DNA of 64,000 nt. Origin: a virus. Taxonomy: Duplodnaviria; Caudoviricetes. The stretch spans positions 47,626-111,625 of IMG/VR virus record IMGVR_UViG_3300031992_004562. The stretch is one strand, 5' to 3'. The position numbers and the translations under genes were made by a program. Under the pieces are notes generated by a model, which saw nothing but the letters and a program-made list of their open reading frames with translations, was not told the DNA's origin and made no database searches. Positions 1 through 64,000 of the stretch are shown in pieces (position 1 is the first letter of the stretch; every line of letters begins with the position of its first letter).

Positions 1-663
1 ATTAGAAATTCAGATAAATTTATTGATGCAAATACTAAAGTTCGAAAAGATCGAGAACTTTGGTTATTTGAGGGTGCATCTGCTGCAAGTTGTTTCCGTG
101 TAGCAAGAAATCCACAAACTCAAGCAGCTTATCTTTTAAGAGGAAAACCATTAAACACCATTTCTCTTGGCCCAAGTAAGATTATGTCAAATCAAGAGTT
201 CAGTGATATTATTACTATATTAGGTTTGCAATGGGGAGAGAAAAATAAAGTTGATGGATTAAACTTTGGAAAAATAGTTTTCTGTTCTGATGCTGATGAG
301 GATGGAAGTAGTATTTGTGGATTATTGTTAACATTCTTTGGAATCCATTTCCCAGAATTATTTGATGAAGGAATGATTTGTAGAGCAATTTCTCCAATTA
401 TTGTTGCTGAAAAGGGAAAAGATTATAAAGCTTATTATAAATTGGAAGATTATAGAAAAGAGATGAATTCTCTTAAAGGCTATAAAATTAAATATGTTAA
501 AGGTCTTGGTACATTATCAACACCAGAATTTAAAGAAATGATGCAAAAACCAATTTATCATTATTTCACTAAAGATGATATGTATGAATTGAGTTTAAGA
601 TCATGGTTTGGTAAAGGTAATGCATCTGAACGTAAAGCAATGTTAAAAGAAGACGTAGAATAA
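1..663 (+). CDS. DNA topoisomerase II large (GyrB/gp39-60-like) subunit, C-terminal TOPRIM part; 5' end outside window
   Basis: Frame open from base 1; LFEGASA, LLRGKPLN, DADEDG and KGLG motifs. Confidence 0.93.
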   Translation: MRNSDKFIDANTKVRKDRELWLFEGASAASCFRVARNPQTQAAYLLRGKPLNTISLGPSKIMSNQEFSDIITILGLQWGEKNKVDGLNFGKIVFCSDADEDGSSICGLLLTFFGIHFPELFDEGMICRAISPIIVAEKGKDYKAYYKLEDYRKEMNSLKGYKIKYVKGLGTLSTPEFKEMMQKPIYHYFTKDDMYELSLRSWFGKGNASERKAMLKEDVE

Positions 664-664
664 T

Positions 665-1777
665 ATGAAATGCTATGATTTTTTAATAGTTGGTGCTGGT
701 TTATTTGGTGCAACATTTGCATATAAAGCTAAACAAGCTGGAAAGAAATGTTTAGTTATTGATAAGCGTAAACATCTTGGTGGAAATACTTATTGTGAAA
801 ATATTTACGGAATTAATGTTCATAAATATGGTGCACATATATTTCATACATCAAATAAGGAAATTTGGGACTTTGTAAATTCACTAGTCCCATTTAACAA
901 TTATATTAATTCACCTCTAGCCAACTATAAAGGCGATATATATAATTTACCATTTAATATGAATACATTTCACCAGATGTGGAATATTAATACACCAAAT
1001 GAGGCTGAGAATATAATTAATGAACAAAGAAAAAAATTAAATGGAAAAGAACCTGAAAATTTAGAAGAACAAGCTATATCTTTAGTTGGTAGAGATATTT
1101 ATGATATATTAATTAAAGGTTATACAGAAAAGCAATGGGGAAGAAAATGTTCTACACTTCCAGCATCTATAATTAAACGGCTTCCATTAAGATTCACATA
1201 TAATAATAATTATTTTAATGATACATATCAAGGAATTCCAATTGGTGGATATAATAAGTTAATTGAAAAATTATTGGAAGGTGTAGATGTTAAATTAGAT
1301 TGTAATTTCTTTGATCATAAAACTGGTGCACTTGCAGATAAAATAATTTATACTGGTCCAATAGATGAATTTTATGATTATCAATTTGGACATCTTGAAT
1401 ATAGAACAGTAACATTTACTCATGAAGTTATTTTAGACTATAATTATCAAGGAAATGCTGTTATTAATTATACAGATAAAAAGACTCCATATACAAGAAT
1501 AATAGAACATAAGCATTTTGAAACATTTGGAGGCAGTGTTTATGATAATCCAGTAACTGTTATTTCAAAAGAATATAGTTTGGAATGGAAACCTGGTATG
1601 GAACCATATTATCCAATTAATGACAATAAGAATAATCGAAAATATAATTTATATAAAGAACTTGCTGATAACGAACCAGATGTGTTCTTTGGTGGAAGAT
1701 TGGCAGAATACAAATATTATGATATGGCACCAACTATAGAAAGTGCAATAAAATTGGCAGAAAAAATAATTAAATAA
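665..1777 (+). CDS. glf: UDP-galactopyranose mutase
   Basis: GAGLFG FAD motif, HKYGAHIFHT, YTEKQWG, EPYYP, GRLAEYKYYDM. Confidence 0.96.
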   Translation: MKCYDFLIVGAGLFGATFAYKAKQAGKKCLVIDKRKHLGGNTYCENIYGINVHKYGAHIFHTSNKEIWDFVNSLVPFNNYINSPLANYKGDIYNLPFNMNTFHQMWNINTPNEAENIINEQRKKLNGKEPENLEEQAISLVGRDIYDILIKGYTEKQWGRKCSTLPASIIKRLPLRFTYNNNYFNDTYQGIPIGGYNKLIEKLLEGVDVKLDCNFFDHKTGALADKIIYTGPIDEFYDYQFGHLEYRTVTFTHEVILDYNYQGNAVINYTDKKTPYTRIIEHKHFETFGGSVYDNPVTVISKEYSLEWKPGMEPYYPINDNKNNRKYNLYKELADNEPDVFFGGRLAEYKYYDMAPTIESAIKLAEKIIK

Positions 1778-1782
1778 AATAT

Positions 1783-2538
1783 ATGGAACAAAAATTTTTA
1801 TATTCAATATTAACAGTTAACACAAATCATTATGAAAAAATACATGAGGTTCAAAATCCAAATCCTAATGTAGAGTATGTATGTGTAACAGATGATGAAA
1901 CATTAACATCTAAAACATGGAAACTTATTTATAAAAAAGATATTTGGTTTCTTGATGTAAAGCATAATGTATTTGATTATGTTTCTACAGATGTTTGCTT
2001 ATGGCTTGATGGAAGTTATCAAATAACTGATGACCCAACAGAAGAATTTGTTATGCCATTTATAAAATCAGATAAAGAAATGATGATATCATTGCATAAT
2101 TGGCGAACAAATGTCTTTGATGAATTATGCCAATGGTGGATTGGCAGAAATGTTCAAACAAAAAATGTAAAAGCCCTATGTTCTATATTATGTAAAAATG
2201 ATATGTCAGGAAAGGATATTTTATTCCAAACATCATGTTATTTAGTAAAGAAAACTGAAAGTGTTATAAAATTATATAATACTATTAGAGAAGTAGAAAA
2301 GGTATGTAGTATTGATGGACCATATAGAGATGACCAAGTTATTACATCAATGTGTATTGCAAAATTATTCCCAAATTGGAATAAATTAGTATTAATGGAT
2401 TTTGGACATATTTCAAATAACAAATATTTCCATATGTGTGCGCATGGTAGTGACCAAGCATATCGTTTTACAGCACTTAAAAACAGATGTTGGGATAAAG
2501 AACAACACTTATATAAAATTGGGCAGCCTTTTGATTAA
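1783..2538 (+). CDS. DUF616-like GT-A glycosyltransferase
   Basis: YVCVTDD, CLWLDGS, HxxR..DE and RDDQ motifs; directly follows glf. Confidence 0.65.
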   Translation: MEQKFLYSILTVNTNHYEKIHEVQNPNPNVEYVCVTDDETLTSKTWKLIYKKDIWFLDVKHNVFDYVSTDVCLWLDGSYQITDDPTEEFVMPFIKSDKEMMISLHNWRTNVFDELCQWWIGRNVQTKNVKALCSILCKNDMSGKDILFQTSCYLVKKTESVIKLYNTIREVEKVCSIDGPYRDDQVITSMCIAKLFPNWNKLVLMDFGHISNNKYFHMCAHGSDQAYRFTALKNRCWDKEQHLYKIGQPFD

Positions 2539-2658
2539 TCATGTTTTGGAAATTGTTATGTTAGGTGCATTTATATTTTTAGTTTTAGGAATTGCTTTTA
2601 TATATTGGATTGCGTATAAAAATGGAGACATTTAAAATAAGTCTCCATTTTATTTTGT

Positions 2659-2685
2659 AAACATTTATGTAAATATGAATATAAT
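2659..2685 (+). promoter_or_regulatory. Putative middle-class promoter AAAC-N17-TATAAT
   Basis: Same spacing recurs at 7133, 12108, 17115, 25884, 32486, 46826, 62807. Confidence 0.6.
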
Positions 2686-2701
2686 CTTTAAAAATTAAAT
2701 T

Positions 2702-3274
2702 ATGATAATTATGGGAGAACCAAAAAAGCCATATACATTAAAAATATCTAAATTATATTTAGAAAGATGGGGTGGTTGGTATTTTCAAAAATATTTAAAT
2801 GAAATTCAACAAACCATTGATAAAATTTATGTTTCAAAAGATGATGGAAATGTCGATAAAGTATTAAAAATTGATTTAATTAATACTGATAATGATGATT
2901 TAACACAGGAAGATATCGATAATAGAAAAGAAAAAGGGCTTATTACTGGAAATGTAAAAACCCATGAATTTCGCTATCTAAATAGTTTTTCATTTCATAG
3001 ATTGGAATTAGATAACAATGATTGTTTAATTTTTTATGAAAAAGCATTTGATGAAAATCAAATCATAAAAGAAAAATATATAGAAAATGAAAATAAACTA
3101 GTTAATTATTTATGGGGAAGTAATGTATATGTAATTTCAACTAATGATATTAAAGAACTTATGAAAGATCCTAAAAACAATATTAATGATAGAGGATCAA
3201 ATGGTGAATTTTTTGGTATTCCATTAAGTTGTGTAAAAGAACATTCACATGCATATAAATTTGGAGAAAAATAA
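2702..3274 (+). CDS. Hypothetical protein, possible PD-(D/E)xK-like fold
   Basis: DKVLKIDL...NVKT resembles the 10017 protein. Confidence 0.5.
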   Translation: MIIMGEPKKPYTLKISKLYLERWGGWYFQKYLNEIQQTIDKIYVSKDDGNVDKVLKIDLINTDNDDLTQEDIDNRKEKGLITGNVKTHEFRYLNSFSFHRLELDNNDCLIFYEKAFDENQIIKEKYIENENKLVNYLWGSNVYVISTNDIKELMKDPKNNINDRGSNGEFFGIPLSCVKEHSHAYKFGEK

Positions 3275-3286
3275 AAATGAAAATAT

Positions 3287-3772
3287 ATGAGCGAAAATAT
3301 TTATTTTTCAAAATCAATTAAACTTTTAGATATTAAAAAGAAATGTAAACAACTAAAAGTTGGAAAGCAAGAAAATTTATATGGAGATTCTGACATTCCA
3401 ACATATTCTATAACGCATAAAGAATTTCCAAACGAGAAGGTTTATGTTATTTTTAATAGGTATAAAGATAAATCATTAGATGCAAAATTAGGTGAAAATT
3501 GTGATGATAAAGAATTTTGTGAAGTAGAAAGATTTTATGAAAATGGTGATTATCATATTTTATTAATTTTAGCTGGAACATTTGACATTGAATATATTAC
3601 TGAAATTGATGAATGGAGTGAAGGAAATTTTGATAGATTTGTTTTACAGCCACATGTTAATAATGAATTTGCACCTATATTTGAAAAAGTTAATTTTCAT
3701 ACATTTTTTAAAGAAAAAGATGAGATTCCATATGAAGGAAGTCCAAAACCTGTAGAAAATTTATTTGAATAA
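3287..3772 (+). CDS. Hypothetical protein
   Basis: 161 aa ORF in co-directional cluster. Confidence 0.7.
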   Translation: MSENIYFSKSIKLLDIKKKCKQLKVGKQENLYGDSDIPTYSITHKEFPNEKVYVIFNRYKDKSLDAKLGENCDDKEFCEVERFYENGDYHILLILAGTFDIEYITEIDEWSEGNFDRFVLQPHVNNEFAPIFEKVNFHTFFKEKDEIPYEGSPKPVENLFE

Positions 3773-3774
3773 TT

Positions 3775-3999
3775 ATGGATAAATCTGAATTAAGAGCGCA
3801 AGCTGCTATATCTATATTAAATAGTTTATTGGAAACAACATCTCATTCAGTAATTGAATGTATAGCCATTAAAGAAATATATGCAAAGATTGCAGTTATG
3901 TATGCAGATGAATTAATAAAAGCTTTAGATACACCAGAAATTAATATAAAAGATGTAGAAAAAAGGCTAAAAGAAATAATTAAAAATAAAGGAGTTTAA
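3775..3999 (+). CDS. Hypothetical protein
   Basis: 74 aa ORF, tight spacing. Confidence 0.7.
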   Translation: MDKSELRAQAAISILNSLLETTSHSVIECIAIKEIYAKIAVMYADELIKALDTPEINIKDVEKRLKEIIKNKGV

Positions 4000-4010
4000 T
4001 GAAAATTAAA

Positions 4011-4050
4011 CTTCTATTTTTTCGTATAAATAAAAAGGATTAATTTTACA
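4011..4050 (+). promoter_or_regulatory. Variant copy of the CTTCTATTTTT early-promoter motif; also contains TATAAATA
   Basis: CTTCTATTTTTTCGTATAAATAAAAAGGATTAATTTTACA aligns with four other copies. Confidence 0.5.
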
Positions 4051-4070
4051 CAAATTAAAATTATAAAATT

Positions 4071-5600
4071 ATGGAAAGCAGTTTAAAAAATTTGATTAAT
4101 TATCTTCAAGACAATGTTATTGATCTTAATGATGATAATGAAATATCTGAAACATTAGTTAAATACATTGAAAATGATAAAAATTATTGTGAGAAAATTA
4201 AAAATATAATTAATTCTCATAAGGATGATGATTGGGAAGGCGCAGAATTTGTTGATGAGTTTAATGATGATTTTGGAATAGAGCTTCCAAATTATGATGT
4301 ATTGGATGCAATGGAGACAAATGAAATTCCAAATGAATTTGCAATTAATATTATTTCACCAGACGAGTGTTTTAAAACATTAAATGTTACATTAAAAGAT
4401 AATAATGGAGTATTGGAAATTGAAGATAAAACTCCTGGTTCTCAAATTAACATAAAAAATAATCAAGACAATGATACACGTTTGGCTGATTATTATTATG
4501 ACCTTGGTGTAAAGACTGGTCAAAAAATGTATTTTGAAATGGCCAAACGTTTAAAAGACCAAGCAAATATGCAAGCATTAAATGACATTCTTAAAAGAGC
4601 TGAAAATACGCCTGATGACGAAGATGATGAAGATGAAGATATTGATACAAGTGATATTGATGAAGACAATAAATTTGTAATGGAAGTTATTACTAAAGAT
4701 TATATTTGTAATGAAGAAGGATATTGGGGTAAAGATGATTGGGATGATTTAGTAAATGATGGTAATATCTTATGTTATATTTATGATGCTAATGAAGAAC
4801 CAATTACAGATTTTTCACCTGATTGGTTATATAAGATATTAGGAAAATATGAGAATATTCCTGGAGGATATTGCTTAGAAGATATGGAAAGCACATTTAT
4901 AGTATCAAAAGAAACATATGATGCATTGGCAAAAGACCCTCATTGCGATAGTGCAGATGATTATACAGAATGTGGATATAATTATAATGAAGATAATGAA
5001 GATGATGAAAATTCAGATTTAAGTGATATTGTTTTCAAAGGATGGAATCTTCACATGCCAATAAAACACGGTGGCAGAAAAGCACCAAAAGGTGGTAAAG
5101 AACATCTTGAATTTCTTAGGTATGATAGAAATTGTAATTTTTATAATTTCCTTTTAAGCGATGAAACTGATGATTTTGATGGGCATGGAAAACATGTTAA
5201 TCTAACAACAATGAATAAATGGGCATTAAAAGATATAGATGAGAAAATAAATTGGAGTGCTGAAAATGCTGAGATTATTCAATTTGGAACAACTAAATCT
5301 GGTATTGATTATGTTGCTGGTTGGGTTTGCATGGATTATGGATTGCCAATGGTAATATTCTTATATTGGGATGGTAAACATATTAGAGCATTTGTTCCAT
5401 ATCGTGGAAACTGTGTCGATACTGTAAGCAAATGTATGATTAATGAAGATTATGATAATAGTGCATACTTCAAAAAATATTATAATATTGATATGGGCCC
5501 TGATTTCATTTATGATTTGGGAGAAATGCTAGGGTCCGGTGATCAATTTAATTTTAAAGATTGCTTAGAAGAATTCGAAGCTCGTTTGGAAGCAATTTAA
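4071..5600 (+). CDS. Acidic hypothetical protein
   Basis: 509 aa D/E-rich ORF. Confidence 0.8.
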   Translation: MESSLKNLINYLQDNVIDLNDDNEISETLVKYIENDKNYCEKIKNIINSHKDDDWEGAEFVDEFNDDFGIELPNYDVLDAMETNEIPNEFAINIISPDECFKTLNVTLKDNNGVLEIEDKTPGSQINIKNNQDNDTRLADYYYDLGVKTGQKMYFEMAKRLKDQANMQALNDILKRAENTPDDEDDEDEDIDTSDIDEDNKFVMEVITKDYICNEEGYWGKDDWDDLVNDGNILCYIYDANEEPITDFSPDWLYKILGKYENIPGGYCLEDMESTFIVSKETYDALAKDPHCDSADDYTECGYNYNEDNEDDENSDLSDIVFKGWNLHMPIKHGGRKAPKGGKEHLEFLRYDRNCNFYNFLLSDETDDFDGHGKHVNLTTMNKWALKDIDEKINWSAENAEIIQFGTTKSGIDYVAGWVCMDYGLPMVIFLYWDGKHIRAFVPYRGNCVDTVSKCMINEDYDNSAYFKKYYNIDMGPDFIYDLGEMLGSGDQFNFKDCLEEFEARLEAI

Positions 5601-5606
5601 ATTTAA

Positions 5607-5633
5607 AAAGAGGATATTTAAATCCTCTTTTTT
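5607..5633 (+). terminator. Intrinsic terminator
   Basis: AAAAGAGGAT-loop-ATCCTCTTTT followed by T run. Confidence 0.7.
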
Positions 5634-5665
5634 AATAAATAATAAAATAAAGCTTTATTTAAAAT

Positions 5666-6235
5666 ATGAATAATAAACATTTATACAATAAAATTATAAA
5701 TGCTATAAATGAAAGTGTCTAGAATGCATTAAATGAATATAACAAATATGAAAATTCTGATCATCATCGTGGTGGCAATATTCATGATTTAAAATTTCTT
5801 GCATAGGTACTAACTAATAAATATGGTTATAAAGCATATCCTGTATCATCTACACTTGGAAAACCATATTAGTTAATTTTAAGAAGAGAAAGTGGAGTAA
5901 GAAAAAATGTTTATGTTCAACAACGAAAAAAGGGAACAACTTCAGGAAATATTGCATTAAGACTTAAAAAATATGGTGAAACATTATCATTATTAGACAA
6001 TCCAGAAATTAATGAAATTTGTTTGATATGCCCGCCTGTAATGAATTATGATCCAAGAGGTGAAGTAGTTGATAATACTAAAGCTTGTTTTTTTGAAAAA
6101 GATTATTTAAAAGATAAAGTTGAACATGGGGAAATTCCAATAACAAAAACACGAGATGGTGAAATGTTAATGCTTTCAGAAAAATGGATAAAAGAAAATG
6201 CAAAACAAATTATTTCATATAAATATATACGATAA
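5666..6235 (+). CDS. Hypothetical protein with variant leader B (MNNKHLYNKIINAINESVQNALNE), code 15
   Basis: ATG at 5666, three in-frame TAG, joins ORF 6023..6235; AATAAATA upstream. Confidence 0.75.
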
Positions 6236-6260
6236 AGAGAGTTTAAAAACTCTCTTTTTA
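6235..6260. terminator. Bidirectional terminator
   Basis: AAAGAGAGTTT/AAACTCTCTTT inverted repeat between convergent genes. Confidence 0.7.
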
Positions 6261-6263
6261 TTT

Positions 6264-7115
6264 TTATAAATTTATTACTGGACGAACGCTAAAACCAATA
6301 TAACGATTGTTAGTGAATACACGGATATTGTCTGAATAGAAATGCAAGTACCAAGCGTAATTGGGAACGCCTAAATAAAGACTTGAAGACCACAAGTTAC
6401 AGCCAGAACCAATGCCGTAGATATCAGAATCATTATGATAACCAGCTGCAGGAATAAACAATTGATTTCCATTCTTTCCTTTAAATATCCTGCCATTTAA
6501 TCCTTGAATTCCTCCATCAACTTTTAGATTATGCTTTATTTTATTAGGATTATAATTATTAACCCAATAACTATGAGTATAATTTATTAATTCTATATAC
6601 TGTTCTTCAGTTGGAATATGAAATTTAAAATTATGTAATTTTTTATTCTAGTAAGCAGCATCATCTTCAGGCAGTAATTCTGTTAAATTATCAGTAAATC
6701 CCCAAGTTTTTGTTATTTGATTATATCCCTTTTGAGGATTATTACAATATTTTGTTAAACAATCTTTTTCAGATAAATCTGTATAGTGTTCTGCATATTT
6801 ATATGTAGACCAACTGAATTCTGGTTTATTTGGTTTCAATTCGCCCCATGCATAATATCCACCATACCAATCTTCGGCTTTAGACAACTAATTCTAATTA
6901 ACTCCTAAATTATATTTGCACCATAAAGTGCCTGAAGGCAAACCTAAATCAACAACTTCTTTTATTAAATCATATTTCTATTTAATAACATCTTCTGCAT
7001 TAATGACATCATTATGTTGAGATAATGAACTAATTGGTTCATTATCTTCAAAATCATCAAGTGCAAGTTTAATGCCTCTATTTACAGCTTCTAATATCTG
7101 TTTATAATTTTTCAT
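6264..7115 (-). CDS. Leader A + DUF1566/FISUMP-like (C-type lectin-fold) protein, code 15; candidate DGR target
   Basis: MKNYKQILEAVNRGIKLALDDFED..VDLGLPSGTLW..YYAWGE..FIPAAG..GFSVRPV; continuous 283 aa with TAG=Q. Confidence 0.85.
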
Positions 7116-7183
7116 AATTCAATATATTTATTAAACAAAATAACAATTTATTCATATAATTTAAAAATAATAGAGTGCTTTAA

Positions 7184-8143
7184 ATGAAAATATTACAACC
7201 AAGTTTTTAGATATTAGAACAAGAACCAGGATTAAAAGGTATTTATAAAGCAATTGAATATCCTGGACGTATTTGCTATAATTCAACAGATAAAATAACA
7301 GAAGATTCTGCCGAAGAATTTGTTCATAATAGGTTAGAAGCATCTAATCATGGTGCACCTATGGAACATGGCGCAGTTTATTTGTATATTACTAGAAATG
7401 TTGATTATGATGAATGGCTTTCCCCTAGTCCAGAATATGGCAAGTATGATGAACTTTTAGAATTTTATAGTGATAACAAATATTCAAAAGTTGAAGAACG
7501 AGTATGTGTAGATTTAAAAGATCATTTATATATTTCGACTAATTATAGAGTTTTATTTGAGAATAATAGATTAGATGACTTAAAATATTTATGTGAACCA
7601 ACAGAATATCACCATAAAAGAGTAACTGTTAAATTCACTTGCAATATTGGAGTATCTCGTGAATTTAATAGACATCGTGCGGATTCTATTAATGAGGAGT
7701 CAACAAGATATTGTAATTATTCAAAAGATAAGTATGGTAATGAGATTTCTATAATTCAAAATAACAATAAACTGAGCAGATTTGATTTTAGTGCAGGAGT
7801 TAGAGAGTTTATTGATTATTGCAAGATAATTGTAGATAATGATAAAGAATATAATAACCCAAGAAATGGTTTTGGAGAAATAGATTATTGGCTATTTTCT
7901 AATGAAGCAGCTGAATGGTCATATATTGGTTTGACACAATACTGTGGCTGGAATGCACAAGATGCAAGAGATGTATTACCATTGGATACCAAATCTATAT
8001 TGGTTCATAGTGCATTTATAGATGATTGGAAGCATTTCTTCGATTTGAGAGCCATTGGAACTACTGGTGCACCTCATCCTCAAGCAAAAGAATTAGCATC
8101 GCCATTAATGGAAGAATTTAAGAAAAGAAATTTAATTGATTAA
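7184..8143 (+). CDS. thyX: FAD-dependent thymidylate synthase ThyX, code 15 (TAG at codon 9)
   Basis: GRICYNS, HGAPMEHG, SREFNRHR, EESTRYCNY, ARDVLP; N-terminus restored by reading TAG 7208-7210. Confidence 0.93.
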
Positions 8144-8146
8144 ATT

Positions 8147-8431
8147 ATGGATGTAAATACGTATAAATTAACTCATAAAAAGCCAGAGAAAAGTTTTGAA
8201 TATATTGGCATAGATGGAGAATATATTAAATATTTTTGTTGGAATCAAAATGGTTTTAATAATGCATTATATGATCATTTTGCAGGGGAAGAGATAAAAG
8301 ATAGTGAGAAAAAAGATATAAGAGAAAAAGCATGTTATAATTATCCTTTACATTATCCATGCATTATGAAAATACATACTTATAATTCATTTGAAGCTGG
8401 AAGATTAATAGCAGAATTTGAATATGAATAA
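8147..8431 (+). CDS. Hypothetical protein
   Basis: ORF in operon. Confidence 0.7.
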   Translation: MDVNTYKLTHKKPEKSFEYIGIDGEYIKYFCWNQNGFNNALYDHFAGEEIKDSEKKDIREKACYNYPLHYPCIMKIHTYNSFEAGRLIAEFEYE

Positions 8432-8453
8432 TGAATAAAAATAATTTAAAGTT

Positions 8454-9023
8454 ATGAAACAATTAGATTGGAAACATATTGAAAAATTATCAGAAGACGA
8501 TCATTTAAAAAATATTGAATTAGCAGAATCTGAATATAAAAAGATTTTTAAGAAATATAGAGAATATGATGATAAGCTTCACAATATAGAATCATATATG
8601 TATAATATACATTATCAATATATGTTAAAATATGTGAGATATAAAGACAAATATATTAAAATTGATTTACCTCGAAAAACAATATATATGTATGTTATGC
8701 ATGAAACATTTGAAACATACAAAGATAAAGATGGGAAACAATGTTATGAATATGAATTAAGAGGTGAAGGCTATATTCATGAAAAAGAAGCACTTCAAAA
8801 ATTTATATATCCTGAAAAAGATTGTTACACAGATGATGAGGTAAAAAGAATATTGTATGATGGATATAATATATCAAATCATTTACAAATATATGTGTCA
8901 AATGATAAAGGAAAAATTGGTCCACGCAAGCCAGAAGATATTGAAATAATTTCTAAAGAAGAATATGAAAATAATGTAAAAACATATTTAAAAAAGCTAT
9001 TAAAAAATTATGAGTCAAATTAA
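8454..9023 (+). CDS. Hypothetical protein
   Basis: ORF in operon. Confidence 0.7.
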   Translation: MKQLDWKHIEKLSEDDHLKNIELAESEYKKIFKKYREYDDKLHNIESYMYNIHYQYMLKYVRYKDKYIKIDLPRKTIYMYVMHETFETYKDKDGKQCYEYELRGEGYIHEKEALQKFIYPEKDCYTDDEVKRILYDGYNISNHLQIYVSNDKGKIGPRKPEDIEIISKEEYENNVKTYLKKLLKNYESN

Positions 9024-9312
9024 AATTGGTGAAAATGGGCCAAGATTTAGAATTGATAATGAATATGAAACTTGGAGAACAGATAAAGAATATTGGGTTG
9101 ATAAGTTTAATGAAATTAAAGATTCATATGATTTAGCATTTCCAGATCAACAAACACTTGCTGATTTAAGATATAAATTGCATAGATGGCAAATGTATGT
9201 TAATATGGCATTTAATATTCATAATTGTGATGCAATTAATGTTTCATTTGATTATGATACATGCACATTATATATTCATATGAATGAAGAACTTCAAAAA
9301 ATATTTGATTAA
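9010..9312 (+). CDS. Hypothetical protein
   Basis: ORF overlapping previous stop. Confidence 0.7.
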   Translation: MSQIKIGENGPRFRIDNEYETWRTDKEYWVDKFNEIKDSYDLAFPDQQTLADLRYKLHRWQMYVNMAFNIHNCDAINVSFDYDTCTLYIHMNEELQKIFD

Positions 9313-9317
9313 ATATT

Positions 9318-9509
9318 ATGAGCGTAAAAATTTTAAATAAAAAACCAGGATATAATGCTAAAACATGCAGCCAATGTGGTACAGTATTTAGTTATAATGA
9401 TAATGATATTCAAACTGAATACTATGACGTAGCTGCCTGGTGGGGAGACGACCCTTATAGTTATTACATTAAATGTCCAAAATGTGGACATAAAATTCAA
9501 TTAGGATAA
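9318..9509 (+). CDS. Small zinc-ribbon protein
   Basis: CSQC ... CPKC. Confidence 0.75.
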   Translation: MSVKILNKKPGYNAKTCSQCGTVFSYNDNDIQTEYYDVAAWWGDDPYSYYIKCPKCGHKIQLG

Positions 9510-9510
9510 T

Positions 9511-9969
9511 ATGAAAATTTTAGATCAATATGAATATTACAAGTTTCTTAAAATAAAAAGAAAATATTATAAGAGACATTGCATAAAAAGAATAGATCAT
9601 TTTAATGGTAAACGATTTGTTTCTTATTGGGAAAAAGAAGATTGGATTGGTTATGTAATTCCATCTTATTTATCATATACATTAGATAAATCTATTGCTA
9701 AAGAAGTAAAATGTGTAATTGGTTCAGAATTTTATGATAGTACTTTAGATACAGTAAAAGATTTATATGACAATATTTGGAAACAATATAAATTTTATTA
9801 TGATAATCCTGTAACAAATGAAAGAAATGAATATATAGGATATTTTATTGGAGTTATATTAACTAATAGAGATGCATATTTCTTAGCTAGTGATAAACAA
9901 TATTCTAAAAATAAAAATGATTATCAATTAGTTCCAATGTGGTGGAACGTAAAAGAACTAAATGAATAA
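9511..9969 (+). CDS. Hypothetical protein
   Basis: ORF in operon. Confidence 0.7.
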   Translation: MKILDQYEYYKFLKIKRKYYKRHCIKRIDHFNGKRFVSYWEKEDWIGYVIPSYLSYTLDKSIAKEVKCVIGSEFYDSTLDTVKDLYDNIWKQYKFYYDNPVTNERNEYIGYFIGVILTNRDAYFLASDKQYSKNKNDYQLVPMWWNVKELNE

Positions 9970-10016
9970 TATACGCTGATAACAAATAAAATAAATATAA
10001 AAATAAATTTTATATC

Positions 10017-10577
10017 ATGGAAGAAAAACAAATATATCAATTATCAAGAAAAGCAATAGAACCTATTATTGGAGTTATTGCCGAAAAATTATTTGGTGTT
10101 GAATTAGAACAAACTTCTGATGCAGAAGATAAAGCGTATAAAATAGATTTAAAAACAAATGATTTAAGTTTTAATATACAAGTTAAAACTAAAAAAACTA
10201 TCAATAATCATTATTACTATAAATCTGAAAAAGAAATCGAAAATAATACATATATTGCATTTTTAAAGGCTCCTATTAATGATGATATCATTGATTCATT
10301 AGGCTTGTTATATAATAAAAATGCAATTAAAAAGTACTTATTAGATAATCCAACAATATATTTTGTTGATACTGAATACCTTAAAATGCTTGTAAATGAA
10401 GAAGAAGTTGAATATAAAAAACAATATAATGAATTTTGGATAAAAGATTTTAATAATATTGAACATTATTATGATACTGAATATTATAAAACAACAAATG
10501 AACCATATGTAACAGAATATAAAATAACAAATGAAGATTTGAATATTTTAGATTTAACATATACACATATGAGATAA
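10017..10577 (+). CDS. Putative PD-(D/E)xK nuclease-fold protein
   Basis: E...EDKAYKIDL...IQVKT pattern. Confidence 0.5.
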   Translation: MEEKQIYQLSRKAIEPIIGVIAEKLFGVELEQTSDAEDKAYKIDLKTNDLSFNIQVKTKKTINNHYYYKSEKEIENNTYIAFLKAPINDDIIDSLGLLYNKNAIKKYLLDNPTIYFVDTEYLKMLVNEEEVEYKKQYNEFWIKDFNNIEHYYDTEYYKTTNEPYVTEYKITNEDLNILDLTYTHMR

Positions 10578-10659
10578 TGAGGAAAACATTTTCCTCATTA
10601 TTTTTTTAAACTTTGTTGTTAGTATTTAATAAAATTAATTAAACTAATGAATTATTAAT

Positions 10660-11187
10660 ATGGATAAAGATGACGAAATTTTTTATAATCCTGACAAAGC
10701 AGGAGAAATATTTACTAAGCCTCATATAGTAAATTATGAAACTGTTCATCTTAAAGGCGATTTATTTCATTATGATAAACCATTCTGTGGAAGAGTATAT
10801 GATAAAAATGCAATGAAGCGTGCAATTAATAAATTTAGAAAACAATTAAAGATGGGTGAATTAAATCATAAACCAATGTTTGGTAGTTTTAATAAAGATG
10901 CTAAAACCATTGAGGATTTTATAGGTACTGCTTTTGATGTTGGTCTTGAACATATTTCCCATAGAATTAATGATGTATATAATAAAGGTGATAAAGCATA
11001 TGTAGATTTAGATATTTTAAATACACCTGCAGGTGATGATATTAAAAAATTATTAGATGCTGGTATGAAATTACATGCATCACCTGAACTTATTGTAAAT
11101 GGAGATAAAGTTATACAATTGGTTTCTATTGGTCTTTATCCAGATACAATAAATAATCAAAATTTACCACCATTAGAAAAAGTATGA
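10660..11187 (+). CDS. T4 gp21-like prohead protease homolog (degenerate)
   Basis: GRVYD..MGELNH..ISHRI..ILNTPAGDDIKKLLDAG; the SSRG motif is replaced by ASPE. Confidence 0.7.
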   Translation: MDKDDEIFYNPDKAGEIFTKPHIVNYETVHLKGDLFHYDKPFCGRVYDKNAMKRAINKFRKQLKMGELNHKPMFGSFNKDAKTIEDFIGTAFDVGLEHISHRINDVYNKGDKAYVDLDILNTPAGDDIKKLLDAGMKLHASPELIVNGDKVIQLVSIGLYPDTINNQNLPPLEKV

Positions 11188-11498
11188 GTAAACAAAAAGA
11201 ATATATACCAGCATATATGTACAAAGATCAAATCTGGAAAGTATATGATAATGGGAAAGAAGAAATGATATGGGAAAATTCACTACGAGAAGATAGTTGG
11301 GGAAGTGATAGTGCACCAGATTCCGAATATAATAAAATGATGGAGCTTGAAAGAGAAACAGATTTTTGGAAGGAATGGGAAGATTTGGACTGGTGGTTTG
11401 AACATAGAACCATTAGAGTATCGATGAAAGGAAAAGATAAAGGTAAAGAACAAGTAATTAAATATGAATCTTTATTAATAGAATTTGCAAATACATAA
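11184..11498 (+). CDS. Hypothetical protein
   Basis: ATGA overlap with previous gene. Confidence 0.7.
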   Translation: MSKQKEYIPAYMYKDQIWKVYDNGKEEMIWENSLREDSWGSDSAPDSEYNKMMELERETDFWKEWEDLDWWFEHRTIRVSMKGKDKGKEQVIKYESLLIEFANT

Positions 11499-11512
11499 AA
11501 TAAAAATGAGAG

Positions 11513-12070
11513 TTAATTAAACTCCCATTTTTTTAATTCTGGATTTTCAAAATATCCAATTTCATGTGTATAATAAAATTTAACTAAATCACAATGCATT
11601 ATTCCTTTACATAATGTAGCAGAATATTCATCAATATCACCATTTGGCATTTTAATTTTATCTGACATATAAATTAGTAAAGGATACTTATTTAAATAAT
11701 CAATAATAGTTTTTAAATCTTCTGATGATAAATCATTAATATGAATTTTCCCACCAATTTCTGTACCATTTTTATCACGTTTCATATAAACAATTGATTT
11801 TTCCTCGGTGCAAAATGCAATAACGTTATTGTCATTCATAAAATTTTTAATCCAATCTGGTTCATTAATCCATAAACGTTTAATACAACGCTTATTTAGC
11901 AAATAATCCATAAAATTGGATAATAAAATTCTAGAATTATTAACAGCCCATATATCATTTAAATTAGATATATCATATTCAAATGACTTTTGAGATGGTG
12001 TAATTAATTTAACCACACCATTTATTGTATCTGTAATATTATTTGCAAACTGTTTAAATACATTTACCAT
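11513..12070 (-). CDS. Hypothetical protein
   Basis: 185 aa ORF with AAAC...TATAAT upstream. Confidence 0.7.
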   Translation of the reverse strand: MVNVFKQFANNITDTINGVVKLITPSQKSFEYDISNLNDIWAVNNSRILLSNFMDYLLNKRCIKRLWINEPDWIKNFMNDNNVIAFCTEEKSIVYMKRDKNGTEIGGKIHINDLSSEDLKTIIDYLNKYPLLIYMSDKIKMPNGDIDEYSATLCKGIMHCDLVKFYYTHEIGYFENPELKKWEFN

Positions 12071-12158
12071 ATTAATTATAAATTAAATAAAGATAAAAGT
12101 TTCATAAAAACTTATGTTGCATTTTAACTATAATTTATAAAATAGGTTTAGTAAAGAT

Positions 12159-13580
12159 ATGCCAATTAGAAGAAAGTTAAATAATTTAGATGCAAGTTAT
12201 AAAGTAAGTACTGGAAACAAAATTACCAGAACAATTACTGATTTTTTAAATACTGAATATAGAGAATATTCAAATTATGTTATATCTACACGTGCTCTTC
12301 CATCATTATGGGATGGAATGAAAGTTGGCGGTAGAAAAATTCTTTATTCAGCATTTGTTGGTGGTTTAAAAGATGGTTCAGAAAAGAAGCTTTTGAACTT
12401 AATTGGTGATGTTTATAATAAAACATTATATGCTCATGGCGATGCATCACTTATAGGTGCATCTTTGACACTTGGTTCATATTATTCAGATAATTTAAAT
12501 CCAATTGAGATTGTTGGCCAAGGCGGCAGTTTAAGAAATTCACAAGCAGCCGCAGCTCGTTATCTTTATTGCAAATTATCTAAATATGCAAAGCTTCTTT
12601 ATAAGGTTGATGAGGATCTTCTCCAATATGTTTTTGATGAAGGTGAGTATCTTGAGCCTGAACATTTCCTTCCAATAATTCCACTTGTTTTAACTGCAAG
12701 AACAGAGGGATTGGCACCAGGATATAAATTTTCTTCATTTTCATATAATCCAATAGATATAATAGATGGGTGCACAGAAGTGATTAAGAATGGCCATCTA
12801 GAGAAAACTATTATTAGACCATATGTTAGAGGAATCAAACAAGATAAATTTGGTTTCGATAAAGATTCTAATAAATGGTATAATGTTGGTGAATGGTCAA
12901 TAGATGAAAAAAATGATATTTTAAGAATTACTGATCTTCCATATGATGTTCAATTTGATAAGTTTGAAAAGAAATTGAATTCATATATTGAAAATGGATA
13001 TATCAAAGAATGGAAGAACTTTTCACATGATAATGATTTAGATTATAGAATTTTATTTGATAAATCTAAATTAGCAAGAGAAGCTCAACCAGATAAAAAG
13101 GAACAATTGCTTAAGAAGTTTATGCTTCAAACAAATATTCCAAATGATTTATTATATGTTTTGGATGAAAATAAAAAAGTTAAGCATTTTCAAACTAAAG
13201 AAGATTTATTAGAGCATTTTGTTAAAATTCGTTTAGAGAAATATAATGATCGCAAAGATAGATTAGTATCAGTAAAAGAAAAACAACTGGAAGAAAATTC
13301 TAATTTATGCAAATTCATTGAACTTGTAACATCTGGAAAATTAGTTCTTAATAATAGAAAAATGGCAGATGTTAAAAAAGATTTAGATGCACATAAACTT
13401 CCATATAATGTATTAACAATTCAAGTTTCAAAATTAACTCAAGAAGAAAAGGAAGAAATTCTTAAAAAGAATAAAGAGATAGAACAAGAACTTGAATATA
13501 TTAAGAATACTACAATTGAACAAATGTATCTTGATGATTTAAAGAATTTAAAAAAAGAACTTATTAAAGATTTTGAATAA
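12159..13580 (+). CDS. DNA topoisomerase II medium (GyrA/ParC/gp52-like) subunit
   Basis: RALPSLWDGMK..RKILY, YAHGDASL, AAARY catalytic Tyr, EPEHFLPIIP. Confidence 0.95.
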   Translation: MPIRRKLNNLDASYKVSTGNKITRTITDFLNTEYREYSNYVISTRALPSLWDGMKVGGRKILYSAFVGGLKDGSEKKLLNLIGDVYNKTLYAHGDASLIGASLTLGSYYSDNLNPIEIVGQGGSLRNSQAAAARYLYCKLSKYAKLLYKVDEDLLQYVFDEGEYLEPEHFLPIIPLVLTARTEGLAPGYKFSSFSYNPIDIIDGCTEVIKNGHLEKTIIRPYVRGIKQDKFGFDKDSNKWYNVGEWSIDEKNDILRITDLPYDVQFDKFEKKLNSYIENGYIKEWKNFSHDNDLDYRILFDKSKLAREAQPDKKEQLLKKFMLQTNIPNDLLYVLDENKKVKHFQTKEDLLEHFVKIRLEKYNDRKDRLVSVKEKQLEENSNLCKFIELVTSGKLVLNNRKMADVKKDLDAHKLPYNVLTIQVSKLTQEEKEEILKKNKEIEQELEYIKNTTIEQMYLDDLKNLKKELIKDFE

Positions 13581-13607
13581 TTGTAACAAAAACAAATATA
13601 AATGAAT

Positions 13608-14174
13608 ATGAGACCAATAGATGAAGTATTAAAACAAGAACCAACTTTTAGCTTAGATTAGGAACAAGTTGAAGCAATTTGTGATTCTATTCATGGGAAA
13701 CTAATTGATAATCTTATGCCTAAATTAAAAGAAGAGGTTATAGAAGAAGTTAAAGATTATTTAATAAAAGACTTTGCAAATGGTGTTCAAAAATGGGTTT
13801 GTGAAGAATTTGCGCCAGAAGTACAAAATTGGGTAGTTAATGAATTTTCTCCAGAAATTGAAAAATGGGCAAAAGATTATATGAATGATAAGCGTACTCA
13901 ATTACATATTAAAGATTTTTGTGTAAATGATGATGATAGATGTGGACAATGTGTAACAACTGAAGAAATAGAGGATCCTATTAGAAAAATGGGAACTGTA
14001 GAACCAGAATGGAATGATGAGAAACATTTAATTACTAAAGCTGGTAGTATTCAAGATGATGCACTTGCATTTATTTATGGTGCCATTAAGAAATATGGTC
14101 AAAAGCCAGAATTATTTAATGATTTAAAAGAATATATTATTAAAGAAGCAAATTATATTGGAAAAATAATATGA
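13608..14174 (+). CDS. Hypothetical protein with 12-aa W repeats, code 15
   Basis: ATG 13602/13608, one in-frame TAG; VQKWVCEEFAPE/VQNWVVNEFSPE repeats. Confidence 0.7.
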
Positions 14175-14530
14175 ACTGGAAATACGATAAACATAATTGG
14201 TATATATCATGGTATAATTTGGATAATTTACCAGAAGATAGTTATGAGAAAACATTTGCTCGTAAAGATATAACAGATAAAGGTGATAAAGATTGGAGAA
14301 AAATATTTAATTTTAGATATAAAGTTAAAGACTATATGCAAGATGGATATATGGAATCTGAATATGTCGGTTTGCAATATGTAAATGATTATGCAGAAAC
14401 ATCTTTAACTTGGATTGGAAGATATAAGATTTATAGATTATTTTTTAGAGATTCCTTTAGTTATCGTGATAAAGGCAAATGGTGTTTAAAATATAAATCA
14501 TGGAGAAATGACCACGTATGTGGTGGATAA
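14171..14530 (+). CDS. Hypothetical protein
   Basis: ORF overlapping previous stop. Confidence 0.7.
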   Translation: MNWKYDKHNWYISWYNLDNLPEDSYEKTFARKDITDKGDKDWRKIFNFRYKVKDYMQDGYMESEYVGLQYVNDYAETSLTWIGRYKIYRLFFRDSFSYRDKGKWCLKYKSWRNDHVCGG

Positions 14531-14547
14531 AATAATTATGTTTAATT

Positions 14548-15423
14548 ATGGAAAAATAGATATTTGAAGAATTATCAATATCAGATGAAATAAAATTAGA
14601 AGCTGAAAATTTAGCAAAAGTTATATTAACTGATTCTAAATTAAATGCTTATATTATTAAAAGAAATGGATTTAATAATATATTAAAACACGAATTTGTT
14701 ATTAAATTATTTGGTGTTGATTATAACATAATTTATTACATATATAGTATTGATAATATTTCAGAATTAGATATTAAATTATATAAAAACCTCATATCAA
14801 TAACAAAAAATAATGAAAATGAAATATTATTAAATCTTTTGTTTGTTTCAAATAATCCAGATAAAGAATATTTTTATAGTTCAATTTATCATGAATTAAC
14901 ACATGTATATCAATATATTAAATCTAAAAATGATGTTTTAAAAAATATAAAAATAAAAAATTTATATAATCTTATTAAAGATATTAAAAATAATAGTCAA
15001 TCTGAATTAGATATATTATTTACAAATGCTATATATGCATGTTTTGATTTTGAACAAGATGCTTTACTTCATGAAACATATTGTGAATATATGAAATCAT
15101 ATCAAATATATCACCTTAATTTTGATATAGAAGATTCTAATGCATATAAATTTATAGAAGATTTAAGAAATGCGATTAATAATATAGATAAATTAGATGA
15201 AAAACTATTTAAAAATTCACAAGATTTTTATTTAAATTTGTTCACCAAAAAACTTAAAAGATTTGAAACTAAATTTGGAAAACTTATAATAAAAATCAAA
15301 AAAGATTTTTATGAAAATCATTTAAATGAGGGTTTGCTGCCTGGAAATTTTAGAGCAATTTCATTAATAATAAAAGATGATAGTAATGAAATTAATAATT
15401 ATATAGATGATGAAATATTTTAA
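14548..15423 (+). CDS. Putative zincin (HExxH) metalloprotease, code 15
   Basis: ATG 14548, TAG at codon 4, then open; IYHELTHVYQ and downstream FEQDA. Confidence 0.65.
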
Positions 15424-15435
15424 AAAAGGTTCTAA

Positions 15436-16374
15436 TTACTTAGAACCTTTTTCAATTTCTTCACGATTTGCATTGTACCATTCATTGAACTTGTAATATT
15501 CATCAATTCCAACTTGGTGAATTGCTGCATCAAGTTCTGCATAATCACAATGCTTAATCTTTACAATAATTCGTTTTCCACGAGGATCCTTAATAGGAAC
15601 AATAGGACGTGCTACAATACCTTCCTCAAGATAATCGGGATTTGATGGGCAAGGAACACGGGTCTTAAAGCCCTTACGAACCATTGCTTCTGCTTGGTCG
15701 ATTGTCATTTGGCCAATATAAGGTGCCCAAGGCAATTCAAGCTTTACGCAGTAATCCATCATCATATCCTTTGGTACATACCAGCCTTGTACACAGATAT
15801 CAAATACAGCGAAACGGTTATTATCCTTGTCATAGTTGCCACCAGCCTGGATTTTCTTACCATAGAATTCACCGTAAATATATACTGGTGCCTCCTCATA
15901 TTCAACTACGTACACGCCTTCATGCGTTGATTTATCAATTGGCTCATTTGGACGATAACCTTCAGCTACATCAAATTCATACATAACCGGAAGATTCTTA
16001 TCATTCATTTTTGGTACAAACTTAGCAGACGATGCAGGGAACAATTGTGCCAAAGTAGGCTTAATTCGTTCAATAATTGCATCAATGAAAGCCTTTTGTC
16101 CAGTACCAATAATATTAGCATTATCAGTTTTACCAGAACAGAAACATTCACCAGTAGAAGGATAGTACACAATCTTAGTGTTAGTGCCATCAATCTTAGA
16201 GAAGCAATCATACATCAAATCCTTGATATATGCCATATGTTCATCAGAGTAATCACCCATGATGATTTTGTTTTGGAACACCTTCCATACTGGATTAGGA
16301 AGAGTTACTTTACCAAGGTTTTGATAACGCTTGTACAGCGTGTTAATTTTTGTGTAAGTTTGAGTTTTTGTCAT
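15436..16374 (-). CDS. RNA ligase, Rnl2-like
   Basis: SKIDGTN (I), YGEFYG (III), FAVFDI (IIIa), EEGIVARP (IV), VKIK (V). Confidence 0.88.
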   Translation of the reverse strand: MTKTQTYTKINTLYKRYQNLGKVTLPNPVWKVFQNKIIMGDYSDEHMAYIKDLMYDCFSKIDGTNTKIVYYPSTGECFCSGKTDNANIIGTGQKAFIDAIIERIKPTLAQLFPASSAKFVPKMNDKNLPVMYEFDVAEGYRPNEPIDKSTHEGVYVVEYEEAPVYIYGEFYGKKIQAGGNYDKDNNRFAVFDICVQGWYVPKDMMMDYCVKLELPWAPYIGQMTIDQAEAMVRKGFKTRVPCPSNPDYLEEGIVARPIVPIKDPRGKRIIVKIKHCDYAELDAAIHQVGIDEYYKFNEWYNANREEIEKGSK

Positions 16375-16508
16375 AACTTCATTTAAATTTTTTGGTTAAT
16401 ACTGTTAATTGTTCTCCACCAATTTGGAATTAACCAAATACTTTTGCGATCAAATAACCTGCCGCGAGACATACAATACATTTAAACATATTTTTATAAA
16501 TTTTAAAG

Positions 16509-16787
16509 TTAATTTTCTTTTTTCCAATAGCCTTTATGAATTTCCCAAATAACTTTTTCTGCCAGTGCTTCAAAGTTTTTTGCATAAATTCCATATTCAT
16601 GAACTTCATTTTCATTTGGTTTAAATGTAGCACCAAATTTCATATTATATTTTGGTGCAACCCATTTAACACCAAATTTTTCAGAAATAAAGGATTTGAT
16701 ATTTTCTTCATTCCACTCACCTTCATAACCATGTTCTTTTAAAAGGTGAAATGCAAATCCTTTCATCATTTCTAAATTTCGTTTCAT
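16509..16787 (-). CDS. Hypothetical protein
   Basis: ORF in early operon. Confidence 0.65.
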   Translation of the reverse strand: MKRNLEMMKGFAFHLLKEHGYEGEWNEENIKSFISEKFGVKWVAPKYNMKFGATFKPNENEVHEYGIYAKNFEALAEKVIWEIHKGYWKKEN

Positions 16788-16795
16788 ATTATAAA

Positions 16796-17041
16796 TTAAA
16801 TTGCTATAAAAGTTTCAGTTACTTCAAAAACTTTAAGTGTATCAGGTTTTAATACTACTGGATCAAACATTCCATTTGGGCGGACAATCCAACCATTTTT
16901 CTTCCAAAAATCAACCTCTTTCTCGGAAAGATTAATCATTTCACCTTTTCGAAGTGTATAATGGTCTTTGTTAAAACCTTTAATGCAAACACCTTTAAAT
17001 GATTTAGTTTCAATTTTGTTTTTAGTAAAATCTACTTTCAT
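16796..17041 (-). CDS. Hypothetical protein
   Basis: First ORF after early-promoter motif. Confidence 0.7.
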   Translation of the reverse strand: MKVDFTKNKIETKSFKGVCIKGFNKDHYTLRKGEMINLSEKEVDFWKKNGWIVRPNGMFDPVVLKPDTLKVFEVTETFIAI

Positions 17042-17062
17042 ATTATGTCCTTTTTAAATTAA

Positions 17063-17106
17063 CGATACAAAATTAATATTTTTATTTTAAACCAAAAAAT
17101 AGAAGC
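17063..17106 (-). promoter_or_regulatory. Early promoter (CTTCTATTTTT box + Bacteroidetes TAnnTTTG -7 element)
   Basis: GCTTCTATTTTTTGGTTTAAAATAAAAATATTAATTTTGTATCG on minus strand; repeated motif. Confidence 0.7.
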
Positions 17107-17147
17107 TAATAAATAAACAAAATATAAAACAATTTTATAATTTTTAT

Positions 17148-18026
17148 ATGGCAAATTATTATCAAAAAGAAGATAAAACAGAGTTTTTTAGAACACCTGA
17201 TTGGATAGTTGAAAAGTGTTATGAAATGATTCCTAATGCAAAAACAATTTTAGATCCATGCGCAGGTGATTGTGGTCTTGAAGATTTTACTAGAGATGTT
17301 GATTACACTTTATTAGATTTAAATCCAAGAAGTTCAGTTATTGAAAAAGCTGATTTTTTAAATTGGACATCTAATAGAAAATTTGATGCAGCAATTTGCA
17401 ATCCACCTTTTGGTTTAAAAAATGAATTTATTGAACATCTTTTTGAATTTACAAATAATATAATTCTTATTGCACCATTAAAATCTGTTATTAATGAATG
17501 GTTCACTAATATAAAAGATATTTACTTAGATTGGCGAATTCCATTTTTTGGATTTGGAATATTAACAAGTGTTGCTATATTTCATTTAACAAAAGAATCT
17601 AATGGAATGACAAGAGATGAAATAAAACAAAAATATCTTTTACCACCAACCACAGGATTAGATGTTATTACAGTATGGGAACCTCGCCATTTAAAACTTG
17701 ACAAATGGGGTTTATATGTTCCAATTACAAAGGCAAACATTGTACGTAATAATGAATTATTAAGAGAAGAATATATTTTTGAACCAGGAGATGATTCTAT
17801 TTTTATTGCAAAGAAAGCATCAATCAATAATCAAGCAGGTGATAGAGTTTATAGACATGTAATATATACAGACACTCGAGAAGATGCATTAGCAATTATT
17901 CAAAAATATAAAGAAAATGACGAATATATAAGAAATTATGCATATCAATATGGAAATAATATTTTAGATTTAAGATATGTTCCAGCATTGATAGATGATA
18001 TATATAAAATTCATAGTTTATTTTAA
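17148..18026 (+). CDS. N6-adenine DNA methyltransferase
   Basis: FRTP, ILDPCAGDCG (motif I), CNPPF (motif IV). Confidence 0.85.
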   Translation: MANYYQKEDKTEFFRTPDWIVEKCYEMIPNAKTILDPCAGDCGLEDFTRDVDYTLLDLNPRSSVIEKADFLNWTSNRKFDAAICNPPFGLKNEFIEHLFEFTNNIILIAPLKSVINEWFTNIKDIYLDWRIPFFGFGILTSVAIFHLTKESNGMTRDEIKQKYLLPPTTGLDVITVWEPRHLKLDKWGLYVPITKANIVRNNELLREEYIFEPGDDSIFIAKKASINNQAGDRVYRHVIYTDTREDALAIIQKYKENDEYIRNYAYQYGNNILDLRYVPALIDDIYKIHSLF

Positions 18027-18182
18027 ATGAAAAACTTTTTATTAAAATTTTGTGCATACTCACTTAAAGCGATTGGAGTTATTATTGGTATTCCAGGAAT
18101 TATTTTATCTGCAATTGGTTTAGGCCTATCAGATGTGTGTGAATCAATAGTTGATTATTGTGAATTAGAAAATGAAAAATAA
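18027..18182 (+). CDS. Small membrane protein (51 aa)
   Basis: MKNFLLKFCAYSLKAIGVIIGIPGIILSAIGLGL..; fills the gap exactly. Confidence 0.6.
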   Translation: MKNFLLKFCAYSLKAIGVIIGIPGIILSAIGLGLSDVCESIVDYCELENEK

Positions 18183-18184
18183 TT

Positions 18185-18550
18185 ATGTGGTGTTTAGAAA
18201 ATAAAATAGTTAATGGTATGTTTTTTAAACAAACCTGTGCAATTGCACCTGAGCAATATGATGTTTTTCTTGATGAAAAATATGTTGCATATGTTAGATG
18301 CCGTTGGGGTAAATTAAAAGTTAATCCAGTAAATATTGAATTAACTATTCCAAATATTGTTAATATATCAGATTTTGATTATGAAAAAATAATGGAAGAT
18401 AACAGACAATATGAAATTGGAATAGATTTTAATACACAAATTTATTTCAAAGAATGGAAAGACGATGAATTTAAATCAGATATTCCAAAAGAAGAATTTT
18501 TAAATATCGCAGATGCAATATATAAACATTTAGGAGTTGCTAATATTTAA
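18185..18550 (+). CDS. Hypothetical protein
   Basis: QTCAIAPEQYDVF..AYVRCRWG. Confidence 0.7.
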   Translation: MWCLENKIVNGMFFKQTCAIAPEQYDVFLDEKYVAYVRCRWGKLKVNPVNIELTIPNIVNISDFDYEKIMEDNRQYEIGIDFNTQIYFKEWKDDEFKSDIPKEEFLNIADAIYKHLGVANI

Positions 18551-18634
18551 AAAGAAGAGAATTGTTTCTCTTCTTTTTATTTAAATAATATTTTCATTCG
18601 TCTTATCATTACAGTATTAAATTTTTGATAATAA

Positions 18635-19726
18635 TCAAAAATCTTCAACATCATCAAGAGCCAATTGAATTCCTCTATTAACGGCTTCTAATAATGAATT
18701 TTCAAATTTTAAATTTAATATAAAGCTTTCAGATAATTTTTCTATATTTTCTTTTGAAAATGCTACAAATTTTTCAACAATTGAATTTACAAAATTTCTA
18801 TCAAGCCATGGATATTTTTCATATAAATATGTTGTGTTTATCCAGGTAAATGGCTATTTTTCGCCTGATGGTGTTATTGCAGTTCCTGTCATATATAATA
18901 TATTTTCAAGTGCAAATTCATTTTCAGATTTAGATTTATCTAATAATTGTTGTAAATCTGCAAGAAATTCTTTTTCGTCATCTGCAATTTCCTATATTGC
19001 CTCTTTAACTCTATGAACAGAATATTCTGTTCTTAAAAATCTTAATACATAATTATTAAGTTTTTCAGCTGTACCATCTTCATCTATAAAATACCATTCA
19101 GGCCTATCAGCTAATGATAAATCTGTAAATTGTCTAAATGCCATTTTATTTGGATCATTTGGATCTCTAAATAAACCACTTTGACCAATAGATTGTGTAT
19201 ATTTTTTAGTATGTGTTCTATTTTCATCTTTTGTTCTAGATGCATTTAAACCTTGATATTCTGGTTTACGTCTCCAATCATTTTCTGGATAATCGGTTTC
19301 AGCTTTGCCAAAACCATGTCTTAGACGAATATTCTATTCTTCATCACCCCATTCATGATATTTTGATAGAAATCTGCCATTTTGCATCCAACGGATAACT
19401 GTACGGCTAATCTTAATAATATGTACATCACCTTCAATATCCATTGGTGCAGAATTTCTTTGTCCTGCCAACACCTATGAATATTTTTCAGAATCTTTAA
19501 AAGATTGTAAACGACTTTTAAATCTTGGAGAATTTTCTAATTCTTTTCCAGAAAGATATCCAGTTAGTTTTTTATCATTTTCAATATTAACTTTCTTTCT
19601 TGAACGAGGCCCATATGATAATGCCCCATCATTTAAATAACCAATTGACACAAATAAATCATTTGGCAGTATGTTTTTTGTTAAAAATGGAATTATATCT
19701 TTACCAACTAATATACGTTCTTTCAT
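18635..19726 (-). CDS. Hypothetical protein with leader-A motif at its C-terminus, code 15
   Basis: 363 aa continuous frame with four TAG, ending LLEAVNRGIQLALDDVEDF-TGA. Confidence 0.82.
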
Positions 19727-19782
19727 ATATTTTTATACATTATATTCTTTTATTATTTATCATAATGTAATAAATATATTGA

Positions 19783-20736
19783 ATGGAAATAATTAATAAG
19801 AAAATAATAGAATCTGTTAATAGAGGCATATAGTTGGCATTAGATGATTTTGAAGATATTGATAATATATCATCTAATAAAAATGACATAGTGTCTTCTA
19901 GTAACTTTGATGAATATGTCAAATTTAGAAACATTATTAAAAAGATTTTAAATCATGATAGAGATCTTCCAAGAAAATTAGATGAAATTCGTGTATATAA
20001 AGAAATGATTAAATTACATGATGATTATGGTTTTCTTTATAAAGTTAATACATTAGATGAATTAAAATCTATTATTGAAAGATTTATAGATATTTGGCCA
20101 GTTGCCACAAATAATTTTAACTGGCTAGATGTTTCTTCGTTAACAAGTTTGCAATATGCATTTAGTTCAGCATCTATAAGAGATAAAATTGGCAAAGTAA
20201 TTATAGATGAATGGAATGTTTCTAATGTAAAAGATATTCAATTTATGGCATGGCAATGCGCATATTTTGAAGCAGATTTATCTAAATGGAATGTATCTAA
20301 TCTTGAATATGCAGGCGGTGCATTTTTAGGATGTAAAAAATTTAATTCAGACTTATCTAATTGGAATGTTTCAAATTTATATGATGCATCTTCAATGTTT
20401 TTATATTGTGATAATTTTAATTCTGATTTATCTAGATGGAATGTTTCTAATTTAGTAGATGCATCTTAGATGTTTAAAGAATGCAAAACATTTAATTCAG
20501 ATTTATCTAATTGGGATGTTAGTAATGTGCAAAATGCTAATATGATGTTTTATGATTGTGAAGCTTTTAATTAGGATTTGTCTAAATGGAATTTAGCAAA
20601 ATGCAATAATGGAAATAGAGATTAGTGGTTTAGATAGGTATTTGCATATACACCAATGGAACATGAATATGATTTATATCCAGATAAATTATTAACTGAT
20701 AATATGAGAATATAGGCTACAATGAAAAAGAAATGA
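19783..20736 (+). CDS. Leader A + DUF285/BspA-like leucine-rich repeat protein, code 15
   Basis: MEIINKKIIESVNRGI(Q)LALDDFED; FNSDLSNWNVSNL repeats; FN(TAG)DLSKWN = FNQDLSKWN. Confidence 0.88.
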
Positions 20737-21473
20737 AAAAATTTAATAAACATATATTAGAAGCAGTAAATAGAGGTATCTAGTTAGCTTTAGATGATTT
20801 TGAAGATATAGAAGATAATAATACTTTATCTTCAAAAAATGATGTTATAGATAGTGAAGATGTTATTAAAAACAAAATTGATTTATAGAATTTTGTTGAT
20901 CTTGGTCTACCATCTAAAACATTGTGGTATAAAAGAACATTAGGTGAAACTGATAATACTTTTGGTGAATGGTACGCATGGGGAGAAATAAAACCTAAAA
21001 ATGTATATGCTTGGCATAATTACAAATATGCAAAAAGAAATGAAGAGAATTTAACTAAATATTGCAATGATAAAGTTGATGGATATAAAGGATTTACAGA
21101 TAATAAAGAAACTTTAGATTTATGCGATGATATTGCATATTTAACAAATAAACATTTTAGAATTCCTTCAAGTAATGATTTTGAAGAATTATTAGATAAT
21201 TGTAACTATGAATGGATAACTGGTGATACAATTGGAATCATATTTAGGTCAAGAAAGAATGGAAATGAATTATTTTTTCCTGCATCTGGATTTATTAACG
21301 ATTATGGATAGGTTGCAGAACGTGGAAAAACTGGATTATTTTGGGCAAATAATATTTCCAGTGACGCATTGCCAGAATAGGCGTATTGCTTAAGTATTGA
21401 ACAGGCAAGTAATGCAGTTATAATGGCAGATAGATGTTTAGGCTTATAGATTAAACCAATATGGGTATGGTAA
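20733..21473 (+). CDS. Leader A + DUF1566/FISUMP-like protein, code 15
   Basis: MKKFNKHILEAVNRGI(Q)LALDDFED..VDLGLPSKTLW..YAWGE..FFPASG; ATGA overlap with previous gene. Confidence 0.87.
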
Positions 21474-22258
21474 AGAATAATAAAATATTAGAAGCCATTA
21501 ATAGAGGTATATAGTTGGCACTTGATGATTTTGAAGATATAGAGAATAATAATTCTGTATCTCAATTAAGTGATGTCATAAATAGTGATGATGTAATTAA
21601 AAATAAGATAGAATTTAATAAATTCTTTGTTGATATGGGATTTCCATCTGGAACTATATGGGCTAAATACAATTTAGGTGTTAATCCATATAGAGGACTA
21701 TTTATACCTCAATCTTATTATGGTAATTATTATGCATGGGGCGAAACTAAACCAAAAAATAATTATGATTGGAGAAATTATAAATTCATTTCTAGTATAA
21801 GTCCTCTTAAATTTAAAAAATATAATGGTAACAGAAAAGATAGAGAAACTCTTGATTTGCGTGATGATGCGGCATTTGTTAATAACCCATATTCAAATAT
21901 CAATGTTAGAGTGTGCCTTCCAACACCTGAACAAATTATTGAATTACAAATACATACAGATAGAGAACTTGTACATAATTACAAAGGTATTGCAGGATTA
22001 AATGTTGTAATTTTAACATCTAGATGCAATGGTAAAAAATTGATGTTTCCTCTTGGAGGATTTAAAGATGAAGAACAAACGAAATATGTTGGTGAAACTG
22101 GTTTTATAATGTCAAAATATATGGATAAACAATATAATCATAGGGCATATGGAATTAGTTTTTAGATTAAATACACTGGAGGAAAACATTTGGATTTTAA
22201 ATTTGATTATATTGGGAAAAAGACTGGTGTAAATGTAAGACCAGTAATAATGAAATAA
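21467..22258 (+). CDS. Leader A + DUF1566/FISUMP-like protein, code 15
   Basis: MVKNNKILEAINRGI(Q)LALDDFED..VDMGFPSGTIW..YAWGE..GVNVRPV. Confidence 0.87.
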
Positions 22259-22286
22259 AAAGGACTCTAAATTATAGAGTCCTTTA
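22258..22286. terminator. Bidirectional terminator
   Basis: AAAGGACTCTA/TAGAGTCCTTT inverted repeat. Confidence 0.75.
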
Positions 22287-22289
22287 ATT

Positions 22290-23528
22290 TTATCGTCTAA
22301 CTGAACCAGAACTTCTAGAACCACCACTTGATCTTGAGCCTCCTGAATATCCACCACCTCTACTTGAACTTCCACTGCTTGGTCTTGAGCCACCATATGA
22401 ACCAGATGGTCTTGAAACTGAACCACTTGACCTATATGAAGACTGTGTAGGTGTACTTTGTCTAGTAGGCATACTAGTTGTTCGTGTTGAAGTAGATGAA
22501 CTTCTTTGAACAGTTGATGTTTGTGTAGTACGTGTAGGAGTGTCTGTTCTATTAATATTTGTATTTGACGTACGTGTAGGTTGTTGTATTCTTGAAGAAC
22601 TTTGAGTATTTGTACTTCTTTGTGTAACACCTGTACTTCTTTGTGTAGAAGTTGTCGATGTACGTTGTGTAGAATTTACAGATGTTCGTTGAGATTCTGC
22701 TGAACGTGTTGATACTGTATTCCTACTATCAAATGTTCTGGCTGAATTAAAATTAGGTTGCCTTGCTGAACCATCTCTATGGGATACACCTGTTCTCTTT
22801 AAATCACCTGCATTTCTATATCCAGTATTTCTTACACTAAATGAATTCGTTGGATGTGCTGTTGCATAATCTCTACGTGTTACTCCACTATGTATTGTAT
22901 TATATCCATGATGTGGATGGCGCCCATGATGGAATGAACAATAATGATGGTGATGATGGAATCTATAGCATCTATCCCAGTACCATCTATATGTGTAGCA
23001 AGGACGATAATACCACCATCTTGGATAATATCCCCAATACCAAGGAGATTCCCAACAATACCAATGTGATGACCAGAACCAATTATAAATTACAGGCTTA
23101 TAAATATATACCGGTTCAATAATATAATTTGTACCGTAGATATATTCATCACCAATAATTTGAACTGACACTTCTTGTGTCTGATTATCTTTTTCAACAT
23201 AGATAGATGCAACGTCTTGATATATGTCTTTTGCAAGAACAGCTTGAATAACAATTAATTTATTATCTGCTGTGCCTGCTTCAACAACTCTCAAATAATC
23301 AATTTGATTGTCACCATTCAGGTCAAGATTTGAAAATGCACTATCAGGATTATTAAGCATATTCTCAAATTGTTCTGTAGTACTTGCTTCTGCAAAAAGT
23401 TTAGCCACTACTCTAAGATCTAAACTTTGTGAAATGTCTTCACTATTAGCAGAAACGGTAATTGTCTCTTGTGCAAATGTTAATACTCCAATTAACATCA
23501 TTGCTAAATATAAAAATACTCGTTTCAT
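22290..23528 (-). CDS. Host-like (Bacteroidetes) secreted protein with EF-hand-like DLNGD motif and long S/T/R/G low-complexity tail
   Basis: Signal peptide MKRVFLYLAMMLIGVLTFA; DLNGDNQIDYL; W/Y/H-rich segment; no TAG. Confidence 0.8.
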   Translation of the reverse strand: MKRVFLYLAMMLIGVLTFAQETITVSANSEDISQSLDLRVVAKLFAEASTTEQFENMLNNPDSAFSNLDLNGDNQIDYLRVVEAGTADNKLIVIQAVLAKDIYQDVASIYVEKDNQTQEVSVQIIGDEYIYGTNYIIEPVYIYKPVIYNWFWSSHWYCWESPWYWGYYPRWWYYRPCYTYRWYWDRCYRFHHHHHYCSFHHGRHPHHGYNTIHSGVTRRDYATAHPTNSFSVRNTGYRNAGDLKRTGVSHRDGSARQPNFNSARTFDSRNTVSTRSAESQRTSVNSTQRTSTTSTQRSTGVTQRSTNTQSSSRIQQPTRTSNTNINRTDTPTRTTQTSTVQRSSSTSTRTTSMPTRQSTPTQSSYRSSGSVSRPSGSYGGSRPSSGSSSRGGGYSGGSRSSGGSRSSGSVRR

Positions 23529-23540
23529 AATAGTTAGGAT

Positions 23541-23819
23541 TTAATTTTTTAATATATTTTCTGGTATGTTTAACAATTTAATTAATTTTTTAGGCGCCGG
23601 ATGATAACAATCTGATTGATCGACTGTTAATGTTCCACCTTCCCAATCATCCCATTGTTGAGAAATTATTGGTTTACCACGTTTTTTAAAATACACATTC
23701 CACCATTGTTTATATGGTATTGGCTTATATGTACGATAATCATAATCTTCTGCCAATAATACGGCTGTGCCAAAATTATCTATAACAACAGTGTTCTTTT
23801 TAAAAATGTAATGTCCCAT
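23541..23819 (-). CDS. Hypothetical protein
   Basis: First ORF after early-promoter motif. Confidence 0.7.
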   Translation of the reverse strand: MGHYIFKKNTVVIDNFGTAVLLAEDYDYRTYKPIPYKQWWNVYFKKRGKPIISQQWDDWEGGTLTVDQSDCYHPAPKKLIKLLNIPENILKN

Positions 23820-23836
23820 ATATTTTAATGTTTTAA

Positions 23837-23880
23837 CGATACAAAATTAATATTTTTATTTTATAATAAAAAATAGAAGT
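23837..23880 (-). promoter_or_regulatory. Early promoter motif copy
   Basis: ACTTCTATTTTTTATTATAAAATAAAAATATTAATTTTGTATCG on minus strand. Confidence 0.7.
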
Positions 23881-23915
23881 TAATTTTTGATTATTTATTG
23901 TTTATAATTATATAC

Positions 23916-23933
23916 TACAAAAAGTGTGCCAAA
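23916..23933 (-). promoter_or_regulatory. Sigma-54 (RpoN)-like -24/-12 promoter
   Basis: TTTGGCACACTTTTTGTA: TGGCAC-N5-TTG(T)A with GG-N10-G spacing. Confidence 0.5.
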
Positions 23934-24028
23934 CTTTTTTGAATATTAATAAGAGATAATAAAATATTAAAAAATGAAAACTAGAACCTAAGCTCTAGTT
24001 TTCAAATAAAAATATTTAATATGAATTA

Positions 24029-24790
24029 TTAATTTACATTTTGATATGCAACTACAATAACTGTATAATATGAAGTAGTAGTTTGTTGTCCACCTTTAAC
24101 TTCTCTACTTATATATGATTGATTGCTAATTGTTTTAAATTGTAAAGCATATTTGTTAATTGCATCTTCACCATAAAGATGTTTTATATTATTTTCTGCA
24201 TCTTCCTGAGCCAATCTTTTAGCCTCACTTTCTGTATTTGCACAACCTACACCAGATGCAGCATAACGATTATCACTATCATCATCTAATGCATATAAAA
24301 CTTTAACAAAATCTGCTGCAGCTTGTTTTTTAACAGCTTCTAATTCTTCACCACTTTGTATTCCTCTTGCATGTGTCATATTAACAGTAGATGTTACCAT
24401 ACTATTACGAAGACTATCATCAAATTGTTGATTTGTTATTGCATTTGCAGAAAATGTACTTGATAATAAAGTTATTGTTGTTAAAACACCATATAAAGTT
24501 TTTTGACCTTTAGATGCAGCTTTCTTTACTACATCTGCAATAAATTTGCAAGATTTATTTCCAAATTTATTTTTAACTTTATTTAATGTTTTATTTAATG
24601 GCTCTTTAAATTTCTAAAAAATGTTTGTAGATTCACCTTCATTTAATGCAAATATATATGATAAACCATATTCTTCTAATAAATTTGCAGAAGATGATTC
24701 TTTATCCATTTCAGTTAAAGCTTTTTTGACTTCTTTGGCAACAGAAGTCATAATGCTTTCATATAATGCTTTTTTATTATAATTTTTCAT
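24029..24790 (-). CDS. Leader B + internal signal-like segment + LPP20-like domain, code 15
   Basis: MKNYNKKALYESIMTSVAKEVKKALTE; one TAG; KTLYGVLTTITLLSSTFSANA; YAASGVG..EAKRLAQEDA. Confidence 0.8.
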
Positions 24791-24807
24791 AATTAAAAAT
24801 TAATTTA

Positions 24808-25137
24808 TTATTCTTCATTATCATTATCAAATTCTTCTTCTGTCTCATCAAATGGGCCTTCCATTCCTGACAATATATCAGCAGCTTCACCTAAGCCATC
24901 TGCTAATTCACGAACATAATCAGATAATTCTTCATATGTTTCACAACTTGTGAAAGCACCACGACGGCATGATTCGACTTCATACTTCAAATCATAGATT
25001 TTATCTAAGACTTCAGTTAAGAAATCTAATTCATTCTCATCCCATCCATCCATTGTAGATTCATTAAGAGCTTTTTTAACATGGGTTGATACCGCTTTCA
25101 TAACGCTCTCAAATATTTTTTTATTTTCTCTAGTCAT
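24808..25137 (-). CDS. Leader B + acidic hypothetical domain
   Basis: MTRENKKIFESVMKAVSTHVKKALNE; ATG at 25137. Confidence 0.8.
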   Translation of the reverse strand: MTRENKKIFESVMKAVSTHVKKALNESTMDGWDENELDFLTEVLDKIYDLKYEVESCRRGAFTSCETYEELSDYVRELADGLGEAADILSGMEGPFDETEEEFDNDNEE

Positions 25138-25163
25138 AATTATATAAAAATATCTTTTTATTT

Positions 25164-25844
25164 TCAATCTTCACCTCTTTCCCATTGTTCATCTTTCCAA
25201 CGATCATACGCATCATCGTCATCATCATTGAAATATTCTTCATCGTAGTTATTATCTACGATTTCACTGATTTCATCAACGAAACAATCATCTAATTTAT
25301 TTTTAACAATTTCTTCTTTTGTTAAAACTGTATGATTATTATTGACATCTACGACATCTATTTCAACACCGGTAATAGTAATAGTATCAACTTCTCCATA
25401 TCCTCCCTCTGGTGGTTGATAGTAGTCGCCTGGACGATAAGGAACATAATCCCATGTAACATCAAAATCAACATTAATAGTTATATCTGAACATGGTACC
25501 TATACATAAATTGTTCCACCGCTCATTTCTGTATCTGAATCATAAATATAATTTTCATAATAAGAATATGCATTTGGATAGAATTTCTTATATTGTCTAG
25601 CCATTATAGACCAATCTATATTAGCAACAAAATTAATCAATTCATCTCTTGACATATTTTCAGCCAAAACATATTTTTCACCATCTCTGATTGTTTTGAA
25701 ATTTGCTGGCAATTCGTCAAAATGAATTGCATCCAATTCGGCTTCATGATAGCTAGAATATATTTTTTCTTCTTCCAATAATGCCTTTTTAACTTCTTTT
25801 GCTACAGCTGACATTATTGATTCATATAGTTCTTTTTTATTCAC
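25164..25844 (-). CDS. Leader B + acidic hypothetical domain, code 15
   Basis: GTG start, NKKELYESIMSAVAKEVKKALLE; one TAG at 25500-25502; ends TGA. Confidence 0.78.
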
Positions 25845-25883
25845 AATAATCCTATATTTGTTTTTATATTTATTTTTGTAAAA

Positions 25884-25920
25884 AAACATTTTTGGGTTAC
25901 TATGTTATAATTAATAAATA
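25884..25920 (+). promoter_or_regulatory. Tandem middle (AAAC-N18-TATAAT) and late (AATAAATA) promoter motifs upstream of suppressor tRNA
   Basis: AAAC 25884-87, TATAAT 25906-11, AATAAATA 25913-20. Confidence 0.55.
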
Positions 25921-25930
25921 TTAAAAATAT

Positions 25931-26003
25931 TGCCCCATTGCATAATGGCAGTGCGCATGACTCTAAATCATGGTCAGTCTCGGTTCGATTCCGAGTGGGG
26001 CTG
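25931..26003 (+). tRNA. Amber suppressor tRNA (anticodon CUA), probably Gln-charged; CCA not encoded
   Basis: Cloverleaf: GCCCCA/TGGGGC acceptor, GCAT/GTGC D-arm, CATGA-CTCTAAA-TCATG anticodon arm, CTCGG-TTCGATT-CCGAG T-arm, G73. Confidence 0.93.
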
Positions 26004-26052
26004 CAAATAAAACAGATAAATTTTTATATTTATCTGTTTTAATTTTTAATAA

Positions 26053-26358
26053 ATGCAATTAACAAAAGAAAATATAGATACATATATTGGAGAAATATTT
26101 AGAAATCGTGGATATATGTCAACATCATCACAAAAAAATTCTCCATGGGGCAAAAGATGGAATGAATGGGAATTGTTAATTCATATTACGGGTGACACGC
26201 AATATATAGATATTAATAAGGTATTTACACCTGACAAGATAGATTGTGAAGAACAAAATGAATTATTACTTCCACGAAATACTTTACTTCGTTTAGATAG
26301 TTATAAAATAATGCGAAATAAGGAAAAAACTTATTTGCTTGAGATGTCTATAATTTAA
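26053..26358 (+). pseudogene. C-terminal fragment of a VIP2/Alt-like ADP-ribosyltransferase
   Basis: GYMSTS and EQNELLLPRNT motifs present; N-terminal Arg motif absent; in-frame TAA TAA just upstream. Confidence 0.6.
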
Positions 26359-26375
26359 AACAAAGTTTAATTTTA

Positions 26376-26741
26376 ATGATAACTTTTGAATATAATGGAA
26401 AAATTTATAAACCTTCAAATCTTGAAAATAAATTGAAAAAGTTAGGTATTACAATAAATGATGTAAAGATTATTGATGATACTAAAACAAATGCAGAAAA
26501 AGAAAGAGAAGAAAGAAGCCAACAAATTTCTAATAATGAAGAAACTGTTGATGTTTATTGGGATAATAGATGTAAAGGCTGGTTTCTCGTAGATAGAAGA
26601 TTTCCATATTCAACAGATTGGGGAATAAGATTTTTTCAAGAAATTGAAAATGGAAGATATAAATTAGTTCAACATGATGTAAATAAAAATAATTTATATG
26701 AGTTTTTTGAAGAAAATTTTAAAAAGGTTATAGCTATTTGA
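26376..26741 (+). CDS. Hypothetical protein
   Basis: 121 aa ORF. Confidence 0.7.
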   Translation: MITFEYNGKIYKPSNLENKLKKLGITINDVKIIDDTKTNAEKEREERSQQISNNEETVDVYWDNRCKGWFLVDRRFPYSTDWGIRFFQEIENGRYKLVQHDVNKNNLYEFFEENFKKVIAI

Positions 26742-26791
26742 AGCAAATAAACTTTTTAATAATAAATAACATATAATAATTGATAATAGAA

Positions 26792-26866
26792 AATTCTTCT
26801 ATGACATCGGGATTGATTTAGATCCTTTGAGAATTGTTAAAGATTCAAAGATGCCGTAGAGAAGTT
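26792..26866 (+). ncRNA. Candidate structured 5' leader RNA (three-way junction)
   Basis: TCTATGACATC/GATGCCGTAGA outer stem enclosing GGGATT/GATCCT and TTTGA/TCAAA hairpins. Confidence 0.4.
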
Positions 26867-26889
26867 ATAAAAATAAATTTAAATGACTT

Positions 26890-27780
26890 ATGAAAAAGAC
26901 TAATTATTCAAACATTGCAGCTATTGCTGTTGACAAATCTCTCTTAAAAGAGTATCAAACTTCTTACGGAAGAACAGTTTATCTTGACAAAGATTCCGAA
27001 TTCCAAATTAAATTATTTAATCCTTATTCATTTACTGTTGGTGCTGAAATTATCATCAATGGTAAATCTCTTGGTGACACATTGATTATTAAACCTGGCC
27101 AATTAATTTGGTTAGAGCGTTATTTTAATGAAGCACGCAAATTCAGATTTGATGTTTATGAGGTTGACGCACAGGCAGAAGAAGTAAAACAAGCCATTAA
27201 AAACAATGGTGATATTGTAATAAAGTTTTATAAAGAAAAGGAACATGTAAGACGAGGTCTTGATATTTGGGCATCTAATGCACCAGTATATAATGGGTAT
27301 AATATTAATGGTACTACATATACTAATGGAATACCAGATATTTGTAAAAATATGACATTTAGTGCAACTGATATGGTTAACACTACATATACAAATAATG
27401 TTCCAGATGGTGCTCTTAGATGTGAACTTTCTGCATCAAGTTGTAATTATTCAAATTCACAACCAATTTCCCAACCTATAAGTAAAGGATTTGGTAATTT
27501 AAATTTAAATAAATTGCGTAGTGCTACAATGGATAGTGCTACAATGGAAACTGGCCGAGTAGAAAAAGGTGGTTATTCTGATCAAAGATTTATGACAGTA
27601 GATATTGATTTAGAATCTTGGCCATTTGTAACTGAAGAAATTAAGTTATTGCCTAAATCTCAAAAACCAGTTTATAAAGAGGACTTGGAAAAATTATATT
27701 GCCCACAATGCGGTCGTAAAGTTAAAACAAAATTTAAATATTGTCCATTCTGTGGTGGAAAACTTTAGGAAATATTCTAA
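26890..27780 (+). CDS. Hypothetical protein with C-terminal double zinc ribbon (ends 27768 if TAG is read as stop)
   Basis: CPQCG..CPFCGG; TAG followed by GAA ATA TTC TAA. Confidence 0.8.
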
Positions 27781-27831
27781 AAATATTTAAAATATTATAA
27801 ACAAAAATAGAGGCGGGTAATAAAATTATCA

Positions 27832-27875
27832 GCTTCTATTTTTCTATTTAAGATAAAAGTATTAATTTTGTAACG
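27832..27875 (+). promoter_or_regulatory. Early promoter motif copy, overlapping the upstream terminator hairpin
   Basis: GCTTCTATTTTTCTATTTAAGATAAAAGTATTAATTTTGTAACG. Confidence 0.7.
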
Positions 27876-27893
27876 AAATTAAAAGTAAAATAT

Positions 27894-28301
27894 ATGAACA
27901 AGTTACATTGTATTTATATTGATAGTGACTATCCAAGTCTTGGAAGGATGATTGAAAAGTTTGACAAAGGAATACTTCGTCCAGATGATGGTACTTTCAA
28001 TATTCCTTCTCAATTACATGGATTAAATGACGAATACTTATGGATTTTGTTGAATGGACGAATGATTCACATATTCATTGTAGATTGGGTTGACGAAGAA
28101 ACACATCAACATAGTCAATATACTAATGGAGAAGATATTGAAATCCTTAAAAGATTTGCATATGATCCTAATGCAGAATTTGCTGAAAAACTTGGTAGAT
28201 TATCATGTCTGGTAACGCAGTCTGTTATAAATCTTGATTCAATTGACAAAGAACGTGTAAAAACATTTTGGAATGACTATTATAATCATAATTTAAAATA
28301 A
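27894..28301 (+). CDS. Hypothetical protein
   Basis: First ORF after early promoter. Confidence 0.72.
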   Translation: MNKLHCIYIDSDYPSLGRMIEKFDKGILRPDDGTFNIPSQLHGLNDEYLWILLNGRMIHIFIVDWVDEETHQHSQYTNGEDIEILKRFAYDPNAEFAEKLGRLSCLVTQSVINLDSIDKERVKTFWNDYYNHNLK

Positions 28302-28308
28302 AAATAAT

Positions 28309-28593
28309 ATGGCTACAAAATTTCAAAAAGTATGTAATAAATTGAATAAGATTCTTGAGAATCGTCCTGAGAATCGTGAAGAATTTATTAATATGATCAA
28401 TGATATAATTGAAAAAGAAGTATTTAATAAGGGAGGTGATTTATATTGGGGTAGAGAATTATTCATTGATTCGAATTTTGACACTGAAGAGTGTAGAAAA
28501 AAGATACATCGAACTGATGTGATGTTTAGAGATACTAGAGATCCGGTTGAACATCCTGGAATTACACTTTGTTATAAATCAGAAGAAGCATAA
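28309..28593 (+). CDS. Hypothetical protein
   Basis: ORF in operon. Confidence 0.7.
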   Translation: MATKFQKVCNKLNKILENRPENREEFINMINDIIEKEVFNKGGDLYWGRELFIDSNFDTEECRKKIHRTDVMFRDTRDPVEHPGITLCYKSEEA

Positions 28594-28597
28594 GAAT

Positions 28598-28843
28598 ATG
28601 AAAACATTTGATTGGAAAAATGCAAAAGAGGAATTACCAAAAGAGGCATGTCATTATCCTGAGATTTGGTGTTCTCAACAAGTTTTAACGAGAAAAAAGT
28701 TTAAAACCAAAGAAGGCATTGAACGATATCATTATGAGGTTTGTATGTATAATTTTGATCATGGCGGAAGTTGGATGATTCTTAATAATCAGTTTAAATT
28801 CTATGAACCAGACGAATGGTGTGAACTTGAAATTTTTGCATAA
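28598..28843 (+). CDS. DUF551-like small protein
   Basis: MKTFDWKNAKEELP...PDEWCEL pattern; ATG at 28598. Confidence 0.55.
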   Translation: MKTFDWKNAKEELPKEACHYPEIWCSQQVLTRKKFKTKEGIERYHYEVCMYNFDHGGSWMILNNQFKFYEPDEWCELEIFA

Positions 28844-28860
28844 AAATAAAATAAACTAAT

Positions 28861-30168
28861 ATGAAAAAGGAAACATTTGACGAAGTTAAAAAATCTGGTA
28901 GATTGATTTATCAATATATTAGAGGTTCTCATGCATATGGACTTAATATTGAGACTTCTGATATTGATACTGGCGGTGTGTACATCACTACAAATGATGT
29001 TCTTCTTGGACTTCGTTCTGGTTATTGCGAGCAAATTGCAGATGCAAAGAATGATAATGTTTGGTATGAAGTTGGCCGTTTCCTTGAATTGTTAATGGCA
29101 TCTAATCCAAATATGTTGGAAGCATTATTTGTTCCTGAGAGATGTATTATTTACAAACATCCTGTAATGGATTATATTCTTGAGAACAAACATAAGTTTT
29201 TAACTAAAAAGGCATTTAATGCATTGGTTGGCTATTCAATTCAACAAATTGCCAAGGCCCGTGGTCTTAATAAGAAAATTGTTAAGCCGGTTAAGGTACG
29301 TAAAACACCTATTGATTTTTGCTATACCTTTAAAAATCAAGGTTCTGAGTCCGTAATGGAATTTTTGAATCGTCATGGTCTTAAACAAATCTATTGCGGT
29401 CTTGTGCATGTAGATAATATGGATCAGGCCTATGCAGCCTTTTATGACTGGGAACAACATATTCGTATGGAATGGAAAACCGCCGAGGAATTTGCAGATT
29501 TTCTTGTAGACGTAGTAATTAATGATAAAGAAAGTAAATTCATTGATAGCATTAAAGAAATGAATTATGACTTATGGTTCCAATTTATGCCACATATCAA
29601 ACATTGGACTGACGCTCAATACATTAGTGATGCTAGAGAACAATGGATTCGAAGGTATAATGAAATCAAACCCAAAGGCTATCATGGTATTCAAAAAGAA
29701 GATGGTTCTTCTAATGATGTACATCTTGATAGTGTAGTTAAAGGCGAAAAACCATTATTCCATCTTTTGTACAACAAAAATGGCTATGCATCTCATTGTC
29801 GAGAATATAAAGATTATAAAGACTGGGAGAAAAATCGTAACCAAGCACGTTATGAATCTAATCTTGATAAGAACTATGATTCTAAAAACATTATGCATTG
29901 TATTCGTCTTATTCAGATGGGCATTGAACTTGCAAAAACAGGTGAGCTTAATGTTGATAGAAGTGTAATGGGTGATAGAGAATTTCTGCTTGATGTTAGA
30001 AATCACAAATATGAATATGATTATTTGATTGATTACTGCGAACAGAAAAAAGCAGAAATGGATGAAGCCATTAAAACTACATCTCTTCCTGATGAAATTG
30101 ATAGGGAATTCGTAAATGAATTGCTATTAAGAGTACGAAAAGTATTTGATTATGCAGAAAATCGATAA
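28861..30168 (+). CDS. RlaP/YcgL-like nucleotidyltransferase (Pol-beta superfamily)
   Basis: RGSHAYGLNIETSDIDTGGVY, NPNMLEAL, YDSKNIMHCIRL. Confidence 0.88.
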   Translation: MKKETFDEVKKSGRLIYQYIRGSHAYGLNIETSDIDTGGVYITTNDVLLGLRSGYCEQIADAKNDNVWYEVGRFLELLMASNPNMLEALFVPERCIIYKHPVMDYILENKHKFLTKKAFNALVGYSIQQIAKARGLNKKIVKPVKVRKTPIDFCYTFKNQGSESVMEFLNRHGLKQIYCGLVHVDNMDQAYAAFYDWEQHIRMEWKTAEEFADFLVDVVINDKESKFIDSIKEMNYDLWFQFMPHIKHWTDAQYISDAREQWIRRYNEIKPKGYHGIQKEDGSSNDVHLDSVVKGEKPLFHLLYNKNGYASHCREYKDYKDWEKNRNQARYESNLDKNYDSKNIMHCIRLIQMGIELAKTGELNVDRSVMGDREFLLDVRNHKYEYDYLIDYCEQKKAEMDEAIKTTSLPDEIDREFVNELLLRVRKVFDYAENR

Positions 30169-30189
30169 GATTAATTTCTTATCGATTTT

Positions 30190-30981
30190 TTATTTCATTA
30201 AAACTGGTCTTACAAAAACACCATGTTCTCTTGCTATTGTATCAATACGTATTCTATTATCTTTTTCAATTTGCATACAATAATATAACCAATCAAACGC
30301 TTCAGGATATATATAACTTGTCATATAATATCCATAATTTAAATTTGTTAAGTTTACATTAATTGAATTTTCATTCTAAAGATACCCATGTATTGGAAAT
30401 ATTATTTCATTTCCATTTATTTTAGAGGTTAATTTACAAACATATAAATTTAAAACACCATTGTATGTATAATGAAAAGATTTTATTGTATTGGCTAATA
30501 ACTCTTCATATTGATCTATAGTTGGTACACAAATATTTACATGATATTTTTTATATAAATTGGAATTATATGCTGGGTCATCGCATAATTCTAATTTCAT
30601 TAATTTATCATCTTTATTATATTTAATATAATGATCTATAATATTTCTATTATTAATAGTTCGTTTTTCTAAAAATTTATACTATGTTGTTATTTTAGGT
30701 TTTAATTCACCAAATGCATAATAATCTCCATACCAATCAGCAGCTATTTCTAAATTATTAGGATTAACACCAAGATTATATTTTGACCACAACGTTTTAG
30801 ATGGAAGACCTAAATCGACAAAATTTTTCATTAACTCTATTTTATCATTGATGACATCATTTACATCTATAACATCATTACTCTAAGATATAGAATTATT
30901 ATCTTCCATATCTTGATAATCATCAAGTGCCAACTAAATACCTCTATTGACTGCCTCTAATATTTGTTTGTAATTTTGCAT
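30190..30981 (-). CDS. Leader A + DUF1566/FISUMP-like protein, code 15
   Basis: MQNYKQILEAVNRGI(Q)LALDDYQD..VDLGLPSKTLW..YYAFGE..GVFVRPV; 263 aa. Confidence 0.87.
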
Positions 30982-32438
30982 TATCTTAAAGTGTTGAATG
31001 ATTTTGCATAAACATTATATCCAAACATATATGCACAATTTGATGACGCATTAAATATTTCAAAAGGATTATTATAATTATCAATCACTATATCATTTGT
31101 AAGATTGATAGATGTATTACAGTTATTTAATATTGTAATATTTTTTACTGTGTTTATAGTGTTATTAAGTGTTAAATTATTTGATGAATTTATATATAAT
31201 TCATTAATATCATTAATATAAGTCGTAGCTGCAGCATTAATATTTATATTATTATCATTATTAATATACAAATTATTTAAAACAACACTATTTCCACTAA
31301 TATGAATATTATTATCATTATTTATTAGTGCATTTTTCATTACTGTAACAAGGCTGTCTGCATAAATAGTATTTTTATTTCCAATAATATTATTATTAAA
31401 CTATAATAATGGTGGATCTGCGTTTGTTTTTGTTCTTTTAATAAATATTGAACAATCATAACCAATATAATTATTTGATATTTCTCCACGACTAATAGCA
31501 TTATTTGAATAAAAAATTGGCATACATTTTGTTATATATGGGTTGGTTTTAATTATATTATTATAATAATCAACATTATTAAATGTTAAACGGAAACTAT
31601 CACCAGGATGTTTATATGTTAAATTACAAAAATCATATGGCGCTTCATTTCCACTACTATCTTTTAATAGTGTAATCTTTATTTCATATTTGGCGCCATT
31701 TTGAACTATATCATATGTTCCATAAACATTTAATGAATTTCCACTATGATCATACATATTATATAATTTACCATTAAATGTTGATGTATCATTTGCTTTA
31801 ACTAATAAACTTAATGAATTATAACTTAATGGACCACTAAAATTAAATCCAGGCATTGCCATACAACCATTAGTGTCTGTAGGTTCTGATTTATAATAAT
31901 CAGTAATTAAATAAAATTTATTTGGAATAAATGGTTTAGCATTTAATATCTATTTTAATGTTCCAACTGATGTATTTAACGCATCATATAATTTATTAAC
32001 ACTGCTATCTAACCCACCAATATGTTCATTAATATCATTAATTGACGCATTGAATAAATCACGTGTAGTATAATGTGTAAGAATTTCTGATAAATTATAG
32101 TTTTTAACATTTAACTATCTATATGTTGTTCCAGGAATAATATTTGTAGATATATTAGAAACAACAATATCTTCATTTGTATCTTTATCAACCAATTTAT
32201 AGTCTGGATATGGGCTTACTGAATATGTTGACCATGCTATAGATCCAATATTTGTACTTATATCAGGATCAATATTAACAGCAACTGGGAATCCAGAATA
32301 GACATACTTTCTTGCAATAATACTAGTATCATTATATTTACGTTCGACCTCATAATATAATGAAGTTAAATCTGTTGTTGGCGAAATATTAATACCACTG
32401 GCATCAATAAGTTGTAAACTTTTTGCGGTTGTTTGCAT
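30981..32438 (-). CDS. Putative tail fibre/structural protein with Asn-rich C-terminus, code 15
   Basis: Three ORF fragments in one frame joined through TAGs; paralog of 39336..40736. Confidence 0.72.
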
Positions 32439-32518
32439 AATTATAAAATTTAATCAATTTATTTCTATATTATTTATTTTTATTGAAACTTTTTATCATT
32501 TAAAGATATAATATTAGA

Positions 32519-32737
32519 ATGAAGAAATATCATGCACATAGAATAGATAAATGGATCTATGAATATAGAGGATTTAGAATTGAATGTGTGGGTTATTATA
32601 ATCCAGATCATAAAATTGCATGGGAAGCAGTTGACAAAGATGGATATGGATTTGCGCATGCATTTACATTAAAAGAATGTAAAAAGTGGGTAGATTATGA
32701 AATAGAAAAAAATCAAGAAAATAATGAAGAAAATTAA
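32519..32737 (+). CDS. Hypothetical protein
   Basis: ORF after AAAC-N17-TATAAT. Confidence 0.7.
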   Translation: MKKYHAHRIDKWIYEYRGFRIECVGYYNPDHKIAWEAVDKDGYGFAHAFTLKECKKWVDYEIEKNQENNEEN

Positions 32738-32780
32738 CTTCTATTTTTCTTATTAAAATAAAAATATTATTTTTGTAACA
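32737..32780 (+). promoter_or_regulatory. Early promoter motif copy
   Basis: ACTTCTATTTTTCTTATTAAAATAAAAATATTATTTTTGTAACA. Confidence 0.7.
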
Positions 32781-32800
32781 AATTTAAAAATTGAAATTAT

Positions 32801-34690
32801 ATGAATACACAACTTATCAAATTATTTAATGTAGCATTAGTAGAGAATGAAAAAATGTCTATGTCTCAATTTAAAGAGATTAATCAGCTTGCAGCTCAAG
32901 TTGGATATTTTGTTCATCCTGACGTATGTAATCAATCAGTTCTTGTTTTTTTAAAAGAGCAAGTCATCAATCCTAATGCAACATTTTATAAGAGTTGGAT
33001 TGATGTAACTTCTAAAACACGTTTGGAATTGTTGTTTGATCAACTTTTTCATTATCTTACAACATATGGAACAAACTTTGCACTTGGTAATGGCTACGTT
33101 CCTAATGATGGTGATAATGATGCACCGCTTTTGGATTATAGTTTATTTAAAACTATTATGCCAATCTCTCGTGAAGAACTTTATGATAAGTGTCTTGGTA
33201 TGCTTACATCAGGTGTGGCTCTTAAGAAAGAAACAATGAGAGCTTGTGCAGACTTTGTTATTGAAGAAGTTCATAATGGTGCATTAATCAACGTTGATGA
33301 AATTAAGAATCGTGAGGCATTGGTTTATATTTGTACTAGCCTTAATATTTGGCCATCTAATGCAATGAATTTGTTTAGAACACTTATGTATCTTACAACA
33401 GATGATACATTAATTGTTAATAATGATGCAACTATTAACAAGATTAAGAGAAGTTCACACCCATTTAATTTTAATAAGTTGGGTGAAAATGATTTGGTAC
33501 GTTTATCATCAATTTTCTTAAGATTTAAGAATTTATTCTTGGCATTTAAACATAATACAAATATTGATAATAAGTCTGTTATTAATAAGCTTCGTAAATT
33601 GGCAGTTACATATCATAGACCATTCATTGCAGGGTTTTGGCAAACTTTATTTTCTGAGCCAAAAATTGAAGAAGAGATTAAGCTTCATCTTGGTGAATTA
33701 ACAACTTTTAAAAAGGTTGCATTAATGCAAACATGCCTTGAGAGAATTGGTAATGTTGATAATAAAATTTATGTTATTAGAAATGGCAAAATTTTCTTCA
33801 AAGAGGGTTGTCAAGCACAAATGCCATATGTAACATATTATGTTCAAGTTTATAACATTTTAAGAGAAAGTGTTATTGAAACATTAAAAGCTAATTCTCA
33901 AAAGGAAGTAATTGTTGCAGATATTGAAACAGAAGGTGTTGAGCCTACTGTAACAACCATTAAGAAACCTAAAGTTATTAAAGTTTATAATGGTATGTCT
34001 GTAGCATTGCCAACTTCTGAAAAATCATATATTGGAAACTATCCATTTGGAACTTCATATGAACTTACAAATAATAATTTTGTAGCGTGTTATTGGAGAA
34101 ATGAGTGGGGAACACATGATTATGATTTATCTTTGACAGATGATCGTGGCGAAAAAATTGGCTGGAATTCAAGGTATTACAATGGTGCACAAAATATCAT
34201 TTATTCTGGTGATATGACTGAAGCACAACCTGAGGCATGTGAGGTTATCAAAATTTTTGATCCAACAGATTTTATGGCAGTAGTAAAAATCAACCAATAT
34301 AGAGGCAATGCAAAATCTAAATTTGAATTATTGTTTGGGCAAACAACTAAGGAATATGAAGCATATCAAAACTTCATGGTAGATCCAAATGAAATTAAAT
34401 TTAGAGCCACTATTGAGCATGAAGATAAGAAAGAACTTCAAATCGCATTAATTGCTAATAATAAAGTTACTCTTATGGAAGTGCATAGTGGAAATTCCAT
34501 TGTAAGCCGAGCATTTGGCAAGTCAAAAGAGTATATGAATGCGCTTGCAGATAAAACAAGATATTTTGTAGATGCAGCAGAACTTTTAAAAGAGGCTGGG
34601 TATGAAATTGTAGATGAAACATATACAGGTGATGTAGATGTTGACTTTGCAAATTTGGAAAAAGATTCATTGATTAAGCTTATGGCTTAA
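32801..34690 (+). CDS. Large hypothetical protein with TerD-like C-terminal region
   Basis: W..DYDLS..IGWN..YSGDMT pattern; no TAG. Confidence 0.65.
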   Translation: MNTQLIKLFNVALVENEKMSMSQFKEINQLAAQVGYFVHPDVCNQSVLVFLKEQVINPNATFYKSWIDVTSKTRLELLFDQLFHYLTTYGTNFALGNGYVPNDGDNDAPLLDYSLFKTIMPISREELYDKCLGMLTSGVALKKETMRACADFVIEEVHNGALINVDEIKNREALVYICTSLNIWPSNAMNLFRTLMYLTTDDTLIVNNDATINKIKRSSHPFNFNKLGENDLVRLSSIFLRFKNLFLAFKHNTNIDNKSVINKLRKLAVTYHRPFIAGFWQTLFSEPKIEEEIKLHLGELTTFKKVALMQTCLERIGNVDNKIYVIRNGKIFFKEGCQAQMPYVTYYVQVYNILRESVIETLKANSQKEVIVADIETEGVEPTVTTIKKPKVIKVYNGMSVALPTSEKSYIGNYPFGTSYELTNNNFVACYWRNEWGTHDYDLSLTDDRGEKIGWNSRYYNGAQNIIYSGDMTEAQPEACEVIKIFDPTDFMAVVKINQYRGNAKSKFELLFGQTTKEYEAYQNFMVDPNEIKFRATIEHEDKKELQIALIANNKVTLMEVHSGNSIVSRAFGKSKEYMNALADKTRYFVDAAELLKEAGYEIVDETYTGDVDVDFANLEKDSLIKLMA

Positions 34691-34734
34691 GCCTTGGACC
34701 TTGTACAATCAGAATTAGAAAATGAATAGTATGG

Positions 34735-34768
34735 AGAAACTTCGATGAGATATCGAGGTTTCTTTTTT
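34735..34768 (+). terminator. Intrinsic terminator
   Basis: AGAAACTTCGAT/ATCGAGGTTTCT followed by T run. Confidence 0.7.
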
Positions 34769-34784
34769 AATAAATATATTGAAT

Positions 34785-35783
34785 ATGAAAAGATTTAATA
34801 AGCAAATATTAGAAGCAATCAATAGGGGTGTTTAGTTGGCACTTGATGATTTTGATTATAATGAAGATATAACAAAATCTAAAACTGATATAATTAATAC
34901 TGAAGAATATGCATTTAGTATTATAAACACATTATATAAAAAACTAACATCTGAAATATTAACTGTTTAGGAATTAGACCGTTTGGTACAATATTATCAA
35001 ATAACAAAGCAAAAATATAAAGTTTATTCTAGACAAGAGCTAAAAAGAATTATTGATTATGTAATTGGTGTTTATCAATCTGGTGATTTTGTTAAAGGAC
35101 TTAATCCTGATATAAAAACATTAAATTGGATAGATGTTTCTGAAGTAAAATATATGGATGAACTATTTAAAGGATTATAGTTTACATCAGATATTTCTGA
35201 ATGGGATGTTTCTAATGTTTTAACAATGTCAAATATGTTTGAAAACGCTACATTCACTTCAGACATTTCAAAATGGAATGTTTCTAAAGTTACAACAATG
35301 TATGGAATGTTTTCAGCATGTAATTTTGAAAGTGAATTATCTGATTGGGATGTTTCCCATGTAACTGATATGGGACATATGTTTTTCATTTCACCATTTA
35401 ATGGAGATATTTCAAAATGGAATGTTAAAAATGTAACTAATATGCCATATATGTTTTATGCAGCTGTATATTTTAATCAACCAATTGGAAAATGGAATAT
35501 GTCCAAAGTTAATAATATTGATGGTATGTTTAATATGGCTAGTAGTTTTAATTAGGATATTTCTAAATGGAATATTTCTAATGTTAAATCTTCTGAGCTT
35601 GCGTTTAGCAAATCTGGATTTGATTAGGATTTATCTAAATGGGATGGCGGAAATTTATCAATGACTACATTTAAAGGCAGTAAGATTTCTTCAAATCATT
35701 TACCAAAGTTTTGGCAAGAAAATGAAATGAATTTAGATGGCAAAAGAATATTAAATACATATTTACCAAAAGATTGGAATTAA
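34785..35783 (+). CDS. Leader A + DUF285/BspA-like LRR protein, code 15
   Basis: MKRFNKQILEAINRGV(Q)LALDDFD; FNGDISKWNVKNV repeats; FN(TAG)DISKW. Confidence 0.88.
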
Positions 35784-36502
35784 TGAAAAATTATAATAAA
35801 ATATTAGAAGCCGTTCATCGTGGTATTTAGTTAGCACTCGATGATTTTGAAGATATAGAAGATAATAATTCTATATTTTAGAGTAATGATGTCATTGATA
35901 CAGATGATTATATAGATGATAGAGTTACATATAATAAATTATTAGAAAAGTTTTTTGATTAGATGAGTGATAGCTTAGTTATAAAAGTATCTAAAGATGA
36001 TTTAAAAAAACTTGCAAATTTATCCAAAAATCTTGGTATGAAATTTAAAGTTGAAGATAATAGATTTTTACAAGATATAATTAAAACTGTTTGTAGAATA
36101 GATAAGTCTGCAAATTTAAATTGGATTGACACATCAGAAGTAACCAATTTTGAAAATCTATTTAATATGACACTATTTCATGGTGATATTTCAGAATGGG
36201 ATACACATAATGTCAAAAACATGTATTCATGCTTTGCTTATTCTCAATTCAATGGCGATATATCAAGATGGGATGTATCAAATGTTGAAAATATGAATTG
36301 GATGTTTTAGGGTTCTTGGTTTAACAAACCAATTGAAAATTGGAATGTAGCTAAAGTAAAAAGTATGAATGGAATGTTTAGTGAATCGCATTTTAATTAG
36401 AATATATCTAAATGGAATGTTGCAAATTGTAAAGGTTATATAAAATTTAATAATAAAAGCACATTAAAAAAATCTAATATACCACCAAAATTTAGAAAAT
36501 GA
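35783..36502 (+). CDS. Leader A + DUF285/BspA-like LRR protein, code 15
   Basis: MKNYNKILEAVHRGI(Q)LALDDFED; FNGDISRWDVSNV; TAATG coupling to previous gene. Confidence 0.88.
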
Positions 36503-36504
36503 TT

Positions 36505-36909
36505 ATGGACTCAAATAAGAAAAAACAATTATATGAATAGATTATGACTTCAGTTTCTAAAGAAGTCAAAAAAGTTTTAAATGAAGCACGTGCTAAAAAA
36601 TATGAATTCTCTAAAAAAGATTTAGATGAAATCAAAAAGTATATACTAAATGATGAAGATTTTTATAAAACATATTGTCAATATGCAAATTTAGATAGAT
36701 ACGATTCATATGAAGAAGCAGTAGATGATGTAATGAATTTTTTAGAATAGGATGTGTATACGGGTGATCCAGAAGATGATTTAGTAGTCCATAAATGGTA
36801 TATGTTAGATGAGCCTGATTTAGGGTGTTCATGGATGCAATTAAAATCTGGCAAAATTGCAAATTTAGATAATATATATAAAGAATTCAAAGGAATGATT
36901 GAAGAATAA
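36505..36909 (+). CDS. Leader B + hypothetical domain, code 15
   Basis: MDSNKKKQLYE(Q)IMTSVSKEVKKVLNE; two TAG. Confidence 0.8.
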
Positions 36910-36943
36910 AATAAGTTCTAGATTCACTTCTAGAACTTATTTT
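36908..36943. terminator. Bidirectional terminator
   Basis: AAAATAAGTTCTAGA/TCTAGAACTTATTTT inverted repeat. Confidence 0.75.
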
Positions 36944-37007
36944 TCTTATATAGTAGTTTATATGTTTTTAACTTTAAAATGCACCAGATTTAACAAGATT
37001 AACTTGA

Positions 37008-37376
37008 TTATTGGTTCATTACTATACCAAGGCATTTTAATTGATTTATTGAAATATTAATAACAGCATAATCAGATTTATTATAATGATCCTTTCCAAA
37101 ATCTACAGTTACATCAACATTAAACTTATCTCTATCATATGAAATATTTGATAAAATTGTGGTTTTAACTAATTCTGTAATTTCTTCTTGATTATAACTT
37201 AAATTAAAAATATATTTCTTAATATTTGCACCAAAATATGGAGCACCAAGAACATCACCATATGATGTTCCTAATATCATCTTTATCTATGATAATATTT
37301 GTTCCATTTCATTAGTTGTCTCAACTAATGGAACATATTGCTAATCTGATGCTAATCTATTATAAATATCAATCAT
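37008..37376 (-). CDS. Baseplate wedge subunit, T4 gp25-like, code 15
   Basis: ILS(Q)IKMILGTSYGDVLGAPYFGANIKKYIF; ATG 37376. Confidence 0.72.
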
Positions 37377-37377
37377 A

Positions 37378-39303
37378 TTATGTTAATGGTGTATATTTTG
37401 TAAGTGTTCTTGATAATTTATTTGATTTCTTTTCTTCAAATTTAATATTAAATGCTGAAATTCCAGATATGCTTTGTTTTTCTGAATATTGTGTTCCATT
37501 TTTATCTAAGAACCCACCTCTAACTAATGGAAGAATGTCTTTAACATTCATTATTTGTCCATTATTGTCTTTAATGGTTCTTGTTAAAATAATATCTCCA
37601 TATCCATCAATACCATCAAAATTATTTCCATAGATATTTTTATTATTTACATCTGCAACAAATTGTGCTTTAACAGAATCTACTCCAGGAACATCATTTT
37701 CAAATATAGAAATAATATCAGAAATAGGAATCATATCTTTACGTTCTCTATTTATAAAGTATTCTGATAATTTATCTAATGCAGCTGCATATACTTCTTG
37801 TTCATCATAATTTTCCCAAATTTTAACTTGAACATTTAATGCAAATCTTGCAATTTTTGGTTGAATTATTCTATTTTCAAGTGTTATAATTCGTTGACCA
37901 GATGCATTAATTAAATTAATAATATTTTCTTGTTCATCTTCTGATAACCAGAATAATGATTCATCACATGTAAAATAATTTGAAGATGATGGCATACGTT
38001 TTTTAATATCTGGAACTAAGAAAATATAAATTGTATTATCTCTATATGTGTTATCTGATAATTTTGTAGATGTGTATTTATACATCTAATATTTCTTTTC
38101 CATTTCTTTATGAGCCTACGCAACTTCTTCACTACCTTCACCATAAATATTAATCGCATCGTTATATAATGCTCTGGCATCGGTATAATCTTTATAAGCT
38201 TTATCACTTGCTAATTGCATAACAGATGAGCCATTAACAGTATATGATCCTCTAAATATTTCAATATCAGAAAACATATTCATTCGTCTAAAGAAATAAT
38301 TATAATTTACTTCAGATGCTAAAACATATGAACGACTAACATGTGGAGCAATTAATTGTGTTAATGCAAGATCTTCACCATATGTTCCAAATATAATATC
38401 AGTTGTCAATCTAATTTTGAAATTTCCATTTAATTTAACAGCCTCACCTGTAGGAAGAACACCAGTTCCATCCCATTCCCAATTATCTGCAATATTTACA
38501 TCATTCATAAATAAGTTGGAGTTTTCACCATCTGTGACAATATATTCAATAATAATTGTAGATGATTGAGGAGGAATTGCACCCATTGCACCATTTCCAA
38601 AAAATACATCAAGACCGGAATTAATGCCTGTACGAACTACACATCCTTTTTGATTAAATCCTAAATCTAAAATAGATTTATAAATTTCCCATGGTTCACC
38701 ATTTACATATACATTAATATAATATTGATCAACTTCTTGATAATTTCTTTCTGCAAAATTATATGATTGTAGTGGTTCACCTGTACCTGTTGCCTATTGA
38801 AGTTTAATTTCACCCTAAATTAAATTTGCATCAATATAATTGCCTGCATTCATTGTTATTTTTGCATTATTAGCACCAAATAAAAGTGTATAAGTTAAAC
38901 CATTTCTTTTACTAATTACCTTAGTTTTATTTGGAATATAACAAACACCACCATTTAATTGATAGTTTCCCGTATCAACATAATAAATTTGACATGCACC
39001 GCGAGCAGAAATTGGCCGTGAAGTATCATGCCCAGCCAACTATGCCAAACCTTTAACTTGGTCTGGACGGTATGCAGTACGAATATTTAAACCCGTAATA
39101 GAATCTTCAATATAATAAAATATCATTCTTCCAAGATGAAGAATAACTTGAAGCAATTGGCCAAAAGGTGATGCAGTATTAAATTCTTGCCCTGCAGCCT
39201 TATAAGTTGACTTGATATAAGCCAATGCGTCATAATACAATTCACTAAATTTTATTCTATTTAGTTTAAAAATTTTTATTTCTTTATCATCTTTATTAGC
39301 CAT
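37378..39303 (-). CDS. Baseplate wedge protein, T4 gp6-like, code 15
   Basis: Four ORF fragments in one frame; LA(Q)LAGH..AR; VFFGNGAMGAIPP..IEY; 641 aa. Confidence 0.8.
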
Positions 39304-39335
39304 ATGTAAGCCAATTTAATTTTACTTTTTATTTA

Positions 39336-40736
39336 TCATCTTAATGATGCATATCCCATTGTGTATACACTTACATTATTTGTATCGCTGCCAAATAATA
39401 TAGTACTTGAACATAATTTTTGATGTTCGTATGCCATTCTAGCTGCATCACTAAAAAATAATCTTGTATTATTTAATATTGATGTATCTAATGGTACTGG
39501 ATTTGTATCATTGGCACCAATAATAATATTATTATATCCTAAATTAAGATTCTAATTTGTAAGATTAATTAAAACATTATTATTTCCTTCAATATTAATA
39601 GAACAATCATTACAATTTATAAGAACATTATTATTTCCAACAATAACTACACTACAATCATCTACAAACTCATATGTAGCATTATTTATTGAATTATAAA
39701 TTTTATTAGATGATCCATTTGATATACATATGCCTGAGCTATAATATACATTATTATTTGAGCATTTTTTACTAAATGTAATTTTATCTGAATCATATAT
39801 TTCATTATTACTATAATAATATTCATTTTGATATGATAGAGCATATGTAAAATATATAGATGAATCATTTGGATCAAAATATAATTTATTATTTACAAAG
39901 CGTTTAATATTGCCCATATTAGAATTAGGATCAAATATTAAATAATGTATAGATGAATTTGTAAAATCAAAATTTCCTTCATTTCCATATTCATCTTTTA
40001 AATATGTAATTTTATTGGATGCTGTATCATAATGAAACTCTCCATATGTTTTATTATAATATGATGCATCATCTAAAGATACCTAAGAACAATCACCATT
40101 TATAGAAATATTCTAAACTTTAATACTCATAATTGGTGTATTCCAACTACGTGGCTCATAATCAATAAAATATATGTCATTTTCTTCTTCAGGAACTACT
40201 TTATCATTATTATAAATTAGTTCATGTAAATGACTCATAACTTCTTCACATTTTTTAACACTTGCATCCAAAGAACTCGTATTAATTGATGAAAGACTTG
40301 CATTAATATTTTGAATAGATGCATCAAAATAATATAATTGTTGATAATGATTTAATAATTCATGCAAATCTACATATGTATTATTAACAACACTAAATAA
40401 ACTAGAATTATACCAAAACTTATTTTTGTCTTTGTCATATGGATTATGTTCATCAACTGTATAAAGAGATGTATTTATATATACATGTGGATCGTTATTA
40501 GATAATTCATATACTGCATCAAATGATAAAGATTCTAATTCGTAAGGGGCAGTGTTAACAAATTTAAAATCTTTATTAAATTGCACAGGCATATTTTTAA
40601 CAAAAGACTTTCTATGAATAACTATTTTGCCATCTTCTTTTTTAGCCTATTCATAATATAGTGAATCAATATTCGTTATAGGAGAAATTTTGTTAAATCT
40701 ATTATCTAAATACTATACCTTTTTACTAGTAAACAT
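39336..40736 (-). CDS. Putative tail fibre/structural protein, code 15
   Basis: 466 aa continuous frame; ISPITNIDSLYYE and LKDEYGNEGNFDF shared with 30981..32438. Confidence 0.72.
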
Positions 40737-40753
40737 TCAATTATCAATTATTT

Positions 40754-40999
40754 TTACCATTTTTTCTATGGGCATCCGTCAATTGATACTCCATTTTCAT
40801 CCTCTGGGTAATCAACTCTAACTTTTGCCTTTATAATACATCCACATAATTCACAAATTCCATCTTTATTATGTGTGCAATTATTACATATTTCTAATCT
40901 TTCTTTTGCCTTCTATTTAGTTTTTCCAGAAATAATATTCCAAGTCCATACTAAATACCCAGCAATAATATAACATATATGTTTAAAAAAATTTTTCAT
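40754..40999 (-). CDS. Small Cys-rich protein (RLxICxxC..CxxCGC..AK..CPxxKW; DUF6171-like), code 15
   Basis: 81 aa with two TAG; absent from ORF track. Confidence 0.75.
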
Positions 41000-41001
41000 T
41001 T

Positions 41002-42957
41002 TTAAGCTTTCCATTCAACTTTGCCTTCATATAATGTTGAATTTTGTGTATCATCATTATCAATCATTAATGAGAAATATCTTTCTGATGCTGGCACACT
41101 CATAATAGCGCCTGCATTATCTTTACTAATATAGAATGATAATGATCCATTTCCATAATTTGTCTTATCATTGTCCAAATTTGCAAATATATCAAGAGTT
41201 CCACCTGATATTGATGGGAAAACTAATTTATATTTCCAAGGGCCTGTTAAATCATATGGAACACGTGTATTGTCCTAATTAAGTGTATATAATTTAATTA
41301 AATAATTAGATCCACTATGATTTAATTTAAGTGTAAGTTTTCCTTGTGCATATATATTTTCAGAACCATCATTTGCAACTAATTCTGTAACATCATAAAA
41401 TTCTCTAATAATTTTTGCATTAACAGATTTTTGTTCTTGGCTAGATATTATTGCATTTTGTTTTTCAATTTTATTAACAATTTTATAATTAATTACATTA
41501 GTTGTATCTATTGATGTTAATACATATTTGTAAGGATTTTTAATTGTCATTGATGCAGAACGAACAATATCAGTATTATTCATTCTATTATATAAATGAC
41601 AATTATATTGAATAACAATTGATTTGCAATTCATATTCAATCTCTCTTTAATATATGGAACAAATTTTGTAATATAAAAATCTCCATCATCTACAGTCTT
41701 TCCTGTATAATCAATTGTATTTGTATAATAATCTGTATATGATTCTGTTCCAGTATCTTCGCCACTGTTAGAATTATCAAGATGATAGATTCTATTATAA
41801 TTGTAAGTAACTGATAATTCATTAATGACAATCCATTTAAATACATCTTCACCATACATTTCAATAAAATCATCCATACCCTGATTAGCTGAATCATATT
41901 CACTATAATTTGTTAATGGAATTTCACCATTATTAAACTTAGTCATTATTTCAATATTTACTGGCTATACATTAAAACCATCACCATATGTTGGATGATA
42001 TATGATTGAATGTGTTGTAACATCTTCATATAATTTTACACCAAAATTATTTGCATTTGATTCTGGATAAATTGACATTTGCTTAATATTATCCAAAATA
42101 AATGTTGATGGACCATTTGAATTATGAGTATCTTCTAATTCAATATTATCAGGTGTAACTGTTGCAAATTCAACAATTATATTTGATGATCTATCAATTG
42201 TACCACGTAAATATATTTTATTCCCATCTTCATCTTCATCTTCATAAAGATAATCAATATCTCTATGATTAACTGCAATATCCTATGCAGATGGAAGTGT
42301 AATTTCAATATATCTATCATAAAATTTACTATTAAGATATAAAGGAGACTCTAACCAATGAATATTGTCTTTTAATTCTTCTTTTGGCATATACCAATTT
42401 AAAAGATAAACATAATCATCAATGCGTTTTACTAATGTTTGATCTTCTCCTGTTTCTTCATCTTGAAATTTTGTAGAAACTCTAAGAACTTTACCTTTTA
42501 CTTTTACAGAATATCCACCAATACTATTCATTACATATCCAGTTAAAAGATAAAGTCTAATTGTATCACAATATATTTGGTCTTCTCTATCTTCTTTTGG
42601 TGTTTCATCTGTATTTTTAATTATTGTTCCAGCAGTAAAATCAGTTTCAACTAATTCTTCTCCGTCATAATAATCTACAAATATATTACTTCCATATTGG
42701 TCAGTTTGGCTATTATAGCCTTTTGTTATTAATGAATTTTTACCACCGTAATATTGTGTAAATTTATCAGATTTCTAATATAATCCATGTTTCTAATTTT
42801 CATTTAACAAACAATATTGATTACCATCAATACCTTTATACATTATGAAATTTTTATTTTCTTTGCCAGAAGAATTTCTAAGTATAACATATTGATCTGT
42901 TTTATATTCTAATAATACTTGACCTGTTAATTGAAAAAACTTTGATTGTACAGCCAT
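41002..42957 (-). CDS. Putative structural protein, code 15
   Basis: ATG 42957; ORF fragments in one frame to TAA 41002; AATAAATA upstream. Confidence 0.72.
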
Positions 42958-43061
42958 AATAAACTATATATAAAATATTTTCTTTTATTATTTATTTTGC
43001 AAAAATAAAAGACCACTATTTTCACAGTGGTCTTAAAATATACTAATATTTTAATTTAAAA

Positions 43062-43676
43062 TTATTTTTTACCTGGGCGAATATTATTTTCATTTAAGAA
43101 TTTTGTAAATCTACCTGCGTTAAAATTGCGTGCTTCTTGAACCTTTTTATTTTCTCCACAACTTTCGCCACATTCTTTTCCTTCACATTGGCAAGGATTT
43201 TTTCCACATTTATCACAAACTTTGCCTTCTTTACATTCTTTTCCTTCATTTTTAGATTGGTTAGCCTATTCAGGTTGTTTGCCTTTTTGTTCACCATATG
43301 CATTACGAACTTCTTTAGCAAGGAAATTTGCTGTATATTGAATATCTTCATTTTGCATTTCTGGCAATTTATCTTGAATAGTTTTATCGCATCTATTCAA
43401 AATAGCATTTGCCAATTGAACAATATTAGCAATTTTTACTGGGTTTTCACCAATTTTTTTGCCTTTAATAAGACGTCCCATACCACGAAGAACATTTGCC
43501 CAATCATCTGGATTGGCGTTCTTAACAATGTTTTGAATTTGTTTGTCTTTCTTTACTAATTCAAGAAGTTTATCTGCAACTTCTGTATCATCAAATTGAA
43601 AATCTTCATTAAGAGTTTTTTTCAATTCTTTAGCAACATTATCCATGATGCTTTCATATAATTTTTTCTTATTCAT
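43062..43676 (-). CDS. Leader B + Cys-rich (CDKCGKNPCQC) protein, code 15
   Basis: MNKKKLYESIMDNVAKELKKTLNE; one TAG; ends TAA 43062. Confidence 0.8.
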
Positions 43677-43694
43677 ATAATATATTAATTATTT

Positions 43695-44285
43695 TTAATT
43701 ATCAATTCCTTTAAAACGATAGTTATTATAAATTGCTTCCATTTCTTTTGGTGTTCTATGAGCTGTGCCTAATTTTAGATCATTTAATGCAATTGCCATA
43801 CGATTTAATTCAGCATCAATTTTTTTACGTCTTTCTTTTTCTTCTGGAGAAATATTACTTGGTACACCCAACCAAATATCCCAATTATATAATTGTCTTA
43901 TCATAGTATTCCATCTTCCACCAGTCTCGTCATCATCTACTTCATCTAAAAGTTCTTCATACGAATGTTTATTCCAAACTATAATAAGATTTGTCTAATC
44001 ATCTACAATTTCTGCTGAACCTTCTTTATAATCAGGCCCAAAAATATTTTCACAAATATTGTCTTCAGCTTCAAATGTTTGAATCATAAATTTAATTAAT
44101 GCTTCTGTTAAGATTCTTCCATTTTCAGCTTTAGGGAATTTAATATAATTATAGATATATAGATCACCATCTATAGTTTCTGTTGCATATCTTTTAGCAA
44201 CCCAATATTCTAAGGATTCAAAATTAGCAAATATATAATTATTTACATAATTTTCCCATCTTTCATTACTTTCTTTAGCACTCAT
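43695..44285 (-). CDS. Hypothetical protein, code 15
   Basis: ORFs 43995..44285 and 43695..43904 joined through one TAG. Confidence 0.72.
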
Positions 44286-44652
44286 GAATATTATTATCTT
44301 TTAAGTAATTTTTAATTTTATTTAATATGCTTTGAAAATGCGTAGGTTTTTGATTAAGAATTTCTCTAATTTCAATAAAATCAAGACCCTCTGTATAATA
44401 TGTTGGAGTCTCTGCATTTTCATCTTCTATCATAACGGTTACAGCTGAATACCATACACCATTGTGTCTATTATTATCAACTATAAAAGGCTTTTTATTA
44501 TTTTTATCTTTGTCTTTATTTGCCTTTTTTGAAATTTTATCATTTAGGTATGCATATGATTTTAATGCAATTACTTCACCTACTTTATTATTAGTTGTTA
44601 AAACTAAATCGCCTATTTTTAAATCTGAAAAACTAAATTTTTGTTTGGCCAT
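44275..44652 (-). CDS. Hypothetical protein (KOW/SH3-like N-terminus)
   Basis: LKIGDLVLT..GEV. Confidence 0.6.
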   Translation of the reverse strand: MAKQKFSFSDLKIGDLVLTTNNKVGEVIALKSYAYLNDKISKKANKDKDKNNKKPFIVDNNRHNGVWYSAVTVMIEDENAETPTYYTEGLDFIEIREILNQKPTHFQSILNKIKNYLKDNNIHEC

Positions 44653-44683
44653 TATGTATAACTATATCTAATTTTTATATTTA

Positions 44684-46765
44684 TCAAATTTTATTATCAA
44701 TATTTGTAAAGATTGTTGAAAGCATTTTAATAATAGAAGTCATATTTAACACTTTAAGATTTGGTTTGTTATTTAAACTAAATTCATTATTAATAGAGTT
44801 TGTTATGGCTTCATGATTACTAGAATAATCTGTCATTCCATTTACTCTTAATAATCTTTCTTTTGAATCGCATGCCCAACCAAGATTTGGGCAGTGAATA
44901 TCATATCCATTTTCAATTGCATATGAAATATATGTTAAGAATTTATATAATTGATTATATGTATTTAATTTCATGCCAATATCACCAAAATTAAATGGAT
45001 AGTAGCCACCAACTGTTGAATAATAACCATATTCAACATAATTAAATCTCATATTATATAATAATGAAATATTAGGTTCTTCAAGTGGTTTTTCGTCCTC
45101 ATTTAAATTTTTATTATAATCCTCAACATATTGTTTATATAAAAGATATATAAATCGTTGAATAATTAAAAATTCATTATATACATGATTATCAACGTCT
45201 GATTCAATTATAGAACCTGGATAATTGCCAAATGCATATAATAATTTTCTACATAAGTATACTAATAATTCATCATTTGGATCATCTAAACGTTGTTTAT
45301 CTATTATTAAATCATTATCTTCCCAAACTAAGTTAGGCTTTATACCAAGCACCAAATCTTTAATCATTGATAATTCATCTTTTGTCAATTCATCAAAATC
45401 ACGTTTTTCTCCATTTTCATCTGTGTATTTTATATTAAATCTGTCATATATAAACAAATTATCAACAATAAAATCATATGTTGGATATACACCATAACTA
45501 TTCATAGAACTATCAACATTTAAACGCTTACAATGTTTATAAAATGTATTGGTAAAATTATAAAATGTTGAAAGCCATTGTTGCTCATAATCATTTGTGA
45601 TTTTATCTACATCAATTCCATTATCTTTTAAAATCAATTTAACTACTGGTAAATCTAATTTGCGATATGGGTCTTTTGACTTACGTTCTTTTGCCATTGT
45701 TCTAATTGATAATAGATTTGGTGATTTTGCATTAATACTTTCAAAGTGTTCAATAACATTCTATGGTAAAATATCTATTAAATAATTTTTTGCAAAATTC
45801 TCAGCTGTTGCAATATTCTATTTCTTTTTTGCTTCAAGATCTAATTTGCTATTTAATCTATTTTCAAATTCAACAATATTTTCATCATATGATGATTTTG
45901 TTAATTCAATGCCAAACTCTGTAAATACTAATGCATTTGCATCACAGAAGATTTTAGTGATTTTTGCAAAATCTTCAAATGAATTAAACATATTATAAAA
46001 TAATGGAATCTTTGTGCCATGTCTTAATTTACTATCAAGACCATTAAAATGCTCAACGAATTCAGATGTTAATTTTAATTCATCATCTATTTCCATTAAA
46101 CTCATACCAGGACGAACATCTGGTAAATAATATCCTTTTTTATTCCATACTGTTCTCCAGAATGTTATATTTTCAGTCACACCAATATATTCTAATGGGA
46201 ACTCAATACCTTTAACTATATCACTTGCAGATACTCTTGTACTAAAAGGCTTATCATAATTTAGACAACCAATATATACAGGCCCATCTTTATAATGTTC
46301 ACATATTTTAATAAGTGGATAACTAATATTTAAAAATTTTGAAGTTTTATATGTTGTACAGTTTCCTATATGTAATTCTTTTGTTTCATCATTTAAATCT
46401 ACATATAAGTCATGTTCATATTTTTTAGAATTACGTTCCTATATAATATTAATATATGCAAAATAATGTTTTTCACCATTAATAGTATATGTTTTCCATG
46501 CACATCTATTTGAAAAAGTTTTTTCATTTCCACTATTTATATCAATATCAACATCAATAGGTTTAAAAACATTTACTTTAAGAAATATTCTAAAATCAAT
46601 TTCAGTATCAATAATATCATCTAATGTACGTGATGACATTGGTTGTGAAGATGACGGATTATCCAATTCTTCATCATCAAAATCATCTAATGATAATGCA
46701 TATGTATGTTGTTTGCTTTCTAAAACTGAATTAAAATCGAATTGTTTTTTATCGAAATTGAACAT
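44684..46765 (-). CDS. Large hypothetical protein with divergent leader-A-like N-terminus, code 15
   Basis: Three ORFs in one frame joined by three TAG (693 aa); VLESKQHTYALSLDDFDD. Confidence 0.75.
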
Positions 46766-46864
46766 AATAAACTTATATATTTATGTATTTTATTATTTAT
46801 TTTTAATTAATACTTAAGCATAATAAAACTAATAGACCCTTATTGCATATAATAAATAGAAAAA

Positions 46865-48049
46865 ATGAGCAAAGAGTTGTTTATGAAAACTAATAAAATT
46901 TTGTTATGTCTTGATTGGAGTAATATCCTATTTAGATCATTATTCATAAATCAACTATATGGCGCTAAAACAACTTATGATAATATAGAAGATTGCCAAT
47001 CTTTTATTTATAAGTTTGCAACAGACGTCTGTTCAATTATTAATATTTTTAAACCAAACAATGTTATTTTATTAACAGATTCTCAACATGCTTGGCGAAA
47101 AGATGTTCTTCCAGGTGAAGATGGCTATAAGTCTAATCGTCAACGTCAAGATGGTGTTAATTGGGATAATATTTTTAAATGCTCAGACGATCTAAAGGAA
47201 ATATTTCATAAAGCTGGTTGCCATGTAGCTGAGTATGAACATAGTGAAGCTGATGATATGGCTGCATTATGTAAAGAAGTGGTATTTGAAAAGTACCATG
47301 ACTATAATATTATTATTGTATCTGCTGATGCTGATTTACGTCAATTGATTGATTTCGATCCATTAACGAATCAATATTGCGCAGTTTATAATACAATAGT
47401 TAAGGGTAAAACCGGCAAACGATTCCTTTATATTACTCAAGAAATGAAAGATTGGATTGATAAAAATGAAGATGTTGATATTTTCTTTAGTAATATTGAT
47501 GAATCAAAACAATACATTAAAGATATTGTTGCACAAAATACCAAAATTGATATTGATATTGAAAATCCAAATGAAGTTCTTCTTCATAAAATTTTCTGTG
47601 GTGATGATGGAGATTGTGTTCCAAGTTTTTATAGTTGGATTCATAATGGTAAAACTGTTAGAATTACTCCAGCTAAAGAAAGAAAAATTAGAGAAACACT
47701 TGGAATTAAAACATTAGGTGATTTAATTCAAGCAAAAGACAATTTAAAACCTTTAATTGAAACCGTTGCTAAAAAGGAAGTAAATGATATTGATATTAAT
47801 GAGCGTTTACAACGGCAAAGAGTTTTAGTTGAATTGAATTCCAAGCTTTTTCCTGAAAACATTCAATCTTATAAGGAAACCATTGACTACATGATTCAAA
47901 TGGAACATGATGGATGTTTTGCCAATCTAAAGGCTGCTAATATATTAAAAGGCACAGAATATGAGAATTCTAATAAACCTAAAGCTATAACTGCAAGTGT
48001 ATTTAAAGATATGGAAAAATATGGATTAACAACAATTCCAATTTTCTAA
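46865..48049 (+). CDS. 5'-3' exonuclease / T4 RNase H-like
   Basis: LCLDWSN, YKSNR, EADD, SADADLRQL, GDDGDCVP. Confidence 0.88.
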   Translation: MSKELFMKTNKILLCLDWSNILFRSLFINQLYGAKTTYDNIEDCQSFIYKFATDVCSIINIFKPNNVILLTDSQHAWRKDVLPGEDGYKSNRQRQDGVNWDNIFKCSDDLKEIFHKAGCHVAEYEHSEADDMAALCKEVVFEKYHDYNIIIVSADADLRQLIDFDPLTNQYCAVYNTIVKGKTGKRFLYITQEMKDWIDKNEDVDIFFSNIDESKQYIKDIVAQNTKIDIDIENPNEVLLHKIFCGDDGDCVPSFYSWIHNGKTVRITPAKERKIRETLGIKTLGDLIQAKDNLKPLIETVAKKEVNDIDINERLQRQRVLVELNSKLFPENIQSYKETIDYMIQMEHDGCFANLKAANILKGTEYENSNKPKAITASVFKDMEKYGLTTIPIF

Positions 48050-48108
48050 TTCTTGTTAAATATGCTAAAAATGAAAATAAATAAGAAAAAATTAATTGAA
48101 AAATTAGT

Positions 48109-49167
48109 ATGAATAATAAAATTGATGAATCTGAATTGGCTGCATATGCACAATCAGTTGAAGGTGATCAAACACCAGAGATTTCAATGCCTATAGAAGA
48201 TGCACCAAAAGTAGAAGAGAAAAAAGAACCTACAGTTCAAGAACAACGTAATCTTGCTGCTCAACGCCAACAAGAAGTTGTAAAAACAACTGCAGAACTT
48301 CATGCAGAACGTGAAGAAGAAATTCGTAAAGAATCTGCCAATCGTGGAATTGGTAATGCAATTGTTCCAGTTGAATCCCTTCCATCTAAAGGTTTATTCT
48401 ACCCAGAAGGAACAAAAATTTGGATTAGTTCAGCATCACTTGGTGATATTAAGCGTTGGTCATCAATGAACGAGGATGATATTCAAGATGTAATGGAAAA
48501 AATGGAAGCAATTCTTGAAAGTTGTTGTTCTATTAATTTTGGTCCTAATTCTACAAAACGTGCTCGTTGGAAAGATCTTCTTGATTTGGATAGACTTTAT
48601 ATTTTATTTGCAATTCATGATTGGACATTTATTGGTGGCAAAAATGAAGTTAAAATTAAAGTTACAGAAAAAGAAGATATTACAATGAAAAAGGAAAATG
48701 TAAAATTCATTGAATTCCCAGAGAAATTAATGAAATTTTACAATGAAGAAAAACGTTGTTTCTCATTCCCAGTTGAAAATAAAGCCTTATTTAAGGATAC
48801 AGATGGAATGATGGATATTTATATGCCAACTATTGGTGTAAGTGATTGGTTAAGAGATTATATGATTGCTGCAAGTCAAAGACGTGATAATATTGATCAA
48901 GATTTCTTATCATACGCATCATTATTAATTCCAGATTGGCGTGACCTTACAACAGTTGATGCATATTATGATTTAATTGATAGAACTGTTGATTGGGGAA
49001 CATATGAATGGTCATTAATTTCTAAGGTGCGTGATATTATTGTAGCTGCAGCTGGAAATCCAACAATTGTTTATGTTGATAAGGGAGGCGTTGAACGAGA
49101 GGTTCCGCTTTACTTTCGAAACGGACTTAAGTCGCTCTTTCAGGTTGAACTCAAGATCGACCTTTAA
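48109..49167 (+). CDS. Baseplate hub/tail assembly protein, T4 gp26-like
   Basis: LPSKGLFYPEG..DRLYILFAI pattern. Confidence 0.6.
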   Translation: MNNKIDESELAAYAQSVEGDQTPEISMPIEDAPKVEEKKEPTVQEQRNLAAQRQQEVVKTTAELHAEREEEIRKESANRGIGNAIVPVESLPSKGLFYPEGTKIWISSASLGDIKRWSSMNEDDIQDVMEKMEAILESCCSINFGPNSTKRARWKDLLDLDRLYILFAIHDWTFIGGKNEVKIKVTEKEDITMKKENVKFIEFPEKLMKFYNEEKRCFSFPVENKALFKDTDGMMDIYMPTIGVSDWLRDYMIAASQRRDNIDQDFLSYASLLIPDWRDLTTVDAYYDLIDRTVDWGTYEWSLISKVRDIIVAAAGNPTIVYVDKGGVEREVPLYFRNGLKSLFQVELKIDL

Positions 49168-49618
49168 TGATCCAACACAAAGAGAAATAACTCTTAGTGA
49201 ATGTTTTGAAAAAATATATGTTGATAGTGCATTATATCCTACAACATATGCATGTTTAAGTTCTAATAATATAACATTTAGAACAAATGGAATTAAAAAG
49301 ACATTGCTCGGTTGTAGTGCAGAAGTATTAAATCCATGTACAGGTTTTAACCTTACACATGATACCTTATTAAATATGATATATTATTTAGTTAAGGAAG
49401 GACATTTTACAATGACAGATTTAATACATACAGATTGGTTTTATGCTGATTTATTTTACGAAAAACTCTATGATGAAATTGAGAAGAAACGTAAACATGA
49501 TGAAGAAGAAAATAAACGCCAAGAACAAGAAATGGCAAACTATCAACAAATGCAAGACTACCAATCAAAGATGATGGAAAATATGAGTCATTATATGCCA
49601 TCCGGCAGTTTTGATTAA
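49073..49618 (+). CDS. gp51-like assembly protein; possibly a frameshift extension of the previous gene
   Basis: +1 frame ORF overlapping about 95 nt; start uncertain. Confidence 0.55.
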   Translation: MLIREALNERFRFTFETDLSRSFRLNSRSTFNDPTQREITLSECFEKIYVDSALYPTTYACLSSNNITFRTNGIKKTLLGCSAEVLNPCTGFNLTHDTLLNMIYYLVKEGHFTMTDLIHTDWFYADLFYEKLYDEIEKKRKHDEEENKRQEQEMANYQQMQDYQSKMMENMSHYMPSGSFD

Positions 49619-49704
49619 TTGAAATGCTACCATATTTTTGGTAGCATTTCATATTTAAACTTTTATGTGAGATCATTATAAAATATTTAAATATTTTAAT
49701 TTAT

Positions 49705-50097
49705 ATGGTATACGATATTGATTATATTGCAAATGATGGAAATAGATATACATTATTTGATATTGATATTTGGCTAAAACCAAGAGAATGTAAATATGAA
49801 AATGGCAAGTGGATTAAAGATGATGATTGGCATTCAGAATTACAAAAATCTGTAAATAGTCGTTGGATAGCTAAATTTGTTTTTGAACAAATCCATACTA
49901 GAGAAGAGTTAACTGCATTTATCAAAGATTGCGAAAAAATAGATTGGCTACGTGGATATTTACATGAAGAACACACAAATTATTGGTTACCAATGGATCA
50001 AGCTGAATATGCATTATATCATAATCATTTACCAGATATCAAAAAAGTAATTTTTGATTTTGCTGAAAAGTGGAATCTTTCAATAAATGAAGACTAA
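49705..50097 (+). CDS. Hypothetical protein
   Basis: 130 aa ORF. Confidence 0.7.
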   Translation: MVYDIDYIANDGNRYTLFDIDIWLKPRECKYENGKWIKDDDWHSELQKSVNSRWIAKFVFEQIHTREELTAFIKDCEKIDWLRGYLHEEHTNYWLPMDQAEYALYHNHLPDIKKVIFDFAEKWNLSINED

Positions 50098-50115
50098 AAA
50101 TAATTATATAATAAA

Positions 50116-50541
50116 ATGAGTACAAATGAAGATGTAAAACCTGAGGAACTTGACATTACATTACCATCTGAAATTTTAAATTAGGTTGATGAAGATGATG
50201 ATAGTGATATGCCTCTTCCAGAAACTGCAGAATATAAAGAAGTTCGTGGAAATGCAGAAGATAATAGATTGTTAGCACCAACAATTAAATTCTATAAATT
50301 ATTTGAAGATTGTATGGGAAAATTGCCATATGCATCAATTTTGAAAAATGGAAATAATGATCAGATTAAATTAGTTGATTTAATAAGATTTGTTGAATCT
50401 AAAAATTCAACTGGAATCACTATTAAAGAAATGAATACTGTTATTTCATTTGTGGCAACTGCACCACTTGAATATGTAAGACCATTAATGGAAATTATTG
50501 ATTCAAAGGAAAGACAACAAGAACTTTGGTCATTAAAATAA
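50116..50541 (+). CDS. Hypothetical protein, code 15
   Basis: ATG 50116, one TAG, joins ORF 50209. Confidence 0.72.
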
Positions 50542-50624
50542 TTTAATTTAAATTAAATTTTGTCATAAAACTTTAAAAAATAGAGGACTTATAAAGCCCT
50601 CTATTTAATTTTATATTCTAATAA

Positions 50625-52283
50625 TTATGAGAATATTAAATATTTTATTCTAATTGGTACGTCATTTGGATTATAAACTAACATACTTGTTGGAAGATTC
50701 ATTGTATTTGATTGTGGATCATCATCTTTTCCAATAATCATATATGAATTACCAACTTTATCCCATAACATATTATCATTTACATATTGCATATATCTAA
50801 ATAAACCAATAATATCATCTTTCTTTGAATAGTATGTATTACCCATCCATGCTAAATCATCAATAACATCAATATTTGGTCTATATGGATCTAAATAATC
50901 TGTATCAATATCATTAACAGCTTTTTGCTCTTCTGTTTCTTCATTCCACCCATTAGGTAAATTACTTATAGAACTTTCAACTGATGCAGAACCAAATTCA
51001 GGATTCTATTCTCTAAAATCATTTTCTTCTTTTGTTAATGTTGCATTAGATAAAACTCCTACAACTTTTGGCATATATTGTTTTTCTTTAGTTAATTGAT
51101 ATAATTTAACTTTTGATTTAATATGATTAATCCATAATGATGAATATTCATAATCATCAGTATTTGTTGGCCAATCTGGAACAAGCACTATTCCTCTAAA
51201 TGCACCATTAGGATATTTCATTAATGGAATTCTTAAATGTTTATCTTCTTTTAACCAATAGAAATCTTTATAGTATTCATCTAAATCTTTAAATTTTAAT
51301 TTAATATCATTAATAATATTTCTTATTGCTTCGATATTGTTTATATCATATTCATTAAATAAATCAGCATCATATACAGTGTTCTAAATTGCAATATTAG
51401 CTTTAGTTAACCAATACATTTCTTCTTCCTCTGTTGTAGCATTAATAGCATTATGCAAATACTCAATCATTTTATCAAATGAATCAAGGTCTTTTACTGC
51501 ATCTTCATAATTATAAATTAACCATGAATATAAATCACAATTTATATTATATGTTGTTGGATTATATTCTTCACAATTTGGAACTGGATGATACTTATCA
51601 ATTAAATCATACATATATTGTTTTAATCCAGTAATGCTTTTCTTAAATGGTGAGTATGGGTAATCTTCTGATTGGAAATCAATATCTATACGAAGATTAT
51701 TAATATAATAAAAATATCCTTCTTTTTGAGAAATAAATCTTAAATATTGATATGTCTATTTGTCAAAATCATCAAATTGCTCTATTAAATCTGTAGAAAT
51801 TAAAATATTATGTTTCTTTAATTGCTCATTAATTTGCTTAACAAATGATGTATGGCCATCTGCTTCAGTATGAATATGAAATTTCTTTGGTGCAAAATTA
51901 TCATAAACAATATCAAAATCACAATTTAAATAATATTCATATCCTTCTGTTTCTTTAACATGTTTTGGAATAACATAATAATATTCTGCTCTTGCAAAAC
52001 CATATTCTTGTCCTTGAAGAACATAACATGAATGTGGTTGAAGAATTCTAGTTTCTGAATTATATTGTGTTAACCCAGGAACATGTATATTTGTTAAATC
52101 AATATTTGCAATAGGATTACCATTTGAGTCGGTAATTGAACCGGCTGCATTACCAGTTGAATTTACAGTAATATCAAATGATGTATCTTCTTCATCAATT
52201 GCCGAATTACATGTGTATCCTGCAGATACAACATTATTTGATTTAGAATATAAACTATAAAATAAATTTTTATTTGATGACAT
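50625..52283 (-). CDS. Putative structural protein, code 15
   Basis: Four ORFs in one frame joined by three TAG; 552 aa; AATAAATA upstream. Confidence 0.75.
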
Positions 52284-52321
52284 ATTATTTAAATTAAATT
52301 ATTCTTTTTATATTTATTAAA

Positions 52322-55300
52322 TTAGCCCATTTCAACACTGCCAAACAATGCTCTTGGTGATGAATCAAACTTAACAGTAATTTCTTTATTTTGATTAGAC
52401 CAATTATCTAATGCAGATGCTATTGCATTTGCAATATATTGGCTAAATTCTTGCATATTTTCTTTGCGTTTTTCTTCTTTTAACTTTTGTTTTTCTTCAT
52501 TAGTAGCCATTGTTTCGGTATTTGTTACAACCTTCTATACAGTATCTTTAACTTTTTCGGTTGCTTCAACAATTGCAGCTGCACCTTTAGATTTAATAAT
52601 ATCAGATACTGAACGCATTGCATTATATTTGTTCATTAGTCTTAATGAATTATTTAATGTATTATTAAGTTTTTCGATATTATCTGACATATCTCTAAAA
52701 TTAGAAGATATTGATTGAATTGCTTCTGTACGCTTTTCTTCTTTTTCAATTAATTCAACATCAAGCATTTTTAAAGCATGAGCTAAATCACGTATCTAAT
52801 TAGGAGTAGTTGCCAAATATGGTTTAATATGGCCTAAACCTCTAGCCGTATGATACATTGTCCATTCAAAATGATGTGAATTATGTAAGGCTTTATTAAA
52901 CGAAGTAAGTGTCATAAATTTAGTTATTTTTCTTAATCCTGATACTATATGTTTAATATCTTCACTAAATGATTTTCCAATTTTTGTAACATCGAAATCA
53001 TCACTTAATAAGTGTTTAGTACCTTTTACAAAACTAATCATTGCCTATTCAAATGCCTATGCATTTCCTGAATAAGTTGTTGTTCTTCTAAATAATCTGC
53101 CTGAACGTACTGAATATCCATTAATTTTACTAAAGTCTGTATCATTTAAGAAACCAACAATTATAAGTAATCCATCAACTAAATTTGCAACATCATCTTT
53201 AAAAAATGAACTAAATTTTGTTATATCAAATCCTTCTTGTAATAATTCTTTAACACCATTTTTAAAGAATCTCATTGCATTTCTAAATCGCATAGAATTT
53301 TTATTTACTGTTCTAAAGAATTTCTTTGTTTCTGGATGTAAGAAATCAGCAATCTATTGAAGACCATTTAAAACATCTCCAATTTGAGTTGGGAAGTTTT
53401 CATTAAGAAGAGATTTTTTATCAAATTCGAATACTGATAATAAATGTTTCATACTCTTTTTGAATCTTCTTAATCCAATTTTAAATAATCTTGCATTTTT
53501 ATCTATGCCATTAAAATCTTTATTTAAAAATTCTACAATTTTTGATCCACCCTGCGTTAATAAATCTAATTTCTTTATTAAACTATCGTCCATTTGAACT
53601 TTAAATTTATCTGCATATTTAAACACTTTAAATAAGTGTTTCATACTCTTTCCAAAGGTTTTAAAGATTTTTCTAATTTTCTTATGTTTAATATCTTTTT
53701 CTGCCAATTCAATTAATGGATCAAACATTGCAGTAATCATATTTGCAATACCTCTGCTTGCATCTGTCATTTTTTCAATATTTACATCATATGCTTTATC
53801 ACCAATCTAGACTTTGCCTGCAGCTAATTGCATAATAGGATCAATTAAATTACAAACACCTGTAATTATTTTATTTAAAGGCCCACTTAATTTTTTCATA
53901 TTTTTTCTAGCCTTTTTATCAATCTTATCAAAACCTTTTCCTAATTCAGTTAAAAATATGCTAAATGATTTTGATAAAGTAACAGCAGCCTTTTTAAAAT
54001 CTGATGGTTTTAATTTAATATAATGTATAGGATTTCCATTTTTATCCCATTTATCTGCAATTTTCATTGATGCCATTTTTTGAACAACATCTACAAATTT
54101 ACTTATTGATTCTATTACTGGACGAATTGATTTACCTATTGCTGCTACTTTAATTGCTGATTTAATTCCAAAGTCATCTAATTTATCAATAATAGTTCTA
54201 AGGCAATCAATCATTCCACCATCTTCTATTATTCTACTTAATGCAGATTTAATATCTGCTTCAGACATACTTTTAACATCTTTTAAAAGTTTAGTAAATA
54301 ATAATAATGCACCAGTTATACTTGCAATCATAATTGATATAGTTTCAACCATTGCGAATCCTGCCCAGAAGAATGGGTCTAATGCTAATGGTGATAATAT
54401 ATGTGCTAAACCAATCATACCAACTATCATTGCTGCTGTAACAGCTACACCCTTAAGAACACCTTTAAGAGATATACCATCCATTTGTTTTAAGAATTTA
54501 GCATATAACATCATTGCAAGTGAAACACCAGCAATCATTAATACAATACCAGCAACACCAATTAAACCATTGATTACTGTTGGTTTTGTAAGTCCTTTTG
54601 AAAGTAACTTAAATAACAATATTGATAATAATGTAAATGCTACTGTTATAGCACCGCCAATTACAATTTCTTTAGCATGTTTTCCAACTGAAATATTAAT
54701 AAGCATTGCCAATGACATTCCAAGGAATAATAATATAACCATGCCTACACCTTCAAGACCATTTTTTCCAGTGGTTTTAAATTTCTTAGAACCTAAAACA
54801 TACATAATTCCAAGTGATAATGCAACTATACCAATTAATAGTCCAGCTCCAATTGCAATTGATTTAACATCAAAGGTTTTTGCAATTAATATCAATAATG
54901 CTAATGTAAGTGTTAATCCACCAATTAACATCATTATCTATTTTGCACCAACAAGTGCCTAATTTGCTTCACGTTTAAATTTCTTAGAACCTAAAACATA
55001 TATAATTCCAAGAGATAATGCAACTATTCCTAATAACATTGCACCACCACCAACCAAATCTTGCCATTTATTCAATTTAAATAATAATACTAATGCAACT
55101 AAACTAAGTGTTAATGTGCCAATCATTGATGAAATTGATAATGCAGCTTTTGCAGCAGCCTATGCTTTAGCTGCACCACTTGGACCTCCAGCCAATTTAT
55201 CAATTAGTGATTGGAAAAATCCTCCAATAGCTGCACCGGTTTTTGGGCCAAGCATTTTTCCCATAAACCATAACTACATTATATCTTTTGGCTTAATTTG

Positions 55301-55882
55301 CAATATTGCAGCCATCATCAATCCTAAATTTGTTAATCGTTTAAGAAATGTTTTATTTTGGACTTTTGAATTTGGTGGAATTACATTAATTGCATCTACC
55401 ATTTGTACTAAAAAGCCTTTAAGCATTCCTTTAGCAAGTATTCCATAAAACTTACCAAGTCGTCTACCTAAAAACCAAGCTTTTATAGGATTAAGTGATA
55501 AAATGCTTTTTATGAAATTATCTGACATGCTCATTATTATGCCATGTATCTATGCAAACGCATTAATAGCATTTCCAACGGCCTATAATGTTTCTTTATC
55601 AATTTTAAATGATTTAATGGCAGCGCCTAAAATTTTTATACCATTTGCAACTGTTTCATATTTATCTTTACCAATTTTAGCTAATGGCGGAATAGCAGTA
55701 GAAAGCACTTTAAGAGAATTACCAAGAACTTCTATATTCTTGGCATCCGCCTATATAATACCAGTACTACTAGGAACATTTGATAACCCAGCATTTTTAG
55801 CGGCTTTTTTATTTTCTTTTATTACACCGTCTAATAAATCCAAGATACTGGCTAAATATTCATCTGAACTTTTCTTCGCCAT
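52322..55882 (-). CDS. Tape measure-like protein with multi-pass hydrophobic region, code 15
   Basis: ATG 55882; seven ORF fragments share one frame (1186 aa); A/G/L-rich helices and TM segments. Confidence 0.72.
54776..55030. repeat. Near-identical ~57 bp direct repeat, 198 bp period (66 aa), inside tape measure-like gene
   Basis: TTTAAATTTCTTAGAACCTAAAACATA(C/T)ATAATTCCAAG(T/A)GATAATGCAACTAT at 54776 and 54974. Confidence 0.8.
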
Positions 55883-55996
55883 ATAAAATAAAGCACTTTA
55901 ATTCTTTTATTATTTATTTTCTAAAATATCACTATTCATGAAAATGATCCAGATTTAATTCTGGATCACTTAAATATTCATATGTATAATTTATTA

Positions 55997-56845
55997 TTAC
56001 ATTTTAAATTCGTTGTCTGCGAATGAAAGAATGGCCAACAAATGTAATCTAGCTATATCTTCTTTACCATAATCAGAACAAAGATATTCACAATCATCAA
56101 TATTAGAATAGAAGAAGTTTTCTGTTAATACTGCAGGAACTGTTGGTTTTCCATTCTTTAATGAAAATTGCTCTGTTTTATAAATAACTGTAAAGTTCTC
56201 TTCCCAGTCACGATCTCCATCAGATTTATCTGTTCTTAGTTTTACTTTAGCTCCACTATTTTTATAAAGTTTTTCTGCTTCATCATAAAAACAATCTGCT
56301 AATTTATCGGAAATATTATTTCCCTTTGTAGTATATGCTGACCAACCTTTAGCTGCATCCCAAGCAGAACCTTTACCATTTGCATTGGCATGAACTGAAA
56401 TAAAGATTCCTTTCTTTCCAGATGCTTTTATTTTATTCCATGCTCTAGTTGCTCTAGTTGTTAAACTTACATCAATATCTTTATCCCTTTCTTCATCAGT
56501 TGTAATGAATACTTCAATTCCATATTCATAAAGCATTTTAGTAAGCATATTACAAATTTCACGATTAAATTTATATTCATAAAAATCTAATGCTGGTTCT
56601 ACTTTGCATGCAGAATAAGGAGAACGTTTTCCTGGTGTAGAAGATGCGTGTCCTGGATCAAGTACAACAATTAAACCAGGATATTGTTTTTTAGTAGATA
56701 AAGGGGTTGATTCCATATTAGTATTTTCTATTTTTTCTTCTGGTTTTTTCTTAACGACAACTGTTTTCTTTTTTATCACAGTTGTAGTTTTTTTAATAAC
56801 AACTGGTTCTTTTTGTTTTGGCTTAAAAATATCTAATAATCCCAT
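55997..56845 (-). CDS. N-acetylmuramoyl-L-alanine amidase (Amidase_3) endolysin
   Basis: VVLDPGH, YE, ISVHANA, VLTENFF; TATAAATA upstream. Confidence 0.92.
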   Translation of the reverse strand: MGLLDIFKPKQKEPVVIKKTTTVIKKKTVVVKKKPEEKIENTNMESTPLSTKKQYPGLIVVLDPGHASSTPGKRSPYSACKVEPALDFYEYKFNREICNMLTKMLYEYGIEVFITTDEERDKDIDVSLTTRATRAWNKIKASGKKGIFISVHANANGKGSAWDAAKGWSAYTTKGNNISDKLADCFYDEAEKLYKNSGAKVKLRTDKSDGDRDWEENFTVIYKTEQFSLKNGKPTVPAVLTENFFYSNIDDCEYLCSDYGKEDIARLHLLAILSFADNEFKM

Positions 56846-56961
56846 ATAATTTTTCAATTAATTTTTTATATTTATAATGAAAAAACTTTTATACACGTGC
56901 GAATTAAAATATTTACCATTGGAAAAATATGACGATAAATAAAACAAATATAAACAAATAA

Positions 56962-57360
56962 ATGGAAATTGATACATCAATAGAAGGCATCAAAGTTAAT
57001 AAAGAAGGAAAAGAATATGTTTCAAATCCCTTTTTGTTTAAAGAGATAATGAAATCAAAAGAATAGGATGAATTAACTGCTGATGCTGTTCAAATGCTAT
57101 TATTAATGATTGAAAACATTTCTGCAAAGAAAACTTATAAAGATAAAGAAGTAGAAAAAGATTGTAAGCAATAGGCAATGCTTGATTGTTTACAATATTG
57201 GCGTGGGTTTGATCCTGAAAAATCAAATAATCCATTTGCATATTTTACGTCTGTTATTACCAATGGGTTGGCAAAAGGGTGGAATGCATTTTATCCACAA
57301 AATAAACAAGTGCCAGGTGCAATATTTACCAGTATTGATAATAACATTTATTCAATTTAA
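56962..57360 (+). CDS. Late-transcription sigma factor, T4 gp55-like, code 15 (two TAG)
   Basis: YVSN..FDPEKSNNPFAYFT hallmark; TAG at 57064 and 57172. Confidence 0.85.
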
Positions 57361-57381
57361 GAAAAATATTATAAAACTAAT

Positions 57382-57960
57382 ATGGAAAACAAAAATTTAG
57401 AATTAGATGCTTTAATTATGGAGCATGGACAAGAATTTGATAGCAATATTAATAAGATTATTAAATCTGAAGAATTATTTGCTAATATGAATAATCTTGC
57501 ATATGAAGATGCACATATCATTCCTGGTGGAAATGCAGTTATGCCAACATCTGAAGAGGTTGCATTAGATAAAGACGGTGCAGAAGAGAATTTAATTCAA
57601 AATGCTGCTATGCTTAAACTTGCTAAGGAACAAGATGAATATAGAAAAATGACAGATGATGAAAAAGTAAAGGATTATATTTGTCAAGCTCAATATTATA
57701 AAGAAACAAATGATTTTTATCATAAATATGGTTATGAAATGTCTGGCAAACAAAAAAGATTCACTAAACGTGCAATTGAAACTGCTTGGAAAAAAGGTAG
57801 GTTTAAAGTTACGCCAGAACAAAGAGAAGATATTTTGTATGAATTGAGCAAAGCTTCTCATCAACAAAGACAAATTCAAGCAGCTGATACACAAAATATA
57901 AATAATTCAAATATATCAGAGCATATTAATGATTTGAATTCATTGATTTTTAGACAATAA
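57382..57960 (+). CDS. Hypothetical protein
   Basis: 192 aa ORF. Confidence 0.75.
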   Translation: MENKNLELDALIMEHGQEFDSNINKIIKSEELFANMNNLAYEDAHIIPGGNAVMPTSEEVALDKDGAEENLIQNAAMLKLAKEQDEYRKMTDDEKVKDYICQAQYYKETNDFYHKYGYEMSGKQKRFTKRAIETAWKKGRFKVTPEQREDILYELSKASHQQRQIQAADTQNINNSNISEHINDLNSLIFRQ

Positions 57961-58038
57961 AACATAATTTTTTATAATTTTAATTTAAAGGGTTGACTAA
58001 ATTAATAGCCAACCCTCAATTTTTATATGTATAATAAA

Positions 58039-60270
58039 TTAAATAATATTGTTATTAATAACTGCCTATGTTTGAGCATCAATATATGATTCTAATAATT
58101 GAATTCGTGCTTCCAAATCTTCAATTTTTGTTTGTAGTGTAACAGTATATGTATTTTCACCATTTGCAGAACGATCTTCATACGCAATATTGTCAGCTGT
58201 ATGGTGGCAATAAACACCAGATACAGAATTTTCATTTGCAATAGAGTCATTCATATGTGCAACTAAACCAAGTTGATTTAAATCTTGACGAATTGCAATA
58301 TGTAATGCATCATCATTAACTTCCTAAACTAAATCTGCCATTGCATTTCTAGTTGTTAAATTACTTGGGAATGAAATAATAATAGGTTCTGACCAATCTG
58401 ATTTTAATGGATTATCAGGATAGCCTGCTTCAGAAATTGTTCTTACTTTAATTTCAACTTTTTCACCTTTTGTTATAGGGATATCAATTTGATTAATATT
58501 AATTTCAGAGCCATCTGCAACATTTTCAGATTTCCAATCAAACATTTCAGTTTCAGAATTCCATATGCGTTGCTTTAATGCACTTTGTGTACAAATCCAA
58601 TCTGTAAATGTTCCAGTAACTATAGTGTTATTAGTACTATCTTTATAATTAAATGTATTTAATTGTACACCTGTATTATCTTCACAGATATAACGGTATG
58701 CAATATCAAAACCAATTACTTCTTCAACTAATGTTTCTGTATCATCTCTAAATCTTGGTTGTGGTAATGGGAAGAATCCTCTAATATGATATTTAGGATC
58801 TTCTACAACTGCTTGATTTTCTTGAACAGATGATTGGAATCTTTTTACTAATGATGAGTATTCAGTTTGTTGAATCTCTAAGTTTTTAGTATTAGTTGCA
58901 ATTTCATCTTGGGCTTTATTATAGTCAACTGTTGATTTAATATTAATTAAGTTAGATTTTTGAGATGCAATTGTCTTTTGTAATGATTCAATAAGTGTTC
59001 TTGTTGATTCAATATCAGCTGCAAGATTTTTAAGGTCAGCATTATTTAATGCAGCATTAACCTATGTATTAATCTAAACAACTCTTAAATCTGTAGCCGC
59101 AATCATTGGCGCATTTGGTTTATGACCATAAAATGCATCAACTCTGCGTTCTTTTGATTCTGCAATCCATTTAGCGCCCCAGTCTGATACAAATGTTGCA
59201 TAATATTTTTTCAAATCAACATTGATATCATTTACATTTAATAATTCATCTGTAGAGAATTGAATTGGATCTGACCAATCATCAGAAAGAAGATTAAATG
59301 CTTCATTGACACCTTTAATATAAATAATGTCATATTCATGAGCACCAATTCTTACATTAATAACTTTACTTCTAAATGGATCTTGATATATTCTAAAAAT
59401 AGAATAAACACCTGGGAATGCTGCACCACTTACAATTTTTAATCTTACTTTATTTTCATTTTGATTAACTTCAATAACAGAGAATAATGAATCATTATAT
59501 GCAAGTCTATCACCAACTGAAAGAATATTATTTCTTCCTTGTTCTGTTCCATTTTCATCTATTGTTTGATATATTAATGTATCAAATGTATACCATGTAT
59601 TTCCATTAATAATTTCTGGATCATACATTACTTGGAAATTTCCAGAAACGGTGTTGCTTATTAAAGGCAATTGAATTTCTTCAATATCTTCAGAATATTG
59701 AATACTATTATATGCTAATACAGATTTTAATGAAACATAATCATATGTATTATTCGCTAAAATATTGCCCCAGAATTGTTGAACTGTTTCATTTTTAGAA
59801 TCCAATATAATTCTAGATATCTTAACTCTATCTGCAGAATCCTCAATTTGAGATGTCAAATCTAATGAAACTGTTAATCCTGGAAACATTAAATCTTCAA
59901 AAAACCAATTACTATCAATATTAAATGTTGTTGGTGTTTCTACACCTGTAATTCTATTTGGTGTTTCTGGAAGTGCAGTTAAAACAATTTGTCTGCGCGA
60001 TCCATCATTTAAAGATAATGTTGAACGGCCAGCAGATAAATTTGACATATTTCTTTCTAATGCCTTTAATCTATTATTAATGCTTGTATAACTTGGTAAT
60101 TGATATCTTACAATAGAGCTATCTTTTAAATTTTCATAATCATATTGAACAATTGTGTCCTTTGTTGAGATAGCTTTCTAAATAGATTCCAATAATGATA
60201 ATGCATTAGTTTGTGCAGTTATGGTTTTTCTCATATTTTCTGCAAAACTATTAATGTTATTACTACTCAT
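58039..60270 (-). CDS. Putative structural protein with coiled coil, code 15
   Basis: ATG 60270; fragments in one frame to TAA 58039 (743 aa). Confidence 0.75.
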
Positions 60271-60368
60271 ATTAAATTAAAAATATAACATTTACTATTT
60301 TTTTATTTATTTTCAAAAATAGACCATTCAAAAATACACAATAAATAATAAAACGATATATTTAATAT

Positions 60369-62816
60369 ATGGCAGAAAATGTTTTTTCATCCGCATAGGA
60401 AAATACATATTAGAGTGTTTCATCAACATATGATACAAGTGATACATCTGTAAATGAAACACATACTAGAATATACGAGTATATGGCATCAACAATTAAA
60501 TTAGATGAAATGTCAATTCCATTAATTGATAATATTGACTCTAATTCAACTATTGATGCATCTACAAATTAGCATAAAGATGCAGTTGAAAGTAATGCCA
60601 ATTCAAATGTATTTGAAACTAAAGGAAACACTTCTCCATCAAAAGCGATGGCTATAGGTTTTACATATCCATTATTACGAATAAATGACCACTATTATAC
60701 AAATAATGATATTGTGTATTTTTCATTAGAAACGACAGGATTTATACCAACAATTATGGTTAAACTTGAATGTTCATATAATGATATATTAAAAGCAAAT
60801 TCAATTAAAGATGGCGATAAATGCTCAGTATTTATAAATCCTGGTCATGGAACAATTAAATCTTATAGAGGCGATTTCTAGATAACATAGGTGAAAGTTT
60901 CAAAAATGGATCAATTTAAAATTCAATCAAAAATTTCTATAAAATTTATTGGTGAATTGTTTATTCCAACAATATATGATGCTACATAGACATTTGCATT
61001 TTCAGGAACATCAAGAGATGCATTAATAGATGCAGCAGAAAAACTTGGTTTAGGATTCTTCTTTAGTGATCCTGAAAATACAAATGATCCACAAATGTGG
61101 TATAGTATGTCAGATGGAGAACAAAAATCTGAATATTTAGAAATGTCTCCAGCAATTGAATACATTCAAAATACAGCAAAACATGCATATAAAAACTTTG
61201 AATCATTTTATGATTGTTGGATCGATCCTCGTTATGCAATAACATTTATTAATGTGGCACAAATGCTTGGTGGCGCCGGTTTAGATGAACCAATTGATTT
61301 AGCATTATATAATTCAACAATTGCAATGGGTAGAAGTGCAGATGCTGAAAATAGAGAATCATCAGATGAAGAAAAGTCTAAAAAACCACGTCCATAGGTT
61401 AAATTATTAACAAATCTTGGTGAAGATGAATCAGCATTAACATCATTTTTAGTAACAAGTTATTCAGAAAATAATGATGGCTCAATAACAAATAAATTAG
61501 GATTATCAAATGCAAATTATTATAGCATTAAAAATACAGGAATTCAAAAAGTTGAAGATAATGCAATTGAAATGAATTTATCTATTCCTGTTAATGCAGA
61601 CAAATTAAAACACGGATTTTATATAATGGCTGGGCCTGGACAAAATCTAACATACACTGAAGGACAAAATGGATCATTTGCTGATTAGCATAAATCTGTT
61701 CAAGGTGGATAGATTGCTGAGACACAATCTGACAATGATGCATAGGATATTCTTGAGTCTGGAAATAATATGTTAGCTTCAGGAAATACTAATAAATTTT
61801 ATGAAACAGCAGATGGACATAATTTATTATGTAATATGTGGTTAAGAAAGAAAACTATTTCTGTTACATTAAATGGATGTAACTTATAGGTAATGAGAGG
61901 TGAAAAAATTCCAATGTTATTAAGAGATAATTTTAATCCAGCAACAACATATGCATAGGCAAAAGATGATAATCAAATGACATATCAAAAAATAATTGCA
62001 TCTGGTACAGGTTGGTTTATTATTAAAGACCTTAAATGGATTTATGATATAAATCATATGCAAAAAGGAACAGCATGGAGAACAGAATTAACATTAACTA
62101 GACGTGAATGGCCAATTCCTGATTGGGTTAAAGATGGCGGTGCAGAAAAAGAAGCAAATAAAAATGGAATAGTTGTTGAAAATGATATATCATCTGGCTC
62201 AATAAAAGAAGGCGCATATAATCAACAAACTTATGCTAAACAACAATAGAATGATGCAACAAATGCTTCAGAACAAGAAACACCAACAACTGGTTTAAAT
62301 CAATATTTGGTAAATATCTACAATGAAATTAAATAGGCTGTAGGTGCAGGTGGCGGTAAAATAGTTCTAGTTTCTGGTAGACGTTGGCCAGTTGATGAAA
62401 ATGATAATGTAGTTGGAACACCTGTTGTATAGGATGGAAATCTTTGGAAATTTAAAAATTCAAAAGGTGATATAGTTTGGTATAGTTCAAAAACATCACC
62501 TCATTCAACAGGTGATGCAATGGATATTATAAATGGTGAAGGAACAACATTTGAAAAAGTTTTGGAATATATTGTATCAGATGATAAAATTTTATATGAT
62601 ATGATAACAAATGGTGTTTATCTTGGTCAGGAAGTTGCAGATGAAGGCTCAAGTGGAATTAAGCATTATCATATAGGAAAGGTTGATAAATCTAATTCTG
62701 ATACATATAAAGCATAGGCTGGTTGGTGGAACCAAGTTTCTAGATATAAAAAATCTATTAAATCAAATGGCCATGAGGTTCAAGTAGGCCAATATTTGGC
62801 ATATTCAAACAAATAA
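60369..62816 (+). CDS. Baseplate hub-like protein fused to C-terminal peptidase M15-like domain, code 15
   Basis: 815 aa TAG-rich frame; GWFIIKDL..TELTLTRREW; SGRR..SPHSTGDAMDI..HYH Zn motif. Confidence 0.7.
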
Positions 62817-62838
62817 TTATTTTTGAATATAATATTAT

Positions 62839-63318
62839 ATGGTAATAGACATTTATAGTGGAGGCAAATATCCAGCAAACATATTATCCAATTTTGCATA
62901 TCACCCATTTGAATTTAGAGGATTTAAAATAAATTCAATGGAGGGTTTAATTGCTGGATTAACATATAAAGATCCAATAGAACAGATGCGAATATTTCTA
63001 TTACATGGCATAGAAGCAAAAAATGCAACTAAACCATGGGAAATGGCCGGCAAAGTTTATTGGCAAGGCACTCCTATAAATAGATGTTCTCAAGATTATC
63101 AAGATTTATTTGATGAAGCATATAATGCATTATATACAAATGCAGATTTTAGAAAAGCCCTTGATTCAACTAAGGGAAATGAAATAAAACATACGATGGG
63201 ATGCAAAGATAGAATGAGAACATTATTAACAGAAAAAGAATTTGTTGATAGATTAATAAGATTAAGAGATACTGGACAAAGTAAAGAAATTAAAATTTCA
63301 CATGATGAATTATTTTAA
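62839..63318 (+). CDS. NADAR-family protein (T4 gp30.3-like)
   Basis: LSNFAYHPF..SMEG..YWQG..FRKAL..T.LTEKEF. Confidence 0.8.
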   Translation: MVIDIYSGGKYPANILSNFAYHPFEFRGFKINSMEGLIAGLTYKDPIEQMRIFLLHGIEAKNATKPWEMAGKVYWQGTPINRCSQDYQDLFDEAYNALYTNADFRKALDSTKGNEIKHTMGCKDRMRTLLTEKEFVDRLIRLRDTGQSKEIKISHDELF

Positions 63319-63322
63319 ATAA

Positions 63323-63352
63323 AAAAGACTGAACCTAAAAGATTCAGTCTTT
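63323..63352. terminator. Bidirectional terminator
   Basis: AAGACTGAA/TTCAGTCTT inverted repeat. Confidence 0.7.
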
Positions 63353-63376
63353 ATTTTTAAATTCTTTAAGGGGGGA

Positions 63377-64000
63377 TTAAAGAATTGCTTCATCAAATGT
63401 ATCAGCCCATAATTGGAATGAGAAACCTTGCCAAATACTACCATTATCATAAGATAATTGTGGATTTGGAATTGGTGCCATTGGGAATAAGTTGTAACAA
63501 ATCCATTGATGAATTGGCTTACCTTCTTTATCGTGAAGAAGAATTGTCATTGCTTTTGCAGTGTAATTCTTTTTGATATTCATCTTACCAGTTAATGGAT
63601 CATATGTTAAATCACTCCAACGACGTAAGAATTTGTAAGTATAGTTATCATTGGTACCATCTGCATTACGTTTAACATTTAATTCAAATGTCATTGTAAG
63701 CTCTAAGTGAGTTTTAGTTGGAGCGCCTCCAGCGAAACCACGATCAGAGTATTTATACTTTTGAGTAGCAGTACCAACACCAGGTTGTGTATCAAGACCA
63801 TTGATTGATCTTAAACCTTCTAATACGATATTTACATCATCTTGGTTATAACCCTATGCTATCATACCATCAGGAAGATCGCTAGCCAATATTTGAGCAG
63901 TAAACAAATTCAAATATATAGGCTCATCTAAATCCATTGATCTTTTTGATGATGTAAAATGACCCCATCTATTGAGTCCTTCACTATTTAATCCTGCCAT
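63377..64000 (-). CDS. Tail tube protein (T4 gp19-like), code 15
   Basis: ATG at 64000, one TAG; EPIY.NLF, LRRWSDLTYDPLTG, YNLFP, LWAD. Confidence 0.75.

Follow-up and report, generated by a model that had tools for sequence, protein, structure and literature searches.

A late sigma factor gene with in-frame amber codons and a suppressor tRNA appear wired into one self-reinforcing circuit in a Lak-like phage

In a phage fragment of the Lak-like giant gut phage type, in which TAG is read as glutamine, code switching and late transcription look to be wired into one self-reinforcing circuit. The parts of this circuit would be a phage-encoded amber suppressor tRNA and a gp55-family late sigma factor whose gene contains two in-frame TAG codons, each preceded by a middle-type and a late-type promoter box. 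An amber-gated sigma with feedback onto the tRNA is, in our judgement, probably the best explanation of this arrangement. The window is the whole stretch of DNA in which these features lie, with a length of 64,000 nt, and it forms part of the contig analysed here, which spans 111.6 kb, represents ~22% of the genome and has a G+C content of 27%.

The assignment of TAG to glutamine is supported by the alignment of gp55 homologues, in which columns 35, 44 and 71 pair TAG with CAA/CAG. The two marks by which code 15 is recognized, in-frame TAG in real genes and a phage tRNA-CUA, are both present, and 256 in-frame TAGs were counted across the TAG-bearing genes of the fragment. The promoters of the fragment would fall into three classes, namely early boxes of the Bacteroidota type (TTAAACTTCTATTTTT ... 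TAnnTTTG) that precede TAG-free genes, middle boxes (AAAC-N17/18-TAWAAT) and late boxes resembling those of T4 ((A/T)ATAAATA). The fraction of Gln codons written as TAG follows these classes and equals 0.297 for genes with late boxes only, 0.026 for genes with middle boxes only and 0 for early genes. Late genes taken together show an excess of TAG toward the 5′ end (odds ratio 1.73, p = 0.007), which was set aside as evidence because the ORF starts are naive. Complete Lak genomes encode a phage release factor 2; a search with PF00472 gave no match over the 111.6 kb of the fragment, and the part of the genome outside the ~22% covered may hold more suppressor tRNA genes, release factor genes or copies of sigma.

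The tRNA locus comprises the following features, with coordinates given in the window.
25931-26004, + strand: amber suppressor tRNA, anticodon CUA (ARAGORN; Rfam RF00005, 51 bits)
26008-26041, + strand: terminator hairpin with a trailing U-run, closing the one-gene tRNA unit (−13.9 kcal/mol, z = −7.6)
25884-25911, + strand: tRNA middle box, AAAC at 25884-25887, N18, TATAAT at 25906-25911 (rank 24 of 223,130)
25913-25926, + strand: tRNA late-type box, AATAAATA at 25913-25920 plus an A-rich extension (14.1 bits, rank 28 of 223,190)
25861-25879, − strand: late box ATAAATATAAAAA of the divergent gene 25164-25889(−) (13.9 bits, core from 25873)

This tRNA-CUA is the only tRNA in the 111.6-kb contig. 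Its fold leaves U1 unpaired with U72 and places G73 at the discriminator position, and we take the unpaired U1 and G73 to be Gln identity marks. With promoters, tRNA and terminator together, the unit would be self-contained. Although the tRNA bodies of the four genomes compared are only 68-95% identical, AAAAAAC-N17/18-TATAAT is kept before the tRNA in L129, L166 and L168, and equivalent terminator hairpins lie 3′ of the tRNA in L129 and L166. The core ATAAATA of the late box begins 17 nt upstream of the 5′ end of the tRNA, a placement that would start transcription a few bases 5′ of the tRNA; the late core is found at −17 or −16 of the tRNA in L129 (13.0 bits) and L166 (13.6 bits), and reads ATAAATT in L168, such that a late box is kept at three of the four tRNA loci. 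The similarity of this tRNA to Lak tRNAs is ambiguous. Lak-A1 has two tRNA-CUA genes, found via Rfam, both of which are without middle and late boxes, and a blastn match to the tRNA region among the Lak sequences was rejected, as it is a tRNA-Leu and not a suppressor. Metagenome matches to a 17-mer of the anticodon arm (29 loci) were all attributable to chance, and scans of IMG/VR with the anticodon arm and with the T-arm/acceptor returned nothing or unrelated tRNA-Leu genes.

The sigma locus is made up of the following features.
56962-57360, + strand: gp55-family late sigma gene (132 aa with TAG read as Q; phrog_234, E = 1e-11)
57382-57960, + strand: TAG-free gene of 192 aa, 22 nt 3′ of the sigma gene, without its own promoter box
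56883-56910, + strand: sigma middle box, AAAC at 56883-56886, N18, TAAAAT at 56905-56910 (rank 18 of 223,130)
56934-56947, + strand: sigma late-type box, GATAAATA at 56934-56941 plus extension (15.9 bits, rank 22 of 223,190)
56863-56881, − strand: late box ATAAATATAAAAA of the divergent endolysin gene (15.2 bits, core from 56875)
55997-56845, − strand: TAG-free endolysin of the amidase type, divergent from the sigma gene (phrog_435, E = 1.5e-31)

By its sequence, the 132-residue protein is a member of the T4 gp55 family. A profile built from nine homologues matches T4 gp55 (PDB 7d7c_F) with E = 7e-22 over residues 4-128, homologues in Lak are 53.8% identical, and Pfam returns only a Sigma70_r2 signal of 15.7 bits, under the cutoff; the protein is small and region-2-like and has no region 4. 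In the gp55 family the C-terminus carries a clamp-binding epitope, and gp33 and gp45 act as partners; here the C-terminal tail IFTSIDNNIYSI is conserved and hydrophobic. Within the ~22% fragment, gp33 was not found and the PF02916 clamp gave no match, a control search being likewise without a match. The 192-aa gene is probably co-transcribed with the sigma gene; the pair is syntenic in L092, L094, L099 and Lak, and a family search and an atlas search on the 192-aa protein gave no match and no lead, respectively.

The two TAG codons of the sigma gene, codon 35 at 57064-57066 and codon 71 at 57172-57174, both lie upstream of NNPFAYFT (residues 89-96), as the preliminary description had read them. 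Since they precede the DNA-binding core, sigma mRNA translated without tRNA-CUA would yield only a stub of 34 or 70 residues, and the accompanying claim that the host code gives no complete sigma is borne out. At least one TAG lies before the core in every TAG-recoded gp55 homologue inspected: Lak A, B and C carry TAGs at codons 20, 33 and 46, and the same holds for L091, L094, L095, L096, L097, L098 and L099. The proposed conservation of TAG in gp55 is therefore seen in Lak A, B and C and in all close recoded relatives, and a TAG-free gp55, which had been named as a finding that would speak against the circuit, was encountered in no related recoded phage among the genomes inspected. Because the close relatives were found via TAG-broken fragments, that sample is biased, and the Lak genomes serve as the unbiased one. 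Relatives of gp55 in IMG/VR (≤48% identical) were dismissed as uninformative on recoding, being TAG-free and in the standard code.

Are these TAG codons a control device, or are they a passive by-product of recoding? Under the second alternative, TAG and CAA/CAG would drift into one another once the tRNA is plentiful, the tRNA would be early and in excess so that the TAGs have no timing role, and the late box of the tRNA would simply fit its supply to the heavy use of TAG in late genes. Several observations are consistent with this. TAG accounts for two of the seven Gln codons of the sigma gene, no different from the 0.30 that is usual for late genes; TAG71 arose recently, a 98% identical relative having CAA/CAG at that position; TAG positions shift among relatives (5, 28, 35, 44, 47, 70 and 71); and TAGs also occur in another gene with both boxes. 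However, the other middle-box genes avoid TAG (3 of 116 Gln codons, in 3 of 16 genes), and at that share the calculated probability of two TAGs in a middle-box gene is about 0.014. Moreover, TAG35 is the conserved one, being kept in 6 of the 7 homologues with Gln at that column, and TAG follows the core in no homologue; across homologues, TAG versus CAA/CAG counts are 21 versus 25 before residue 72 and 0 versus 15 after it, a comparison that is pseudo-replicated because it uses related sequences. We consider a passive origin unlikely, and the dependency of sigma on the tRNA holds regardless of origin.

The amber-gated circuit also depends on the promoter boxes. The preliminary description had assigned a middle-type and a late-type motif to both the tRNA and the sigma gene; the coordinates prove exact, and both motif classes are statistically real. 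With 36 sites, AAAC-N17/18-TAWAAT exceeds the 11.05 ± 3.2 expected from Markov controls, and nearly all of the 36 precede TAG-free genes. At the sigma locus, five relatives share AAAAA[AG]ACTTT and TTA[AC]AAT without variation, and Lak-A1/C1 have the middle box as well, at −56; in total, the middle box is kept at all four tRNA loci, at each of the five close sigma loci and in Lak-A1/C1. A second sigma gene on the fragment (G000:C1:27726-28586; Sigma70_r2 1e-13, r4_2 2e-8) lies behind an early box, and the middle boxes are probably read by this region 2 + region 4 sigma of the phage itself. The gp55-family gene would be the exception in this scheme, with a middle box and yet late-style TAGs ahead of its DNA-binding core. 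The occurrence of both box types is not unique to the tRNA and sigma, as both also precede six other protein genes.

In the window, each of the two AAAAAAC runs is separated from a divergent late box by 4-10 nt, and T-runs are found upstream of several late boxes. These observations raise the alternative that the AAAC box is only the T-rich upstream flank, read on the opposite strand, of the divergent late promoters, those of gene 25164-25889(−) and of the endolysin, leaving the tRNA and sigma with late-only or other promoters. This reading is at odds with L129, which keeps AAAAAAC-N17-TATAAT before its tRNA although a hairpin, and no divergent late box, lies there. It also does not account for the spacing to the hexamer (TATAAT/TAAAAT), which is constant at 17-18 nt in 9 of 9 loci, or for 19 other such sites that precede genes without divergent late boxes, and a sigma gene with a late box only would be impossible to start. 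We regard this alternative as very improbable. The + strand TTTTTATATTTAT at both loci was rejected as part of the tRNA and sigma promoters, since it is the reverse complement of the divergent late boxes.

The late class was defined by a weight matrix built on 26 other sites, with the tRNA and sigma sites left out. Among abundant 8-mers, AATAAATA shows the strongest enrichment in the regions upstream of genes, being present in 25 of 123 of them versus 69 of 3000 background windows (8.8-fold), and the core lies 26-40 nt before the starts of TAG-bearing and virion genes (baseplate, tail). No information content is seen further upstream, such that there is no −35 element. The core at the endolysin lies 30 nt before the endolysin start, and homologues of this enzyme in L095 and L097 carry Amidase_3. 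An earlier caveat was that TAAATA is common by chance in AT-rich DNA. The bare ATAAATA occurs 114 times on both contig strands, but the extended matrix ranks the sigma site 22 and the tRNA site 28 of 223,190. An account of the boxes as functionless chance matches in 27% G+C DNA could also appeal to the generic sigma-70 scan, which gave no more sites than shuffles, the terminator scan being equally uninformative in AT-rich DNA. However, the top 33 sites of the late matrix are nearly all intergenic and correctly placed, almost all sites of 13 bits or more are likewise intergenic with the right spacing, and the boxes are kept over four tRNA and five sigma loci whose flanks have diverged. For these reasons chance, already disfavoured, is the least credible of the alternatives and close to negligible.

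Conservation of the two motifs is uneven. As expected from the preliminary description, the middle box is present at all nine of these tRNA and sigma loci and the tRNA late box at most tRNA loci, but the sigma late box is patchy. Its core begins 27 nt 5′ of the ATG in the window, and among relatives it scores 12.4 bits at −31 in L096, 9.1 bits at −35 in L097 and 11.6 bits in L090 (GTAAATA); only the window and L096 have a strong version, L097 and L090 have a weaker one and L091 a degenerate one, and L095 and Lak-A1 have none, such that about three loci keep a late box. Given this unevenness, sigma autoregulation would be variable. Of the feedback wiring that had been proposed, the middle boxes, the TAGs and, at most loci, the tRNA late box are supported by sequence, whereas the putative return arm onto sigma itself varies among relatives.

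The circuit that we favor would act as a feed-forward AND gate in which the middle programme, through the box shared by the two loci, supplies the tRNA together with the sigma mRNA, and no sigma protein would be made unless the two are present. Sigma-dependent late boxes would then provide positive feedback by raising transcription of the tRNA and, in this phage, of sigma. The yield of sigma should scale as the suppression efficiency raised to an exponent equal to the TAG count. We infer which polymerase form would read each box, where transcription would start and when each promoter would act, and likewise that the loop would sharpen or delay the early-to-late transition. The commitment switch of the preliminary description, with a bistable or ultrasensitive response, is a putative property of this loop. 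A more elaborate version is possible, though we hold it only tentatively and lean against it: a three-tier relay in Lak-like megaphages from host sigma at early boxes to the region 2 + 4 sigma, then to tRNA-CUA and gp55 mRNA, and then, once amber suppression allows gp55 protein, to the late boxes, those of the tRNA and of gp55 itself included, in which the code change would be an obligatory checkpoint, and selection would keep the 5′ TAGs of gp55, their number setting the sharpness of late turn-on.

How does this arrangement compare with known systems? In T4, gp55 works with gp33 and the sliding clamp gp45 to transcribe late genes from TATAAATA promoters (Geiduschek and Kassavetis 2010, PMC2988020; PDB 7d7c), and nine T4 late promoters have A at −13 (PMC2988020). 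The present sigma resembles its T4 counterpart in being a small, region-2-only protein matched to 7d7c_F and in its conserved hydrophobic tail, and the boxes located in silico are likewise of a −10 type, (A/T)ATAAATA, similar to TATAAATA and without a −35, at 26-40 nt before late genes. It differs in its host, a Bacteroidota-type cell, and in its length (132 aa versus 185), and its in-frame TAGs tie sigma translation to a phage tRNA, a dependency that T4 does not have. Laboratory amber mutants of T4 gene 55 carry out late transcription only with a suppressor tRNA that reads TAG. Late transcription hangs on amber suppression in both cases, but the ambers described here are natural and conserved in the clade, and the suppressor is phage-encoded and apparently controlled by the same sigma. 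Bacillus phage SPO1 uses a sigma relay in which gp28 is followed by gp33/34. The two phages would be alike in that an early-expressed phage sigma (regions 2 + 4) comes before the late sigma and each of these sigmas has a separate promoter class, the pairing of sigmas and promoters being putative here, and would differ in the translational checkpoint, the tRNA, that stands between the tiers.

The closest comparison is with code-15 gut phages, in which TAG is reassigned to Gln and recoding has been proposed to regulate late and lysis genes (Devoto 2019, PMC6784885; Borges 2021, 10.1101/2021.08.26.457843). The present phage shares with them the restriction of TAG to late and structural genes, its own tRNA-CUA, kinship to Lak as seen in gp55, and the proposal that late proteins must await the code change. 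Sigma, gp55 and promoters are not mentioned in those two studies (PMC6784885; 10.1101/2021.08.26.457843), and in the present phage the gate would lie on the master regulator of transcription, with a tRNA under late-type feedback. A literature search found no paper on amber-locked gp55 genes or on an AAAC-N17/18-TAWAAT middle class.

The timing of late and lysis genes is a role already proposed for recoding in gut phages, so far without a concrete control point. With recoded codons in the master regulator of late transcription, one tRNA would gate the whole late programme, and late genes that lack TAG, the endolysin among them, would also become code-dependent. The promoter classes, defined in silico, can be used for annotation of Lak-like genomes. 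The general idea of timing by recoding is in this way reduced to a small testable circuit of two promoter boxes, one tRNA and one 132-residue sigma, through which a Lak-like phage may couple its change of code to late transcription.

The window is the final 64 kb of a virus contig of 111,625 bp (window G+C ~27%; contig completeness ~22% by CheckV estimate), and with TAG taken as a sense codon it holds 123 ORFs, arranged in TAG-free and TAG-rich blocks. The gp55-like gene region shares 67–69% DNA identity and 53.8% protein identity with Prevotella Lak megaphages, and a 60-residue sigma fragment recorded on a 498-kb contig is identical to the window sigma. The contig is therefore a fragment of a TAG-recoded, Lak-like megaphage. 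Two of its genes concern us here:

25931–26004 (+), tRNA-CUA (anticodon CTA; Rfam score 51 bits), the single tRNA detected by ARAGORN, whether in the window or over the contig as a whole
56962–57360 (+), gp55-like late sigma gene of 132 residues

The preliminary description had read TAG at sigma codons 35 and 71, both ahead of the NPFAYFT core, and the ORF contains exactly those TAGs, ahead of NNPFAYFT. It matches phrog_234, 'late sigma transcription factor' (E=1e-11), and a profile of the window sigma and eight homologues matches T4 gp55 in PDB 7d7c (E=7e-22, residues 4–128). This alignment places TAG35 just ahead of the region-2-like domain and TAG71 within it; the host code would yield only a stub of 34 or 70 residues without the DNA-binding part. 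The protein also has a conserved hydrophobic C-terminal tail, IFTSIDNNIYSI (57319–57357; TSLDNNIHSF in Lak), and the protein encoded syntenically downstream (57382–57960; also in L092, L094 and L001), for which no family match was obtained, ends in DLNSLIFRQ in relatives. Both may be clamp-binding tails, comparable to those of T4 gp55 and gp33.

Homologues of the sigma on contigs L090–L099 were found with the 60-residue piece after TAG71 as query. Every tabulated homologue carries at least one TAG, as had been anticipated for recoded relatives, and gp55 of standard-code relatives is TAG-free, as expected.

TAG codons in gp55. Close relatives were retrieved as fragments of 33–105 residues, a biased sample, since such retrieval picks up TAG-broken genes only; the Lak genomes, found by translated search, are an unbiased one.
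Window, L090: 35, 71
L094 (98% identical): 35
L091, L093: 35
L095: 5, 28, 35, 44
L096: 44
L097: 35, 44
L098 (5′ end cut): about 28
L099: about 18, 35, 47, 70
Lak A, B, C: 20, 33, 46

Columns with TAG in one sequence have CAA or CAG in others, which supports the reading of TAG as Gln. A HMMER search over 1.84 billion representatives returned four full-length close sigma homologues, and the 90% clusters of two of these contain full-length plus 79–90-residue members, which fits the same gene called with and without TAG read-through. Could these TAGs be neutral drift, with no role in timing? This is the main rival explanation, and it agrees with the recent appearance of TAG71 and the shifting TAG positions among relatives. 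However, TAG35 is retained in six of the seven homologues with Gln at that site, and gp55 TAGs are confined to the 5′ part, the ratio of TAG to CAA/CAG being 21 to 25 before residue 72 and 0 to 15 after (Fisher p=0.001, from ten related and pseudo-replicated sequences). Over the whole contig, TAG-bearing genes show an enrichment of TAG relative to CAA/CAG within their first 50 codons (53:72, compared with 203:477; odds ratio 1.73, p=0.007), which naive ORF starts reading through TAG could inflate.

When the 120-nt stretches 5′ of ORFs were examined for enriched k-mers without supervision, AATAAATA came out as the top abundant word (25 of 123 upstream regions versus 69 of 3000 background windows), along with ACTTCTAT and GAAACTT words, and three promoter-like classes were resolved. 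The early class, TTAAACTTCTATTTTT followed ~29 nt on by TAnnTTTG, the Bacteroides −7 box, stands ahead of TAG-free genes only. The middle class, AAAC-N17/18-TA[TA]AAT, occurs 36 times versus 11.05±3.2 in Markov controls; 21 of the 36 sites lie no more than 75 nt 5′ of a gene, and with few exceptions that gene contains no TAG or a single one. The late class, ATAAATA[AT][TA]AAAA, lies 26–40 nt 5′ of the first gene in TAG-bearing blocks, including baseplate wedge, tail-tube-like and tail-assembly-like genes. Its motif is the T4 late consensus, and nine T4 late promoters have A at −13 (PMC2988020).

TAG use in genes directly behind each promoter class.
Late only: TAG share of Gln codons 0.297; genes with TAG 17/21
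Middle only: TAG share of Gln codons 0.026; genes with TAG 3/16
Early: TAG share of Gln codons 0; genes with TAG none

The sigma is nearly the sole middle-box gene with late-style TAG use, its two TAGs in seven Gln codons being unlikely at the middle-class share of 0.026 and typical at the late share of 0.30. That average share is what drift would lead one to expect, but TAG is nearly absent from the other middle-box genes. Two promoter types also precede genes at these window coordinates:

17148, DNA methyltransferase, late and middle
46865, 5′–3′ exonuclease, late and middle, overlapping TATAATAAATAG
4071, 23541 and 44275, late and early
−18672 and −8441, in the contig outside the window

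Motif coordinates in the preliminary description were exact at both loci. A late matrix trained on 26 sites, with the tRNA and sigma sites left out, gives 15.9 bits at sigma and 14.1 bits at the tRNA, ranks 22 and 28 of 223,190 positions, and all except about two of the 33 sites of at least 13 bits are intergenic and correctly placed. With a middle matrix built from 19 other sites, the two loci come 18th (sigma) and 24th (tRNA) among 223,130 positions. The extended motif, together with where it lies, thus answers the concern that TAAATA is common by chance in AT-rich DNA. The plus-strand TTTTTATATTTAT at both loci proved to be the reverse complement of late boxes belonging to divergent genes:

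25164–25889 (−), gene divergent from the tRNA
55997–56845 (−), endolysin

The endolysin gene has no TAG, yet lies behind a late box (15.2 bits); gating by the code would reach it only indirectly, via sigma. Its amidase homologue in L091 is called as 75- and 82-aa pieces, so it probably carries TAGs.

The expected conservation of both motifs in relatives held for the middle box and, at the tRNA, largely for the late box, but only variably for the late box of sigma. Ahead of sigma, AAAAA[AG]ACTTT and TTA[AC]AAT are invariant in the alignment of the window, L091, L095, L096 and L097, and Lak-A1/C1 have AAAC-N18-TAAAAT at −56. The sigma late box is less constant: it scores 15.9 bits at −27 in the window, 12.4 bits at −31 in L096, 9.1 bits at −35 in L097, 11.6 bits (GTAAATA) in L090 and 6.8 bits (TTAAATA) in L091, with none nearby in L095 or Lak-A1. 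L090:1–130, from a 1.1-kb JGI contig with an identical sigma ORF, has GTAAATA replacing ATAAATA, and its upstream piece duplicates sequence lying within the sigma gene; this region may be an assembly artefact.

Further tRNA-CUA loci (L129, L166, L168) were reached via homologues of the downstream ADP-ribosyltransferase-like gene. Pairwise identity of the four tRNA bodies is only 68–95%, and AAAAAAC-N17/18-TATAAT is retained at all four loci, with ATAAATA 16–17 nt upstream of the tRNA 5′ end in three (13–14 bits) and ATAAATT in L168. L129 has an upstream hairpin, lacks the divergent late box and keeps the AAAC box, so this box is more than flanking sequence of a divergent promoter. A strong hairpin and U-run lie 3′ of the tRNA in three loci; together with the conserved boxes, this makes the tRNA a one-gene unit. 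Lak-A1 has two tRNA-CUA genes 8–9 kb from its gp55, and the conserved middle and late boxes are absent at both. The terminator surroundings contain:

26021–26033 (−), ATAAATATAAAAA in the hairpin loop (13.0 bits), directed back into the tRNA, which may be fortuitous or mark an antisense start
26053–26358 (+), ADP-ribosyltransferase C-terminal part (PF03496, E=6e-9) of only 101 aa (184–192 aa in relatives)

A GIY-YIG endonuclease gene separates the tRNA from the ADP-ribosyltransferase-like gene in L166:1117–2555 and L168:1111–2561, and the region is a variable spot. The ADP-ribosyltransferase-like gene recalls Alt and Mod, the RNA polymerase-modifying enzymes of T4.

Late-gene recoding and suppressor tRNAs were described by Borges et al. 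(preprint, 10.1101/2021.08.26.457843) and Devoto et al. (PMC6784885), neither of which mentions gp55, sigma gating or promoters, and a full-text literature search returned no work linking the two subjects. From the sequence we infer a circuit in which the conserved middle box plausibly seeds sigma expression, because a sigma gene with late boxes alone would have no way to start. The same box type would drive the tRNA, placing sigma protein under a feed-forward AND gate in which the middle box makes both tRNA and sigma mRNA. What would read the bipartite AAAC-N17/18-TATAAT box? A natural candidate is a second phage sigma encoded outside the window:

Whole contig 27726–28586 (+) (L161:1234–2094), 286-aa sigma with Sigma70 region 2 (1e-13) and region 4 (2e-8), its sole TAG at codon 280, behind an early-type box, TTTAACTTCTATTTTT ... 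TATATTTG

The late boxes would close a positive loop via the tRNA, where they are well conserved, and via sigma's own gene, where conservation is variable. Because suppression is needed at every TAG, the amount of sigma made would increase with suppression efficiency according to a power law. The dependency of sigma on TAG suppression holds whether its TAGs arose by drift or serve timing.
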